This document shows positions 1 through 51,111 of a DNA stretch of 51,111 bases, in pieces; the first letter of the stretch is position 1, and each line of letters begins with the position of its first letter. Where the stretch lies: contig CAZVAZ010000002.1 of NCBI GenBank assembly GCA_964625235.1, positions 7,378 to 58,488 on the forward strand. The letters are read 5' to 3'. The notes under the pieces were generated by a model. It did no database searches. It saw only the letters and a program-made list of their open reading frames with translations, and had not been told where the DNA came from. This DNA is from an uncultured Hyphomicrobiales bacterium. GTDB lineage: Bacteria; Pseudomonadota; Alphaproteobacteria; Rhizobiales; JAJFHR01. The translations under genes and the position numbers were made by a program.

Positions 1-2
1 GA

Positions 3-365
3 TTGCTGATCATGTTTGCAGTGCTCAATCGTTTTGATTCCTCCTGGGAAGAAGCAGGACGCGATGCCGGTGCAAACGCATGGCAAATATTAAAGTGGGT
101 CACCATTCCGATCCTGTTTCCCGGTTTGATTGCGGTGTCGCTGTTTGGCTTCACCCTTTCTTATGATGAAATGCCCCGGTCGCTGCTCACTGTGGGTGCC
201 CAGAATACCTTGCCGATTGAAATTTCGAACATGACATCAAATGTCACCACGCCAGCGCTATATGCGATTGGGACAGTCACATCATTGCTGAGTTTCACGG
301 CTATCGGGTTTGCTTTTTTCCTGATCTTTACCATTCAAAAAAACCGGGCCGGGAAAAAGCGGTAA
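3..365 (+). CDS. ABC transporter permease, C-terminal fragment (5-prime end lies outside the window)
   Basis: The ORF is open at the window edge. It has hydrophobic TM segments (PILFPGLIAVSLFGF, LLSFTAIGFAFFLIF) and sits directly upstream of an importer-type ABC ATPase. It resembles PotC/PotI-type permeases. Confidence 0.7.
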   Translation: MLIMFAVLNRFDSSWEEAGRDAGANAWQILKWVTIPILFPGLIAVSLFGFTLSYDEMPRSLLTVGAQNTLPIEISNMTSNVTTPALYAIGTVTSLLSFTAIGFAFFLIFTIQKNRAGKKR

Positions 366-410
366 TTTCCCTGCGGACACAAGAAAAACAGAACATCAAA
401 CGAGAAACAA

Positions 411-1526
411 ATGTCTACAATCAGCGAAATTCACTTGAAGAACGTAAGCAAAAACTTTGGTTCGGTTGCCGCCGTTGATCAGGTCGACCTGATTATTGAT
501 GGTGGATCATATTGCTGCATGATCGGTCCAAGCGGGTGTGGAAAAACAACGCTTCTTAGAATGATTGCGGGTCACGAAACGCCTACTTCCGGCTCAGTCC
601 TGATCGGTGGAAAAGACATGAGCGCCGTTCGCACAGGTGAACGCGGTACCGCCTTGATGTTTCAGAACTATGCCCTGTTTCCGCATTTGAACCTTGTTGA
701 CAACGTGGCATTCAGTTTGAAGGTAAAAAAAATTAATGCCACAGAACGCCGTGAGCGCGGGCGTGAAATGCTGGACCGTGTTCAGCTTCTGCATCTGGCA
801 GATCGCCCCCCTTCTGAATTGTCAGGCGGTCAGCAACAGCGCGTTGCACTGGCCCGCGCGCTGATAACCAAGCCTCAGGTTCTGTTGCTGGACGAACCAC
901 TATCAGCGCTGGATGAGTTCCTGCGACTGCAAATGCGTGTAGAATTGAAGCGCCTTCAAAAAGAACTCGGCATTACTTTCGTGCACGTGACCCACACCCA
1001 GCCCGAAGCGATTGCGCTTGCAGACAAAGTCGTTGTGATGGATCACGGGGTGATTGAACAAGCGGCTTCACCCAGAGAGATTTACGACCGACCGCACAGT
1101 CCTTATATTGCCCGTTTCATGGGTGGGCAGAACATCATTTCCGGTACAGTAACGTCTGTGAGCAAGAAAGGGGCAAAGCTGGAAGATGCGGAAGGAAACA
1201 TTTTTAGTGTCACCGATGCCTCGGATGCACGCAAAGGCGACACCTTGAACATTGCAATTCGTCGCGATAAAATTTCAGTGTCCAATGATGCCAGAAAAGA
1301 TGAAAACTCGCTGGTAGGAGAAATCACCAATATTGAATATCAGGGCACATTTGTGAAAATGTCAATTATCTATGCACCTCAGGGAGAGTTCGTGATCTAC
1401 CTGGACGATGAAAAATATTTTGCCGAGACCAGACATGTCGGAGAAACAGTTTGCGCCCATTGGGATAGTGAGCTGAATTATAGGATGACTGGAACAAAAA
1501 AATCGAGCGAAAACCCGCTTGAATAA
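411..1526 (+). CDS. ABC importer ATP-binding protein (PotA/CysA/MalK-like, with a C-terminal regulatory/TOBE-like extension)
   Basis: Walker A GPSGCGKTT, signature [15 protein letters not shown], Walker B VLLLDEPLSALD and H-loop VTHTQ are present. The protein is 371 aa with a roughly 120-aa C-terminal beta-rich tail. Confidence 0.9.
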   Translation: MSTISEIHLKNVSKNFGSVAAVDQVDLIIDGGSYCCMIGPSGCGKTTLLRMIAGHETPTSGSVLIGGKDMSAVRTGERGTALMFQNYALFPHLNLVDNVAFSLKVKKINATERRERGREMLDRVQLLHLADRPPSELSGGQQQRVALARALITKPQVLLLDEPLSALDEFLRLQMRVELKRLQKELGITFVHVTHTQPEAIALADKVVVMDHGVIEQAASPREIYDRPHSPYIARFMGGQNIISGTVTSVSKKGAKLEDAEGNIFSVTDASDARKGDTLNIAIRRDKISVSNDARKDENSLVGEITNIEYQGTFVKMSIIYAPQGEFVIYLDDEKYFAETRHVGETVCAHWDSELNYRMTGTKKSSENPLE

Positions 1527-1529
1527 TAA

Positions 1530-2170
1530 TCCAGACAGACACGACTTCGCACAGCGGCCCCATGCATCACATCAGGTTCAAAACTCCCCATTAACCGCAG
1601 AACCTGAATGAACTCACGGCTGCCTTTTTTGCCCATGCGTATCTGCAAAAGCCGGTGTAAATGGGCAAAGACCTCAGGCGGGCGATGATCAATATTCGCC
1701 GCTGCACAGCCATACTCAAAGGCAAGCGTCCAAACAGGTTCAAGTTATCCTGAAAATGAACCATCAAATCTCTATGCCTGGGAAAAATGCGATAATTACA
1801 GTGCCGGATTATCCAATACCTCCAAGTCATGGTCGTTGAGACGGCGTTGTCACGTTGTTGAATCGCCACCGAGAAAACTTGATTTGTTGTCTGGCTCATT
1901 CAGCAACAGTCGCGGCCTGCCAGGTGAGGGTTTTCCGCGCGGTTGTTCTTTCTGCTACCAAAACCAGCGACCGAGGCACAACCTGGATAGTTCGACGGGT
2001 TCCCAATTCACTTTTTTACCCCAACCGGGCATTATTTGCTGTTATACTGGTAGCCGGGTATTCTCGGTCTATATTCGATTGTCGAGAAGTCTTTGCCGCA
2101 CGAATTTGCTTGGTTTACAGATGTCAGACAGGCGCCAATTCTTCCACAATGACAATAAGGTTCAGGCATT
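1530..2170 (-). pseudogene. Decayed IS21-family istA (transposase) remnant, C-terminal half only, with multiple frameshifts
   Basis: This 680-bp gap has no intact ORF. Minus-strand frames carry pieces that recall IstA: YRPRIPG (cf. YRPxTKGKVE), WIIRHCNYRIFPRHRDLMVHFQDNLNLFGRLPL (cf. W..vaN.R.H....P...F..E...L..LP) and GKKGSREFIQVLRLM (cf. GdREfv.iL.L). The pieces lie in different frames and are interrupted by stops. Confidence 0.35.
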
Positions 2171-2203
2171 TTCAATTCTTGCCTGATTTTTTCAAAACTG
2201 GAA

Positions 2204-3151
2204 ATGGTGATGGAACTAAAATGGCTTGAGGACTTCCTGGTGCTGAGTGCAGCAGGCAACTTTCGCATAGCGGCGCAGCAACGCAGTGTCTCGCAACCTG
2301 CTTTCAGCCGCCGCATTCAAGCACTTGAAGCCTGGATTGGAGCCCGGCTGGTCGACAGGAGCAGCCAGCCTTCGCAACTGACAGAGGCGGGCAAGCTGTT
2401 TTTGCCAGTGGCGCAGGAGATTGTTGATCTTGCCAAAGTTGGAAAAGAAGACATTCAAACCCAGGTTCTGGATGACAAAGAGAAAATGCGGTTTTCAACA
2501 CTCGGTACACTTTCCCAGATTTTTATGCCTGGCTGGCTAAAAAGCCTTCAGCCGTTTATTGATGCCAACCAGTATATTGTCAAAACCGAATATGGCACAA
2601 TTTTGGGCTATTTTTCGGCACTGGAAGAAAATTCTGTTGATTTTTTTATAAGCTATCTCGACCCTAAGACCGGGTTGCAAGGTGATGCTGAAATTTTTAC
2701 GTCACTGAAGCTTGGCGAAGAATCGCTTGTTCCCGTGGCCAGTCCAAATGAAGATGGCACCCCGCGCTGGTGGCTGCCAGACAAGCCGCAGGGGCCGATC
2801 CCCTGTCTTCACACCCTTTTCGATAATTCTCCGTGGCCCATTAAAAATCATATGGAAGACAGATACAGCGACCTGACATTCAAATCTGTTTATGAATCAT
2901 CAATTGGCACGACGCTACAGGCAATGGCGGTCGAAGGGTTTGGTCTGGCCTGGATGCCTCACACACTTGTTGCTGATGACCTGGCAAGCGGACGACTTGT
3001 TCGGGCGGCGGAACCAGCGGATGATATTCACGTCGATATCGAGATTTTTCGCTGTTTAAAATACAACGAAGCCCGGGTGGATAAATTCTGGAAAGTCTTA
3101 CAGCAACAGCAGATGCGCCCGTCTGCAGCCCGTAAGATAAAGGCAGATTAG
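2204..3151 (+). CDS. LysR-family transcriptional regulator
   Basis: The N-terminal HTH MELKWLEDFLVLSAAGNFRIAAQQRSVSQPAFSRRIQALE is classic LysR. The protein is about 313 aa with a C-terminal effector domain. The start could be 2204 or the ATG at 2210. Confidence 0.9.
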   Translation: MVMELKWLEDFLVLSAAGNFRIAAQQRSVSQPAFSRRIQALEAWIGARLVDRSSQPSQLTEAGKLFLPVAQEIVDLAKVGKEDIQTQVLDDKEKMRFSTLGTLSQIFMPGWLKSLQPFIDANQYIVKTEYGTILGYFSALEENSVDFFISYLDPKTGLQGDAEIFTSLKLGEESLVPVASPNEDGTPRWWLPDKPQGPIPCLHTLFDNSPWPIKNHMEDRYSDLTFKSVYESSIGTTLQAMAVEGFGLAWMPHTLVADDLASGRLVRAAEPADDIHVDIEIFRCLKYNEARVDKFWKVLQQQQMRPSAARKIKAD

Positions 3152-3199
3152 CAAACCAATTGTTTCGCTCCAACGCTTTTGAGGCGATAACCATTCTGG

Positions 3200-3246
3200 A
3201 TTAGCAGTCCAAGTCATGCAATTATTGCATGACTTGGACTGCTAAT
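3200..3246. repeat. 47-bp perfect palindrome (23-bp arms, 1-nt centre)
   Basis: ATTAGCAGTCCAAGTCATGCAAT-T-ATTGCATGACTTGGACTGCTAAT, read directly from the sequence. It lies 48 nt after the lysR stop and has no flanking T-run. A partial extra copy, TTGGACTG, follows at 3250-3257. Confidence 0.9.
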
Positions 3247-3405
3247 GGCATTGGACTGGTTTCATTCTCATACCGTAGTGTATGTTTGGTTAAAGGGAGA
3301 ATGGATAGAGGGAACGGGACGCAACTGAATTTTAATCGCGATATTCTTCATTCTTTTCAGTTCCCCGATTAAAACCAGAAAAATCATCAAAGGGAGAGTT
3401 ATCAA

Positions 3406-4449
3406 ATGAAATTCAATGCACTACTTACAACCGTTGTCGCCGTGGCCGCAATGGCGTTCACCGGGGCTACTACCGCCTCGGCGCAGAAGAGTACACTGGA
3501 AATTGTTAAAGAACGCGGCCATGTGCGTTGTCAGGTTGGACCTGCTTCGCCGGGCTATTATTTCCTTAACTCAAAGGGGGAATGGCAAGGTATGGATGTT
3601 GCGGTCTGCCACGCTGTTGCCGCTGCCATTTTTGGCGATACTACCAAACTGGAAATACAGTCGGTCAGCAGCCAGGCTCGATTTACGTCACTTGCCAATG
3701 GTGATTCTGATCTGTTGTCCCGCACGGCCACGTGGACCATGTCGCGAGATACTCAGCTTGGCATCGATTTCCTGACCCCTACATTTTATGATGGGCAGGG
3801 ATTTACGGTACCTAAAAACAGTGGCATCAAAACGGGTCTTGATTTGAAGGGCGCAAAGGTATGTGTGCTTACCGGCACAACCACAGAATCAAATCTTACT
3901 GATTTCAGCCGTACCAATAATCTTAATATCAGTGCTGTGACATTTGAAGATTTCAATGTGCGCGATGAAACCTACCTGCAGGGTGGCTGTGATGCGGTGA
4001 CCGGTGACAAGTCATCCATGGCTGGCAACATATTGGCGTTTCCTGTTCCAGGCGACCATCTGATATTGCCTGATACACTGTCAAAGGAGCCTTTGGCACC
4101 AGCAGTGCGCCATGGTGATAACCAATGGGGTGACATTGTCAGGTGGGCTCAGTTCACAATGGTAAATGCAGAAGAACTCGGCATAACAAGCGCCAATGTT
4201 GACGATTTGCGGGCCAATTCCAAAAACCCGTCAATACGCCGTATATTGGGCGTTGAGGGCAACCTGCATAAAGGTTTGGGGCTTACTAAAGACTGGGCCT
4301 ACAACATCATCAAGCAGGTCGGAAACTACGGCGAGAACTACGAAAAATACATGGGCAGTGGTAAACTTGGCATCGGCATTCCTCGCGAAGGATCAGCCAA
4401 CGCTCTTTGGACCAACGGCGGCCTGATGTATTCCCCACCAATGCGCTAA
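3406..4449 (+). CDS. aapJ: General L-amino-acid ABC transporter substrate-binding protein
   Basis: It has a signal peptide (MKFNALLTTVVAVAAMAFTGATTASA) and is 347 aa. It is the first gene of a J-Q-M-P arrangement with the sizes typical of AapJQMP/BztABCD. The symbol is given by analogy only. Confidence 0.85.
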   Translation: MKFNALLTTVVAVAAMAFTGATTASAQKSTLEIVKERGHVRCQVGPASPGYYFLNSKGEWQGMDVAVCHAVAAAIFGDTTKLEIQSVSSQARFTSLANGDSDLLSRTATWTMSRDTQLGIDFLTPTFYDGQGFTVPKNSGIKTGLDLKGAKVCVLTGTTTESNLTDFSRTNNLNISAVTFEDFNVRDETYLQGGCDAVTGDKSSMAGNILAFPVPGDHLILPDTLSKEPLAPAVRHGDNQWGDIVRWAQFTMVNAEELGITSANVDDLRANSKNPSIRRILGVEGNLHKGLGLTKDWAYNIIKQVGNYGENYEKYMGSGKLGIGIPREGSANALWTNGGLMYSPPMR

Positions 4450-4454
4450 AAGCT

Positions 4455-4532
4455 ACACCAGCGACTTAATTTAATTCGCTGGTGTAACCAACAACTGGCG
4501 CCAGATCAATTCTCAACCTGGTCTGGCGCCAG
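4455..4532 (+). promoter_or_regulatory. Two intercistronic stem-loops between the binding-protein and permease genes
   Basis: The first is ACACCAGCGA-N11-TCGCTGGTGT at 4455-4485. The second is formed by two copies of the self-complementary CTGGCGCCAG at 4495-4504 and 4523-4532. Neither has a U-tract. This placement is typical of mRNA-stabilising or attenuating hairpins after SBP genes. Confidence 0.4.
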
Positions 4533-4569
4533 TATACGCTTGTAACACATTCTTTTCAGGGAAGTTACT

Positions 4570-5787
4570 ATGGCAATTGGTGACAGTGGAAGAGCGCCTC
4601 TACGCACTAAGCCCAAAGAAGAATTCGATTTTTTTCATGATGAGCGTGTTCGCTCTGTATTCTTTCAGATTCTGACGGCCCTGGCTGTCGGCTGGGTTGC
4701 GTGGTTTTTGATTTCCAACACGGCAGACAATCTTGAAAAGCGCGGATTAAGTTTTGGAATGGACTTCCTTGACGTTGCGGCTCCTTTTGATCCGGATTTC
4801 AAGCTTGTTTCTTTTACTGCTGGCGAGGACACCTATAGCCGCATCTTTTTGATTGGAATTCTCAACACGCTCTATGTGTCGTTTCTGGCAATCATCGGAA
4901 TGACTTTGCTGGGCTTTTTCCTTGGCATGATGAGACTTTCCAACAACTGGCTGATTTCAAATGTTGCATTGGCCTGGGTGGAAATTGCGCGCAACGTTCC
5001 CCTGCTGTTACAAATCATTTTCTGGTATTCGGTAATTTATGCGGTACTGCCGCGGATCAAGCAAAGCCTCGATCTTTCGTTTGGTGCAGAGTTGGTTTTG
5101 CTGAATATACGCGGGTTATATGTTCCCTGGCCGGTAGCGGGCGATTTGCTCTGGATAACATTTGCAGCACTTCTGGCGGCGATTGTCGTTGCCTATGTTT
5201 TCAGGCGACGGGCGCAGAAACGGCAGGATACAACCGGTCAGAAAACTCCGACTTTCCTTATTACTGCAGCGATTGTCATAATTTTCCCTGGTTTGGTATT
5301 TTTGCTGACAGGATCTCCCCTAACCTGGGATATCCCCAAAATTGAGGGTTTCAATTATACTGGCGGAGCATCGCTGCCTCGTTCATTTATTGCGTTGCTG
5401 GCAGCACTGATTTTCTATCATTCTGCTTATCTCGCGGAGGCTATACGGGCGGGCGTCCTTTCGGTCAACAAGGGGCAGTCTGAGGCCGCATTTGCAATTG
5501 GCCTGCGGCCCAACAAAGTATTGTCGCTGGTTGTCATTCCCCAGGCCATGCCGGCCATCGTACCACCGATGATCAGCCTGTGGATGAATGTCGTCAAAAA
5601 CTCGTCTCTGGCCACAGCAATTGGCTACGCAGATCTGGTTGCCGTCTTTATGCAGACATCATTGAATACCGCAGGGCATGCGGTTGAAATCGTTGGTATG
5701 ACCATGGCGTTTTACATGATCATCAGCCTGACGATTTCGGGTCTGCTCAACATCTACAATAAACGTGTCCAACTGGTGGAGCGCTGA
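4570..5787 (+). CDS. aapQ: Amino-acid ABC transporter permease (large AapQ/BztB type)
   Basis: A 405-aa polytopic membrane protein whose C-terminal part has the HisM/GlnP-type permease core (LAEAIRAGVLSVNKGQSEAAFAIGL). Confidence 0.85.
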   Translation: MAIGDSGRAPLRTKPKEEFDFFHDERVRSVFFQILTALAVGWVAWFLISNTADNLEKRGLSFGMDFLDVAAPFDPDFKLVSFTAGEDTYSRIFLIGILNTLYVSFLAIIGMTLLGFFLGMMRLSNNWLISNVALAWVEIARNVPLLLQIIFWYSVIYAVLPRIKQSLDLSFGAELVLLNIRGLYVPWPVAGDLLWITFAALLAAIVVAYVFRRRAQKRQDTTGQKTPTFLITAAIVIIFPGLVFLLTGSPLTWDIPKIEGFNYTGGASLPRSFIALLAALIFYHSAYLAEAIRAGVLSVNKGQSEAAFAIGLRPNKVLSLVVIPQAMPAIVPPMISLWMNVVKNSSLATAIGYADLVAVFMQTSLNTAGHAVEIVGMTMAFYMIISLTISGLLNIYNKRVQLVER

Positions 5788-5789
5788 TT

Positions 5790-7118
5790 ATGGCTTATGT
5801 TAAAACCAGAGAAACGCAGGCCAGAACGCCACCGCTCAATGAAAGTTCGCTGCTTGGCTGGTTGAAAGTCAACCTGTTTGACACGCTGTTCAGCAGCGTA
5901 CTGACCGTTCTTGTGCTGATCGCCATCTTTTTTACCGTCAAGTCTTTGTGGGTATGGGGAATTGCCGATGGTGTGTGGATAGCTGAAAGCCGTCGAGAGT
6001 GTTTCAAAATCAGCATTGGTGGTGCCTGCTGGGCAGGGATTTTTGCCTGGATGGATAGTATTTTCTATGGCCTCTATCCTCGTGACGAGATATGGCGGAT
6101 CAACCTTGGCAGCATAATTCTGGTAATCTGGATGGTTCCGCTTTGGCTTCCACGGGTCCAGGGTAAAATTCTCATAGGGTTTTCCACTGTAGCTTTATAT
6201 CCATTCCTCGCCGGCTATCTTTTTGCCGGTGGTGACAAGGGCATATTCATGCAGGTCATGATATCAGCTGCTATTGTCTGCCTTGTCGCAAATACTGCAA
6301 ATGCGATTATTGGATATTTCAGCAACAGCAATTTGATTGCATTGATTTTACGACGGATCGGTAAAACTGATGCCCCGGATATTCAACAGCGTAACGTAAT
6401 TCTTGCCATATTTGGTGCGGCTTTTGTCGCGGTGTTCCTGTGGCAGATGAGTTGGGAAGTGGAAAGTATTTCCTGGACCCGGTGGGGCGGGTTGTTTCTT
6501 ACTTTCGTGATTGCCGGTATTGGCATCGCTTCGGCGTTGCCAGGGGGAATTTTTCTGGCCCTTGGGCGGCGTTCGAAACTGCCCGTGGTGCGGGTGCTGT
6601 CCACCGCGTTTATCGAAATATTCCGCTCGGTTCCACTGATAACCGTGCTGTTTATGGCGACAACCATGTTCCCGTTGTTCGTGCCCGAAGGCTTTGTTCT
6701 CAACAAGCTGGTTCAGGTTATCATTGCGGTTTGTCTGTTCAATGCCTGCTATATGGCGGAAACCGTTCGCGCTGGCCTTCAGGCTATTCCAAAGGGGCAA
6801 TATGAGGGTGCACATACCATTGGCCTGGGGTATTGGGGCACTATGGGCCTGATCATTATGCCGCAGGCCCTTAAACATATGATTCCGAACATTGTCGGCA
6901 GTTTTATCGGATTGTTGAAAGATACAACGCTGGTTTCAATCATTGGTTTGTTCGATCTTTTGAACATCCTGCGGACAATCAGCCGTGATGGCCCCTGGCT
7001 GGGGCTTCACCAGGAAACACTGGTGTTCGGGGCAATGTTATTCTTCGTCCTCTGTTTTGCGATGTCGAAATACAGCCGGCATCTTGAAGCAAAACTGTCA
7101 ACTGAGCACAAGAATTAA
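5790..7118 (+). CDS. aapM: Amino-acid ABC transporter permease (AapM/BztC type)
   Basis: A 442-aa polytopic protein with a conserved EAA-type loop (MAETVRAGLQAIPKGQYEGAHTIGL). It starts 3 nt after the aapQ stop. Confidence 0.85.
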   Translation: MAYVKTRETQARTPPLNESSLLGWLKVNLFDTLFSSVLTVLVLIAIFFTVKSLWVWGIADGVWIAESRRECFKISIGGACWAGIFAWMDSIFYGLYPRDEIWRINLGSIILVIWMVPLWLPRVQGKILIGFSTVALYPFLAGYLFAGGDKGIFMQVMISAAIVCLVANTANAIIGYFSNSNLIALILRRIGKTDAPDIQQRNVILAIFGAAFVAVFLWQMSWEVESISWTRWGGLFLTFVIAGIGIASALPGGIFLALGRRSKLPVVRVLSTAFIEIFRSVPLITVLFMATTMFPLFVPEGFVLNKLVQVIIAVCLFNACYMAETVRAGLQAIPKGQYEGAHTIGLGYWGTMGLIIMPQALKHMIPNIVGSFIGLLKDTTLVSIIGLFDLLNILRTISRDGPWLGLHQETLVFGAMLFFVLCFAMSKYSRHLEAKLSTEHKN

Positions 7119-7142
7119 TCCGGCAAAGCCGGGGGAGAAAAC

Positions 7143-7937
<795 letters not shown>

Positions 7938-7977
7938 ACCGTTTCACTCAAGATTTGCCAACCAGTGGATCCGACAG

Positions 7978-8571
7978 ATGATTAAAGTTACCGAATGCGA
8001 AACCCCCGTTGACATTGTAACGATTGCCGAGACGGATCGCTTGTTCCTTAACCCGCTGGAAACCGATGACTGGCGCATCAGACGGGTTATCCGTGATAAA
8101 GTTATTGCCTGTGCCCAAAGGCTGCCCGACGGGCTGTGCCTGATGGTATTCGAGACCTTCCGTTCCCGGGCACGCCAGTGGGAATTATGGAACCCGGTTA
8201 TTGCCAACATTAGCAAAAACAACCCTGACTGGAGCGAGGCCCGGGTCTATAGCGAATCCTCACGCTGGGTGTCCCCACCCGATGGTTTTGGCAGCGGCCA
8301 TCAGGCCGGGGCGGCAGTTGATGTAAAACTGGCCCGCGCGGATCGCACCGAACTGGAATTCGGCGGTCTGATGAAGGGGTTGTCCGGGGTCGCACCAACC
8401 CATTGGCCTGTCTCGCCTGAAATACGCAAAAACCGCGATATGCTCGTCGCGGCGATGCATGGTGTGGGCATGGTAAATTACCCCGATGAATGGTGGCATT
8501 TCTCCTACGGCGACCGGTTGTGGGCTGAAGTGACCAACAGGGATGAGGCCTTTTTCGCACCGATTGATTAG
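7978..8571 (+). CDS. D-alanyl-D-alanine dipeptidase (VanX/DdpX family, M15D)
   Basis: The zinc-site motifs SGHQAGAAVDV (SxHxxGxAxD) and EWWHF are present. The ORF track opens at 7843 inside aapP, but the ATG at 7978 (MIKVTECE) gives a non-overlapping protein of about 197 aa. Confidence 0.8.
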   Translation: MIKVTECETPVDIVTIAETDRLFLNPLETDDWRIRRVIRDKVIACAQRLPDGLCLMVFETFRSRARQWELWNPVIANISKNNPDWSEARVYSESSRWVSPPDGFGSGHQAGAAVDVKLARADRTELEFGGLMKGLSGVAPTHWPVSPEIRKNRDMLVAAMHGVGMVNYPDEWWHFSYGDRLWAEVTNRDEAFFAPID

Positions 8572-8660
8572 CCCGGGACAAATGTTATGGAAAATAAACC
8601 CCCCACGGCGACACCCCCTGACCAACCTGATCATTAATAAACCAAACGGAATCTAGCATC

Positions 8661-9587
8661 GTGCCTACCAGTTTTTTCACCGCCGCTGGTAAATTCTATC
8701 GCGGCAACCTGCATACCCACTCCGCCCGCTCAGATGGTGCCCTGGACCCAGAAGAGGTCTGTCGCCGTTATCGGGCTGAAGGCTATGATTTTATCGTCCT
8801 GACAGATCATTTTGTCGGGCTGTTTGATTATCCGGTAACTGATACGACCGGCTGTCGCAGGCAGGGCTTCACCACCCTTCCGGGTGCAGAACTGCACACA
8901 GGAACAATGGAAAACGGTCATTTATGGCATCTTTTGGCAGTCGGGCTTCCGGCTGATTTCACCCCGCCGGATGCACCGAATTTTCGACCGATAATGGGGT
9001 CGGAATCCGCACCAGATATCGCCCGGCGGGCGCGTGATGCGGGCGCATTTGTAGCCATTGTCCACCCGCACTGGTCGGGTTTGACCGAGGCTGACGCCCG
9101 CAGCATTACCGCTGCCCATGCGGTGGAAATCTACAATCACGGGTGTGTTGTTAACAATGATCGCGGTGAGGGTTTCCTGACCCTTGAACACCTGTTGAAT
9201 GAGGGCCGGCGGCTGAACCTGATCGCTACCGATGACGCCCATTTCAAGTCCCCCGATTTTTTCGGCGGCTGGGTGATGGTCAAGGCTCAGGAAAATACGC
9301 TGGAGGCCTTGCTGGCGGCGCTGAAATCCGGCACGTACTATTCCAGCACCGGCCCGGAAATTCGCGATATCCGCATCACCGGAACAAGCATCGAGGTGGA
9401 TTGCACAGCGGTAGTCAGTATTCTCGTTCAGGGTCATGGTTCGCCGATGACGTACCTGCGCGGCGAAACAATGACAACAGGACGGCTTTCACTGGAAGTT
9501 CTCGCTGACTCGCCATGGATCCGCGTCACAATTATCGATCGCGCAGGCAAACGGGCGTGGTCAAATCCGATTTGGATTGGCGAGTAG
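8661..9587 (+). CDS. PHP-domain metal-dependent phosphoesterase (CehA/McbA-like)
   Basis: It has a GTG start and the N-terminal motif GNLHTHSARSDG, plus later His/Asp ligands (VHPHW, TDDAH). It is 308 aa. Confidence 0.75.
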   Translation: MPTSFFTAAGKFYRGNLHTHSARSDGALDPEEVCRRYRAEGYDFIVLTDHFVGLFDYPVTDTTGCRRQGFTTLPGAELHTGTMENGHLWHLLAVGLPADFTPPDAPNFRPIMGSESAPDIARRARDAGAFVAIVHPHWSGLTEADARSITAAHAVEIYNHGCVVNNDRGEGFLTLEHLLNEGRRLNLIATDDAHFKSPDFFGGWVMVKAQENTLEALLAALKSGTYYSSTGPEIRDIRITGTSIEVDCTAVVSILVQGHGSPMTYLRGETMTTGRLSLEVLADSPWIRVTIIDRAGKRAWSNPIWIGE

Positions 9588-9633
9588 CGGGATGGCGCAA
9601 GTAATTCATTGATACCAATAGAGGAGGCTTGTT

Positions 9634-10842
9634 GTGGAAAGCGCATTTCTGGATCATATCAGCGATAGCCTGTCGGAAATCAAATCGGCAGGCCTGTATA
9701 AAATTGAACGCCAGATTGTCTCACAGCAGGCTGGCCGTATTGATGTGCAGCACGAGGGTAAACAGCACAAGCGTGTAGTAAACCTGTGCGCCAACAACTA
9801 CCTTGGCCTGGCCAACCACCCGCGCTTGATCGCAGTTGCCAGAGACGGGCTTGATACCTGGGGCTTTGGCATGGCGAGTGTGCGCTTTATTTGCGGCACC
9901 CAGCACCAGCACCGGAAACTGGAACAACGGCTGGCAACATTTCTGGATAAAGATGATGCAATCCTGTTTGCCGCCTGTTTTGATGCCAATGGCGGGTTGT
10001 TTGAGCCACTGTTAGGCGAGCAGGACGCTATTATCTCGGATGCACTCAACCATGCCTCGATTATCGACGGGATACGGTTATGCAAGGCAAAGCGTTATCG
10101 CTATGCAAATTCGGACATGGCTGAACTTGAAGCAAGGCTGATCGAGGCAAAGAGTGCGGGAGCGCGATTCGTCATGATTGCAACCGACGGTGTGTTCTCT
10201 ATGGATGGGCATCTGGCAAAACTGCCTGAAATCACCAAACTGGCACGCCGGTACGCGGCGATTGTGATGGTTGATGACTGCCATGCCACGGGGATTATGG
10301 GACCACAGGGCCGTGGTACTCCAGCTCACTTTGATGTGGCAGAGGGTGTGGATATTCTAACGGGTACTCTGGGCAAGGCGTTGGGCGGGGCGATAGGTGG
10401 TTATATCGCCGGTCCACAACAGGTGATTGATTTACTGCGGCAGCGCGCGCGACCGTATCTGTTTTCAAACTCGCTTCCACCTGCAATAGTGGCGGCTGGT
10501 CTTGAGGCGATTGATTTGGTCGAGGAGAGTGATGATCTGCGTTTAAAACTGTTTGAGAATACGGTTTTCTGGCGATCAGGTCTGGAAAAACTCGGATTTG
10601 ATCTAATCCCCGGTGAACATCCCATTGTTCCGGTAATGCTGGGCGAGGCTGCGCTTGCACAGGAATTTGCAGCCGGGTTGTTTGACGAAGGTGTGTTTGT
10701 CGCCGGGTTTTTCTTTCCTGTAGTGCCCAAAGGCTCAGCGCGCATCCGCACCCAGATGAATGCGGCACTAAACACGGATGATCTGGAATTCGCGCTGAAT
10801 GCATTCGAAAAAGCCGGCAAAGCAACGGGAGTGATCCAATGA
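9634..10842 (+). CDS. kbl: Glycine C-acetyltransferase (2-amino-3-ketobutyrate CoA ligase)
   Basis: A GTG start follows a strong SD (GAGGAGG). The PLP-lysine region is [15 protein letters not shown]. It is an AONS-family enzyme of 402 aa and overlaps tdh by 4 nt. Confidence 0.9.
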
Positions 10843-11897
10843 AATCCGGCAGTATGAAGGCACTGGTCAAAGCCAAACCAACTCAGGGGTTGTGGATGCA
10901 GCAGGAACCGGTTCCTGAAATTGGCGACGACGACGTGTTGATCCGCATTAACAAGACAGGAATTTGCGGCACTGATATTCACATCTGGAACTGGGATGAC
11001 TGGTCTCAAAAAACCGTGCCCGTTCCGTTGATCACCGGCCATGAATTTGCCGGTGAGATTGTCGAGATGGGTAAACAGGTAACCGACCTTGTAATTGGCC
11101 AGCGGGTTTCCGGCGAGGGGCATCTGGTCGGCAAGCACAGCCGGGCCAGTCGTTCGGGGAACTTTCATCTTGACCCTGAAACACGTGGCATCGGCGTGAA
11201 CGAACAAGGTGCATTTGCAGAATATTTACGCCTGCCCGCCTTTAATGTTGTGCCGCTGCCTGATGATATCAGCGACGATATCGGCGCCATTCTCGACCCC
11301 CTTGGCAATGCAGTTCACACCGCCCTGTCATTTGATCTGGTTGGTGAGGATGTGTTGATCACCGGGGCCGGACCCATTGGCATTATGGCAGCAGCGGTTG
11401 CCAAACATGTCGGCGCCCGCCATGTGGTGATCACCGACATTAATCAATATCGCCTTGATCTTGCTTTGCAGGTTGCCGATGTGAGCGCGGTGAATGTGGC
11501 AAAAACCGATTTGAAAGATGTCACCGCCAGCCTCAAAATCACCGAAGGTTTTGATGTCGGGCTGGAAATGAGTGGCACCCGAATTGCGCTTGATCAGATG
11601 ATTGATGCGATGATTATGGGCGGCCGGATTGCCATGCTGGGTATACCGCCAGGAAAATCGAGCGTGGACTGGTCGCGTATTATTTTCAAGGCGCTTACCA
11701 TCAAGGGCGTCTATGGTCGCGAGATTTTTGAGACCTGGTACAAAATGATTGCCATGTTGCAGAATGGCCTCGATGTCAGCGGGATCATAACCCATCGCTT
11801 CAGCGCCGACGATTTCGCCACTGGTTTTGCCACGATGAAATCCGGGTCGAGCGGAAAAGTTGTGCTGGACTGGACAGATAAAACAAAAATTGTCTGA
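10839..11897 (+). CDS. tdh: L-threonine 3-dehydrogenase (zinc ADH family)
   Basis: It carries [13 protein letters not shown] and [12 protein letters not shown] zinc/catalytic motifs and the Rossmann motif [15 protein letters not shown]. It is translationally coupled to kbl. The start may be the ATG at 10854 (MKALVK). Confidence 0.9.
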
Positions 11898-11973
11898 CGC
11901 CAGCGCCTTTGGGGCAGATTGACGGTATTGCATAAGGGTCGTTTTGGCTCAGCGTAACCGCCAAGGAGTGAAG

Positions 11974-12105
11974 ATGAGACGAAAACACGGGATACGGCGC
12001 ACAGCGTCAGAAAAAACAATTAAGGCCATTCGTCGGGATATGATGGCGAATGGACATGTGCAGTTTTATCAGTGGGTTAGATATCCGATTAGGAGGGCAA
12101 GATAA
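11974..12105 (+). CDS. Possible small basic protein (43 aa), function unknown
   Basis: An ATG is preceded by AAGGAG with 6-nt spacing. The translation is MRRKHGIRRTASEKTIKAIRRDMMANGHVQFYQWVRYPIRRAR. It is too short for the ORF track and I recognise no family. Confidence 0.2.
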   Translation: MRRKHGIRRTASEKTIKAIRRDMMANGHVQFYQWVRYPIRRAR

Positions 12106-12223
12106 AACAGATGGTGCCAGGGGATGCTGATGTTGTCTTATTTACTCAATCTATTTAGTGCCAGGAAATTTATGCAAGCACTATATTCGTCTTCGTGTCT
12201 GACTCGAAACTATTCCTATAAAA

Positions 12224-12364
12224 TCAACCCCTTGCCAATCGCCTTGGCACCATCTTGATGTGCGCGATGAGTAGCCAGTTTTCTGCTGACAGGATTGATT
12301 TCTCCCAGTCCTTCGCCAACCTGCGCGCAGAACCCGCGTAAAATAAGAACTGCTGACGCTGGCG
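12224..12364 (-). pseudogene. IS5-family transposase, C-terminal fragment only
   Basis: A minus-strand frame reads FLFYAGSARRLAKDWEKSILSAENWLLIAHIKMVPRRLARG*. This matches the characteristic tail of IS5-family (DDE_Tnp_1) transposases (..RRLAKDfE.....a.l.lA.Irlml.RL). The frame is closed by a stop about 47 codons upstream. Confidence 0.45.
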
Positions 12365-12417
12365 TCCTCAGCCATGGCGGTGGACGCAGTCATGAGCGAG
12401 CCTGTCTCTGCGTTAAA

Positions 12418-12606
12418 TTCCCTGTTATATGGGAAAATACAGGGAAAATATTCAATTTTTATCCAATTCTGGAGAATTCACCCAAATTAACGAAGCAATT
12501 ACAGTGATTTACAGTTGAATTCCCTAAGAAAATCAACAGGGAATTTAAATCAGGTAACAGGGAAATCTATTCGCGTAACAGGGAAAAAACGTAAGCGTAC
12601 AGGGAA
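12418..12606. repeat. Iteron-like array of the 8-mer ACAGGGAA
   Basis: ACAGGGAA occurs at 12439, 12536, 12557, 12578 and 12599. The last four are spaced exactly 21 bp apart. An inverted copy, TTCCCTGT, lies at 12418-12425. Related ACAGTGAT and ACAGTTGA sites are at 12501 and 12511. The last copy lies inside the IS66 left inverted repeat. Confidence 0.85.
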
Positions 12607-12678
12607 TGCACGGTTGTTTCTGTATATGATTTACGCGATCTCTAGTGCGTGGTGTAAACCAGACAGGAGAACAGTGTC

Positions 12679-12888
12679 ATGGCCAGATTGAGTTGTGAGA
12701 AGCGGTCGGAATTAGAGAGTTTCTGGCATTCCCATCATGATGAGTGGGAACACAGTGCCTTGAATCAGCGGGAATATTGCGAAGTGCACGGCCTGCCACT
12801 GAAGCGATTTGGTAACTGGCGGGCGAAGTTCAAGACTGAGTGCGGCTGTTCAGGGCAAGCTGCTCTACCGACGCGGTGGGAGGCTTAG
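12679..12888 (+). CDS. IS66-family accessory HTH protein (small first ORF)
   Basis: The 69-aa product MARLSCEKRSELESFWHSHHDEWEHSALNQREYCEVHGLPLKRFGNWRAKF resembles the short HTH ORFs of IS66 elements. A homologous fragment recurs at 14270-14400. Confidence 0.55.
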   Translation: MARLSCEKRSELESFWHSHHDEWEHSALNQREYCEVHGLPLKRFGNWRAKFKTECGCSGQAALPTRWEA

Positions 12889-12892
12889 ACAT

Positions 12893-13342
12893 ATGGCCAG
12901 CCATATGTCTAATAAGGAAATTGTCTCGACTTCTACGGGTTATGTTCCATCGGTAAAATCGATGCCGGACGGGCGCCGGAACTTCTCGGTGGCGGACAAG
13001 AAGCGGATCGTCGCGGAGGCTATGGCTCCCGGTGCTTCGGTATCGGGTATTGCCCATCGCTACGGGATTGACCCTCGATTGCTGTTCCGGTGGAAGCGGG
13101 ATTTCGCCCCACCACCATCCAGGCCGGTATTCCTGCCCGTGCGCGTAAGTGACGGTCCTGATCAGACGGGCGCGCACTCTGCACCAGCATGCGCGCAGGT
13201 CGCCGGGCCAATCATCGTCGAAAGATCGCCTCAGGAGATTGAGGTAGAGCTGGTTGGCGGGCGGCGCGTACGCTTTGGCTGCAACGTGGAAGCTGAAACT
13301 GTACGCGCGATGATCGCGTGTTTGGAAGGACCGGCGTCATGA
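12893..13342 (+). CDS. tnpA: IS66-family TnpA (HTH_Tnp_1-type accessory protein)
   Basis: RRNFSVADKKRIVAEAMAPGASVSGIAHRYGIDPRLLFRWKRDF is the typical IS3/IS911-type HTH of IS66 orf1. The ATG at 12893 sits inside the palindrome GACATATGGC-CA-GCCATATGTC. Confidence 0.8.
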   Translation: MASHMSNKEIVSTSTGYVPSVKSMPDGRRNFSVADKKRIVAEAMAPGASVSGIAHRYGIDPRLLFRWKRDFAPPPSRPVFLPVRVSDGPDQTGAHSAPACAQVAGPIIVERSPQEIEVELVGGRRVRFGCNVEAETVRAMIACLEGPAS

Positions 13343-13692
13343 TGATGCTTCCTTCCGGGGTTAAAGTGCATATTGCTGCAGGCGTCACCGACATGCGCAA
13401 GGGAATGGACGGTCTGGCAATGTTAGTTGAAGCAGTTCTGCGCGAGGATCCATTCTCGGGTCACCTGTTTGCTTTTCGCGGTCGTAAAGCGAACCTGATC
13501 AAGATTGTGTTTTGGGATGGCAATGGTCTGTGCCTGTTCACAAAGCGTCTTGACCAGGGAGGGTTCATATGGCCGCAAGCCGATGATCGCGGTGGCGCGG
13601 TAGTGCTAAGTTCTGCTCAATTGTCGATGCTGATCGAGGGGATAGACTGGCGCACGCCGGAGCGGGTGTGGCGACCTGAACGGGTTGGGTAA
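13339..13692 (+). CDS. tnpB: IS66-family TnpB (orf2)
   Basis: MMMLPSGVKVHIAAGVTDMRKGMDGLAMLVEAVLREDPFSGHLFAFRGRKANLIKIVFWDGNGLCLFTKRLD is highly characteristic of this family. There is an ATGA overlap with the tnpA stop. Confidence 0.9.
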   Translation: MMMLPSGVKVHIAAGVTDMRKGMDGLAMLVEAVLREDPFSGHLFAFRGRKANLIKIVFWDGNGLCLFTKRLDQGGFIWPQADDRGGAVVLSSAQLSMLIEGIDWRTPERVWRPERVG

Positions 13693-13750
13693 AGGCGCGC
13701 AATATACTGAAAATACTTGGTTTTCCACCCTGGTTGATGTATACTCAATC

Positions 13751-14128
13751 ATGCATCTCGACCTCGATAATTCACCTCAGGATACGGCTCTTTTGCATCG
13801 GTTGGTGCGTGACATAACAGGCCTGGTCGAGCATCGCGATGGCGAGATTACCCGACTGCGACAGATCATCAAACAGCTGCAGCGTGCCCAATATGGACGC
13901 CGGGCCGAGCGTCTTGACCCTGACCAATTGGTGCTCGCGCTGGAGGAACTCGATACCGACATTGCAGAGATCATTGATCGTAGGCCTGGCGTCTGTTCGC
14001 TGGTCGAGACTGCCAAGCTCAACAAAGTAGAGCCATACACCTATCTCGCCGATGTGCTTCAACGCATGGTCGATGACCATCCCGCAAATCGGCTAGATGA
14101 ACTGCTCCCTTGGAACTGGAAAGCCTAA
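13751..14128 (+). pseudogene. tnpC: IS66-family transposase TnpC with a large in-frame internal deletion (DDE domain missing)
   Basis: The N-terminal leucine-zipper part (LDLDNSPQDTALLHRLVRDI...QLQRAQYGRRAERLDPDQL) is joined near 13975-13990 directly to the conserved C-terminal tail (SLVETAKLNKVEPYTYLADVLQRMVDDHPANRLDELLPWNW). That leaves 125 aa, against roughly 500 aa expected. Confidence 0.75.
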
Positions 14129-14180
14129 AACCCTGTCAATGATTGACGATGTGCAACATCCGTACGCTTACGAAACAACA

Positions 14181-14403
14181 GTAAGCGTCCATTTATGACA
14201 CGTTTTGTTTTCAGCTATTGAGATGCGATCTTCTCTCCACGATTGAATTGGCGAGAGGAGATCAAAATTATGCCAAGGATGAAGGCAGCGAAGCAAGAGG
14301 AATTGGAGGCATTCTGGCATTCCCATCTGGATGGCTGGCAACGTGGCAGGCTGTCCGAGACCAGCATCCCTGGGCTGGAACGGATCCGCCAACGGCGTTC
14401 TAT
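14181..14403 (+). mobile_element. Second IS66-like element, 5-prime fragment (IRL plus the start of the first ORF)
   Basis: It begins with GTAAGCGTCC at 14181. The ORF fragment MPRMKAAKQEELEAFWHSHLDGWQRGRLSE parallels the first ORF of the neighbouring IS66. Both copies share an identical 16-nt stretch, TTCTGGCATTCCCATC. The fragment is cut off by the IS3-like terminus at about 14404. Confidence 0.55.
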
Positions 14404-14470
14404 TGCTATGAAACTGAAACAAGCTGCGTAGTTCTACAAGTAGACCCCGTTAAAAATGGGGGGATTATCA
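14404..14470 (+). repeat. IS3-like (rve-family) right terminus, 67-bp relic; left member of an inverted pair
   Basis: TGCTATGAAACTGAAACAAGCTGCGTAGTTCTACAAGTAGACCCCGTTAAAAATGGGGGGATTATCA matches the reverse complement of 45782-45849 with about 4 mismatches and 1 indel. It includes the last codons (..MKLKQAA*) and a ...CA terminus. Confidence 0.75.
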
Positions 14471-15532
14471 ATCCAGATACTTTTGCACATCGGGCAGGAA
14501 CAGGCGATGCTGGGACATGCAGCGGCGTATGTCCGGCAGGTTGTCTCTGGTCCAGGCGATGGTGCGCTCCAGACCATGGCTTATTTCCACACCAGCCGTA
14601 AATCCAAGCGTCTCGCGCGATTTGGCCGGATCGCCGAACCGCCGGCCTGAGCGATCCCAGTCGCGGGCAGGTTTTAGATCGACGGGCGTTTTGTTGCCGG
14701 TGATGGCATTGATGGTCTCGGCCAATTCGCGGATGGTGGTTTCTCGACCCGATGCCAGATTATAGACGCCACCGGGCTCACCATGGAGGGCTGCGGCCAT
14801 CAAACCGCGTGCCATGTCTTCGACAAAGATGAAATCGCGGCTGGCGTTACCGGCATTATCAAGCGGCAGTGCCTCGCCCATGAGAGACTTGAAAATGAAA
14901 GTCGGCGTTACATTGCGCCACACGGTGTGCGCAGTGCCACGCCAGCGACCGGCACCAAGAATCTCACGCGGGCCATAAACGTTCTGAAAGCGCGCTTTGA
15001 CGAAGGGAAAGCCGAACTGTTGAAAATAATAATTGCCATAAAGCTCGCCGATGATTTTGGAAATCGAATAGGGGCTGTCATGAAAGAGCGATATCGGCGC
15101 ATCTTCATGCGTCGCCTCGGCTTCATCATAGGTCTTTTCAGCCACGGCGCAGCCCGCCGCTGCATAGACGACCTTTTTCAGGTTTTTGCAGTCCTTGAGG
15201 TGGTCGAACAGCTTGAGCGTGGTCAGCGTGTTGTTTTCATGGTCTGCCAGCGGATCGTGGATAGATGACTGGTTGCCGTGATAGCACGACAGATGCCAGA
15301 CATAATCCAGATCATCGGGCAACTGACGCAACACCTGCTCACTGGTGATTGAGCCGAAGATGAACTCGACCGCCTCATGGTCCGGCAGGTTAACAACATC
15401 GGACGACAACAGATTATCAACAATGACAAGTTTTTCCGGCCCTTGTTCCACCAGCATATGGGCCAGATTGGAGCCGACGAAGCCGGCACCGCCGACAATC
15501 AGAATTCTGGCTTTCGAGAAATTGTGGTTCAT
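14468..15532 (-). CDS. NAD-dependent sugar epimerase/dehydratase (extended SDR)
   Basis: It has the Rossmann motif ILIVGGAGFVGSNL and the catalytic motif SPYSISK (YxxxK). It is 354 aa. Its stop codon TGA is the first 3 nt of the IS terminus TGATAATCC. Confidence 0.85.
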   Translation of the reverse strand: MNHNFSKARILIVGGAGFVGSNLAHMLVEQGPEKLVIVDNLLSSDVVNLPDHEAVEFIFGSITSEQVLRQLPDDLDYVWHLSCYHGNQSSIHDPLADHENNTLTTLKLFDHLKDCKNLKKVVYAAAGCAVAEKTYDEAEATHEDAPISLFHDSPYSISKIIGELYGNYYFQQFGFPFVKARFQNVYGPREILGAGRWRGTAHTVWRNVTPTFIFKSLMGEALPLDNAGNASRDFIFVEDMARGLMAAALHGEPGGVYNLASGRETTIRELAETINAITGNKTPVDLKPARDWDRSGRRFGDPAKSRETLGFTAGVEISHGLERTIAWTRDNLPDIRRCMSQHRLFLPDVQKYLD

Positions 15533-16371
15533 TGGTTGAGCTCCGGTTTTGTGGCAGTGATATAAAGGTTCCAGCCCAGCCGCCGTGCCAGCCAGCTATC
15601 ACTGGGGCTGCCGAGAACTTTGCCGACAACCGCTGCGGCTTTATGCGGCAGCAGGAATAATTGTCGCCAGGACAGGTAATTGACCCGGAATTCATGCTTG
15701 CTGAAAGGGTGCAGCAACTCGCGGGCTTCTGTCTTTGAGTAAACCATTGCCAACGGACAGTCGGCACCGTCTGTGCGGTTGAGTGCTTCTTGTTGCGACA
15801 TGCCGCGGTAGCGCCGGTCAAACAGCCGCTTCAAACGCAACACCACCAAATAATTGTAGCTGTAGCGATAATAGAGCATGAGGATGACTTTGCCACCGGG
15901 CTTGAGCACGCGATGGATTTCGTCGATCGTAGGTCCGGGGTCGGGGATGTGATGCAGCACGCCCATGGAACAGACAATGTCGAATTGATTATCGTCAAAA
16001 GGCAGATGAACACCATCGATCTGCTGAAAGTCTGCGCTCAGATCTTCAAGTTCAAAGCGGCGGCGGCTTAACTCTATCGCTTTTGCGGTGAGGTCGACGC
16101 CGGTAACACTGGCGCTCTGACGAGCATAGCGCGACAGCACATAGCCGTTGCCGCACCCGACATCAAGCACGCTTGTGCCCTGTGATGAGGAATAGCCGTG
16201 TATCATGTCGGAGTAGGCATAAGGCTCGCAGTCTTCAGCCTCGCGAACAGCATCAAAGGCAGCGAAAAATTTGGGAGATCCGGGTGGCAGCGCAATGTTT
16301 TCCGCCGCCACCGGGTTTGCATCCCAGTAATCGCGAACCTCGCCGATATCGGGATCGCGGTCAGCCATCAC
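15529..16371 (-). CDS. Class I SAM-dependent methyltransferase
   Basis: Motif I is VLDVGCGNGYV and the post-I/II region is DIVCSMGVLHHIPD...LKPGGKVIL. It has 4-nt overlaps with both neighbours and is paralogous to the 18424-19263 product. Confidence 0.85.
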   Translation of the reverse strand: MMADRDPDIGEVRDYWDANPVAAENIALPPGSPKFFAAFDAVREAEDCEPYAYSDMIHGYSSSQGTSVLDVGCGNGYVLSRYARQSASVTGVDLTAKAIELSRRRFELEDLSADFQQIDGVHLPFDDNQFDIVCSMGVLHHIPDPGPTIDEIHRVLKPGGKVILMLYYRYSYNYLVVLRLKRLFDRRYRGMSQQEALNRTDGADCPLAMVYSKTEARELLHPFSKHEFRVNYLSWRQLFLLPHKAAAVVGKVLGSPSDSWLARRLGWNLYITATKPELNQ

Positions 16372-17315
16372 TGCCTGCCCAGGGTGGCCAGATGAGAATA
16401 TATGGCAGAAACGCCGTGGCGGTCATACCAGGAAAGCATGCGGTTGATGGTATCCTGAAAACCGATTTCTGCCTTCCACCCTAACACCCGCTCGGTTTCG
16501 CCAGGATCAAGCACCACGGCGGGAACGTCATCATCACCGGGAGGAACGATTGGCACATCGCCCGGATCAACGCCGAGATAGTCGGCTACCGCATCGAATA
16601 CGTTCTTGATGCTTCTTGCCTCGCCAGTGGAGATATTGAAAATCCCTGTGGGAGCATCATCGCCGAGCACGATATCCATAACCGAGAAAAAATCCTCCAT
16701 ATCGAGAAAATCGCGCTGGGTATCGCTGCAAAAGCAGCTTTTATCTTCCTTCAGCCGGGTATAGAAAGTCGGAATGGGCCCGATAGCCAGGCGTGGTCCG
16801 GTAATATTGGCCAGACGCAGTGAAACGGTTGGCACAGACCCCATCATCATAAACTGCTCGCCTGCAGTCTTTGAAATACCATAGCTGGTAAAGGGCCGGG
16901 TTGGTGCCTCGACTGGAATGGGTACTGTGTCCGGGCGGCCATAGCACAGCGCTGTCTGGAAATTGACAATCCGTTTGACCCCGGCAGTTTCTGATGCCCG
17001 CGCCACATGGATGGAGCCGGTGACGTTGGTGGCGGCATCCTCGGCCCAATTATTCAGATCCTTATAGGCGGCAGCCGAATGGATCACATGTGTCGGGGCG
17101 AAGTCGCTAAAGCACTGATCCACCAACGCCTTGTCAACGATTGAACCCTCCACAACCGTGAGACCCTTTATATCTTCCGGCACCACCTCGCGGTTGCTGG
17201 TGGCGAAATTGTCGATCACCAGAATTTCATGGCCCCGGGGCAGGTAGCGCTCGATCAGATTTGAGCCCAGACATCCCGCCCCGCCGGTTATAAGTATACG
17301 CATGCTGGCGGTCAT
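16368..17315 (-). CDS. NAD-dependent sugar epimerase/dehydratase (extended SDR)
   Basis: ILITGGAGCLGSNLIE and YGISKTAGE (YxxxK) are present. It is 315 aa and similar to the adjacent 17315-18268 product. Confidence 0.85.
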   Translation of the reverse strand: MTASMRILITGGAGCLGSNLIERYLPRGHEILVIDNFATSNREVVPEDIKGLTVVEGSIVDKALVDQCFSDFAPTHVIHSAAAYKDLNNWAEDAATNVTGSIHVARASETAGVKRIVNFQTALCYGRPDTVPIPVEAPTRPFTSYGISKTAGEQFMMMGSVPTVSLRLANITGPRLAIGPIPTFYTRLKEDKSCFCSDTQRDFLDMEDFFSVMDIVLGDDAPTGIFNISTGEARSIKNVFDAVADYLGVDPGDVPIVPPGDDDVPAVVLDPGETERVLGWKAEIGFQDTINRMLSWYDRHGVSAIYSHLATLGRQ

Positions 17316-18268
17316 TATTTATTCCCGCCCTCATCTTCCTCATGCTTGAGGTGGGTATAGCCGCCATGCACACCATATTTGTCAAAATATTCGACCGCGA
17401 GGCGCACAGTTTCTTCCAGCGGCGTGAATTCGGGCTCACCAAAGTCCTGATAGGTGCGGGACGGATCAAGCAAAATTGAAGGCACATCATCCTCACCCAG
17501 CGGTTTGACGTCGGGTGCCGGGTATTCGTTCAACTTCAACGCCTTTACCACGGCGTCATAAAGCTCAATGATAGCAATGTCGGTACCGGACGAAAAATGA
17601 TAGGCACCCGATCCTGCACCATCAGCGGCCTTGAGAACGGTTTTGGCCAGATCCTGGGCGAGCACAAAATCACGCCGGGATTCGGTAACAAAGCATTTCT
17701 TGCCCGCCTTCAGGCGTTCGTAAAAAATCGGCAGTGGTCCTGAGACATTGCGCGGGCCAACCACATTGGCGAGCCGGAACGACACCCAGTCCAGCCCCGA
17801 CAGCGCCAGATATTGCTCGGTAGGTGTTTTTGAGATGGAATAGCTTGAATCGCCCGGCAGGATCGGATGCTTTAGCGAAATCGGCTGTTCCTGCGGCTTG
17901 ATGCCATAACAAAGAGCGGTCTGGAAATAGATGAAACGGCCGACCTTGTTGTCCATGGCAGCACGAATGAGGGCTGCACCACCAGCTGCATTGACCAGAC
18001 AATCATTATACCAGTCTTCCGGGTCTTTGTAGGAAACGGCAGTATGCACCAATACATCGGGCTTGAAATCACCGATAAGCCGGTCAACCAGCGGTTTGTC
18101 CACGATAGAACCCTCGACAAAAGTCAGCCTGTCGTGACTTTCAGGCAGATGCAGTCGCCGCCCGGTTTCATAATTGTCAATTGCCAGCACCTCGTCGCCA
18201 CGCGCTAAATGCATTTCGGCCACATGACTGCCGACCTGCCCACAGCCACCGCTGATAAATATTTTCAT
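17315..18268 (-). CDS. NAD-dependent sugar epimerase/dehydratase (extended SDR)
   Basis: MKIFISGGCGQVGSHV and YSISKTPTE (YxxxK) are present. It is 317 aa and is a tandem paralog of the previous gene. Confidence 0.85.
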   Translation of the reverse strand: MKIFISGGCGQVGSHVAEMHLARGDEVLAIDNYETGRRLHLPESHDRLTFVEGSIVDKPLVDRLIGDFKPDVLVHTAVSYKDPEDWYNDCLVNAAGGAALIRAAMDNKVGRFIYFQTALCYGIKPQEQPISLKHPILPGDSSYSISKTPTEQYLALSGLDWVSFRLANVVGPRNVSGPLPIFYERLKAGKKCFVTESRRDFVLAQDLAKTVLKAADGAGSGAYHFSSGTDIAIIELYDAVVKALKLNEYPAPDVKPLGEDDVPSILLDPSRTYQDFGEPEFTPLEETVRLAVEYFDKYGVHGGYTHLKHEEDEGGNK

Positions 18269-18423
18269 TTTTCTACTCTTGTTTCTTGTTGGTTGAAATT
18301 AGGGAAAATGCACGGTTATTGTATGCCGCTATCCATATTGATCTTATATCATCTGCCAATCTGCATAACACTCATTTTTCTTATTCATCGCCATCCAGTG
18401 GCGATTATCAAAGACCTTTGGTA

Positions 18424-19263
18424 TTACTTTTTAAGTCGACAATAAAGATCAAGCCCCAGCATTTTACCAAATCTTAAAGCCTGATGGCGCGGCAGAGGTC
18501 TAAACACACCATCTTCACCGATATTTTCCCTCACAATCGAGCAATCAGAGAAGTCGTCACACATCACAGCCAGTTCCTGTGAGGTAACGAATTCTGTTTG
18601 TGGTGCCGCCTCTCCCGTCGAGGTCGTGTCATAGGCAGCACGGGCTTTTTTATTGCCGGCTGTATTGCCAATTTTGTCTAGGCCGCCCGGTTTGGCGAGC
18701 AACCGCCGCAGTGTTCGGATCGGAGATGTCTGAAACTGACGATAGGAACAGGCGTTGTAAACCATGATCATCGCCTTTCCACCTGTTTTGAGCAACCGGT
18801 GGACTTCGTTTATCGCTGCTGCCAGATCTCCTGTATGATGCAGGCAGCCGATGGCCACGACCCAGTCAAAAAATTCATCCTCAAAAGGCGATTGCAAAAC
18901 ACTGCCCTGTACAGCTTCTCCATTTAAACGCCCTTGCTCAAGACGCAGATTTACCATATCAACGGGTCCAGCGGCAATATCAAGCCCCTTGTAATCGGCA
19001 CCGCTCTCCGCAATTTTCTGAGCGACAGTGCCGTACCCAAGACCAACTTCGAGAACCTTCTTTCCCTCCATTTGTGTAAATGGAATATGAGTGAAGAGGT
19101 ATGGATAGAAGTCGAAATACCAGTCATCGAACTTCAACAGGCTTTCCGGCGAATCGTCGATAATCCCCAATTGCTTTGCCAACTGGGAACCGCACAGGGT
19201 ATCCCAGAATTCGGCATTTTTGTTGTCTATGCTCTGTTGAGGCTGTTTGGTCTCTTCATTCAT
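18424..19263 (-). CDS. Class I SAM-dependent methyltransferase
   Basis: Motif I is VLEVGLGYGTVAQ, followed by WVVAIGCLHHTGD...LKTGGKAMIMVY. It is 279 aa. Confidence 0.85.
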   Translation of the reverse strand: MNEETKQPQQSIDNKNAEFWDTLCGSQLAKQLGIIDDSPESLLKFDDWYFDFYPYLFTHIPFTQMEGKKVLEVGLGYGTVAQKIAESGADYKGLDIAAGPVDMVNLRLEQGRLNGEAVQGSVLQSPFEDEFFDWVVAIGCLHHTGDLAAAINEVHRLLKTGGKAMIMVYNACSYRQFQTSPIRTLRRLLAKPGGLDKIGNTAGNKKARAAYDTTSTGEAAPQTEFVTSQELAVMCDDFSDCSIVRENIGEDGVFRPLPRHQALRFGKMLGLDLYCRLKK

Positions 19264-19460
19264 TGCGCTTTAGTCTTTCACACTTTCACTTGTTGTAATC
19301 CTCTGATGACGGATTTGGGGCTTGCAGGATATCGTCAGGCCGCAACGAATTTTTTGCGAATAAGAATTATGATTTGGATTTTCATCCATGAAAATCAAAT
19401 AATCTAACTTTATCGGGAAGCGGTCTATTATAATGAATTGACATAGCAAATCACAATAGC

Positions 19461-20846
19461 TCATGCCTTGAGCAGTAATTTCCTCAGTACAGGCTTGATA
19501 ATACTTGAAACCTTTCGTCCCAGAAATAACAGTGGGACAGAAACAAAATCAGGTAGTTTTTTATCCACAAACTCATAGCTGGCATATCGTATTTTTTGAA
19601 TAAACAGAACAATTTCCATCCGTCTTTGCGCTTTTTTTGTGGCCACAGCATTGGCCTCCTCCAGCCGCTGGAGTTCAGTATCTATCATAGCTTCCAAATT
19701 TTCAGTCCTGCTTGAATTGACTTCTTCAAAATTTTTGCTCGTTGCCCTGGCCGTTCCGGCATACTTTCGCAACTCTTCATTGATTGTTTTGTCAAACCGT
19801 TCAATAAAGGTTTTGTGTGTCCATGTTGGTGAGCAGGCTATTTCTTCATAAGCGTTTTTGATAATTTTTCCAGCCTTGTCGGGGTCGCGCAGAATAGTGA
19901 TAACTTCGTCAATGTTGGAATGGTCGGGCTTAAGTTCGACGTAATGACGTCCTGGCGTTATGACATCTGAATAAGTACCGGGATACAGGATCATCAGCAC
20001 ACGCAAGGCGGCGGCCTCAAAAACCCTTGGCGATATGACGTGGATAACCACGTCATTATCCCGCCCCTCAAGGAACTTATCCCTAATCTCTTCAAAGGAG
20101 GCTTTTGGGTTAGCCGTCTCATATTTATCGATTTCCTGATACACTAGGCCGCTATAATCGACAAAACTGGCCCCGCTTTCGGTTCCGAGCGTTGCCCGGC
20201 AGGAACCCATGAAATCAATCCAGTCTTCGCCGTAAATGCGGCTGGATTCGGACATGGATATATCGCTGCGCAAGTTGTATTTTTTATCTTCCTTGAGCAT
20301 TCTTTCGCCAATCTGCCACTTTTGCAACGCAAACGAGCCACACCAGCCAGGCAGTTTTCTGGCCCGGTAGCCGATGTCCAGCGGACGGTCCTCATAATCG
20401 AGCACCTGCCTCGCCAGCAGGTCTTCAGGAACATAACCTGTCAATGTTTGCTCAAAACGAACATTATCGAAGTAGTCATTGCGATATATCTTTCGGGTCA
20501 CATCCTCGTTTACTACGGTAAAAATGACAGAAACCCCGAGTTTCTCGGCAGCTTTTGAAGTGCGGTCGACCCAGCGGAACTCATCTTGGATAAACAATAC
20601 CTTGGGACCGTTAAAAGCTGCTATTCTTTGAGTCAACTCATCTGAAAGGAATTGAGGAAGGGAGATGATTATTGAATAATGAAAAACAATAGCGTCAAAC
20701 AATTCGACATCAACATCAATTTTACCGGCAGCACTGGAATCAAGCGTAACCACATTATGTCGGCTGTATTGCTTGAATGCCCTGATATGAACTTCCACAG
20801 TCCCTGTATGCCGCGCTGAATCCGAGCAGAGCAGCAAGATATTCAT
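19461..20846 (-). CDS. CgeB-like glycosyltransferase (DUF3880 / Glyco_trans_1_2-type C-terminus)
   Basis: The C-terminal ISPRVFEAAALRVLMILYPGTYSDVITPGRHYVELKPDHSNIDEVITILRD is the CgeB-family signature region. The ORF is open to 20993, but the ATG at 20846 (MNILLLCSD) follows a GGGGGAAAG ribosome-binding site. The gene is visibly AT-rich. Confidence 0.6.
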   Translation of the reverse strand: MNILLLCSDSARHTGTVEVHIRAFKQYSRHNVVTLDSSAAGKIDVDVELFDAIVFHYSIIISLPQFLSDELTQRIAAFNGPKVLFIQDEFRWVDRTSKAAEKLGVSVIFTVVNEDVTRKIYRNDYFDNVRFEQTLTGYVPEDLLARQVLDYEDRPLDIGYRARKLPGWCGSFALQKWQIGERMLKEDKKYNLRSDISMSESSRIYGEDWIDFMGSCRATLGTESGASFVDYSGLVYQEIDKYETANPKASFEEIRDKFLEGRDNDVVIHVISPRVFEAAALRVLMILYPGTYSDVITPGRHYVELKPDHSNIDEVITILRDPDKAGKIIKNAYEEIACSPTWTHKTFIERFDKTINEELRKYAGTARATSKNFEEVNSSRTENLEAMIDTELQRLEEANAVATKKAQRRMEIVLFIQKIRYASYEFVDKKLPDFVSVPLLFLGRKVSSIIKPVLRKLLLKA

Positions 20847-21021
20847 TTTCTTTCCCCCAGTATTTGGTAAAAAAACACGTTCGCTCGTTGCTTTGGTGCA
20901 TAGTTCTTTTACCTGATCGCTGACAACAGTGTTGCATGTTTGCTGCAAGTAATGCTGATTGATTGTGAATGGCTGTATTGACATCAAAAACATTTAATTT
21001 TCAAGAGTAAAATTTCCGTTT

Positions 21022-22434
21022 TCAATCCGTAATATTAATTCGCTTCCCCTGTGCAAGTTGGTCATCATAGTCGCGGCGCACTTTGCGGGCGCGGCCGAGG
21101 ATGGTGCGGTCTATGCGCTGTGACGGGGGCATCGGTTCGGGCGTCCACCAGGCCGGGTGGGTCAACAGATGCAGGCGCTGATGACCTTGTGCAATGACCT
21201 TGTCCATCGCCTCGAAACGCCAGTAACCATTTGAATCAGAGCAATAAACATAATCGCGCTGGAAATTTTCCCCATAGGCGTTGATCAGCCCGCAGATCTC
21301 GTCAGCTTTGAAGTCGAGCAGGTTGGAGCGATCCGGGTTATGCCAGCTTACCGCGCGGACAGGTTTTTGGAGAATAAGCTCGAGCAAGGATTTTTCGCGA
21401 GTGAGAGCTTGCTCCAGCCTTTCGCCGGTCCATTGTTTGACACCATAAGCATTGCCGTCAAAATGCAGACCGATCTCGTGGCCAAGATCGCGGATATGGT
21501 GCAACATCGTTTCTATTTCCGGCTCCAGAAGATTGTAGAAAGTGCAGCGCGGGTTGACAAAATAAGTAGCAACGGCACCTTCTTCAGCCTCAATCCTGGC
21601 TAACCGCGCCGCCCGGTGCATTGAAATATCAACATCATGGCGCCAGATCACATGTCGGTCTAAGCCACCATCGCCATAACGGGCAAAGCGGTAACCACCC
21701 GTCTTTAATTGACGTAAAATATCTCGGTATGCAGTTTCGGTGAAACCTTGAAAGGATGCACCGCCGCGGGTGATCAATGGTTTCTGTTGGTCAATTCTGA
21801 ACGTTTTTCCGTGAAGCTGCAAAGCGAGATTATTGTGGACACCGCCATCGAACGATTTGTATAGCCGCGCAAATTCAACATCATCAATCAAGGGTGTGAT
21901 CTCAGTGAAGTGCTTGAGATCGGCACGCGACGTTTTGATTTTACCCCAGCTAATACCATCGAGATCGACAAGCGGCTGGTTGTCCAGCAGGCGAGATCCA
22001 AGTCGCTCCAGCAAGATCATACCGGCTTCATTGGCACGGGTAAGTAAATCCGTTGGCAATTCATGGGGTCCAACCGCAAACACCTCAATGCCAACGATAG
22101 CACCGGCGTCAACCTCGGGTGTCATTAAATGAAGCGTTGCCCCATAGGTCTTCGCGCCACGATAGACGGCGTGATGATGAGGGTCGCGCCCGGGAAATTC
22201 CGGCGATGCCGCATGAAGGTTATAGGCAGGTTTGGTCAAACTGGCGAGAATTGATCGTGGAACGATAATGCCGCTGCCAAAACTCAACAACGTTGTCTGT
22301 GGACCAAGGCCGGAGGCTTCCAGGTCCGCTATGTCAGTTGCAACAACAACATTGGCATGATCCTCATAAATCGCCATAAGGCGCTCAAGCTGCTTGCCTT
22401 TCATGGGTGTTAAAACAATGATGGTTATGGTCAT
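21022..22434 (-). CDS. Fusion protein: N-terminal formyltransferase domain plus C-terminal polysaccharide-deacetylase-like (CE4) domain
   Basis: The N-terminal domain has the formyltransferase catalytic pattern NLHAASPEFPGRD...LMTPEVDAGAIVG (Asn-x-His...Asp). The C-terminal domain has RHDVDIS, HEIGLHFD and LLTHPAWW, as in divergent CE4/NodB-fold hydrolases. It is 470 aa. Confidence 0.7.
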   Translation of the reverse strand: MTITIIVLTPMKGKQLERLMAIYEDHANVVVATDIADLEASGLGPQTTLLSFGSGIIVPRSILASLTKPAYNLHAASPEFPGRDPHHHAVYRGAKTYGATLHLMTPEVDAGAIVGIEVFAVGPHELPTDLLTRANEAGMILLERLGSRLLDNQPLVDLDGISWGKIKTSRADLKHFTEITPLIDDVEFARLYKSFDGGVHNNLALQLHGKTFRIDQQKPLITRGGASFQGFTETAYRDILRQLKTGGYRFARYGDGGLDRHVIWRHDVDISMHRAARLARIEAEEGAVATYFVNPRCTFYNLLEPEIETMLHHIRDLGHEIGLHFDGNAYGVKQWTGERLEQALTREKSLLELILQKPVRAVSWHNPDRSNLLDFKADEICGLINAYGENFQRDYVYCSDSNGYWRFEAMDKVIAQGHQRLHLLTHPAWWTPEPMPPSQRIDRTILGRARKVRRDYDDQLAQGKRINITD

Positions 22435-23129
22435 ATTTTAGTGTTTTCAAAAACTTCATCAAGCGGGCGGCCATCGTACATCAGGTAATCAATGACGGAC
22501 AGACCGGAGATAAACCGCTCCGCTGGTCCGTAAACTTCGGGTTCAAACCCCTGATACTCAAGCCTGACACCATTAGCAGCAAACAACTCGTCCTGCTGAT
22601 ACCCACCAGCGCCACCACCTGCCAGGTAGGCATCGCCGCCTGCGGCCTTGACCAGCGAAATTAACAGCTCGGTCGCCTGGCCCTTGTGCGGTAACTCGGA
22701 TTGGCGAACCAGCGGGGTGGAAATTCCAAGCTTTGCAGCAATCACCTTAATAGCGGCAATATTGAAGCTGGCCAGATTGGTTTGCGGCGATTTGAACAGG
22801 GGTTCGAGTTTTTTCATCGTCTCATCGTAGCAGGGTGCTTTGCGATAATTGGCATCAAGCGTCTTCAATAGCTTGACCCGCCAAAATTGATCATCGTTGA
22901 TCTCAGCATCAAGAATTGGATTGCCACGCGCCTTGCTTTTTACATGACAAGTAGCCCAGCGCGCCTCGCCTTGAATTGCAATTTTTACCCGATTAACCCA
23001 GGTTCCAGAACCAGTGCGAGGATAATCGACCGCATCGAGAAACACGAATATATCAGCCCGCCTGATCTTGTCGAAATAGCCAAGCCAGGGGAAGAAGTTT
23101 GGCTGGTGGATTGCCACAAGTCCGCTCAT
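22431..23129 (-). CDS. WbqC-family protein (O-antigen-cluster-associated, function unknown)
   Basis: The N-terminus VAIHQPNFFPWLGYFDKIRRADIFVFLDAVDY is the hallmark of the WbqC-like family. It is 232 aa and overlaps both neighbours by 4 nt. Confidence 0.8.
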   Translation of the reverse strand: MSGLVAIHQPNFFPWLGYFDKIRRADIFVFLDAVDYPRTGSGTWVNRVKIAIQGEARWATCHVKSKARGNPILDAEINDDQFWRVKLLKTLDANYRKAPCYDETMKKLEPLFKSPQTNLASFNIAAIKVIAAKLGISTPLVRQSELPHKGQATELLISLVKAAGGDAYLAGGGAGGYQQDELFAANGVRLEYQGFEPEVYGPAERFISGLSVIDYLMYDGRPLDEVFENTKI

Positions 23130-24064
23130 TGCGTGTCCACCGATTTATCCATAAGGCGGAAACGGTTTGCGGTTGGCAAGACTGTGCCGTCAGCAAGTTC
23201 CGCCTCCTCAATCTCTATGACCCCGGAACCGCACGCGACCAATACTCCGCCGTTCGGGTCACGTCCGACAATCTGCCCCGGCACGGCTAAAATGTCATGA
23301 TCAAGGACAACTTCCCTGGCTCGCCACACGGTTAACTTCGTCCTCGCCTCCAAATACGAAAATGCCCCTGCCAGCGGTCGCGATGATGCGCGAACGAGCC
23401 GGGCGATATTTTCGGCCGAATGCGCCCAGTTGATAAGGCCGTCTTCCGGCCGCCGGGGGTGACAACGCAGAGGTAATACGCCAGAAGCATCCTGGCGTTC
23501 AGGAGCAAAAGAGGGATCTTCTACCCGCCCAAGCGCATCTGCAAACATCTCAGGCAGCACATTTTCCATCCAGTCATAGACATCCGAAATATAAATCATT
23601 TCATCGAGCAGTAATTTGCTGCGGACATAAATATCGCCAGCATCGACCATATCCGGGTCCATGGCGTGAACACACAAGCCCACATGATTTTCGCCGTTGA
23701 TTATCGCCCAGTTCGGGCAGGCATTGCCGCGATGGCGTGGAAGGTCGCCAGCGTGCCCGTTCAAGATGCCGTTTCTCAAAACATCACAGGTCTGGCGGCG
23801 GATCATCGTTGGCCAGTTGATAGAGATACCGATTTGTGCCCCGGATTGAACCAGTGCCTCACGGAAGTTGTCGTGGTTGACATCAGGGTCAAAGAGATAT
23901 GGAGCCTCAGTTTCTGCAGCAAGCTGGGCAAAGGCGTCTTGCCCGGCAGTGTATTCTGGAGGTGCCGGTGCCGTAGCCACAAGGGCCACCTCATGACCAT
24001 CGGCCAACAATTGCCGCACAACAGCAATCAGCCAGTGGGTGCGGCCAAGGACAGCTATTCGCAT
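23126..24064 (-). CDS. Sugar N-formyltransferase-like protein (Fmt/ArnA-N fold with a C-terminal domain)
   Basis: The catalytic pattern NGHAGDLPRHRG...MDPDMVDAGDIY is present. The likely start is MRIAVLG at 24064, 5 nt after the upstream stop. The ORF track extends to 24100. Confidence 0.8.
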   Translation of the reverse strand: MRIAVLGRTHWLIAVVRQLLADGHEVALVATAPAPPEYTAGQDAFAQLAAETEAPYLFDPDVNHDNFREALVQSGAQIGISINWPTMIRRQTCDVLRNGILNGHAGDLPRHRGNACPNWAIINGENHVGLCVHAMDPDMVDAGDIYVRSKLLLDEMIYISDVYDWMENVLPEMFADALGRVEDPSFAPERQDASGVLPLRCHPRRPEDGLINWAHSAENIARLVRASSRPLAGAFSYLEARTKLTVWRAREVVLDHDILAVPGQIVGRDPNGGVLVACGSGVIEIEEAELADGTVLPTANRFRLMDKSVDTQ

Positions 24065-24068
24065 GATC

Positions 24069-24779
24069 TCAACCTTCCCTTCCAACCTGCACGCCGCCAA
24101 GGCGGCAACTTTTTATGGTGCGGGATTTAACTTCGCTCAATAACGTCGACAATCGATCACGTGAGCCGCCGCAGCCTTGGGGTCGCCGCCGCTCCAGTAA
24201 CTTGACCGGATCATTCGTTTCGTTGCGGGCTGCTTCATAATCGGCAATTGTTTCCGTATTTAAAAAAGTGTGGATCGGGTGAATATCCACTACCAACAGG
24301 TCGATCACCTCAAGATGATCAACTGGTTCGCCTATTGAAGGGTCAAGCAGCCGCACGTCATCTTCCCAGCGAATTGGAACCTGAATGAGGCCACAAAAAT
24401 CACGCCAAGCGCCGATCTTTGAGCCTACGTGTGGCGGCAGCAGATAATTTGATTCATGCGTCATTCCAAACTTGCGAAACATGACACTTAACCGGCTCGA
24501 TCTCACCAATGAGTGGCTACGCACAGAGACTGCTTCGGGCACAATGTCCATCAACTTTTTAACTGTATCGCCTGCCTGCCCGGGCTTCCCATCCAGCAGC
24601 GGATTAAAATTTGGATGTATGCCCAGTTTATGCCCACCAGCGGCGCGTATTTCGGAAAGAACCGGCGTATCATGCGTAACAAACCATGTAGCCTTGGCAT
24701 CGTAGCGCTCAACCAGTTCAAGCGTATCCAAAATCACGGCGTCATGCGCCCAATCTATGTCAATTGTCAAACAAAGCAT
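24069..24779 (-). CDS. Polysaccharide-deacetylase-like hydrolase (divergent CE4, WbmS-like)
   Basis: LTIDIDWAHD ... ATWFVTHDTP ... HKLGIHPNF matches the pattern of small CE4-like proteins in O-antigen loci. It is 236 aa. Confidence 0.6.
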   Translation of the reverse strand: MLCLTIDIDWAHDAVILDTLELVERYDAKATWFVTHDTPVLSEIRAAGGHKLGIHPNFNPLLDGKPGQAGDTVKKLMDIVPEAVSVRSHSLVRSSRLSVMFRKFGMTHESNYLLPPHVGSKIGAWRDFCGLIQVPIRWEDDVRLLDPSIGEPVDHLEVIDLLVVDIHPIHTFLNTETIADYEAARNETNDPVKLLERRRPQGCGGSRDRLSTLLSEVKSRTIKSCRLGGVQVGREG

Positions 24780-24810
24780 GAAGTACCATGTGCTCCTTCA
24801 GCCGCCGATC

Positions 24811-25602
24811 TTACAGCCGAACATCGAAGAATGATTTCAGGCGGCGAAACCATCTTAGGCCGCCAATAAAAAACAGACCCGACAGGATCGTCATGTAAAC
24901 AAACATCCATAGTGGTGGCAATTGATTGTTTAGTATGGGCGCGCGGAAGAATTCGGCCAGGACGTAGAATGGATTGAATTGCAGGATTGGCTGGACCACC
25001 GTGGGATAAGCGGTCAGGGGATAGAAAATTGGTGACGTAAAGAGTATAGCCATCAATATATTGGGCAACGCCAGAGAAACATCACGCACGAAGACGTTTA
25101 GCGAGCTTAGAAAAAACCCGACACCTGAAACAAAGGTGAGCATCAGCATTACAGAAAACGGGAGTATTAAAACCGCCGCGCCTGGAATTTGACCATCTGC
25201 AAGCTTCAAAACAAGAAGAATTGCAAAAGATACAAATAGCGGAACAATCCCCAACATGGCTCCGACCATCGGTAAAAGCTCGGATTTGAAAGCTATATTC
25301 TTAACGATACCGGCGTTTGCGGCGACCGACCCGGTGGATGAGTTCAATCCTTCGCTCAGCGCCAGCCATGGCCCATATCCGCTAATCAGCCAGATCACGA
25401 ATGGCAGTGCTCCTTCCTGACCGGCCAGACGACCGGGAAACACGAAGGTGAACACAAAGACGAAAATACCCATCATCATGAGGGGGGAGAGTACCGCCCA
25501 CATCAGTCCCAGACCGGATCCAAGAAATCGATCCTTGAGAGTCATAACAAAAAGGTTTTTCAGCATGGCAAAATCACGCTGGTCGAAACCGGCAACAATC
25601 AT
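24811..25602 (-). CDS. wzm: ABC-2 type polysaccharide export permease
   Basis: A 263-aa protein with about 6 TM helices. The ABC-2 family look (LGLMWAVLSPLMMMGIFVFVF...) and a 4-nt overlap with the downstream-facing ATPase gene support the call. Confidence 0.85.
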   Translation of the reverse strand: MIVAGFDQRDFAMLKNLFVMTLKDRFLGSGLGLMWAVLSPLMMMGIFVFVFTFVFPGRLAGQEGALPFVIWLISGYGPWLALSEGLNSSTGSVAANAGIVKNIAFKSELLPMVGAMLGIVPLFVSFAILLVLKLADGQIPGAAVLILPFSVMLMLTFVSGVGFFLSSLNVFVRDVSLALPNILMAILFTSPIFYPLTAYPTVVQPILQFNPFYVLAEFFRAPILNNQLPPLWMFVYMTILSGLFFIGGLRWFRRLKSFFDVRL

Positions 25603-26822
25603 GAATTTGTCCCTTTAATCCGCCGGGTTTTGATTCTTGGTGGATGAAACAGAAGCGGCACACCGCCGCGCTGGCCTTCCTCATCAACGACCTCAAAAAC
25701 CCGCGCCGCTCCATAGCACACGCCCAGATGGTCAACAAGGTCTACATCCAGGCGATAAAGATCTGCGCCAAGTATGAAAGGATCAAGTGTTACCTGCACG
25801 TTGAAGGCTCCTCGATCAGGCAGGGTGTGGCCAGCCTGGTGCAGGCTGGTGTGCCAGATTTTCCGGCCATCAACGCGCATCATGGTGATCTGTATATCGC
25901 AATCGGGCGTTCCATCGAGCAGCGTTCCGGAGATTTCAAAGGTTACCGGCTTAAAAGCCGCCACCCCCGCCTGACGAATTTCACCCTCCTGGCGGATGAT
26001 AACGTCTTCTATAATGCCGATTTCGGACCGGTTTTCGATCGCGCGCCCGGCGCCAAACTTACGCTTCAGCACGGCCTCATCGGACTGCCTTACAGATGCT
26101 TCGTAGGCTGCTGTGACCTTTTGCGGATCGCCGTCCATGACCAGTCGGCCGTTGTCGATCCACAGACATCGCGTGCACATTTCAACGATTGCCTTGGTTG
26201 CATGTGTTACCAGAATGACGATGCGGCCTCGTTCCGCCACCGCTTTCATGCGACGGCTGGCCTTTTGTGCAAAAAACACGTCACCAACCGCCAGTGTCTC
26301 GTCCAGGATCAGAATGTCCGGCTCAATGAGGGTACCCATGGAAAACGCCAGTCGCGCCTTCATGCCGGAAGAATAGGTACGCACCGGCCGATCAATGTAG
26401 TCACCCAGTTCGGTGAACTCGATAATCTCTTCGGCGACGGCGTCAATCTGCTCTTTGGTGCGCCCGTGTATGGTGGCATCAAGATAAATGTTCTCGCGAC
26501 CTGTCATCTCATTTTTTAAAACAGCACCAATGGTGAGCATGGCATGAATGTCACCTTCAATCTCAATGGTGCCGGAGGTTGGTTCGGTTATGCCGGCCAG
26601 CAATGACAAAAGCGTTGTCTTGCCGGCACCGTTGGGGCCGATAATCCCCACGCGCTCGCCCTCGCTGATCGAAAAGCTGATGTCATCAAGAGCATGCACC
26701 TTGCGGATACTTTCCTGAGGCTGGCCAAGACGCAAAGCCTCTAAGAGTGAAACCGCCCTGCCACTGACATTTGCCAGGGAAAAGACCTTTGAAAGACCAT
26801 TTACTTTAATCGAGGCTTTCAT
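25599..26822 (-). CDS. wzt: Polysaccharide export ABC ATPase with a C-terminal glycan-binding-type extension
   Basis: Walker A GPNGAGKTT, signature YSSGMKARLAFS, Walker B ILILDETLAVGD and H-loop LVTHA are present. A beta-rich C-terminal domain of about 150 aa resembles those of Wzt proteins. Confidence 0.85.
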   Translation of the reverse strand: MKASIKVNGLSKVFSLANVSGRAVSLLEALRLGQPQESIRKVHALDDISFSISEGERVGIIGPNGAGKTTLLSLLAGITEPTSGTIEIEGDIHAMLTIGAVLKNEMTGRENIYLDATIHGRTKEQIDAVAEEIIEFTELGDYIDRPVRTYSSGMKARLAFSMGTLIEPDILILDETLAVGDVFFAQKASRRMKAVAERGRIVILVTHATKAIVEMCTRCLWIDNGRLVMDGDPQKVTAAYEASVRQSDEAVLKRKFGAGRAIENRSEIGIIEDVIIRQEGEIRQAGVAAFKPVTFEISGTLLDGTPDCDIQITMMRVDGRKIWHTSLHQAGHTLPDRGAFNVQVTLDPFILGADLYRLDVDLVDHLGVCYGAARVFEVVDEEGQRGGVPLLFHPPRIKTRRIKGTNS

Positions 26823-28003
26823 GAGCTTTTCACCGACCAGTTGGATGCAAGTGTAAGCCCCTGTCCCGGCGTACCAGAAACTTCGATCGGCAACCCCGTG
26901 CCGCTGAGCCAGCCAAAACCGTCAAGTACGATAAACTGCCGGGGAAATTCGGGGTTGGGTATGGTCATTTGCAGACTGATCTGATAGCTGCCCGGTTCCA
27001 GCGGCAAATGGGGAACCGCAATTTTCAGTTCGTAGCGTCCAGGGGCCTCGCCGACAGTCGTCATTTCACGTGACATTAATGCGGTTTCCCAGCCAAATCC
27101 CGGTTGCAGCCGCTCAATAACCATCCCCACCCCGATCTTCGCTGCTGTTTCTATCTCAACTTCAGTTGTTAAAATGAAATCTTCACCAGGTCGGGGCTTT
27201 GCGGGGAACTGCGGGGCACTGACAAAATGCGCAACTCCTTTATGGTGATCTTCCCTAGCGCTTTCACCATAAAGATAGTGGCGCGCCGCTTTTTCGGCCG
27301 GTCCGGAAAAAACCACTTTGCCTTTGTCGAGGATGTGTGCGGTCTCGCACAGTTTGACAACGGCAGCCCAATCATGAGTAACCAGGATGCCGGAAGCCCC
27401 GCCTGACACTCGGTCGCGCAACCGCCGCCAACATTTGGACTGGAAGTGCTGATCGCCAACCGACAGGATTTCATCAAGCAGATAAACATCATAATGACCT
27501 GCGGTTGCTGTGGAGAAAAACAACCGCGCACCCATGCCGGCCGAATAGGTAAGGACGGGATCGTCAAAACGATCTCCCAGCTCGGAGAAGTCATGAATGT
27601 CTGCGATCATGTCTATCTGCTGGTTTGTACTGAACCCATGCACCGTCAAGAGCCGCAGTGCATACTGACGCCCGGTAAGCTCCGGGTGCCCGACTAGGCC
27701 AAGCTCGTAAAGGCCGGAAAGAGCACCGTATACTTTCGCTCGACCCTGATCGCAGTCATAAACACCGCCGATAACCCGCAATAGTGTGGATTTTCCGGCA
27801 CCGTTGCGCCCCAAAATACCGACGAACTGCCCTTTTGGCACGTCGAAAGAAACGTCCGTGAGCGCATCGAAAACCGGTAAACCGGCACCCCCTGCAAACA
27901 TCAGGCGCCATGCGTTGCCCGCATCCACCAAAGCAAAGCTCTTTGAAACCCCCTGGCATGTAACTGCAATCATGGAGAGGGACGAGTTTTTGAGGATTTT
28001 CAT
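26819..28003 (-). CDS. Second polysaccharide export ABC ATPase (Wzt-like) with a different C-terminal extension
   Basis: Walker A GRNGAGKST, signature YSAGMGARLFFS, Walker B VYLLDEILSVGD and H-loop LVTHD are present. The C-terminal domain of about 150 aa is unrelated in sequence to that of the neighbouring Wzt. Confidence 0.8.
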   Translation of the reverse strand: MKILKNSSLSMIAVTCQGVSKSFALVDAGNAWRLMFAGGAGLPVFDALTDVSFDVPKGQFVGILGRNGAGKSTLLRVIGGVYDCDQGRAKVYGALSGLYELGLVGHPELTGRQYALRLLTVHGFSTNQQIDMIADIHDFSELGDRFDDPVLTYSAGMGARLFFSTATAGHYDVYLLDEILSVGDQHFQSKCWRRLRDRVSGGASGILVTHDWAAVVKLCETAHILDKGKVVFSGPAEKAARHYLYGESAREDHHKGVAHFVSAPQFPAKPRPGEDFILTTEVEIETAAKIGVGMVIERLQPGFGWETALMSREMTTVGEAPGRYELKIAVPHLPLEPGSYQISLQMTIPNPEFPRQFIVLDGFGWLSGTGLPIEVSGTPGQGLTLASNWSVKSS

Positions 28004-28024
28004 TAGACTAGAGAATGTGAGTGA

Positions 28025-29200
28025 TCATTGAGCGGTATCAACATCCGGTATATGAAAACGCGGTGCACCGGCCTCGTTTTCGTGCCTGTCTTTCCAGACA
28101 TCCGGCCACAGCGACCAGATGCTGCATGTTTTACAGCAGTCATAATTATCCCACTCGCCACGCAGATGGGCCTGTCGCATGTCAGTCAAACGTTGCCAGG
28201 CCTCTGTCCAGCTCATTTCCCTGGCATCGCCAATATACGGCACATTGTGCAATTCCTCTTCCTGCAAGGAATCCGGAACTGCGGCAACGCACGGGGCATA
28301 AAGGCCATTGTGCTGTAATTTGAAATGCATGAAAATAGAGTTGCACGGCACCCGCCGTTCAGGAATCTGTTCCTTCGGCACATGGAAGCCTGCCGAGGCC
28401 AGATTTTTTTCCAGTCCCCAGGTTTCGCCGCCCCAGTTGCCAACCGGGCGCCAGATAACCTGATCCACCCGGTCTTTCCAATAGGCTTCGAATTTTTTAA
28501 AAGCTTCCCGAAATTCCTCAAAACCCATGATATGAGTCGAAATTCGCATAGGGGAATTTGCCTTATTTCGCATCTCCACAATACGTTCCAGATTTGACCA
28601 GACTCGGTCGAAATGATCCACCTGCATCAAACGCTGATATGATTCACGCTCCGGGGCGTCGAAACTGTATTGATATTGATCAAGACCGGCATCAATCAGC
28701 CCCTGAATGACTTTCTCCCGCATGAGAGAGCCATTGCTGGCCAGCACGACCTGTAATTTCGGTCGGGTGGATTTTATAATCCGGGTGGCTTCAAGAAGAT
28801 TGGGCGCCGCAAGTGTTTCTGAATATGAGGAGATATTAATTAATACTCCCTCCTCAGGCATTTCACTTACAACCTTGCGCAGAAGGTCCAGATCGAGCCA
28901 GGCAGCTTTGCTTGGTTTGTGTATTGATTGCGGGCAAAACATACATGAGTGATTACACGGCGCAGCACCCAGATTGATAGAAAAATTGGTAGGCAAAGGG
29001 CCATTGGCAAAGATCGTACTGGCTGAGCTTCGCCGTGAGAGTTCTTTCTCGTGGTCTTGCCGATCGGGGCTGCCCTCGCCATGATTGTTTTCCCGCAACC
29101 AGACTCTCGAGATCGCCCTTTTCGCAAGAGAGCCGTAATGCCTGAATTTACCATCTGAGCGTAACATTGGATGAATATCCTTCCTTGTGTTCAAAAACAC
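28025..29200 (-). CDS. Radical SAM enzyme with a Cys-rich (SPASM-like) C-terminal region
   Basis: The CxxxCxxC cluster CNHSCMFC is present. Additional C-terminal cysteines occur in VPCNSIFMH...APCVAA...CCKTCSIW. It is 391 aa and the start is uncertain (alternative MLRSDG). Confidence 0.8.
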   Translation of the reverse strand: MFLNTRKDIHPMLRSDGKFRHYGSLAKRAISRVWLRENNHGEGSPDRQDHEKELSRRSSASTIFANGPLPTNFSINLGAAPCNHSCMFCPQSIHKPSKAAWLDLDLLRKVVSEMPEEGVLINISSYSETLAAPNLLEATRIIKSTRPKLQVVLASNGSLMREKVIQGLIDAGLDQYQYSFDAPERESYQRLMQVDHFDRVWSNLERIVEMRNKANSPMRISTHIMGFEEFREAFKKFEAYWKDRVDQVIWRPVGNWGGETWGLEKNLASAGFHVPKEQIPERRVPCNSIFMHFKLQHNGLYAPCVAAVPDSLQEEELHNVPYIGDAREMSWTEAWQRLTDMRQAHLRGEWDNYDCCKTCSIWSLWPDVWKDRHENEAGAPRFHIPDVDTAQ

Positions 29201-29254
29201 TGCGAACCTGAATAGGTTTCCAATATTTCTGCATTATACCTGCTGAAAATCCGT

Positions 29255-30268
29255 TCATTTTTTTGTCGCTTCGACGACCCAGTGCGTATGCTGGCCGGGA
29301 TGTACCGGCCAAACGGAAACAAACGCACAAATCACCGCCGTAGCCCAGACAGCAGACTTCTTGAATATAGGTAACCTGAAGCCCAGTGTCTGTAGTTTGT
29401 CGGCAAAATAGACGGTCGGAATGACCACCGGGTAATTTATAAGATCGTACAGGAGGAGTTGCGACCGGGAAAAGATCGGCGTTATACGAATATTTTCAAA
29501 ACCCAAGCTTTCCAGAGCCTCATGCCATTGTTTGTCACTGTAATAATGATACTGCATACTGGATTTGTCCCGTTCAACAGCCGCCTGTTCAGCACGGTTT
29601 TTACTGCCGAAAAACCGCCAGAAGCGGGCAGCGGGAAGGGCATGGCGAAATTCGGGAGCTGTAGTAGAGAATAAGAGTTGCCCGCCAGAGCGTAAAACAC
29701 GATGAATTTCCCGCATAGCGCCATCGAGGTCCCAGACATGTTCCAAAACACATATGCTTATCACGCCATCGAAGGTACTGTCAGGAAGCTGCATATCGGC
29801 GGCATCGCTGATGGTGAAACCAACATACCCTGCTTCTTTGACCTGTTGATCGAATATCGGCAGCATATCCACACCATGCAAAGAGCCAATATTGGCCATA
29901 CGCTTGAGAGTTGATCCAATAATCCCGTTCCCGCAACCAATATCAAGGGTTTTCCCGGAGATGGGCTTTTTGGCCAGTTCCGCCAATTCAATCTTCTTGT
30001 GAAGTGCCATCGCAGGAACATTGTAATACATTTCAGCCAGACTGACATCAACATTATCGGGTTTTCCGCGACCTGTCAGCCGTATCAGCCCCGCAATTAT
30101 TACCATCAAACCCGTCGTCAGGACACCGAGCACGGTGGCAATTTGGCGAAAAGGGGCTTGTTGTGATCGGGCAATGGCTTTTTGTAATTTTTCATACCCT
30201 TTTTCACGATCAGGATCGATATCCCTTGGCTTGAAAACAGGCTGGCTCGGGTGATACATTATTCTCAA
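29255..30268 (-). CDS. Membrane-anchored class I SAM-dependent methyltransferase
   Basis: Motif I is TLDIGCGNGIIG, followed by GVISICVLEHVWD...LRSGGQLLF. There is an N-terminal TM segment (VLGVLTTGLMVIIAGLI) and a C-terminal hydrophobic tail. Confidence 0.8.
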   Translation of the reverse strand: MRIMYHPSQPVFKPRDIDPDREKGYEKLQKAIARSQQAPFRQIATVLGVLTTGLMVIIAGLIRLTGRGKPDNVDVSLAEMYYNVPAMALHKKIELAELAKKPISGKTLDIGCGNGIIGSTLKRMANIGSLHGVDMLPIFDQQVKEAGYVGFTISDAADMQLPDSTFDGVISICVLEHVWDLDGAMREIHRVLRSGGQLLFSTTAPEFRHALPAARFWRFFGSKNRAEQAAVERDKSSMQYHYYSDKQWHEALESLGFENIRITPIFSRSQLLLYDLINYPVVIPTVYFADKLQTLGFRLPIFKKSAVWATAVICAFVSVWPVHPGQHTHWVVEATKK

Positions 30269-30288
30269 CTCAATCTAAGTAAAACGTT

Positions 30289-31053
30289 TCAAAGTAGGCC
30301 TTTTTCATCGGATGGCCTGTCGGGGCGCCACAGCCGAATGCAAACTTTCTGACCATGAAGATAAAAATATGCCGGGTAATTCTCAGGGTCGGCCGCGCGA
30401 ATATCATTGACCAGTTCAATTAAAGGGCGGTTGGGGTCGATTTCAGAATGCTCCGGTTTTCGATCCGCGAATCGTTTACCGCTGAAACCTTGTTGCCTGG
30501 CACCGGTTGCGCCCTTTTCTGTAAACAATCTCAAAGCCTTGACCACAACCTGCGGCTCAAACTCTCTAGTCTTTTGCACCAGACTTGTTCCCGTTTCAAA
30601 CGGGGAAAGAGAAAAACTTTCTTGAAGAATGATCGGCCCTGTATCCACTCCCTGATCAATCATATGAACGGTCACACCACTTTGCTTTTCGCCGTTGGCA
30701 ATAACCCAGTTGAGAGAACGCGCACCGGGATAATCCGGCAGCAATGTGCCATGTACATTGAGACAGGGGCCAACATGGCGCAAAAAGGCAGCTGGAAAAA
30801 TAAATCCGAACCCTACCGACAGGCAGGCGGCATTTCGCAACTCCGCAGATGGTTCAGACAGGTTTTGCCGGCGCAAAACAGTAACTGGCAATCCCAGCTT
30901 TTCGGCCAGAATTACCGTAGGTTTTACTTTTGGCCATTTTTCCGGATCGGTGACATAGACAGCCGCAATTTTGATATCGTCATGAATCAACCGTTGCAGC
31001 ACGGCTTCACGGGGACCGCTTGAAAAATAATGCCATTGTTTTGTTGTTGTCAT
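30289..31053 (-). CDS. Formyltransferase-fold protein (third copy in the locus)
   Basis: The catalytic pattern LNVHGTLLPDYPGARS...MIDQGVDTGPII is present. It is 254 aa. Confidence 0.8.
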   Translation of the reverse strand: MTTTKQWHYFSSGPREAVLQRLIHDDIKIAAVYVTDPEKWPKVKPTVILAEKLGLPVTVLRRQNLSEPSAELRNAACLSVGFGFIFPAAFLRHVGPCLNVHGTLLPDYPGARSLNWVIANGEKQSGVTVHMIDQGVDTGPIILQESFSLSPFETGTSLVQKTREFEPQVVVKALRLFTEKGATGARQQGFSGKRFADRKPEHSEIDPNRPLIELVNDIRAADPENYPAYFYLHGQKVCIRLWRPDRPSDEKGLL

Positions 31054-31073
31054 GTTCTTGCATATAAAGCGCT

Positions 31074-32228
31074 CTATTGTACGCCTCGATCCGTCGTTAT
31101 CAGGGCAGAAAATGGCACCACGTAAAAATAAGGATAATCAGCAGTCAGACTTTCTGCACTTTGCTCAAGAATGCGTTTATCCTGTATGTATACATGATAG
31201 GCATAAGGCGCTTCAATAGCACCCCATTTTTTCTTGAAACGATAGACACCGGTTTGCGTCAACCAGGTTCCACCCCAGTTCCACAAGCGACGACCTTCTT
31301 TTTGAGCATCGCACATGGCTTGCAACAAAATGACAGACATGGGTTCCAAAGGTCGCGCTGATGACAGGGTTACCGGCATAATATAGTCAGCAAACTGCTT
31401 GAAAAAAAATACCAGCAGCGCGGCAATCGGCATGCCATTGTGCCGCGCTACATAAATCCGGTAGTCTTTATCCGGCCTTAGGACATCCCTCAAAGCATCG
31501 AAAAAAGCCACCGGTTTGCTTTTGCCATTAATAGCCACCATGTTTTCCAAGTGACACGTTTCCAAAAAACCAATGGCGTTGTTTTCGACCGAAACCTGCA
31601 CACCTTCTCGTTCAGCCTTGCGGATATTGCGCCTAGCGGAGCTGTGGATTTTTGAAAAGAGCGTACTAGCAAATGGCATGTCTGGAGTATCAGTATCAAG
31701 CAGTGTCCATTGGCCAATACGTTGATCCTGCAAGGCAGCCCCCGCCCAGCGATTTTTTTGCGCATGGACAATATTTGAAAGCTTGAACGAATTCGAAATT
31801 ACAGTGGCGGTAGCCACACCCGGCTCATCAAGTTTTGAGCGAAACCACGCCTCAAGAACCGGAACGGCGACTGGGTCGGTGGCGATAATGTCTCCATGAC
31901 TACCGAAAAAGGGTAAGGAATTAATAACCTGACCACAGGGTCCAGCACGAGTCATGGTTGGCAGTGCGCCAACTACCTGGCTGTTTCGCCAGGCCAGGGC
32001 GTAGTCAACTTGCGCCTCAACGCAGGCCATCAGCAAATCCTTGTACGGCAAACCATGATATAAGGTAGCCGCCGGGCATGTGTCCAAAAATGCCTGGTAA
32101 GCATTATGATCGGCAGCCGTTTCAAGACAACGGACGTGTACGGCCTCGCTGTTCGTCGACAATGGGTCACTTTTTTGTTGCCTGTTGTTCACTGTACTGT
32201 TTCCCCACCAAGAAACACCCGGCACCAC
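31074..32228 (-). CDS. FemAB-like / GNAT-fold (aminoacyl)transferase of the EPS-locus-associated type
   Basis: The C-terminal WNWGGTWLTQTGVYRFKKKWGA is typical of FemAB-family proteins in exopolysaccharide loci. The ORF overlaps the upstream asnB-like stop by 40 nt, so the true start may be internal (for example GTG at 32192). Confidence 0.55.
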   Translation of the reverse strand: MVPGVSWWGNSTVNNRQQKSDPLSTNSEAVHVRCLETAADHNAYQAFLDTCPAATLYHGLPYKDLLMACVEAQVDYALAWRNSQVVGALPTMTRAGPCGQVINSLPFFGSHGDIIATDPVAVPVLEAWFRSKLDEPGVATATVISNSFKLSNIVHAQKNRWAGAALQDQRIGQWTLLDTDTPDMPFASTLFSKIHSSARRNIRKAEREGVQVSVENNAIGFLETCHLENMVAINGKSKPVAFFDALRDVLRPDKDYRIYVARHNGMPIAALLVFFFKQFADYIMPVTLSSARPLEPMSVILLQAMCDAQKEGRRLWNWGGTWLTQTGVYRFKKKWGAIEAPYAYHVYIQDKRILEQSAESLTADYPYFYVVPFSALITTDRGVQ

Positions 32229-34066
32229 TGCTCGAAGCTCAGGAATGACCAGATCAGCAGTCTGTGGTTGGCTTTTTTTGACATATGTTCTTCGACAATT
32301 TTGCGGATGAAGTCGGGGTTAAGATAATCCGCTGAAGCGAGGTCTTTTGACAGCAGGGTTTCGCGTACATACTCCGCATTCTCACCACGATACCACGAAG
32401 CTTCAGGCGATGAAAACCCCTGTTTGCGGCGTTGCATGACCTCGCGCGGAACCAGATGCGCCATGGCCTGGCGCAGACAGGACTTACCGCCTGAAAAGGA
32501 TTCTTGAGCAATCAGTTTCTTTTTGACTTCATCTTCGTCAATATTGAGCATATGTTTGAGATCAGCCAGCTTGTGCTCGACTGGCAGGCGCATGGCGAAA
32601 TCAACCAGCGCATTATCAAGAAACGGAAAGCGCTCTTCGAGACCGCTGGCCATCGCCAGCTTGTCGCCAACAAGGAGAAGACCAGATAGGAAGGTGCGGC
32701 ATTCAAAATAAAGCGATGCTGAAATTTGCTCTTCCGGCGTTTGATAACCAATGTTACCGGCATTGGCAAACACACCGGCGAACACATTGAACATCTCATC
32801 TTTGTTTTCAGTACCGGAATGAAACAGCTCATCGCGGTCTTTTGCTGTGGTCAGCCGCTGCCAGAAACCGTAGTAGTTTTCCAGAAAGTTGCGCTTGTCG
32901 AGTGAGCGAAAAATACGGTAGTAGCGCCATGGATAGCCACCGAACAATTCATCGCCGCCCGCTCCTGACAGACAAACCTTGACGAATTTCGAGGCGAGAC
33001 GAGCGATATAGTAATTGGGGTAGCTCATGCCAAGCCGTAAATCCTCAAGCTGCCAGATCACCCGTGGCAGCGACCAGCGGATGTCTCCAGCATTCATCAC
33101 CTGCTCATAATGCTCAGTCTTGTAGGTGTAGGCCATCAACTCGGCGGCGCGGCGTTCGTCAAATGAGGCTTCGATGCCGTCTACTCGCGACATTTCAAAG
33201 CCCGCCGTAAAGGTTTGCATGCGTGGCACGTGATTGGCTGCCAGTGCGACGATTGAGCCTGAATCCATACCGCCGGAAAGATAGGCACCAACAGGAACAT
33301 CCGAGACCAGTTGCCGTTCCACTGCCTCTCCCATCAGTCGTTCCAAAGTAGCGACGCTTTCCCTGGCATCGACTGGTTCGGTCTGTGAAAAGTCATAATC
33401 CCAATAGGTCTCGAGCCGCTCGCCTTGCGCATCGATGACAAGTATTGATGCCGGTGGAAGGTGTTCAACGTCGCTAAACAGCGTGTGGTGGCGAAACAGG
33501 TTTTGAAAGGTAAAATATTCGCGAAGAGCTGCATCATTGACCTGGACAGTGAAATCAGGATGTTTCATGAACGCCTTGATTTCGGAAGCAAAGGCCAGAC
33601 CATTTCGCCTCCGCCACAAGTAAAGCGGCTTGACGCCATAGCGGTCACGCACTAAAAACAGCCGCTTTTCATCAGCGTCCCACAACGCAAACGCTGCCAT
33701 GCCGTCCAATCGGCCGGCAAGTTTCTGAATGCCCCAGATCGCATAACCGGCGATCAGGACTTCAGTGTCGGAACGGCTTTTGAAGGTCCAGCCTGCCTTT
33801 TCCAACTCCAGCCGTAATTCCCGGAAATTGTAAATCTCTCCGTTATAGACAACGACGATGCGCCCGTCCGGCGACTTCATCGGCTGGTGAGCTGCATCGG
33901 TCAGATCGATGATCGACAATCTCTGATGGCCCAGCCCCAGGGTGCCATCCACATAAACCCCTTTGTCATCAGGTCCACGATGAGCCAACGCATCGCGCAT
34001 GGCAATCAGCACCTGTTCGTCGACGGGTGCGCCATCAAAATTGAAAATACCGACTATGCCGCACAT
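32189..34066 (-). CDS. Asparagine synthase-like glutamine-dependent amidotransferase
   Basis: The N-terminal MCGIVG provides the Cys2 nucleophile. The PP-loop is YLSGGMDSGSIV. It is 625 aa. Confidence 0.9.
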   Translation of the reverse strand: MCGIVGIFNFDGAPVDEQVLIAMRDALAHRGPDDKGVYVDGTLGLGHQRLSIIDLTDAAHQPMKSPDGRIVVVYNGEIYNFRELRLELEKAGWTFKSRSDTEVLIAGYAIWGIQKLAGRLDGMAAFALWDADEKRLFLVRDRYGVKPLYLWRRRNGLAFASEIKAFMKHPDFTVQVNDAALREYFTFQNLFRHHTLFSDVEHLPPASILVIDAQGERLETYWDYDFSQTEPVDARESVATLERLMGEAVERQLVSDVPVGAYLSGGMDSGSIVALAANHVPRMQTFTAGFEMSRVDGIEASFDERRAAELMAYTYKTEHYEQVMNAGDIRWSLPRVIWQLEDLRLGMSYPNYYIARLASKFVKVCLSGAGGDELFGGYPWRYYRIFRSLDKRNFLENYYGFWQRLTTAKDRDELFHSGTENKDEMFNVFAGVFANAGNIGYQTPEEQISASLYFECRTFLSGLLLVGDKLAMASGLEERFPFLDNALVDFAMRLPVEHKLADLKHMLNIDEDEVKKKLIAQESFSGGKSCLRQAMAHLVPREVMQRRKQGFSSPEASWYRGENAEYVRETLLSKDLASADYLNPDFIRKIVEEHMSKKANHRLLIWSFLSFEQWCRVFLGGETVQ

Positions 34067-34110
34067 CGACTATGCCTCAATCTGCAATGAAAAAATGTCC
34101 ACCGGGATAT

Positions 34111-35262
34111 TCAACGAAGCTTCTCCAGAGCGGTAACAACACGATCCACATCTTCAGCCCCCATGTGGTTATGCAGGGGCAGTGCGATGCTTTGGGCCTC
34201 GACCCGCGTTGCCACCGGATAATCAGCAGGATTGGTTGCAAATGTTTCGCGGTAGATTTTCAATCCGACAACTGAATGAGTACCCGGACGCCCGGCGATG
34301 CCACTGTCCTGGAGGTGTTGAAGAATATCATTGCGGCGGGGAACACCGGCGACATCATCAACCATCACAACATAGGCCTGTAATGCGTGGTCATAGTTTT
34401 GGGGCCTGAGCGGTGGTGTAATCCAGTTTAAGTTCTTCAGGCGCTCGTCATATAAGTCCGCAAGCTCCTGGCGCTCAGCAATAAAGCGGTCAAGTTTCTG
34501 AAGCTGGATGGTGGCGACCGCCGCCTGAATATCCGTCATGCGATAATTGAAGCCAAAGACCGTAAAATCCGGCAACTCATAGGGTTTGGGACCACGATGG
34601 CGCACCTCTTCAGAAATGCTGGCACCGTGATTGCGATACATATCCAATTTGGCCGCTAACCCGTCATCATCAGTGGTTACAACACCGCCTTCGCCACAAG
34701 TTATGGATTTGCGCGGATGCAGGGAAAAACAGCCAATATGGCCGAGTGAGCCCGCCGGTCTGCCCTTGTAGGCCGCCCCGGCAGCACAGGCTGCATCCTC
34801 TATTACAACAACATGATCTGGCAAAACCGCCGCCAAAGCATCCATGTCGGCTGCCAACCCGAAAAGATGCACCGGGATGATTGCCCTGGTGCGGGGCGTT
34901 ACAGCGCGCTCGACAGCTTCTGGATCAAGGTTGTAGGTGTCGGTGCAAATATCGACAAAGACCGGTATCGCACCACATTGAACAACCACATTAGCGGTGG
35001 CCACCCAGGTGAATGCGGGCACTATTACTTCGTCGCCTTTTCCAACCCCGGCGGCAACAAGGGCCAGGTGCAGAGCCGTTGTGCATGAAGTCGTCGCCAG
35101 TGCGTGGCGCACGTTGTGGCGCCTGGCAAATCCAGCTTCGAATTTACCCACCCACGGTCCTTGCGTCAGCCAGCCGGATTCAAGCACCGAACGGACGGCT
35201 TCAACTTCTTCTTCGCCCAGACAAGGCTTGGCAATCGACAGGAAGGCTTGCTGTTTGGTCAT
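34111..35262 (-). CDS. DegT/DnrJ/EryC1/StrS-family sugar aminotransferase
   Basis: Family motifs include LESGWLTQGPWV, DEVIVPAFTWVATAN and the PLP-lysine region CFSLHPRKSITCGEGG. The ATG at 35262 follows GGTGAG. The ORF track's TTG start is at 35283. Confidence 0.9.
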   Translation of the reverse strand: MTKQQAFLSIAKPCLGEEEVEAVRSVLESGWLTQGPWVGKFEAGFARRHNVRHALATTSCTTALHLALVAAGVGKGDEVIVPAFTWVATANVVVQCGAIPVFVDICTDTYNLDPEAVERAVTPRTRAIIPVHLFGLAADMDALAAVLPDHVVVIEDAACAAGAAYKGRPAGSLGHIGCFSLHPRKSITCGEGGVVTTDDDGLAAKLDMYRNHGASISEEVRHRGPKPYELPDFTVFGFNYRMTDIQAAVATIQLQKLDRFIAERQELADLYDERLKNLNWITPPLRPQNYDHALQAYVVMVDDVAGVPRRNDILQHLQDSGIAGRPGTHSVVGLKIYRETFATNPADYPVATRVEAQSIALPLHNHMGAEDVDRVVTALEKLR

Positions 35263-35283
35263 AATAATCTCACCAATTCTCAA

Positions 35284-37236
35284 TCACGAATAAAGTTCGT
35301 CAGTCTCAGGTGGCAATCCTTTTGCAACACGATCTATCACCATTTCGAAACGACGTGCGCACACGTCGGCGGCAAACCATTTGAGCGCAAATGTTCGCGA
35401 TTGCACAGACATTTCCTGCCGTTTTTCCGGGTCGTTTACCAGATCTCTCAACACACCTTCGATTGTCTGCTCAGTGGCATTCAGGGCGGGCGCTTCGGCA
35501 ATGGTGCGAAGCTCGGGCATTCCCTCACCTTGCCCGGGCATCAGCCGTGTGATTACGGGTTTTCCCTGCATGAAGCTTTCGCGTCCATTGGCGCCAATCC
35601 GACCGTAGTTCAGCTGATCAACAACGATATCGGCTTGCGCCTTGTAGTAGCGGACCTTCTGGATTGGAAGCTTGGAGGCAAAAAACAGTTTAACGCCAAG
35701 CCCTTCTTCCTGCAATCTGGCAATAGCCGCCTCGATCGCAGTGCTGCCCTTGATGTCACGACCACCAACGCGTCTGGTTTCAAGGTTCCCCACCGCATGG
35801 TAAATCAGGATTTCGCCTGGTTTGCGCTCGATGCGCATTTCTTCCGGCACTTCGAGATCGGGGGTCCAGTATTCCGGATCAAGGGCGGATGTAACTGGCC
35901 CGCGCACGAACTTCGGCCCAACACGATCGCCAACCGCCCAATCTCCTTCGATGCCGATCCAGTCACAGACATCGTCCAGGGTGTGTGCCCATGCTTCGTT
36001 TTTAGCGTCGCTACAAATATCAGGGCGAAGTTCCCAGACACAGCGCCCGCAAACATTATCTGAAATTTTCCTGACTGCTGATTGAGTTGCACCATCAGCG
36101 CAACCGCTCACTGAATACCCGATGATGGTGCGGTGGCGGCGAAGTTCCATAAAATCCCACGGAAATCTGGTTCTGTTCTTGGCGTTGTCATTGTTTTCCA
36201 GGAAAAAACTGGGCTGGTATTGACCGTAAAAATGCAAGGCTCCAAAGCGTTCCGGGACGGTCTGCAAAAATTCACAAATCTGCCGGTGCCGGATTGCGGG
36301 ATCGTCGTGATAAAGGTTGATATCTTCGCCAAAATAAAACTGCTGCTGCGCGCTATCCGGAGGCTCTACAGACACGGTGATCGCGTCCCATCCGCGTTTT
36401 TTTAACGCAGCAGCAAGCGTGTTGAAGTGATAGTAATTATTATGGAGAAATACCACGGATCGCGATTTTGGCTGGGCTGGCACCAGCTTCGGCAACAGGT
36501 CGGCTGCATCGAAAGGCAGGGGCACACCTTTTTCAGTACCTGCAAGCTTTGGCAGATATGCCGCCTGCCCATTGGCCATAAAATCGATAAGGTCGGGCTC
36601 ACGCTTGAGGGCATCCATAGTATCGTTGTAGAGGCGTTGCTCCGCTTCAGTGGTGTCCAGCTGCATATCATCCATATGCAAAGTGGATTTCTTCAACTTC
36701 ATTGCATCAAAAATAAGTCGCGCACCTTTGGGATACCTGCTGATAAATTCCAGTAGCTGCGACTGATCTTCAGGCGGGCCAAGACGGCCTTGTGCATCCA
36801 GACGCTGCAAGACAACCCGCTGAACCTTGCCAGCGTTAAGATCGTTGCATATCGCTTCACCGGAAATGCCACTAAATCCTTCCGGTATCTTTCCACCTTC
36901 CCCGATTGCTACAAATCGCAGAGTTTCTTTTCGGCGCACACCGAAAACCCGACCTTCCGTTGAAAATGCTTGCTGCCAAAAAGGATCGTTCTTGACGCCT
37001 TCAAAAAATGCTTGGCGAAGGGCCTCCAGCTCCTCATTCAATTTATTGTTGGAAATCTGTAACTCCAGCACTTCTTGGTTTAATTTCTCAAGCGAGGAAT
37101 TAACAGAAGTTCGCCAATCATTAACAAAAGCCCGCCACTCACGAAACCTTCGCAGCAGGTTGATCTTAGCACAGGTCATACGAATTCGTTCACCTAACGA
37201 TACGTCATTTCGCTGTGGGCAATCATTTTTGTTCAT
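35284..37236 (-). CDS. Large hypothetical protein: N-terminal coiled coil, an unknown middle domain and a C-terminal GT-B (GT4-like) glycosyltransferase-like domain with a Cys cluster
   Basis: The heptad-like stretch is SLEKLNQEVLELQISNNKLNEELEALRQAF. The C-terminal GRIGANGRESFMQGKPVITRL resembles the GT4 E-x7-E/acceptor region. A cysteine cluster reads SGCADG...CGRCVWELRPDIC. It is 650 aa and I recognise no family for residues 90-270. Confidence 0.4.
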   Translation of the reverse strand: MNKNDCPQRNDVSLGERIRMTCAKINLLRRFREWRAFVNDWRTSVNSSLEKLNQEVLELQISNNKLNEELEALRQAFFEGVKNDPFWQQAFSTEGRVFGVRRKETLRFVAIGEGGKIPEGFSGISGEAICNDLNAGKVQRVVLQRLDAQGRLGPPEDQSQLLEFISRYPKGARLIFDAMKLKKSTLHMDDMQLDTTEAEQRLYNDTMDALKREPDLIDFMANGQAAYLPKLAGTEKGVPLPFDAADLLPKLVPAQPKSRSVVFLHNNYYHFNTLAAALKKRGWDAITVSVEPPDSAQQQFYFGEDINLYHDDPAIRHRQICEFLQTVPERFGALHFYGQYQPSFFLENNDNAKNRTRFPWDFMELRRHRTIIGYSVSGCADGATQSAVRKISDNVCGRCVWELRPDICSDAKNEAWAHTLDDVCDWIGIEGDWAVGDRVGPKFVRGPVTSALDPEYWTPDLEVPEEMRIERKPGEILIYHAVGNLETRRVGGRDIKGSTAIEAAIARLQEEGLGVKLFFASKLPIQKVRYYKAQADIVVDQLNYGRIGANGRESFMQGKPVITRLMPGQGEGMPELRTIAEAPALNATEQTIEGVLRDLVNDPEKRQEMSVQSRTFALKWFAADVCARRFEMVIDRVAKGLPPETDELYS

Positions 37237-37240
37237 GTTG

Positions 37241-38209
37241 TCAACTCACAGCCCTGTCCGCCTGACGCCAGGCGATGAGCTGTTTGAGGCCGTCTTTCAG
37301 AGGGATTTTGGCCGTAAATCCAATCTCTTGTGTCGCGCGTTCAGGACAGCCAATGCGATTGCGCACCAACGTTGCCGCACTGCGTGGGGCATATTGTATC
37401 TCCTGGTTGCAACCCGTCAATTGGCAGAGAATTTCAGCCAGTTCCTTCAGTGACGTTCGCGTGCCCGTGCCAACATTGTAGAACTGGTCGACAGTATCAG
37501 CGCGCAGGGCGCAAAGATTTGCACGCGCACAATCTTCGACCGCGACAAAATCAAAGGCTTCCGAGCCATCACCCAGAATAGTTGGCCCTTCGCCACGGTC
37601 GATGGCATCCAGCATTTTCATGATGACGGCGATATAAGCACCCTTGTAGTCCTGGCGCGGCCCGTAAACATTCATATATCTGAGACCGGCAACATTGAGG
37701 CCGTAACGATGATGGAAGGCGCGCGCCATGGCTTCACCGCAAATCTTGGTGGCACCATAAAAATTTTTGTTATTGAACGGATGGTCTTCGGTCATGGGTT
37801 CGGACACGGCATCGCCATAGACTGAGGCCGAGGAGGAATAAATCAGGCGCTTTATACCTTTGGCGACACAGGCTTCAAGTACATTGAACATGCCGCGCAC
37901 ATTGACGTCGAATGCAGCACGCGGATATTCGTGGCATTGCAGCAGCCACAGTGCGGCCAGATGGAAGACGCCATCGGCACCTTCCAGAGCGCTTTCGAGA
38001 ACATCGCTTTGCAGGATGTCGCCACCAGCTTCATAAATCTTCACCCGTGGATCACTCATTGCAGCTTCAAGGTTTTCGTGCCGACCGCGAACGAAGTTGT
38101 CATAAATCAGAATCTCACCAACGTCGGTCGCAACCAGCTGATCGACAAGATGTGATCCGATAAGGCCCGCACCGCCTACCACCACTATTTTTTTACCTTT
38201 TATATCCAT
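37241..38209 (-). CDS. NAD-dependent sugar epimerase (GalE/UDP-sugar 4-epimerase-like SDR)
   Basis: KIVVVGGAGLIGSHLVDQL and YGATKICGE (YxxxK) are present. It is 322 aa. Confidence 0.85.
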   Translation of the reverse strand: MDIKGKKIVVVGGAGLIGSHLVDQLVATDVGEILIYDNFVRGRHENLEAAMSDPRVKIYEAGGDILQSDVLESALEGADGVFHLAALWLLQCHEYPRAAFDVNVRGMFNVLEACVAKGIKRLIYSSSASVYGDAVSEPMTEDHPFNNKNFYGATKICGEAMARAFHHRYGLNVAGLRYMNVYGPRQDYKGAYIAVIMKMLDAIDRGEGPTILGDGSEAFDFVAVEDCARANLCALRADTVDQFYNVGTGTRTSLKELAEILCQLTGCNQEIQYAPRSAATLVRNRIGCPERATQEIGFTAKIPLKDGLKQLIAWRQADRAVS

Positions 38210-38249
38210 AATATTTCCAGATTTTTACTTCCATCAACGATAGTCTTGC

Positions 38250-40163
38250 TCATGGTGCCATACTGCGCCATTCAGCCGCCTTGTCGTGAAACGCCTGCTG
38301 CCACAGCTCGAGACTCAACAAGCCCCAGGTTTTGCGTGAAAAGCGGCTGTCGGCATTGAAACTCTCGAGAACCTTGTCAGAACGCATGAACGGACGGGAT
38401 TTGGCTGTTTGCGAGGAAAAAATATCGCGAACATAGTCTTTGAGCTCATTGCCATACCATTCTTTCAAAGGCACCGGGAACCCCATTTTGTCGCGCCGTG
38501 ACAGCAGTTTTTCCGGTAAAACGTCACTGAAGGCTGTTTTGAGCATATGCTTCATGTTGCCGCTTTCGAATTTTACGTCAGCGGGTACGGTGGCGGCGAA
38601 TTCGATCAGTGGATGATCCAGCATCGGCACCCGGCTTTCCAGACCATGGGCCATGCTCATGCGGTCTTCCACCTGCAACAGCGCTGGCAGCAGGCACTTG
38701 AAATCGAAATGCGTCATTTTATCAAAATAGGCTTCCTGGCGCACATTAGTGGTGGAATTGAAAATTCCTTCAAAGCGCTCAAACACACTTTCTTTATCAA
38801 GCCCGGTCCAGTCAACTTCGTCCTGCAAATCGTTGGAACGATCTATCAGGCGGAAATAGCGCTGGTCGAGATCTCCAAACAGGCCTTCCTGCCACAGCAT
38901 TTGCATCATTGGTTTATATTCGCGCAAAACTCCGAGATTGGGCACAATTGATTCAATCGTGACAATGTAATTGCCATTTCTGTAGGTGCCATCGAGTGCC
39001 GCTTTTAAGGACTGCTCCAGATAAGCCACCAGATAGCGGGCATAGCCGCCGAAAATCTCGTCACCGCCTTGCCCGCCGAGCACCACTTTAACGTGGCGCG
39101 CGGCAAGTTCAGAAACCATATATTGAGGAAATGAACCCGGACCGGCAACCGGATAATCAAGATGATATATGACTTTTTGAATGTTGCTTTCGAAATCACT
39201 GGCGGTTATGTCGCATTGAAAAAGCTCACCGTTAGCCGCATCGGCGGCAATTTCGGCATATGGGCTTTCATCATAGCCGCTATAATCAGTGAACTTGCCA
39301 TGGAAAAACTGGCGGTTTTGCGAGTTATGTCTGGCAGCCAGAATTGAGGTCAGGCTGGAATCGATACCACCCGACATATAACCGCCAACAGGAACATCGG
39401 CGCGCAGGTGAATATCAATTGAATCTTCCATGAGTTCGCGCAGCCGGTTGTAGAAATAGCGCGGTGAATGATCCCAGTCGATATTATAGTTCACATCCCA
39501 ATAGCGTTGAATGCTCATGTGGTTGTTTTCGATCACCAGCCGGTGGCCGGGCATCAATTGCTTTACGCCCTTGAACAAGGTGAGATCATCGACTGAGTAC
39601 TGGAAAGTCAGGTATTGCGCCAACGCCTCAGGCTCGGTGTCGATCTCCGGCAAAAACGGCATTAGCGCCTTGGGCTCGGAGGCAAAGTAAAAAACACCAT
39701 CCACAGTCGCATAATAAAATGGCTTGATGCCAAAACGGTCGCGCGCGGCAATCAGGCGTTGGCGTTTCTCATCCCAAATGGCGAACGCGAACATACCGCG
39801 CAGATGGGTGGTGAAGTCATCGCCATAGCGTTCATAGGCGGCGAGAATGGTCTCGGTATCGGAGGAACCCTTGAACGGCCAGTCACCTTTGAGTGCCTCG
39901 CGCAATTCCAGATAGTTGTAAACTTCGCCGTTATGAGAGATGACGCAGCCGTTGGGCCCGCTCATCGGCTGGGCGCCGGTCTCCGACAGGTCAATGATTG
40001 ACAATCGCCGGTGCGCCAGCCCCGCCTGGTCATTAGCGGCGCACCATACGCCCTCGCCATCGGGGCCGCGATGAGCAATAATCTCGCCCATGACCTGCAG
40101 CTTGCGCTGCAGATGCCTGACCGGTTGACCGCTGATACTGACTATTCCGGCAATTCCACACAT
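38250..40163 (-). CDS. Asparagine synthase-like glutamine-dependent amidotransferase (second copy)
   Basis: It has N-terminal MCGIAG and the PP-loop YMSGGIDSSLTS. It is 637 aa and is the first gene of the long operon. Confidence 0.9.
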   Translation of the reverse strand: MCGIAGIVSISGQPVRHLQRKLQVMGEIIAHRGPDGEGVWCAANDQAGLAHRRLSIIDLSETGAQPMSGPNGCVISHNGEVYNYLELREALKGDWPFKGSSDTETILAAYERYGDDFTTHLRGMFAFAIWDEKRQRLIAARDRFGIKPFYYATVDGVFYFASEPKALMPFLPEIDTEPEALAQYLTFQYSVDDLTLFKGVKQLMPGHRLVIENNHMSIQRYWDVNYNIDWDHSPRYFYNRLRELMEDSIDIHLRADVPVGGYMSGGIDSSLTSILAARHNSQNRQFFHGKFTDYSGYDESPYAEIAADAANGELFQCDITASDFESNIQKVIYHLDYPVAGPGSFPQYMVSELAARHVKVVLGGQGGDEIFGGYARYLVAYLEQSLKAALDGTYRNGNYIVTIESIVPNLGVLREYKPMMQMLWQEGLFGDLDQRYFRLIDRSNDLQDEVDWTGLDKESVFERFEGIFNSTTNVRQEAYFDKMTHFDFKCLLPALLQVEDRMSMAHGLESRVPMLDHPLIEFAATVPADVKFESGNMKHMLKTAFSDVLPEKLLSRRDKMGFPVPLKEWYGNELKDYVRDIFSSQTAKSRPFMRSDKVLESFNADSRFSRKTWGLLSLELWQQAFHDKAAEWRSMAP

Positions 40164-40311
40164 ATCGCAGAAAACTCCTTTTCGCAGGCCAGTTAGACCT
40201 GTAACACTGACAAACGTTTTGGCGCTGATTTTATGGCTTGTAGGACGGTAAGGCTCACTGGTTTAAATTTCCTTGCGGACAAGAAGTATGGCAGAAAAAA
40301 AACTGCTTTTC

Positions 40312-40324
40312 CACGGCTACCGCA
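40312..40324 (-). promoter_or_regulatory. ops/JUMPStart-like element in the operon leader
   Basis: The minus strand reads TGCGGTAGCCGTG. The core GCGGTAGC is identical to positions 2-9 of the E. coli ops consensus GGCGGTAGCGTG, with a 1-nt insertion before GTG. It lies in the 271-nt leader between the NusG-paralog gene and the first biosynthetic gene, and a U8 tract (40295-40302) follows it. Confidence 0.45.
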
Positions 40325-40434
40325 GGGGAGGGTGAACGACCATCTTCCCGGTACGAGGCTTTTAGACTAGAGTGTTCAGAAGCTGAATGTCAATATCATT
40401 TTTCAGATTTCCGACCGCATCCAAGCGCTGTGCC

Positions 40435-40929
40435 TCAGGCTTCAACCACTCTTTTTGAGGACATGCGAACGCGAACTTTTCTACCCAGAATTTCCATCAG
40501 CGTCCAAATACGGTCCTTGTCATCAATCTTGATTATCTGGCCGATTGCATCATGAAAGGCGGTGCCGTAACATCGTATTTTCTGGCCCGGACTGAAACGC
40601 TCATGAGGCGCGGGAGCCTTTAATTCACCGGCATTTTCTAACGATTTCAAATCGGCAACAAACGCATCGGGTACAGGACTGAGGTGGTCTGAAAACATCA
40701 CAACAGCGCGCACACCGCGAGAAAAAACAATCGGACGCCACTGGTCGTGATCCGGGTCAATCCTGACAAACAGGTAGCCTGGAAAAAACGGTCGCAAAAC
40801 TGTTGTGGTTTTGCGGGCATGGCGCCTCGTGGCTTCGACCCTCGGGCAATAACATTCAAATCCCTGCCGTTCAATATTGGCAAAAGCCAAATCTTCGGCG
40901 TTGGCGTGGGTGTTGACAGCTATCCACAT
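40435..40929 (-). CDS. NusG-paralog transcription antiterminator (RfaH/UpxY/ActX-like)
   Basis: The NGN-domain pattern is WIAVNTHANAEDLAFANIERQGFECYCPRV...RPFFPGYLFVRID, and the C-terminal region is KOW-like. It is 164 aa. Confidence 0.8.
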   Translation of the reverse strand: MWIAVNTHANAEDLAFANIERQGFECYCPRVEATRRHARKTTTVLRPFFPGYLFVRIDPDHDQWRPIVFSRGVRAVVMFSDHLSPVPDAFVADLKSLENAGELKAPAPHERFSPGQKIRCYGTAFHDAIGQIIKIDDKDRIWTLMEILGRKVRVRMSSKRVVEA

Positions 40930-40943
40930 GAATTTGATGGCTC

Positions 40944-41561
40944 CTAGATAAAGGCCGGGATCAGCGCTTGGGAATGATTAAGGTTGAGTTTTGTCAGAAG
41001 CGCTTCAAGATCGCATTTTTCAGGCAGTTTGATGTCCGGCCCTGTGCCTATAATGGCGTCCACAAGCCCGCCCGGCACGCTGGCTATAACGTCTTGAACC
41101 GTTGATTTCACCGGCAACCCGGCGCAGGTGCTGTTTTTGGACGCAGCATCAAATACACAATGGGCCGTGACATCATCAATCCGTGACAGCACCAGCATGG
41201 CCAATTCGGCAAGCTCACTGTCACCAACCAGAACAATATCCTTCCAGCCATTGGCGCGGCAAAGGTTGAACAATGCCTCATATTGCTGACGTCCGACACG
41301 AAAAATATCAAACGAAATACTGAGATATTCGGCTGTAAGGCGGGTTTTTTCCGCAAAACCATCCGGCGTGAGATAATAAAGATAGCGTTTGACCGGCACC
41401 TGGCTAAGCTTGACCAGCCCCTTTTTGACACAACGCCTGAGGTGCCAGTTGATGGTGCCTACCGAAACACTGAGCGCTTCGGAAAGCTTGCGCTGGGAGA
41501 CACCGGGATCCCTGTCAATCTCAACCAGCAACTCTCGTACTATTCGTTCTTCAGACATCAC
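40944..41561 (-). CDS. Winged-helix (MarR-type, EPS-associated) transcriptional regulator with an extra C-terminal alpha/beta domain
   Basis: The N-terminal wHTH is VSQRKLSEALSVSVGTINWHLRRCVKKGLVKL. The C-terminal region (DIVLVGDSELAELAMLVL...) looks Rossmann/CoA-binding-like but lacks a GxGxxG motif. Confidence 0.65.
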   Translation of the reverse strand: MMSEERIVRELLVEIDRDPGVSQRKLSEALSVSVGTINWHLRRCVKKGLVKLSQVPVKRYLYYLTPDGFAEKTRLTAEYLSISFDIFRVGRQQYEALFNLCRANGWKDIVLVGDSELAELAMLVLSRIDDVTAHCVFDAASKNSTCAGLPVKSTVQDVIASVPGGLVDAIIGTGPDIKLPEKCDLEALLTKLNLNHSQALIPAFI

Positions 41562-41579
41562 ACTTCACTATAATTTTGC

Positions 41580-41596
41580 TGTTCATAATATGAACA
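41580..41596. promoter_or_regulatory. 17-bp palindrome, candidate operator upstream of the MarR-type regulator
   Basis: TGTTCATA-A-TATGAACA lies 19 nt upstream of the regulator start codon at 41561. Confidence 0.4.
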
Positions 41597-41711
41597 TAGA
41601 GAATATGTGATATCTTTAGCATCGCAAAGTCAAGGCTTTTCAACAAACTGTCGCTGCGCTACGGAACGCCTTTTCTTCAAGCCAATCTACCCAAATCAGG
41701 TGGAATTCACC

Positions 41712-42758
41712 TCATATTACAGAGCCTAGCATCTCGGCGATGCGTCGACCAGCATTGCCGTCGCCATAGAGTTCAGTTGCCGGCACCTGGCCTGTCGCAG
41801 CCCAGTTAATCGCAGCAGTAATTTCCAGTGGATCAGCCCCCGTCAAGCGATTGACACCCGTTTCGACAAGCTCTGTCCACTCGGTCTCATCGCGCAACGT
41901 GACACAACGCTTGCCGAGAAAATAAGCCTCTTTTTGCAGGCCGCCGGAATCCGTCAACACAAATGAAGCACCACTCACCAGAGCGATCATCTCCAGATAT
42001 GATACCGGCTCACAGAATTCAACATTTTGCGGCGCTTCCAGACCATGAGTGACAAGAGCGTTGCGTGTACGCGGGTGGATGGGCCATCTAACCGGCAATT
42101 CAGCTGTGGCAATACCGCGAAGAATTCCAGCCAAACGCGCCGGGTCATCAGTGTTTTCGGCTCTATGAACTGTTAAGACAGCGTAGGGTTCTTTATCGTT
42201 ACTTGTTATCCGGCCGCGATAATAAAGCACGGCATCATACATGACATCCCCGACCATATGAACACCGCTGGTAATGCCTTCACGCGCCAGATTATCTTTG
42301 GCCGTCACGGAAGGTACGAACAAAAGCGTTGAAACATGGTCGGTTAAAACACGATTGATTTCTTCGGGCATCCGCCGGTTGTAACTTCTCAAGCCCGCCT
42401 CCACATGGGCGATCGGGATATTGAGCTTTGCTGCGGCCAGCGCACCGGCCAGGGTGGAGTTGGTGTCGCCATACACCAGCACCAGATCTGGTTGACGGGC
42501 TTCGATTTCACGCTCGCACAATTCCAGCATACGCCCGGTTGCCTGACCATGTTTTCCTCCGACGATCTCCAGATTGACTGCAGGTTTTGGGATATCCAGT
42601 TCAGCAAAGAAAACATCGCTCATATTGGCGTCATAATGCTGACCGGTGTGGATGATGTCCTCAACGATAGTACCGCCATCGAGATTGGCAATCGCACGAC
42701 TGACCACGGCACACTTGATAAACTGGGGGCGCGCTCCAACAAAACTTACTATTTTCAT
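41712..42758 (-). CDS. wecB: UDP-N-acetylglucosamine 2-epimerase (non-hydrolysing)
   Basis: MKIVSFVGARPQFIKCA, HVEAGLRSYNRRMPEEINR and the DSGGLQKEA motif are present. It is 348 aa. Confidence 0.9.
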   Translation of the reverse strand: MKIVSFVGARPQFIKCAVVSRAIANLDGGTIVEDIIHTGQHYDANMSDVFFAELDIPKPAVNLEIVGGKHGQATGRMLELCEREIEARQPDLVLVYGDTNSTLAGALAAAKLNIPIAHVEAGLRSYNRRMPEEINRVLTDHVSTLLFVPSVTAKDNLAREGITSGVHMVGDVMYDAVLYYRGRITSNDKEPYAVLTVHRAENTDDPARLAGILRGIATAELPVRWPIHPRTRNALVTHGLEAPQNVEFCEPVSYLEMIALVSGASFVLTDSGGLQKEAYFLGKRCVTLRDETEWTELVETGVNRLTGADPLEITAAINWAATGQVPATELYGDGNAGRRIAEMLGSVI

Positions 42759-42803
42759 ACAACCTCAAGATGCTCGGATCAGAATCCAAGCCTGCTATGG
42801 CGG

Positions 42804-42824
42804 CAAATTGTCAAATTGTCAAAT
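42804..42824. repeat. Tandem CAAATTGT repeats in a divergent promoter region
   Basis: CAAATTGT-CAAATTGT-CAAAT occupies 42804-42824, with a further CAAATTG at 42846-42852. The site lies between wecB (-) and the DUF2793 gene (+). Confidence 0.5.
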
Positions 42825-42934
42825 ATCCTGCTGGCATTTTTGCTGCAAATTGAAAGCTGTTAAGCGATTAATCCCCGGCCTCGCATCGTGTCTTAGGATG
42901 CAATTTTTCTGATTGCAGTAGCGAGAGCAAAGTA

Positions 42935-44002
42935 ATGAACAATACTCCCAACCTGAAGATGCCGAACATCGAAGCAGCCCAGGCGCAAAAACACATTACC
43001 CATAATGAGGCGTTGCGGGTTCTCGATGCCATTGTGCAACTCAGTGTCAACGACCGTGACCTGACCACCGCACCTCTGTCGCCTGTTGATGGCGCACGCT
43101 ATATTGTTGCGGCTGCCGCCACTGGTATATGGGCGGGTAAAGATCAACAGATCGCCGCCTGGCAGGACAATGCCTGGGATTATTATGTGCCCCAGGAGGG
43201 CTGGCTGGCCTGGGTAGCGGATGAGGACAAATTACTGGCATGGGATGGCACAGTGTGGAACGAAGTTTCCGGCGGTGGCGGCGGCTCAGCTAATCTGAAC
43301 CCGGCTGATGGCGGGTTGATCGGGATAAACTCGACTGCCAGTACGACCAACCGCCTGTCGGTATCGTCACCCGCGACACTGTTTAATCACGAAGGTAATG
43401 GCCACCAGCAGAAGATAAACAAAAACACGGCTGGCGATACGGCCAGCCAGCTTTACCAAAGTGGTTTTTCAGGACGCGCCGAAATTGGCCTGACCGGCGA
43501 TGATGATTTCCATTTTAAAGTAAGCCCTGATGGCACCAGTTGGGTTGAAGCCATTAACATTGACCGCAACAACGGCATGACATCGCTATTGCTCCCGGCG
43601 GTGCAGGTGACAAAATCTGTAACGCAATCAATCGCCAATTCCACCGTTACCACTTTAACCTGGGATACAGAGAATTTCGACACCGATATCATGCACGATA
43701 CTGTCACCAATAATTCACGGTTAACCGCGCGCAAAGCCGGTAAGTACGTCATCTTCATGAACATTGTTTTTTCAAGCAGCAATACCGGCGGCAGGCAGCT
43801 TTTAATCCGTAAAAATGGCACCACACAACTATGGTCGAACTTTTTTGCCAACACGCTTGGTGGTCAGGATCAGTTGTTAACCGCAACAATCGCCGACCTT
43901 GCCGCCAATGATTATATCGAAGGTCAGGTATGGCACAGTGCTGGTGCCGCTATTGATGTCACCAACTTCAGCATAATGACCATGTACAAAGCCGGAGTTT
44001 AA
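42935..44002 (+). CDS. DUF2793-family protein with a C1q/TNF-like C-terminal domain (phage tail-fibre-like)
   Basis: The N-terminal PNLKMPNIEAAQAQKHITHNEALRVLDAIVQLSV...DGARYIV...AAWQDNAWDYYVPQEGWLAWV is the DUF2793 signature. A Gly run (SGGGGGS) follows. The C-terminal jelly-roll-like pattern is LTARKAGKYVIFMNIVFSS...LLIRKNG...DYIEGQVWH. Confidence 0.7.
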   Translation: MNNTPNLKMPNIEAAQAQKHITHNEALRVLDAIVQLSVNDRDLTTAPLSPVDGARYIVAAAATGIWAGKDQQIAAWQDNAWDYYVPQEGWLAWVADEDKLLAWDGTVWNEVSGGGGGSANLNPADGGLIGINSTASTTNRLSVSSPATLFNHEGNGHQQKINKNTAGDTASQLYQSGFSGRAEIGLTGDDDFHFKVSPDGTSWVEAINIDRNNGMTSLLLPAVQVTKSVTQSIANSTVTTLTWDTENFDTDIMHDTVTNNSRLTARKAGKYVIFMNIVFSSSNTGGRQLLIRKNGTTQLWSNFFANTLGGQDQLLTATIADLAANDYIEGQVWHSAGAAIDVTNFSIMTMYKAGV

Positions 44003-44004
44003 AA

Positions 44005-44475
44005 ATGAATATCGCAGACGCTATCCAGTTTCTATATCCCGCAGCCCAGCCACTTGAAGATTTTGAAGTCATGGATGAAAGTGACGGCAAGGGGCCGTTT
44101 ATAAGTAAATGGAACATTTTGCTTAAAAACGGCAAAAAAGCACCAATGCCAAGTCTGGACGAACTGACGGCGGCATATACCGCTTCGCAACTACCAACGC
44201 AAGAAGACTTTCGCACCGAGGCGCAACGACGCATTCTTTCCGTTTTTCCGGACTGGAAACAGCGCAATAACCTGTCGCGCATGCTGGAACTTTCCCGCAA
44301 GGGTGAGGCCAATTGGTCAACCGGTGAACGAGCTGAGGTTGCAGCTATTGAGGCAAACTGGAGTTGGTTAAAATCGGTGCGTACAGCATCTGACGAGTTA
44401 AAAATTACATCACCAACTGACTTTACAGAAGACAAGCACTGGCCGGCTCGACCACGATCAAGTGCTTTGGTATGA
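44005..44475 (+). CDS. XkdW-like / tail-fibre-assembly-chaperone-like protein
   Basis: The N-terminal MNIADAIQFLYPAAQPLEDFEVMDESDGKGPFISKWN...PMPSLDEL parallels Bacillus PBSX XkdW (as recalled). The C-terminal half resembles phage tail assembly chaperone repeats. It starts 3 nt after the upstream stop. Confidence 0.5.
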   Translation: MNIADAIQFLYPAAQPLEDFEVMDESDGKGPFISKWNILLKNGKKAPMPSLDELTAAYTASQLPTQEDFRTEAQRRILSVFPDWKQRNNLSRMLELSRKGEANWSTGERAEVAAIEANWSWLKSVRTASDELKITSPTDFTEDKHWPARPRSSALV

Positions 44476-44494
44476 ACAACACCGGCTCCGTCAA

Positions 44495-45715
44495 TTAAAG
44501 TGCCTGAAAAATATCGCTGGTTTGCCTGGCTCTATGAGCATAGGTATGGTTTTCCATGACCAGTTGATGAGCCTGATCGACAATTTTCTGCCAGTGGGAT
44601 TTGTCCTTTAGTTTTTCCACCACTTCTGAAATATTGGAAAAATTAGGTTCCAGTGAGATGTAATGTTCGTCCGCCGTCAGAATATCATTATACCGTCCGG
44701 GAAACATAATCTGACAGGTTCGCGTGCCGATAGCATCGAAGTTGCGCGATGAAATTCCCTTTGGATATACCGGGCATTTCTGTGCGGTTTTGAAAAATCG
44801 CTGATAGATATCGTCAAAATCAAGTTTTTCATCTTCAAAAACCCCATATTTGATAGGGCCTTTTTTCATCGCATAAATCAGTGGTGATTTTAACGCGGCA
44901 GGCAGATAGCGAACCAGGCGGCGCAATCTGCTTTTTTCACCGATCACCAGCCCGGCGCGATTTTGCGTGGTATAAGCGTGGACCTGATTTACCAGACCAT
45001 CATCAGGAGACAGATACCAGCTGCCGGTTTCAGTGGAAAGAACAGCTTTGCAACGGCCAAGAAACCCTCCCCATTTATCCGGCGTAAATCGATGAGTTGT
45101 ACTGATGTCGTGCGTGAGGCCAAGATTGGGGCAATGTTCAACGAAGTAGTCAATTATGCGATTGCGATCATCATCTCCCAGATGCGGCGGATAGCGATAG
45201 CTGCGCATGCCAACATCGATGGGCCGGTCTTCATAAGGTGTTTCAGCGTTGAATGCATCCGGATTAAGCGCATGAGGAATGGACACAATCTTTGCACCGC
45301 AACTTTGGTAAACATAACGACCGGCTTCTTCAAGCAACTGTGTTGCAATAACATCTGTGCGAATACTTTTAAACATCTTGATCTTGTCGGCCAAAGGTTG
45401 ATAGGGCGAGTTGAATTCATTGCCGACAAAGGCTAAAAGTATCGGGCGCTTTCGGTCCATCAAAACAGATTTTAACGGTGTAAGATAATCAAGAGTGTCC
45501 CCGGTTGCACTGTGCAGCAATATTATCAGATCGAACTCTTCAATGCAATTTGACAGATCAAATGGCTCAATTTTCATCAAATTTAAAACCTGACATTTGA
45601 ACAGCCTGGAGTTGGCATAGGCACCTATCCAATCGCTATAATATGATGCCCGGTGATCATATTGTAACGTGAGGATCAGGGCTCTAATTTGACTGCCATG
45701 GTCACCGTGTCCCAT
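44495..45715 (-). CDS. CgeB-like glycosyltransferase (second copy)
   Basis: ISSRNFDAIGTRTCQIMFPGRYNDILTADEHYISLEPNFSNISEVVEKLKD aligns with the C-terminus of the 19461-20846 product. It is 406 aa. Confidence 0.6.
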   Translation of the reverse strand: MGHGDHGSQIRALILTLQYDHRASYYSDWIGAYANSRLFKCQVLNLMKIEPFDLSNCIEEFDLIILLHSATGDTLDYLTPLKSVLMDRKRPILLAFVGNEFNSPYQPLADKIKMFKSIRTDVIATQLLEEAGRYVYQSCGAKIVSIPHALNPDAFNAETPYEDRPIDVGMRSYRYPPHLGDDDRNRIIDYFVEHCPNLGLTHDISTTHRFTPDKWGGFLGRCKAVLSTETGSWYLSPDDGLVNQVHAYTTQNRAGLVIGEKSRLRRLVRYLPAALKSPLIYAMKKGPIKYGVFEDEKLDFDDIYQRFFKTAQKCPVYPKGISSRNFDAIGTRTCQIMFPGRYNDILTADEHYISLEPNFSNISEVVEKLKDKSHWQKIVDQAHQLVMENHTYAHRARQTSDIFQAL

Positions 45716-45781
45716 CAGTTAAAATTTCCTTCTTTCAATGAAACTGATTTTCCGGCAGCCTCACGGAGTTGGTCTCACATT

Positions 45782-45905
45782 GCTGGGTAATCCCCCCATT
45801 TTTAATGGGGTCTATTTGTAGAACTACGCAGCTTGTTTCGGTTTCATAGCAGGCGTGAGCCCACCGATGGCCATATTGGGCCGGTCGTTGTTGTATGTAC
45901 AGAGC
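45782..45905 (-). pseudogene. IS3-like (rve integrase-core) transposase 3-prime fragment plus terminal repeat; right member of the inverted pair
   Basis: The minus strand reads ..LALCTYNNDRPNMAIGGLTPAMKPKQAA*, which contains the YNxxRPHxxLxGxTP motif of rve-domain transposases. It is followed by the terminus ending ..GGGGGGATTACCCA (TG at 45782-45783 on the + strand). The upstream limit is uncertain. Confidence 0.7.
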
Positions 45906-46093
45906 CAACATGTGGCTTGTTCTGGTGCCTCCTGATACTATTCGATAGATAAACTGAATCAGATAAATCAGGTGGTGTAAATATCTACCGGTGCACAGGT
46001 CTCATTGATTTATTTCGTAGATAAGATTTGAGCCTTCGGCCTTCTGGTTTTGAAACCTGAATCTGTCAATCTTTACACCTACACCCACAAACA

Positions 46094-46660
46094 CTACGGC
46101 CCAACTTCCCACCAATTCGGCCAATTAACCTTCCGCGGTGTTCGGGTCGCCTTGACAACTGTTTGCTGCTCCGTAGGCGTAAGACGACGATCCCCCAGAC
46201 GCGCAAGGGCTGCTTCAACGAGCCAGGGCTCAAGAACCATGCGGACGGTTTCGCGAAATCGATCAAGTTTTTTCGCCATACGCAGCGGTTCGAGAGCAGA
46301 GTTGACACTGCCAGGATAAACATAGTCAACGTGGATCTCGCTTGGAATAGAAGTGTCCGTGATCTGTAAGCTTTTTGCGCCTTCGATCGCGGTCATGGTG
46401 GCACGGGCGGCCATCATATCCCCTTCAAGCCCACGCTTGGCAAGCTGCAGCATGAAGGCCTCCGCCGCCGTGACCGTTCGTTCAACTCCATCTTCGCGAA
46501 TTGTCACCATCTGCCCAAGTACCGCTTCAAAGGGCGCTTCCTTATAGCGTCCCCGCGGTCGACCTGCAGGATTGCCACTCTGACCTTTTTTGAACCGCGT
46601 CGTGGCAGGCGTCCGTTTGTAACCAGATCCATTGTCTCCGCTATTTTCATTCCCAGTCAC
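46094..46660 (-). CDS. DUF5681-domain protein
   Basis: The N-terminal TTRFKKGQSGNPAGRPRG is the DUF5681 hallmark. It is 188 aa and has a 4-nt overlap with the upstream paralog. Confidence 0.7.
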   Translation of the reverse strand: MTGNENSGDNGSGYKRTPATTRFKKGQSGNPAGRPRGRYKEAPFEAVLGQMVTIREDGVERTVTAAEAFMLQLAKRGLEGDMMAARATMTAIEGAKSLQITDTSIPSEIHVDYVYPGSVNSALEPLRMAKKLDRFRETVRMVLEPWLVEAALARLGDRRLTPTEQQTVVKATRTPRKVNWPNWWEVGP

Positions 46661-47226
46661 TCGCCAGCTCCTTTCGGCCAGCGCAGACTGTCCGGATTGC
46701 TCACACGGCGCCGAATTTCTTTAACTTCATCCTCCGTGAGTTTGCTGCCGCCCCGACGCCTGCTTAATGCCACTTGCACCGCCCAGGGTTCCAACAACAT
46801 TTGCGCCCGGTCTGACGAGACATGCTGACGGTCCGGATTGGGGCTGGTGATGCCCAGCAGTAAAAGTGCAGCATCTGCATTGTCGGGGGTGTCCGAATAC
46901 CGCACCCTGACTCCCGGATGGGTTTTACGATTGCTGTTTGCATCGAGGTATTTTTCGCGCTTGGTGATCCATTTCAGCACCTCACGCTGCGCTGGCCGGT
47001 TGCCGTTCACAGCAGCTTGATAGGTTTGGTGCTGCAAGGCCTCTTCCACCGAGATCTCGCGCGATATGCCGTTCCGGGTAACCGTCAATGTCTTTTCAAT
47101 AACCACATCAAAGACCGACCCAGTTGACTTCGCTGCGGATTTTGGGCGACCCTTCGGATTGCCGCTTTGACCTTTGCGGAACCGTCCCTCCTGGGGAGGT
47201 CTTCCTGGCGCTGCCTTGTCGCTCAT
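46657..47226 (-). CDS. DUF5681-domain protein (paralog)
   Basis: The hallmark GRFRKGQSGNPKGRPKS is present. It is 189 aa and has a 4-nt overlap with the methyltransferase gene. Confidence 0.7.
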   Translation of the reverse strand: MSDKAAPGRPPQEGRFRKGQSGNPKGRPKSAAKSTGSVFDVVIEKTLTVTRNGISREISVEEALQHQTYQAAVNGNRPAQREVLKWITKREKYLDANSNRKTHPGVRVRYSDTPDNADAALLLLGITSPNPDRQHVSSDRAQMLLEPWAVQVALSRRRGGSKLTEDEVKEIRRRVSNPDSLRWPKGAGE

Positions 47227-48500
47227 GATGCATCTCCTGGCTCAAGGTATGGTTCACTACCTTTCAGCGCGCACCAGCGGTCAATGGCAATATCCACATA
47301 AGCTGGATCAATCTCAACACCGCGAAACTGGCGTCCCGTTCGTTCTGCCGCAATCAGCGTTGTGCCAGAGCCTAAAAAGATATCGAGAACAATATCGCCG
47401 TGGCGGGTCACATCTTTGATAGCATCAGCCACCAGACCGGTCGGCTTGACGGTTGGATGCAGTGCCAGATCCTCACTTCGGCTGCCCCTAAATGAGTTGA
47501 CCGAGGCATAATCCCAAACATTGGTCCGGTTGCGTCCATGCTTGCCAAGTTCGACCATGTTTAGGTGTGGCGCATGGCCGACCCTGTAGACAAAGATCAA
47601 TTCATGCTTAGAGCGATAAAGTGAGCCCATGCCCGCATTGGATTTGTTCCAGACACAAAGGTTGAGCAAGTCACCATAGATATCGCCACCCACAGCTGCA
47701 ACATCGTCCATATGCCGCCAATCCATGCAGATAAAATGCACAGCACCGTCGCGGGAGATACCTGCGCAGGCACCAAGTGTTTCAAAGAGGAAGGTCCGGA
47801 ATTCGCTCTTTGTCATTTCGCCCGAGGCCATGGCAAACTCACGGTGTCGTCCCGTGGTATTGGCATGGCCGCTAATCCGCACATTGTAGGGTGGATCAAG
47901 AAAAGCGGCATCAACCTTGGTGTCAGCACCAACAACCCTGCGAAGAAAGTCCAGGTTGCGGCCATCTCCACAACCGACCCGGTGATCCCCGAGTATCCAG
48001 ATATCTCCCGGTTTGGTTCGCGGTGTTTGGGGAACAGCAGGAATGACTTCATCGTCGGGATCGTCTTGCCCATCGAGGATCACATCGATTTCGCCGGTGG
48101 CAAACCCGGTTAATGTCAGATCTATGTCGACATCCATTGTCGCCAGTTCGGAAAGTTCAAGCTTGAGGATTTCCATATCCCAGCCGGCATTGAGTGCGAT
48201 CTTATTATCAGCCAGCCGCAGAGCACGCTTTTGGACTTCCGACAAACCGCCAAGGGCAATCACGGGCACCTCTGCCATCCCCATGTCCTTTGCCGCAAGA
48301 AGCCGACCATGTCCGGCAATAATATGGCCCTCGGGATCGGTGAGGATCGGGTTGGTAAACCCGAACTCTGCGATCGAGGTCCTGATTTGCTCAATCTGGC
48401 GCTTGGAATGCGTGCGCGCATTGCGCGGATCAGGCACCAATTCGCCCACAGGCCGGTAAGTAACGCTCAGCAGATGCGTGGGGGCCTTTCCTGTGCTCAT
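47223..48500 (-). CDS. ParB-like nuclease domain / DNA methyltransferase fusion (beta-class N6A/N4C MTase)
   Basis: The ParB-N motif is DPRNARTHSKRQIEQIRTSIAEFGFTNPIL...IIAGHGR. MTase motif IV is FLDPPYNV and motif I is VLDIFLGSGTTLIAAERTGR. It is 425 aa. Confidence 0.85.
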   Translation of the reverse strand: MSTGKAPTHLLSVTYRPVGELVPDPRNARTHSKRQIEQIRTSIAEFGFTNPILTDPEGHIIAGHGRLLAAKDMGMAEVPVIALGGLSEVQKRALRLADNKIALNAGWDMEILKLELSELATMDVDIDLTLTGFATGEIDVILDGQDDPDDEVIPAVPQTPRTKPGDIWILGDHRVGCGDGRNLDFLRRVVGADTKVDAAFLDPPYNVRISGHANTTGRHREFAMASGEMTKSEFRTFLFETLGACAGISRDGAVHFICMDWRHMDDVAAVGGDIYGDLLNLCVWNKSNAGMGSLYRSKHELIFVYRVGHAPHLNMVELGKHGRNRTNVWDYASVNSFRGSRSEDLALHPTVKPTGLVADAIKDVTRHGDIVLDIFLGSGTTLIAAERTGRQFRGVEIDPAYVDIAIDRWCALKGSEPYLEPGDAS

Positions 48501-48689
48501 AGACCTGTTCCAATAAATTGATTGAGTAAAATATATACATGCCAGGAGTTAACCTAATACTTAACAACCCCCATGTGGAAAGACTGGACTTCCCAGCGCT
48601 GTTGAGCGTTACTGGCATCGCGCCCGTTCTTTCGGGCCTGTTTCGGTACGGGCGGAATTGTTTCCCCCGATAACCGAAAGGACAAATCC

Positions 48690-48980
48690 ATGACATCCAG
48701 CACAACCAAATCATCTGCCCGCAAACCCGGCAGGATAAAGAGAGTACCTGCAATCAAGGTCACATCAGGCACGCCAGCAGCCTCTACACGGCTCGGGCAG
48801 ATTACAGAGCTGCTTCAGCGCACAGGAGGCGCCAGCCTTAACGAGCTTTGCACGGCCACCGGATGGCAGGCCCATTCAATCCGTGGGGTGATCGCCGGGG
48901 CACTGAAGAAAAAGGGCTATTCGATTACTTCCGAGCGCATCAACGGGGTGCGTCGCTACCAGATTGGAGCACCCAAATGA
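48690..48980 (+). CDS. DUF3489-domain protein
   Basis: ITELLQRTGGASLNELCTATGWQAHSIRGVIAGALKKKGYSITSE is the typical DUF3489 core. It is 96 aa. Confidence 0.75.
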   Translation: MTSSTTKSSARKPGRIKRVPAIKVTSGTPAASTRLGQITELLQRTGGASLNELCTATGWQAHSIRGVIAGALKKKGYSITSERINGVRRYQIGAPK

Positions 48981-49393
48981 CGCATGTAGTAAACATCGAT
49001 GCAAAAATCCAAACGCTTGATGGGCTTGATCTGGTTGCTTTGCGTATCGTCTGGGCTGCGAACTTCGGCTCGCCACCAAAGTTGCGTTCCGTCAATCTGC
49101 TGCGCCTCATGCTCGCCTGGCGCTTGCAGGCGGATGTTTTGGGCGGCATTGATCGTAAGACCCGCCGCAGTCTTACCCGTCGCGGTCCAGTGGTGCCTGA
49201 GGGCAGCGCGCTTGGTGATGGCGCTATTCTGCGCCGCGACTGGCAGGGTCGTCGGATTGAGGTCGTGGTCGAAACAGGCGGATTTCGCTGGGAGAACAAG
49301 CACTATCCCAGTCTCTCGGCCATTGCCCGGGCAGCGACCGGCACCCGGTGGAACGGTCCTAAGTTTTTCGGCCTTCGCGAGGCGCAGCGATGA
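48977..49393 (+). CDS. DUF2924-domain protein
   Basis: LDGLDLVALRIVWAANFGSPPKLRSVNLLRLMLAWRLQADVLGGID is the typical DUF2924 pattern. The ATG at 48977 overlaps the upstream TGA (ATGA). The ORF track opens earlier, at 48848. Confidence 0.7.
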   Translation: MTHVVNIDAKIQTLDGLDLVALRIVWAANFGSPPKLRSVNLLRLMLAWRLQADVLGGIDRKTRRSLTRRGPVVPEGSALGDGAILRRDWQGRRIEVVVETGGFRWENKHYPSLSAIARAATGTRWNGPKFFGLREAQR

Positions 49394-50982
49394 AGCCGCC
49401 TGTCAGACGTTGCGCGCTATACACTCGAAAGAGTTCTGAAGAAGGTCTCGAACAAAGTTTCAATAGCCTGGATGCACAACGCGAGGCAGGCGAAGCCTAT
49501 GTCAAAAGTCAGGCCAGCGAAGGTTGGCAAACACTACCTGGCCTTTACGATGATGGCGGGTATTCAGGTGGAACCATGGATCGCCCGGGATTACAGCAGT
49601 TGCTGATTGATATCGAAACTGGACGCGTCGATATCGTGGTTGTCTACAAGATCGACCGGCTGACCCGTTCATTGGCGGATTTCGCGCGCATGGTCGAAGT
49701 GTTTGAACGCCATAATGTTAGTTTCGTCAGTGTCACACAAGCCTTCAGCACCACTACCAGTATGGGTCGCCTAACTCTCAACGTGCTGCTCTCCTTTGCT
49801 CAGTTCGAACGTGAGGTGACTGGCGAACGGATCCGGGACAAGATCGCTGCCTCCAAGAAAAAAGGCATGTGGATGGGTGGCAATCCGCCGCTTGGTTATG
49901 ACTTGCCGCAACCCGGTTCCCATGCGCTGAGTGTGAATGCAACCGAAGCCGATACGGTGCGTATGATATTCAATACCTATTTGCAACTCAAATCTGTCCA
50001 TACGCTTGTCCGCTTTCTCGACGTCAGGAGCATCCGCTCCAAGGCTCGCACGACCCGGTCGGGCAAATCCATTGGTGGCCGAGCCTTGGGCCGAGGAGCA
50101 ATCTATCATCTGTTGCGCAATCGCCTTTATCTCGGGGAGATCCCGCATCGGGATCAATCCCATCCAGGCTTGCATACTGCCATTGTTAAAACAGAATTGT
50201 TCGAAGCTGTGCAGACGAGCCTTAACGCTAACGCCCGTCGCCGCAGGTCAACGGGCAAGAAAGTCGCCCGTTCGCCACTGGCTGGACGTATCTTTGATGC
50301 CGACGACCAGCCGATGTCGCCCACATTTGCCTATGGTCGCCATGGCCGTCTCTATCGTTATTATGTGTCTGCACCCTTGCAGCAAGGTGCTGAGCGCAAA
50401 CCAGATGATGATGCGCCGCGCCGCGTCCCTGCGGCCAAACTCGAGAACCGGTTGCTTGCAACAATATCCCGCTTCTTGGCCAACCCACCAGCCGATCCGA
50501 TTGCCATCATAACCCGCATTGAGATCCATGCCGACGCCGTCCAGTTGCTTCTGCCACTACAGTATTTCAACAAGATAAAGGACCGGCTTGATCCAGGAGT
50601 AACAGCCGAACCCGATCCCGCCGCACCAGGATACTTTCGCTTGGGCTTTCCCTGGCGTATGCAGGTGCGTAGTGGTCGCACCGAGATTTTGATGGGTGCC
50701 CGAAATACCCCTCAACCGGATCCGGTTCTAATTAAGGCCCTGCGCACTGCCCACACAATGATGGCAATGGATATCTCAAGAAACCCGGTTCTCGATACCG
50801 CACCGATCACTCCCTGGCGACGGCAACTCGTTCGTCTTGCCTTTCTTGCTCCCGATATCCAACGGGCCATTCTTGAGGGCCGCCAGCCCAGCAACCTGAC
50901 GCTCGCTGAGCTCATGAAAAGCGATATCCCACTTCACTGGTCAGAGCAGCACCGCAAATTCGGGGTAGAAAATACGGTTTAA
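49390..50982 (+). CDS. Large serine recombinase (resolvase catalytic domain plus recombinase and zinc-ribbon-like extension)
   Basis: The catalytic region is CALYTRKSSEEGLEQSFNSLDAQ. The motifs VVVYKIDRLTRSL and FAQFEREVTGERIRDK are also present. It is 530 aa with a 4-nt overlap with the DUF2924 gene. Confidence 0.9.
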   Translation: MKPPVRRCALYTRKSSEEGLEQSFNSLDAQREAGEAYVKSQASEGWQTLPGLYDDGGYSGGTMDRPGLQQLLIDIETGRVDIVVVYKIDRLTRSLADFARMVEVFERHNVSFVSVTQAFSTTTSMGRLTLNVLLSFAQFEREVTGERIRDKIAASKKKGMWMGGNPPLGYDLPQPGSHALSVNATEADTVRMIFNTYLQLKSVHTLVRFLDVRSIRSKARTTRSGKSIGGRALGRGAIYHLLRNRLYLGEIPHRDQSHPGLHTAIVKTELFEAVQTSLNANARRRRSTGKKVARSPLAGRIFDADDQPMSPTFAYGRHGRLYRYYVSAPLQQGAERKPDDDAPRRVPAAKLENRLLATISRFLANPPADPIAIITRIEIHADAVQLLLPLQYFNKIKDRLDPGVTAEPDPAAPGYFRLGFPWRMQVRSGRTEILMGARNTPQPDPVLIKALRTAHTMMAMDISRNPVLDTAPITPWRRQLVRLAFLAPDIQRAILEGRQPSNLTLAELMKSDIPLHWSEQHRKFGVENTV

Positions 50983-51019
50983 AATCGCTTGCGCACAACA
51001 TCGAAAATCTCCAATTACA

Positions 51020-51093
51020 CCTGTTATGGCGATAAAAACCCCTGTTAATGCATATAATACCAAACGCATTTAATTCTGACTCAACAGGGGTTT
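51020..51093. repeat. Second cluster of the CCTGTTA/AACAGGG motif, including an 11-bp perfect inverted repeat
   Basis: CCTGTTA occurs at 51020 and 51041, spaced 21 bp apart. AAACCCCTGTT (51036-51046) is the exact inverse of AACAGGGGTTT (51083-51093). TCAACAGGG (51081-51089) is identical to 12533-12541 in the left array. Confidence 0.8.
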
Positions 51094-51111
51094 CCAAATC
51101 ATTTGTGATCT

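Follow-up and report, generated by a model that had tools for sequence, protein, structure and literature searches.

Gene content of the locus

The window (the whole stretch of DNA analysed, 51,111 nucleotides) comes from an uncultured Hyphomicrobiales bacterium. It contains a large surface glycan cluster, which has insertion sequence (IS) remnants on both sides and, on the right, also a phage-like module. The features discussed below are as follows.

12375..12606, forward strand: tRNA-3′-end-like remnant (12375-12391) and repeat array
12591..14169, forward strand: IS66-A, an internally deleted IS66-family element
14179..14403, forward strand: IS66-B, 5′ fragment of a second IS66-family element, with IRL GTAAGCGTCC
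14404..14470, forward strand: left IS3-family stub, with the last 9 OrfB codons (IAMKLKQAA and stop), a hairpin and the right terminal repeat (IRR)
14468..45715, nearly all reverse strand: surface glycan cluster, 31.2 kb, ABC-transporter-type, O-antigen-like
14468..15532, reverse strand: last cluster gene, SDR epimerase, 354 aa, full length
24811-25602: ABC2_membrane (Wzm)
25599-26822 and 26819-28003: Wzt/RfbE-like ATPases (NF050108, E = 4e-59 and 2e-37, both under the curated cut-off)
40435-40929, reverse strand: RfaH-like NusG paralogue, inside the cluster
40944-41561, reverse strand: MarR-type EPS regulator, inside the cluster
42935..44475, forward strand, opposite to the cluster: DUF2793 (tail-fibre-like) and XkdW gene pair
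44495..45715, reverse strand: first cluster gene, CgeB-like glycosyltransferase, 406 aa
45716..45783: native upstream spacer, from the glycosyltransferase start to the IS tip
45784..45934, reverse strand: right IS3-family stub, with the last 37 OrfB codons, a hairpin and the IRR
46094..50982: phage-like 5-kb module, with two DUF5681 genes (reverse), a ParB-N6 DNA methyltransferase (reverse), DUF3489, DUF2924 and a large serine recombinase (forward)
51019..51092: CCTGTTA/AACAGGG short repeat array just downstream of the serine recombinase stop

Besides Wzm and the two Wzt-like ATPases, the cluster is predicted to encode five SDR epimerase/dehydratases, four methyltransferases, three or four formyltransferase-like proteins, WbqC, a WbmS-like deacetylase, a radical SAM enzyme, a FemAB-like protein, two AsnB-like amidotransferases, DegT, a UDP-GlcNAc 2-epimerase, CgeB-like glycosyltransferases and a 650-aa protein without a family match. 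Judged by its gene content, with Wzm, Wzt, glycosyltransferases and nucleotide-sugar genes in one operon-like block, the locus appears to be of the ABC-transporter-dependent surface glycan type. No Wzx, Wzy or WaaL was seen in the cluster. The DUF2793/XkdW pair is kept at the same place in all relatives of the cluster.

The serine recombinase in the right flank has Resolvase and Recombinase domains and matches the phrog_95 integrase (E = 2e-90). The same six-gene module recurs in five IMG/VR contigs (L032-L036), at 51–76% amino acid identity for the recombinase and methyltransferase and 31–63% for the four smaller genes. With companion genes kept as a unit in viral contigs, the module has the make-up of a serine-recombinase phage-like element. 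An exact look-up of the DUF5681 protein found no record.

Two IS3-family stubs border the cluster

A sequence-only reading of this DNA had proposed that inverted copies of one IS terminus bracket the 31-kb locus, and this was confirmed by a repeat search and by alignments to IS3 ends. In the 51-kb window, arms at 14404-14467 and 45788-45851 are 95% complementary over 64 nt, a similarity as strong as first read, and the only other inverted repeats of at least 30 nt are two weak 30-nt pairs (73–81%). Read out to the tips, the arms span 14404-14470 and 45784-45851 and differ by three substitutions plus a tip difference (ATTATCA on the left, ATTACCCA on the right) that amounts to one substitution and a 1-nt indel. 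The left arm and the count of mismatches and indels were thus as originally given; the right arm had been placed about 2 nt off, at 45782-45849.

A chance origin of the repeat is ruled out by the alignment of both arms to IS3-family 3′ ends. The left arm aligns to intact copies over 64 nt at 97%, and the right arm (45785-45934) over 150 nt at 88% to the intact copies L009 and L010. The right arm also matches 138 plasmid records, in which the annotation under the match is mostly “IS3 family transposase”. The OrfB coding tails end in ..IAMKLKQAA on the left and ..YNNDRPNMAIGGLTPAMKPKQAA on the right, each followed by a stop, and the right tail matches rve_3 (E = 3.9e-4). The transposase tail and the TG...CA-type terminus are as described before. 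The right stub has changed in the manner of a pseudogene (W to C, K to C, L to P), with non-conservative replacement of a conserved W and a conserved K.

Both arms are therefore 3′-end stubs, the right ends of one IS3-family clade in inverted orientation, with the lost bodies lying outward. The IRR tips face the cluster and both transposase genes read toward it. The left tip (..GGGGGGATTATCA) ends at 14470 and overlaps the last cluster gene at its TGA stop; in the relative L014, the matching codon is a native TGA. The right tip, with its TG at 45784-45785, lies 68–70 bp upstream of the ATG at 45715. Both termini thus point inward at the borders of the first and last genes, as had been claimed, and the cluster lies between the inner ends and not outside them. 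As geometry, the Tn5/Tn10 layout suggested earlier holds: two right ends, inverted, with the deleted bodies outward.

Almost the whole of both IS bodies is gone, again in agreement with the first reading. About 66–67 bp remain on the left, where about 1,135 bp have been lost, and about 150 bp remain on the right. IS similarity ends at 14404 on one side and at 45934/45935 on the other, beyond which lie the IS66 fragment and unrelated spacer DNA, respectively. The window holds only these 3′ stubs of the IS, with no transposase, left end or target duplication for it, and the stubs are now without transposition function. They are identical to each other at 62 of 66 positions (93.9%), and each is 93–97% identical to copies from unrelated metagenomes. 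Two linked variant sites separate them (G,G as in L012 versus A,A as in L010).

The parent element and its other copies

The parent type is a 1.2-kb IS3-family element with intact relatives in marine metagenomes, including the samples of the window itself. Copy L010 (1,201 bp) has the two overlapping ORFs with a frameshift and the TG..CA terminal inverted repeats that define an IS3-family element: orfA (HTH_Tnp_1, E = 1e-20), orfB (rve and rve_3), a slippery site of the A6G, −1 frameshift type (GGAAAAAAG, at nt 329) and an IRL (TGGGTAATCCCCCC) that matches the reverse complement of the right end at 13 of its first 14 positions. The same orfA and orfB domains and A6G site are found in L009 and in a Sulfitobacter dubius plasmid copy (in L007). 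All three copies have 13–14-bp terminal repeats, and the window stubs match their final 66 and 150 nt in alignments. The termini are of the TG..CA type, TGGGTAATCC in L010 and TGGTAATCC in the Sulfitobacter copy, the terminal repeat of the latter being TGGTAATCCCCCC. Size and ends presumably recall the IS407 group. There was no clear direct repeat around L009 or L010 that could be a target-site duplication of 3–5 bp, and the opposite ends of the window copies are deleted.

An exact 27-nt pattern scan of collections that exclude the window's own contig matched four metagenome contigs and one genome contig. Two of the five matches are intact ISs and three are tails only (L011 and L012 truncated, L008 cut by the contig end); none was an alternative IS-bounded copy of the cluster. 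The element is multi-copy in this community. The same samples are rich in intact copies, with depth over the stubs 3–8 times that of the flanks, and loose ends of the assembly graph at 14404 and 45934 run on into the intact orfB of other contigs. In two metagenomes, the graph splits exactly at 45782/45783, with one branch leading into the IS and the other not. The non-IS continuation at 45782 (TGTCCGTCGTCATATAAACTGGAAC), from a variant strain without the right stub, had no match in the window or the compared loci. In the spacer at 45716..45783, the proximal ~50 nt are weakly alignable with relatives.

The left outer flank

The left stub abuts the wreckage of two IS66-family elements. IS66-A comprises a 69-aa first ORF, tnpA, tnpB and a 147-aa tnpC without the DDE core, has terminal repeats GTAAGCGTAC.. 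and is flanked by the 8-mers GAAAAAAC and GAAACAAC. In an internal comparison, the first ORFs of IS66-A and IS66-B are homologous, in the latter as far as about 14345. IS66-B is fused to the IS3 stub at 14403/14404, creating a chimeric 53-aa ORF (14270-14431); the interior of IS66-B here meets the interior of an IS3 element, which marks a deletion and not a transposition. The fragment 14165-14410 had no match in the plasmid collection.

Upstream of IS66-A, the array consists of about seven (T/C/A)ACAGGGAA repeats, four of them at 21-nt spacing, with four exact copies of AACAGGGAA against 0.38 expected. Similar arrays follow the serine-recombinase stop in L032, L033 and L036, as well as in the window at 51019-51092. 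The left array is oriented as if a recombinase gene had once stood between 12606 and 14404; no proteins or coding remnants of the recombinase module were found in 11880-14480. In the closest relative on the left side (contigs L014-L016, 84–90% nucleotide identity), the same last cluster gene is directly followed, in L016, by a decayed serine recombinase in the orientation implied by the window's array. The recombinase-type array, together with the recombinase beside the same gene in the nearest relative, suggests that the left outer flank is ancestral and not a new target site. The array could also belong to a second, unrelated element.

The cluster in related genomes

Among relatives with 76–90% nucleotide identity, the cluster occupies at least three genomic contexts. 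In GCA_024278055.1 it lies between tRNA-Val/response regulator RR119 and bfr-rpmJ-pyk, and elsewhere it lies between a wbpBDEA-like operon and a decayed serine recombinase; GCA_964549055.1 also has an IS-free version. Looked for at other positions, as the first reading had proposed, the locus was found in IS-free form, and no relative had it between intact IS copies. The IS-bounded form is found only in this population (L001-L006), relatives being IS-free at both borders. In no IS-free relative does the cluster have either of the flanks seen here, and at each end the loss of synteny falls within a few nucleotides of an IS tip. Relatives syntenic at tdh diverge right after this gene and have no cluster downstream of it. 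A direct repeat of the tRNA end was not found on the far side of the cluster in GCA_024278055.1, which therefore offers no evidence for a classical tRNA island.

Origin of the IS-bounded arrangement

The reading that we consider best, with about even confidence, is that two IS3 copies inserted in place and that IS-driven inversion or deletion and decay followed. The conserved 31-kb cluster would already have been cargo beside a serine-recombinase phage-like element downstream of tdh when one 1.2-kb copy inserted on the stop codon of its last gene and a second about 70 bp upstream of its first gene. Recombination and deletion among the IS3 copies, other IS copies and the two IS66 elements would then have reshuffled the neighbourhood, with the cluster probably inverted between the two oppositely oriented IS3 copies and a larger segment inverted as well. 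The same rearrangements may have cut the two IS copies down to stubs of 66 and 150 bp. The IS pair would have acted as portable homology for inversion and deletion, not as transposon ends. Neither a single inversion nor a circular permutation places the recombinase module with the gene orientations observed. At least two inversions are needed; no intermediate arrangement of this history was recovered. The stubs show reshuffling by mobile DNA, but not a jump of the whole cluster as a single transposon.

Its main rival, only partly supported, is that the locus is a decayed composite transposon. It is possible, with a probability well short of even, that an inverted IS3-family pair captured the cluster and that the IS-cluster-IS unit transposed via its outer IRL ends into the tdh-adjacent phage-like island. 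We are similarly tentative about the later stage, in which deletions removed both IS bodies and fixed the cluster, as in ISApl1-mcr-1-ISApl1 (Tn6330). Altogether, a 31-kb O-antigen-type cluster that moved as one unit into the phage-like island of a marine alphaproteobacterium, and was locked there by IS-body loss, is a minority reading. The geometry is right for it, both inner ends being IRR with the bodies outward; the cluster varies in context among relatives and is missing downstream of tdh in the tdh-syntenic ones. IS3-family elements are able to enclose and move very large pieces of chromosome, as in the 210-kb IS2-like composite “megacircle” of B. thailandensis (PMC6350997), and composite transposons are known to decay, loss of the IS bodies in Tn6330 leaving short IRR stubs of 42 or 90 bp and immobile cargo (PMC5821093). 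One composite transposition also accounts for both tip-coincident synteny breaks in fewer steps than two insertions and two or more rearrangements would take. Against it, no intact outside ends, target duplication, functional transposase or empty site joining both outer flanks was found, nor the same IS-bounded unit at other locations. Each stub resembles unrelated copies as closely as it resembles the other stub, and the two differ at the linked variants; the flanks are a mosaic of the IS66 wrecks and the phage-like module, the left outer flank looks ancestral, the two further IS66 wrecks show that ISs simply accumulate at this locus, and the B. thailandensis composite uses a single IS in its circular intermediate (PMC6350997). 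That the cluster was once mobilisable as a unit, as first suggested, is thus possible, but it is not the best-supported history, because the left neighbourhood looks ancestral and the outer ends and their like were not found.

It is unlikely that the cluster is simply cargo of a serine-recombinase integrative (phage-like) island moved by site-specific recombination, with the IS3 copies as incidental later insertions. The recombinase module does adjoin the cluster, as does the decayed one in L016; the tRNA-like remnant with its array and the inverted array at 51019-51092 bound the whole 12.4-51.1 kb; the cluster sits directly beside tRNA-Val in other relatives; and phage tail-fibre-like genes are embedded in it in all lineages. 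However, the module in the five IMG/VR relatives is a compact 5 kb that ends after the second DUF5681 gene and has no cargo, and the tRNA-end repeat is lacking on the far side in GCA_024278055.1. The equally improbable corollary that the IS3 insertions merely hit non-essential DNA at the operon borders, with no part in placing the cluster, leaves unexplained why both synteny breaks fall on IS tips. Already disfavoured, and very improbable indeed, is a functional inverted repeat (MITE-like, a terminator/promoter cassette or a recombination site for programmed inversion) instead of IS debris. The stub does form a hairpin with a 7-bp stem, the right copy scores as terminator-like on the forward strand, and truncated tails of the same IS recur in L011 and L012. 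The copies nevertheless break off at different points, after 66 and 150 nt, and both still contain transposase codons, and the hairpin is of unremarkable stability (z-scores −0.2 to −2.0). Scans gave no convincing outward promoter-like site in the right stub and nothing convincing to make the left stub a terminator. At the left end the stem is broken, and at the right end the terminator-like site faces the wrong way for the cluster; no invertase is positioned for these sites.

Relation to known systems

IS remnants border O-antigen and capsule loci, for example the Brucella wbk region and, with IS1358, Vibrio cholerae O139. The present locus is likewise an exchanged surface-polysaccharide cluster with IS debris at its edges; unlike in those cases, the remnants are the same end of one IS clade, inverted, and lie exactly at both limits of the conserved module. 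Tn5 and Tn10 also have inverted IS copies around cargo, with inside and outside ends, but they are cut-and-paste, IS4-family composites with intact outside ends, whereas the present locus lacks outside ends and its IS family is copy-out-paste-in. Tn6330 shares the bracketing of cargo by two copy-out-paste-in IS copies, with 2.6 kb of cargo and IS30-family elements compared with 31 kb and the IS3 family here; for Tn6330 the intact transposon, single-ended forms and empty sites are documented, and the window locus shows the end state only (PMC5821093). The B. thailandensis megacircle has intact IS copies and a detectable circular intermediate with one IS, to which nothing in the window is comparable (PMC6350997).

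This is a known kind of feature and leaves knowledge of IS biology and composite transposons unchanged. Few parts of bacterial genomes change hands as often as surface-polysaccharide loci, but what carried them can seldom be seen. In this locus the joints survive with single-nucleotide precision: one IS tip sits on a stop codon, and at the other the population's assembly graph forks. Since relatives also keep IS-free versions of the cluster, the locus could be a useful case study in the reshuffling of glycan genes by IS elements and a small serine-recombinase element among uncultured marine bacteria. In a sister population (L006), IS66-A carries a further, different truncation, and rearrangement is therefore continuing.

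Insertion sequence remnants bordering the glycan cluster

A single long inverted repeat was recovered by a repeat search of the whole window, in which 14404–14467 pairs with 45788–45851 over 64 nt at 95% identity. Extension by eye carries the arms to 14470 and 45784 and adds one substitution and a 1-nt indel (ATTATCA vs ATTACCCA); stub-to-stub identity is 62/66. The inverted repeat of about 66 nt claimed in the sequence-only reading is therefore real and matches through to both tips, with coordinates that hold for the left arm but are offset by 2 nt on the right; the remainder of that description was correct. The transposase codons read at the arm ends are also present, as IAMKLKQAA* on the left and ..WLCTYNNDRPNMAIGGLTPAMKPKQAA* on the right, where the coding tail matches rve_3.

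The right arm matched 138 alphaproteobacterial plasmid records carrying IS3-family elements at 74–80% identity, and an exact-pattern scan of metagenomes identified two intact close relatives, in contigs L009 and L010. The L010 element is 1,201 bp long. Its 88-aa orfA carries HTH_Tnp_1 and its orfB, in the -1 frame, carries rve and rve_3; it also has an A6G slippery site, and its terminal repeats agree with each other at 13 of their first 14 positions (TGGGTAATCCCCCC). The parent of the stubs thus fits the definition of the IS3 family. Aligned to the intact element, the right stub extends over 150 nt (45785–45934) at 88% and the left over 64 nt at 97%. Both are right terminal repeats (IRR) with their tips pointing at the cluster, as had been proposed, and the deleted IS bodies were therefore situated outward of it. 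The last 66 nt of the IS are 92–97% conserved across all its close relatives (L008–L010, L012).

In metagenomes containing the window's contig, read depth on the stubs is 3–8 times that of the flanks, and at the loose ends (14404 and 45934) the stub sequence leads, in other contigs, into an intact orfB, so complete copies are common within the same community. Other genomes, too, contain members of this IS clade as truncated 3′ tails (L012 2582–2857, from Hyphomicrobiales MAG OFTM307, and L011 300–460); in L012, an unrelated hydrophobic N-terminus runs in frame into the final ~45 OrfB codons. Members of this clade seem to leave IRR stubs repeatedly. The IS tail contains a hairpin, CCCC(A/G)TT-AAA-AATGGGG (14446–14462 and 45794–45810). 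In its G variant, found in the left stub, L008, L009 and L012, pairing survives as G.U solely on the transposase-sense strand, a hint that the hairpin may act at the level of the transposase mRNA or of the top DNA strand.

The glycan cluster and its relatives

The genes between the stubs predict an ABC-transporter-type surface glycan cluster.

Predicted content of the glycan cluster
14468–45715: export genes (Wzm, two Wzt-like ATPases)
14468–45715: sugar and glycan enzymes (glycosyltransferases, SDR enzymes, DegT, UDP-GlcNAc 2-epimerase, two AsnB-like amidotransferases)
14468–45715: modifying enzymes (several formyltransferases, WbqC, WbmS-like deacetylase, methyltransferases, radical SAM enzyme)
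14468–45715: regulators (RfaH-like NusG paralogue, MarR-type regulator)
42935–44475, + strand, opposite to the cluster: DUF2793 (phage tail-fibre-like, phrog_7049) and XkdW pair, between the first glycosyltransferase and the 2-epimerase

The DUF2793/XkdW pair is kept at the same place in every cluster relative (L020, L023, L027), which argues for a genuine component of the locus rather than recently acquired phage debris. The two AsnB-type glutamine amidotransferases (32189–34066 and 38250–40163; 625 and 637 aa) are paralogous, visible as a 78-nt direct repeat of 71% identity (33261–33338 and 39358–39435), and each may amidate a different uronic acid residue.

The gene for a 354-aa SDR epimerase, last in the cluster (14468–15532), ends in a TGA stop that the left IS tip overlaps. 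Its homologues are 350–356 aa long and L014, from a cluster relative, has a native TGA following the equivalent Asp codon, which argues that the gene is intact and that the IS is located on its stop codon. The first cluster gene encodes a CgeB-like glycosyltransferase (44495–45715), and the right tip lies 68–70 bp upstream of its ATG. The window is a JGI seawater metagenome contig, and both junctions are common to sister contigs. In two samples, the assembly graph forks exactly at 45782/45783, with a depth of ~11 on the stub branch and 7–9 on the other, whose sequence (TGTCCGTCGTCATATAAACTGGAAC) had no match in the window or the retrieved loci. Contigs of ~90% identity show a comparable fork into non-IS DNA at 14467/14468.

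Genome GCA_024278055.1 carries the entire cluster on one contig without IS. Its epimerase shares 94% protein identity with the window's, and its glycosyltransferase belongs to the same 90%-identity protein cluster, the representative of which is 88% identical to that of the window. The cluster is flanked there by inositol phosphatase-FGase-response regulator-tRNA-Val and bfr-bfd-response regulator-rpmJ-pyk; the tRNA-Val-side flank is common to L020 and L021, and the bfr-side flank to L018 and L019. Two relatives have a tRNA-Val(gac) gene ~180 nt in front of the cluster's first gene (L027 3522–3596, L020 2382–2456). Genome GCA_964549055.1 shares 84–90% nucleotide identity on the left side, and its first cluster gene is adjoined by a divergent wbpB/D/E/A-like operon (L023 5410–9482) encoding a UDP-sugar dehydrogenase, DegT, a hexapeptide acetyltransferase and a GFO/IDH/MocA oxidoreductase. 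No such operon adjoins the first cluster gene in the window or in GCA_024278055.1, so the precursor-sugar genes must be elsewhere or the glycan must differ. The GCA_964549055.1 contig stops 406 nt past the last gene; a decayed large serine recombinase after this gene was read on its sister contig L016 (GCA_006243245.1, with an identical epimerase). In tdh-syntenic relatives, homology is lost at ~11875, with different downstream genes in each. The contexts in these two genomes and the window make the cluster a conserved module in at least three genomic contexts. IS stubs at its borders were found only in this population among the cluster carriers compared.

Outer flanks

Features of the outer flanks
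12375–12606: tRNA-3′-like remnant, then ~7 AACAGGGAA repeats at 12418–12606, four of them spaced 21 nt
12591–14169: IS66-family element, internally deleted; tnpC cut to 147 aa, without DDE core; near-identical flanking 8-mers
14179–14403: IS66-family 5′ fragment, ~170–225 nt surviving; a deletion joint connects it with the left stub
14270–14431, + strand: chimeric ORF of 53 aa, with an IS66 first-ORF N-terminus (MPRMKAAKQEELEAFWHSHLDGW..) in frame with the last 9 IS3 OrfB codons
46094–50982: phage-like module (two DUF5681 genes, ParB-methyltransferase (ParB-N6), DUF3489, DUF2924, large serine recombinase)

On the left, ~480 bp without assigned feature separate the tRNA-like remnant from the core genes kbl-tdh; no tRNA gene was found in the window. 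Exact copies of AACAGGGAA number 4, against 0.38 expected. The insertion point of the internally deleted IS66 element is 9 bp away from the neighbouring IS66 fragment's left end, and a different truncation of it is seen in sister contig L006. The chimeric ORF, a product of the deletion joint, is called as a gene by gene callers.

On the right, a 160 bp spacer leads from the stub to the six-gene phage-like module, and a short array of the left flank's repeat type directly follows the recombinase stop (51019–51092). The module is a compact unit in IMG/VR contigs L032–L036, and there, too, the second DUF5681 gene is its last; three of these contigs (L032, L033 and L036) likewise have a repeat array behind the recombinase stop. 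The window's two arrays are inverted and 38.5 kb apart, with a single recombinase.

Origin of the arrangement

IS debris edging a horizontally mobile polysaccharide locus is a known phenomenon, of which this is a new example with unusually precise preservation. The inverted arms of the sequence-only reading are confirmed, and their interpretation as a decayed composite transposon that carried the cluster is supported in part. The geometry fits, both synteny breaks coincide with IS tips, the cluster is located differently in relatives, and there are precedents both for large IS3-family composite transposons (PMC6350997) and for the reduction of composite transposons to IRR stubs (PMC5821093). 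However, none of the defining features (outer ends, a target duplication, an empty site, or copies elsewhere with intact IS flanks) was found, the 62/66 stub-to-stub match does not exceed the identity of a stub to an unrelated copy, and linked variants differ between the stubs. The left outer flank also looks ancestral, because its array has the orientation to be expected had a - strand serine recombinase gene once separated it from the last cluster gene, an arrangement that is seen, decayed, in L016 of the nearest left-side relative. We regard a composite origin as possible but doubtful.

We give about even odds to in-place IS insertion followed by IS-driven rearrangement and decay. IS3 elements would have inserted at both cluster borders, the cluster would have inverted between the inverted IS3 pair, a larger segment would then have undergone a second inversion, and deletions would have come last. 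Such a history is compatible with the observed gene orientations, and it would account for the present position of the recombinase module, whose DUF5681 end adjoins the first-gene side. It costs more events than a single transposition, and none of its intermediate arrangements was recovered among the loci compared. That the cluster was cargo of a recombinase island, with incidental IS insertions, seems unlikely, and some other function of the repeat highly improbable.

Recombinase modules and repeat arrays

Small phage-like modules of one family carry (A/T)AACAGGG(A) arrays with ~21–22-nt spacing immediately 3′ of their large serine recombinase genes, often adjoining a tRNA-3′-like remnant.

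Locations of (A/T)AACAGGG(A) arrays
Window: 12375–12606, 51019–51092
L036: 7076–7445
L032: 7150–7350
L033: 180–400
L038: 1689–1800

An attachment-site arm, a packaging site and an origin are candidate roles for these arrays. In the viral contigs (L032–L036), the six-gene unit of ~5 kb has no other phage genes alongside. In L038, a DUF5681 gene lies directly upstream of a large terminase; DUF5681 proteins may accordingly resemble small terminases, and the unit may be a satellite-like element. About 25 nt beyond the window end at 51111, close to the contig end (L001 2–157), begins a helix-turn-helix ORF of transposase-like type (MPASIELRCDFDALSLRTLAKRC..), which may be another IS and may explain the assembly break.

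What the first reader, a model, noticed from the sequence alone, without database searches (positions are those of the whole stretch)
21022..24779. Formyltransferase-deacetylase fusion, WbqC, a second formyltransferase and a second CE4-like hydrolase form a tight sub-module
Four consecutive overlapping or abutting genes encode alternating formyltransferase-fold domains (NLHAASPEFPGRD; NGHAGDLPRHRG) and CE4-like domains (RHDVD/GLHFD; IDIDWAHD/GIHPNF), with WbqC in between. In the L-Ara4N lipid A pathway, ArnA formylates and the CE4-fold ArnD later deformylates the same amino sugar, which gives transient N-formyl protection around a transfer step. Here one polypeptide (470 aa) carries both activities, the pair is duplicated, and a third formyltransferase lies at 30289-31053. 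Fusing the writer and the eraser of the same mark is unusual. It suggests either a protection-deprotection cycle or a domain repurposed for a different acyl group.
Basis: partly seen in the sequence, partly recalled or inferred. Interest (0 to 1): 0.7.

Follow-up and report, generated by a model that had tools for sequence, protein, structure and literature searches.

The report
Amino-sugar deacetylase–formyltransferase editing module
Four tightly packed genes in an O-antigen-type polysaccharide locus most likely strip the acetyl group off sugar amines and put a formyl group in its place, using a large, uncharacterised deacetylase family that other bacteria fuse to other "writer" enzymes.

Summary
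Four translationally coupled minus-strand genes encode a WbmS-like deacetylase, an ArnA-N/Fmt-like formyltransferase (FT), WbqC, and a 470-aa FT fused to a second hydrolase domain. AlphaFold2 and Foldseek show the fusion's N-half is a complete small sugar N-formyltransferase. Its Asn-His-Asp triad is kept in 62 of 63 relatives. The C-half is a divergent CE4/NodB-like barrel with invariant His and Asp residues at the strand ends.

The ArnA/ArnD "write then erase the same mark" reading is not supported, and neither is "the pair is duplicated". The two FTs share no detectable sequence similarity, and the two hydrolases belong to different families.

The C-domain family is large (5,312 clusters at 50% identity) and has no Pfam model. 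It occurs alone or next to a separate FT. It also occurs fused to FT, GNAT, LbH acyltransferase or sulfotransferase domains.

This pattern favours N-substituent exchange: remove an N-acetyl, then formylate the freed amine. That is the same logic as animal NDST. WbmS plus FT is a separate conserved cassette, also found in the Bordetella wbm O-antigen locus. WbqC is the tightest partner of the fusion and its function is unknown. No biochemistry exists for any of this. I rate it a new variant of a known kind, of moderate interest.

The parts
21760..22434 (-). Residues 1-225 of the 470-aa protein. A complete small sugar N-formyltransferase domain of the WbtJ/VioF/WbkC type, with triad N72, H74, D109.
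   Evidence: Pfam PF00551. AF2 model pLDDT 93.3. Foldseek hits to 4nv1, 4yfv, 5vyr and 4pzu with TMt 0.65-0.73. Triad kept in 62 of 63 relatives.
21022..21759 (-). Residues 226-470 of the same protein plus the stop codon. A divergent CE4/NodB-like metal-hydrolase barrel, the putative amino-sugar N-deacetylase. Motifs: RHDVD (265-269), GHEIGLHFD (318-326), SWHNP (363-367), SDSNGYW (399-405), LTHP (424-427).
   Evidence: AF2 model pLDDT 93.1, pTM 0.91. The top 12 Foldseek PDB hits include 11 CE4-family entries (one an annotated pseudoenzyme), best E 1.8e-6, probability 1.0, TM 0.4-0.58. Invariant H266, D267, D269, H319, H324, H365, D400, H426 over 80 sequences from many phyla. 17 of 34 relatives weakly hit PF01522.
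22431..23129 (-). WbqC-family protein of unknown function. The tightest conserved partner of the fusion, with ATGA overlaps on both sides.
   Evidence: PF08889, E 1e-58. Lies 0-57 bp upstream of 18 of 20 FT-CE fusions and of all three GNAT-CE fusions checked; present in 60 of 79 loci. No PDB relative.
23126..24100 (-). ArnA-N/Fmt-like formyltransferase with N and C domains and an intact N-x-H...D triad. The likely real start is the ATG at 24064.
   Evidence: PF00551 plus PF02911. ArnA 5j63, E 4e-27, with the triad aligned. Junction sequence. 39% identical to the FT that overlaps wbmS in Bordetella.
24069..24779 (-). WbmS-like polysaccharide deacetylase. A second CE4-related family, distinct from the fusion's C-domain.
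   Evidence: PF22537, E 5e-50. PDB 3hft (Bordetella WbmS), E 8e-44. An FT gene lies within 150 bp in 13 of 21 loci, and the two overlap in Bordetella.
30289..31053 (-). Third formyltransferase, Fmt-like, 254 aa. It is paired with the FemAB-like gene at 31074-32228 and is not part of the four-gene block.
   Evidence: PF00551, E 5e-26; TIGR00460, E 1e-27. The FemAB-FT pair is conserved in L001, L005, L008, L009, L010, L019 and L066.
32189..38209 (-). Context genes that co-occur with the deacetylase family: AsnB-like amidotransferase (32189-34066), DegT aminotransferase (34111-35283), a 650-aa ORF with no Pfam hit, and an SDR (37241-38209).
   Evidence: Pfam. 50-56% identical to the SDR-DegT-AsnB trio of the Bordetella wbm locus. 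Present in 34-45 of 79 loci.
24811..28003 (-). Wzm permease plus two tandem Wzt-like ATPases. This marks an ABC-transporter-dependent pathway, so the glycan is completed in the cytoplasm.
   Evidence: ORFs. 40-45% identical to the Bordetella Wzt/Wzt/Wzm genes.

Best explanation
The block is an N-substituent editing module for amino sugars of an ABC-transporter-dependent, Bordetella-wbm-like O-polysaccharide.

Proposed mechanism of the 470-aa protein: its CE4-like C-domain hydrolyses an N-acetyl group and exposes a free amine. That acetyl is either inherited from UDP-GlcNAc or added earlier in the pathway. The fused N-terminal formyltransferase then formylates the amine with N10-formyl-tetrahydrofolate. 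The net change is NAc to NFo.

WbmS plus the ArnA-like FT is a second, independently evolved cassette with the same logic. It probably acts on another amine or another residue, for example the chain-terminating sugar.

All four proteins lack signal peptides and membrane segments, so editing happens in the cytoplasm, on the nucleotide sugar or on the lipid-linked glycan.

Shown: the folds, conserved catalytic residues, fusion partners and gene linkage.
Inferred: the substrate, that acetyl is the group removed, the order of the two reactions, and the role of WbqC (unknown).
For: 1. Both halves look catalytically competent. The FT triad N72/H74/D109 is kept in 62 of 63 relatives. H266, D267, D269, H319, H324, H365, D400 and H426 are invariant across 80 CE domains at 36-90% identity, and all sit at the C-terminal ends of strands.
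2. Fold assignments: sugar N-formyltransferases for the N-half and the CE4 family for the C-half.
3. The hydrolase is the constant element and the writer varies. It is fused to FT (15 of the 73 long forms), GNAT at either end (4), an LpxD-like LbH acyltransferase (P0380) and a sulfotransferase (P0431). All 73 keep the hydrolase invariants. A CE4 hydrolase cannot erase a sulfate, so in that fusion it must act before the writer.
4. Where the hydrolase is unfused, an FT gene is often directly adjacent (10 of 42 within 250 bp). In L024 a domain of the same FT type follows the hydrolase as a separate piece.
5. The hydrolase co-occurs with SDR-DegT-AsnB genes. These are shared at 50-56% identity with the Bordetella wbm locus, whose O-chain is capped by a 2,3,4-triamino-galacturonamide derivative (PMC2615507).
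6. A distant homologue lies between an LbH N-acyltransferase gene and acetamidino-forming genes on a Sphingomonas plasmid.
7. No hydrophobic segments in any of the four proteins.
8. There is precedent for the logic. NDST1 couples a (beta/alpha)7 His-His-Asp deacetylase domain to an N-sulfotransferase, and the deacetylase acts first (PMC10864358).
Against: There is no biochemical or glycan-structure evidence for any member.

The canonical second metal-binding His of CE4 motif 2 (position 328) is not conserved; it is G, A, S, D or E. The metal site is therefore atypical, and I could not inspect the model coordinates.

TM-scores to CE4 structures are modest (0.4-0.58), and one group of top hits is a CE4 pseudoenzyme.

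To my knowledge, known CE4 enzymes act on polymers or lipid-linked sugars, not nucleotide sugars.

The sulfotransferase and LbH fusions are each seen in a single short metagenomic contig.

The commonest long form carries a roughly 200-aa helical extension of unknown role, not a transferase.

The role of WbqC, the tightest partner, is unexplained.
Confidence: 0.55

Rival explanations
1. Transient protection. The FT domain formylates a newly made amine, as ArnA does to pull an unfavourable transamination forward. An intervening step follows, possibly catalysed by WbqC. The CE4-like domain then removes the same formyl group, leaving a free or further modified amine.
For: A DegT aminotransferase is in the operon. 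WbqC is always adjacent and could be the intervening step. ArnD is the best, though non-significant, PDB sequence match of the domain profile, and shares the HE(I/T)GLH motif.
Against: Two opposing activities on one soluble cytoplasmic polypeptide would be futile unless they are strictly gated. The same hydrolase is fused to GNAT, LbH and sulfotransferase domains, which protection by formyl does not explain. ArnD is absent from the top 50 structural matches and scores far below its family cutoff (13 bits against 382). Among the ORFs I annotated, I saw no ArnC- or ArnT-like transfer step.
Confidence: 0.15
2. The two domains act on different atoms or different molecules and are fused only for co-localisation. 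For example, the CE4-like domain removes an O-acetyl group or another ester or amide (CE4 includes acetylxylan esterases), or it deacetylates the finished lipid-linked polymer. Meanwhile the FT formylates an unrelated 4-amino group made by DegT.
For: CE4 contains both O- and N-deacetylases; hits include the acetylxylan esterase 7fbw. The family often occurs alone or with a non-enzymatic-looking helical extension. The locus also contains a DegT-made amine that needs an acyl group.
Against: The recurrent fusion partners are mostly transferases of types that commonly act on sugar amines: FT, GNAT, LpxD-like LbH and a sulfotransferase. This is most simply explained if the hydrolase supplies that amine. 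No O-acetyltransferase is evident in the block.
Confidence: 0.15
3. The C-terminal domain is a catalytically dead CE4-like sugar-binding domain that only presents the substrate to the formyltransferase.
For: The canonical His-His-Asp triad is incomplete. The CE4 pseudoenzyme BA3943 is among the best structural matches.
Against: Five His and three Asp residues are invariant across phyla and sit at the strand ends. That pattern is typical of an active site, not a lectin surface. The domain is widespread as a stand-alone protein.
Confidence: 0.05

Closest known systems
[quoted passage not shown]
   Same: One polypeptide couples a (beta/alpha)7 metal-dependent sugar N-deacetylase to a transferase that re-derivatises the freed amine, and the deacetylase acts first (PMC10864358). 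The same hydrolase family studied here also occurs fused to a sulfotransferase (P0431).
   Different: No sequence relationship was shown. NDST is a Golgi enzyme acting on a polymer. It has the canonical His-His-Asp triad, its writer is a sulfotransferase, and its domain order is deacetylase then transferase. Here the writer is a folate-dependent formyltransferase placed at the N-terminus, and the enzyme is cytoplasmic.
ArnA (N-terminal formyltransferase) plus ArnD (CE4-like deformylase) of the L-Ara4N lipid A pathway
   Same: A formyltransferase-fold enzyme and a CE4-related hydrolase in one amino-sugar pathway. FT324 matches the ArnA N-domain at E 4e-27.
   Different: ArnA and ArnD are separate proteins that act on the same formyl group before and after a lipid-transfer step. 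The fusion's FT domain is of the WbtJ/VioF type, not the ArnA type. Its hydrolase domain does not reach the ArnD model (13 bits against 382). There is no ArnA decarboxylase domain.
Bordetella wbm O-antigen locus (wbmS plus the adjacent formyltransferase)
   Same: WbmS (PDB 3hft) and an overlapping N+C-domain FT lie next to twin Wzt ATPases and Wzm. The locus also has SDR-DegT-AsnB genes 50-56% identical to those in this window. The region is predicted to modify the terminal O-antigen sugar (PMC3849452).
   Different: The Bordetella stretch I fetched has neither WbqC nor the FT-CE fusion. It has an ATP-grasp and a metallophosphoesterase where this window has FemAB-like and radical-SAM genes. 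In the papers I could search, WbmS has no reported function.
Small sugar N-formyltransferases (WbtJ, VioF, WbkC, Rv3404c)
   Same: The fold, size and catalytic triad of residues 1-225.
   Different: Those enzymes are stand-alone proteins of about 240 aa that act on 4-amino-4,6-dideoxy sugars made directly by an aminotransferase. None carries a deacetylase domain.

Membership tests
Formyltransferase superfamily (PF00551), sugar N-formyltransferase type: residues 1-225 of the 470-aa protein | Sequence model above the curated cutoff | tested here: met
   36.5 bits against a cutoff of 26.1. Only the C-half of the profile aligned.
Formyltransferase superfamily (PF00551), sugar N-formyltransferase type: residues 1-225 of the 470-aa protein | Catalytic Asn-His-Asp triad | tested here: met
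   N72, H74 and D109 are present and kept in 62 of 63 relatives.
Formyltransferase superfamily (PF00551), sugar N-formyltransferase type: residues 1-225 of the 470-aa protein | Complete FT fold including the small C-terminal subdomain | tested here: met
   Foldseek hits to WbtJ, VioF, WbkC and Rv3404c at TMt 0.65-0.73 over about 245 columns.
Formyltransferase superfamily (PF00551), sugar N-formyltransferase type: residues 1-225 of the 470-aa protein | N10-formyl-THF-dependent formylation of a sugar amine | not testable with these tools
   Needs an enzyme assay.
CE4 / NodB polysaccharide deacetylases (PF01522): residues 226-470 | Sequence model above the curated cutoff | tested here: not met
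   The window domain gives no hit. 17 of 34 relatives give sub-threshold hits, best E 0.0015.
CE4 / NodB polysaccharide deacetylases (PF01522): residues 226-470 | Distorted (beta/alpha) barrel fold | tested here: met
   The top Foldseek hits are CE4 members at probability 1.0, E 1.8e-6 to 4e-4, but with TM only 0.4-0.58.
CE4 / NodB polysaccharide deacetylases (PF01522): residues 226-470 | Asp-His-His metal triad plus catalytic Asp base and His acid (motifs 1, 2 and 5) | tested here: inconclusive
   Counterparts exist for motif 1 (H266-D267-x-D269), the first His of motif 2 (H324) and motif 5 (L424-T-H426). The second His of motif 2 (position 328) is variable. D326, H319 and H365 are conserved candidates to replace it. 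I had no access to coordinates to check the geometry.
ArnD deformylase (NF011923) | Equivalog model score | tested here: not met
   13.4 bits against a cutoff of 382. Profile against PDB 8t0j gives E 0.14.
ArnA bifunctional enzyme (NF005998) | FT domain plus C-terminal UDP-GlcA decarboxylase | tested here: not met
   FT324 scores 127.7 bits against a cutoff of 777 and aligns only to ArnA residues 14-289. There is no decarboxylase domain.
WbmS-like deacetylase (PF22537): 24069-24779 | Sequence model and similarity to the solved WbmS structure | tested here: met
   170.5 bits against a cutoff of 27. PDB 3hft, E 8e-44.
WbqC family (PF08889): 22431-23129 | Sequence model above the cutoff | tested here: met
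   199 bits against a cutoff of 21.3. The family has no known function.

The most novel reading that the evidence does not exclude
The un-modelled CE4-like family is a general cytoplasmic N-acetyl eraser. It lets bacteria and archaea replace the default acetyl on amino sugars with formyl, other acyl groups or even sulfate. That would make P0431-type proteins prokaryotic counterparts of NDST. In this window, two unrelated eraser-formyltransferase pairs plus a FemAB-like/Fmt-like pair would together edit several amino groups of one poly-amino uronamide sugar, of the kind that caps the Bordetella O-chain.
Probability: 0.35. Interest if true: 0.7.

Novelty: new variant of a known kind. Interest (0 to 1): 0.55.

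Why it matters
N-acyl decoration of amino sugars sets O-antigen serotype, antibody recognition and phage recognition. How bacteria obtain 2- or 3-formamido and other non-acetyl groups on sugars that start as UDP-GlcNAc is poorly understood.

If confirmed, this would be a dedicated deacetylase family of more than 5,000 clusters at 50% identity, spread across many bacterial phyla and archaea, with no Pfam model. Its fusions to interchangeable writer domains would supply the missing "erase" step.

It would also give annotators a rule for predicting N-substituents from gene content. And it would offer enzymes for chemo-enzymatic remodelling of amino sugars, including a possible bacterial deacetylase-sulfotransferase.

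Tried and rejected
- Single-sequence and profile searches of the C-domain against PDB sequences gave only noise-level CE4 and ArnD hits. A separate structure prediction of the domain was needed, because the FT half dominated the whole-protein fold search.
- hhalign of the C-domain family against the WbmS family gave probability 30% over 30 columns, so I rejected the idea that they are paralogues.
- BLASTP among the three FTs ruled out recent duplication.
- A WbqC profile against PDB found nothing. Literature searches for WbqC, WbmS and wbmQ/R found no functional data.
- The exact N-acyl pattern of the Bordetella capping sugar could not be retrieved. The Preston 2006 paper is not held, and searches for it returned nothing useful.
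- An apparent WbqC-CE fusion in L010 is an artefact of a run of N.
- Several 'long' ORFs in high-GC loci were over-extensions and were dropped.
- The alignment of all 150 representatives exceeded the residue limit for the Pfam scan, so only the 73 long forms were scanned.
- The roughly 200-aa C-terminal extension shared by 31 long forms has no Pfam match and was not pursued.


Full report
**1. Observation**

The window carries a long minus-strand operon, roughly 14.4-40.2 kb.
- 24069-24779 (236 aa)
- 23126-24100 (324 aa)
- 22431-23129 (232 aa)
- 21022-22434 (470 aa)

All the quoted peptide motifs are present.

Pfam, NCBIfam and PDB sequence searches identify them as follows:
- WbmS-like deacetylase: PF22537, E 5e-50; PDB 3hft, E 8e-44.
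- Formyltransferase with N and C domains, close to the ArnA N-domain and Fmt: 5j63, E 4e-27.
- WbqC: PF08889, E 1e-58.
- A protein whose residues 57-141 match Formyl_trans_N. Its C-half has no Pfam match and gives only a noise-level ArnD hit (E 0.035).

The junctions are tight. There are two ATGA overlaps. The WbmS stop is followed 4 nt later by a Shine-Dalgarno-preceded ATG, so the second FT probably starts at 24064. The third FT at 30289-31053 is real.

**2. The 470-aa protein**

An AlphaFold2 model built on 63 homologues is confident: pLDDT 93.3, pTM 0.82.

Foldseek against the PDB matches the first ~250 residues to the small sugar N-formyltransferases WbtJ, VioF, WbkC and Rv3404c, with TMt 0.65-0.73. 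The FT domain is therefore complete, not truncated. Its triad N72/H74/D109 is kept in 62 of 63 relatives.

I modelled the C-domain (residues 226-470) separately: pLDDT 93.1, pTM 0.91. Eleven of the twelve best PDB matches are CE4-family entries (chitin, peptidoglycan and xylan deacetylases, including one annotated pseudoenzyme). Probability is 1.0 and the best E is 1.8e-6, but TM is only 0.4-0.58.

I aligned 80 copies of the domain from Proteobacteria, Actinomycetota, Chloroflexota, Firmicutes, Bacteroidota, Cyanobacteria and archaea, at 36-90% identity. The following are invariant or nearly so: H266, D267, D269, S271, E282, Y300, H319, H324, H365, Y397, S399, D400, S401, G403, W405, L424, H426, W430. 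All lie at the C-terminal ends of predicted strands.

They map onto the five CE4 motifs as HDVD, HEIGLH, WHNP, DSNGYW and LTH. The canonical second metal-binding His (position 328) is not conserved. So this is a divergent CE4-like barrel with an atypical but strongly conserved active site. I could not inspect the coordinates.

**3. How common it is, and what it is fused to**

- The full fusion has more than 260 close homologues, mostly alphaproteobacterial (Bradyrhizobium, Hyphobacterium, Stellaceae and others). They are annotated only as 'formyltransferase family protein'.
- A scan of one genome per species found 502 species with a relative.
- An exhaustive profile search found 5,312 clusters at 50% identity with E<=1e-3, of which 3,167 have E<=1e-10.

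Architectures among the best 150 representatives:

| Form | Count |
|---|---|
| Stand-alone, about 250 aa | 77 |
| N-terminal FT fusion | 15 |
| GNAT fusion (two N-terminal, two C-terminal) | 4 |
| LpxD-like hexapeptide acyltransferase (P0380) | 1 |
| Sulfotransferase (P0431) | 1 |
| GT2 | 1 |
| HAD | 1 |
| Shared ~200-aa helical C-terminal extension, no Pfam | 31 |

All 73 long forms keep the hydrolase invariants. GNAT-hydrolase fusions were confirmed in three genomes.

**4. Gene linkage**

I ran tblastn of the window's proteins against 79 related loci:
- WbqC lies 0-57 bp upstream of 18 of 20 FT-CE fusions, and 0-42 bp upstream of the three GNAT-CE fusions. It is present in 60 of 79 loci.
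- Where the hydrolase is unfused, an FT gene is within 250 bp in 10 of 42 loci. In L024 an FT domain of the fusion's own type follows the hydrolase as a separate piece.
- AsnB-like amidotransferase, DegT aminotransferase and an SDR co-occur in 34-45 of 79 loci.
- The closest relatives of the window (L001 at 72% identity, and L009) have Wzm-WbqC-fusion with no WbmS/FT324 between them. L010 (85-98% identity) has the window's order. WbmS plus FT324 is therefore a separable two-gene cassette.
- That cassette recurs elsewhere. An FT lies within 150 bp of WbmS in 13 of 21 loci.

I fetched the Bordetella locus that encodes the crystallised WbmS. There, wbmS overlaps an N+C-domain FT next to twin Wzt ATPases and Wzm. 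SDR-DegT-AsnB genes in that locus are 50-56% identical to those in the window. WbqC and the fusion are absent.

The Bordetella O-chain is a GalNAc3NAcA(N) homopolymer capped by a 2,3,4-triamino-galacturonamide derivative (PMC2615507). The wbmO-Z region, which holds wbmS, is predicted to modify the terminal sugar (PMC3849452).

**5. Not a duplication**

- The fusion's FT domain and FT324 share no BLASTP similarity (E 2.3).
- The fusion's FT domain and FT254 share 33% identity over 89 residues.
- FT324 and FT254 share 26% over 149 residues.
- The two hydrolase families align only over ATYF...GHEIGLH, at hhalign probability 30%.

The window therefore holds two unrelated deacetylase-formyltransferase pairings, not a duplicated pair.

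**6. Mechanism**

The most economical reading is N-substituent exchange. The CE4-like domain removes an N-acetyl group, and the fused FT formylates the freed amine.

The key argument is comparative. The hydrolase is constant while its fused or adjacent partner varies among formyl-, acyl- and sulfo-transferases. A CE4 hydrolase cannot erase a sulfate, so in that fusion it must act upstream of the writer. This is the established logic of NDST1 (PMC10864358).

A distant homologue on a Sphingomonas plasmid sits between an LbH N-acyltransferase gene and acetamidino-forming genes. That is another N-editing context.

None of the four proteins has a hydrophobic segment, and the pathway depends on an ABC transporter. 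Editing is therefore cytoplasmic. Whether it occurs on the nucleotide sugar or on the lipid-linked glycan cannot be told from sequence.

The ArnA/ArnD-type protect-deprotect cycle remains possible if WbqC catalyses an intervening step. It does not explain the partner diversity, however, and ArnD similarity is at noise level.

Two weaker alternatives remain: the two domains act on unrelated groups, or the hydrolase domain is dead.

**7. Novelty**

I found no paper describing the fusion, the hydrolase family or WbqC function. Some pipelines already label stand-alone members 'polysaccharide deacetylase' or 'PgdA/CDA1 family'.

This is a new variant of a known kind: a CE4-superfamily deacetylase coupled to a transferase. 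It is widespread but uncharacterised, and it is testable in cultured Bradyrhizobium and Hyphobacterium strains.

Noticed in passing
window 24811-28003: One Wzm permease followed by two different Wzt-like ATPases in tandem (407 and 394 aa). The Bordetella wbm locus has the same arrangement (L080). This suggests a heteromeric ATPase, possibly one that reads the chain-terminal modification.
   Followed up: partly
window 30289-32228: A FemAB-family (aminoacyl-tRNA-type) transferase lies directly upstream of an Fmt-like 254-aa formyltransferase. The pair is conserved in L001, L005, L008, L009, L010, L019 and L066. It may add an N-formyl-aminoacyl decoration.
   Followed up: partly
window 28025-30268: A radical-SAM/SPASM protein is paired with a membrane-anchored methyltransferase. 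The pair recurs in L008, L011, L019 and L068. Its role in the glycan pathway is unknown.
   Followed up: no
window 35284-37236: A 650-aa ORF has no Pfam match. Its C-terminal ~400 residues are conserved in 25 of 79 related loci, and in a 432-aa no-Pfam ORF of the Bordetella wbm locus (34% identity).
   Followed up: partly
window 40435-41561: A NusG paralogue (164 aa) and a winged-helix regulator sit at the head of the polysaccharide operon. This suggests operon-specific antitermination.
   Followed up: no
window 42935-50982 and 12809-13342: The locus is flanked by mobile-element genes. On the right: DUF2793 plus XkdW (phage-tail-like), two DUF5681 genes, an N6/N4 DNA methylase, DUF2924 and a large serine recombinase. 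On the left: a transposase fragment. The GT and methyltransferase at 18424-20993 have lower GC (0.45-0.49) than their neighbours.
   Followed up: partly
P0431 (L082:681-2420) and P0380 (L083:2090-3745): The same CE4-like domain is fused to a sulfotransferase (579 aa) and to an LpxD-like hexapeptide acyltransferase (551 aa). Each was seen on one short metagenomic contig.
   Followed up: partly
31 representatives, e.g. P0374, P0408, P0410; L071:7962-9332: The commonest long form of the hydrolase family carries a shared, apparently helical, ~200-aa C-terminal extension with no Pfam match.
   Followed up: no
L084 (Sphingomonas hankookensis plasmid NZ_CP117027.1, locus 8067-10640): A distant homologue of the hydrolase lies between an LpxD-like N-acyltransferase and AglZ/HisF2. 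A WbpG-like amidotransferase and HisH (an acetamidino-forming module) and FucNAc-type genes are nearby.
   Followed up: partly
alignment A1, one of 63 FT-CE fusions: One homologue has Q, A and R in place of the FT triad N72, H74 and D109, while keeping most hydrolase residues. This may be a fusion with a dead formyltransferase.
   Followed up: no
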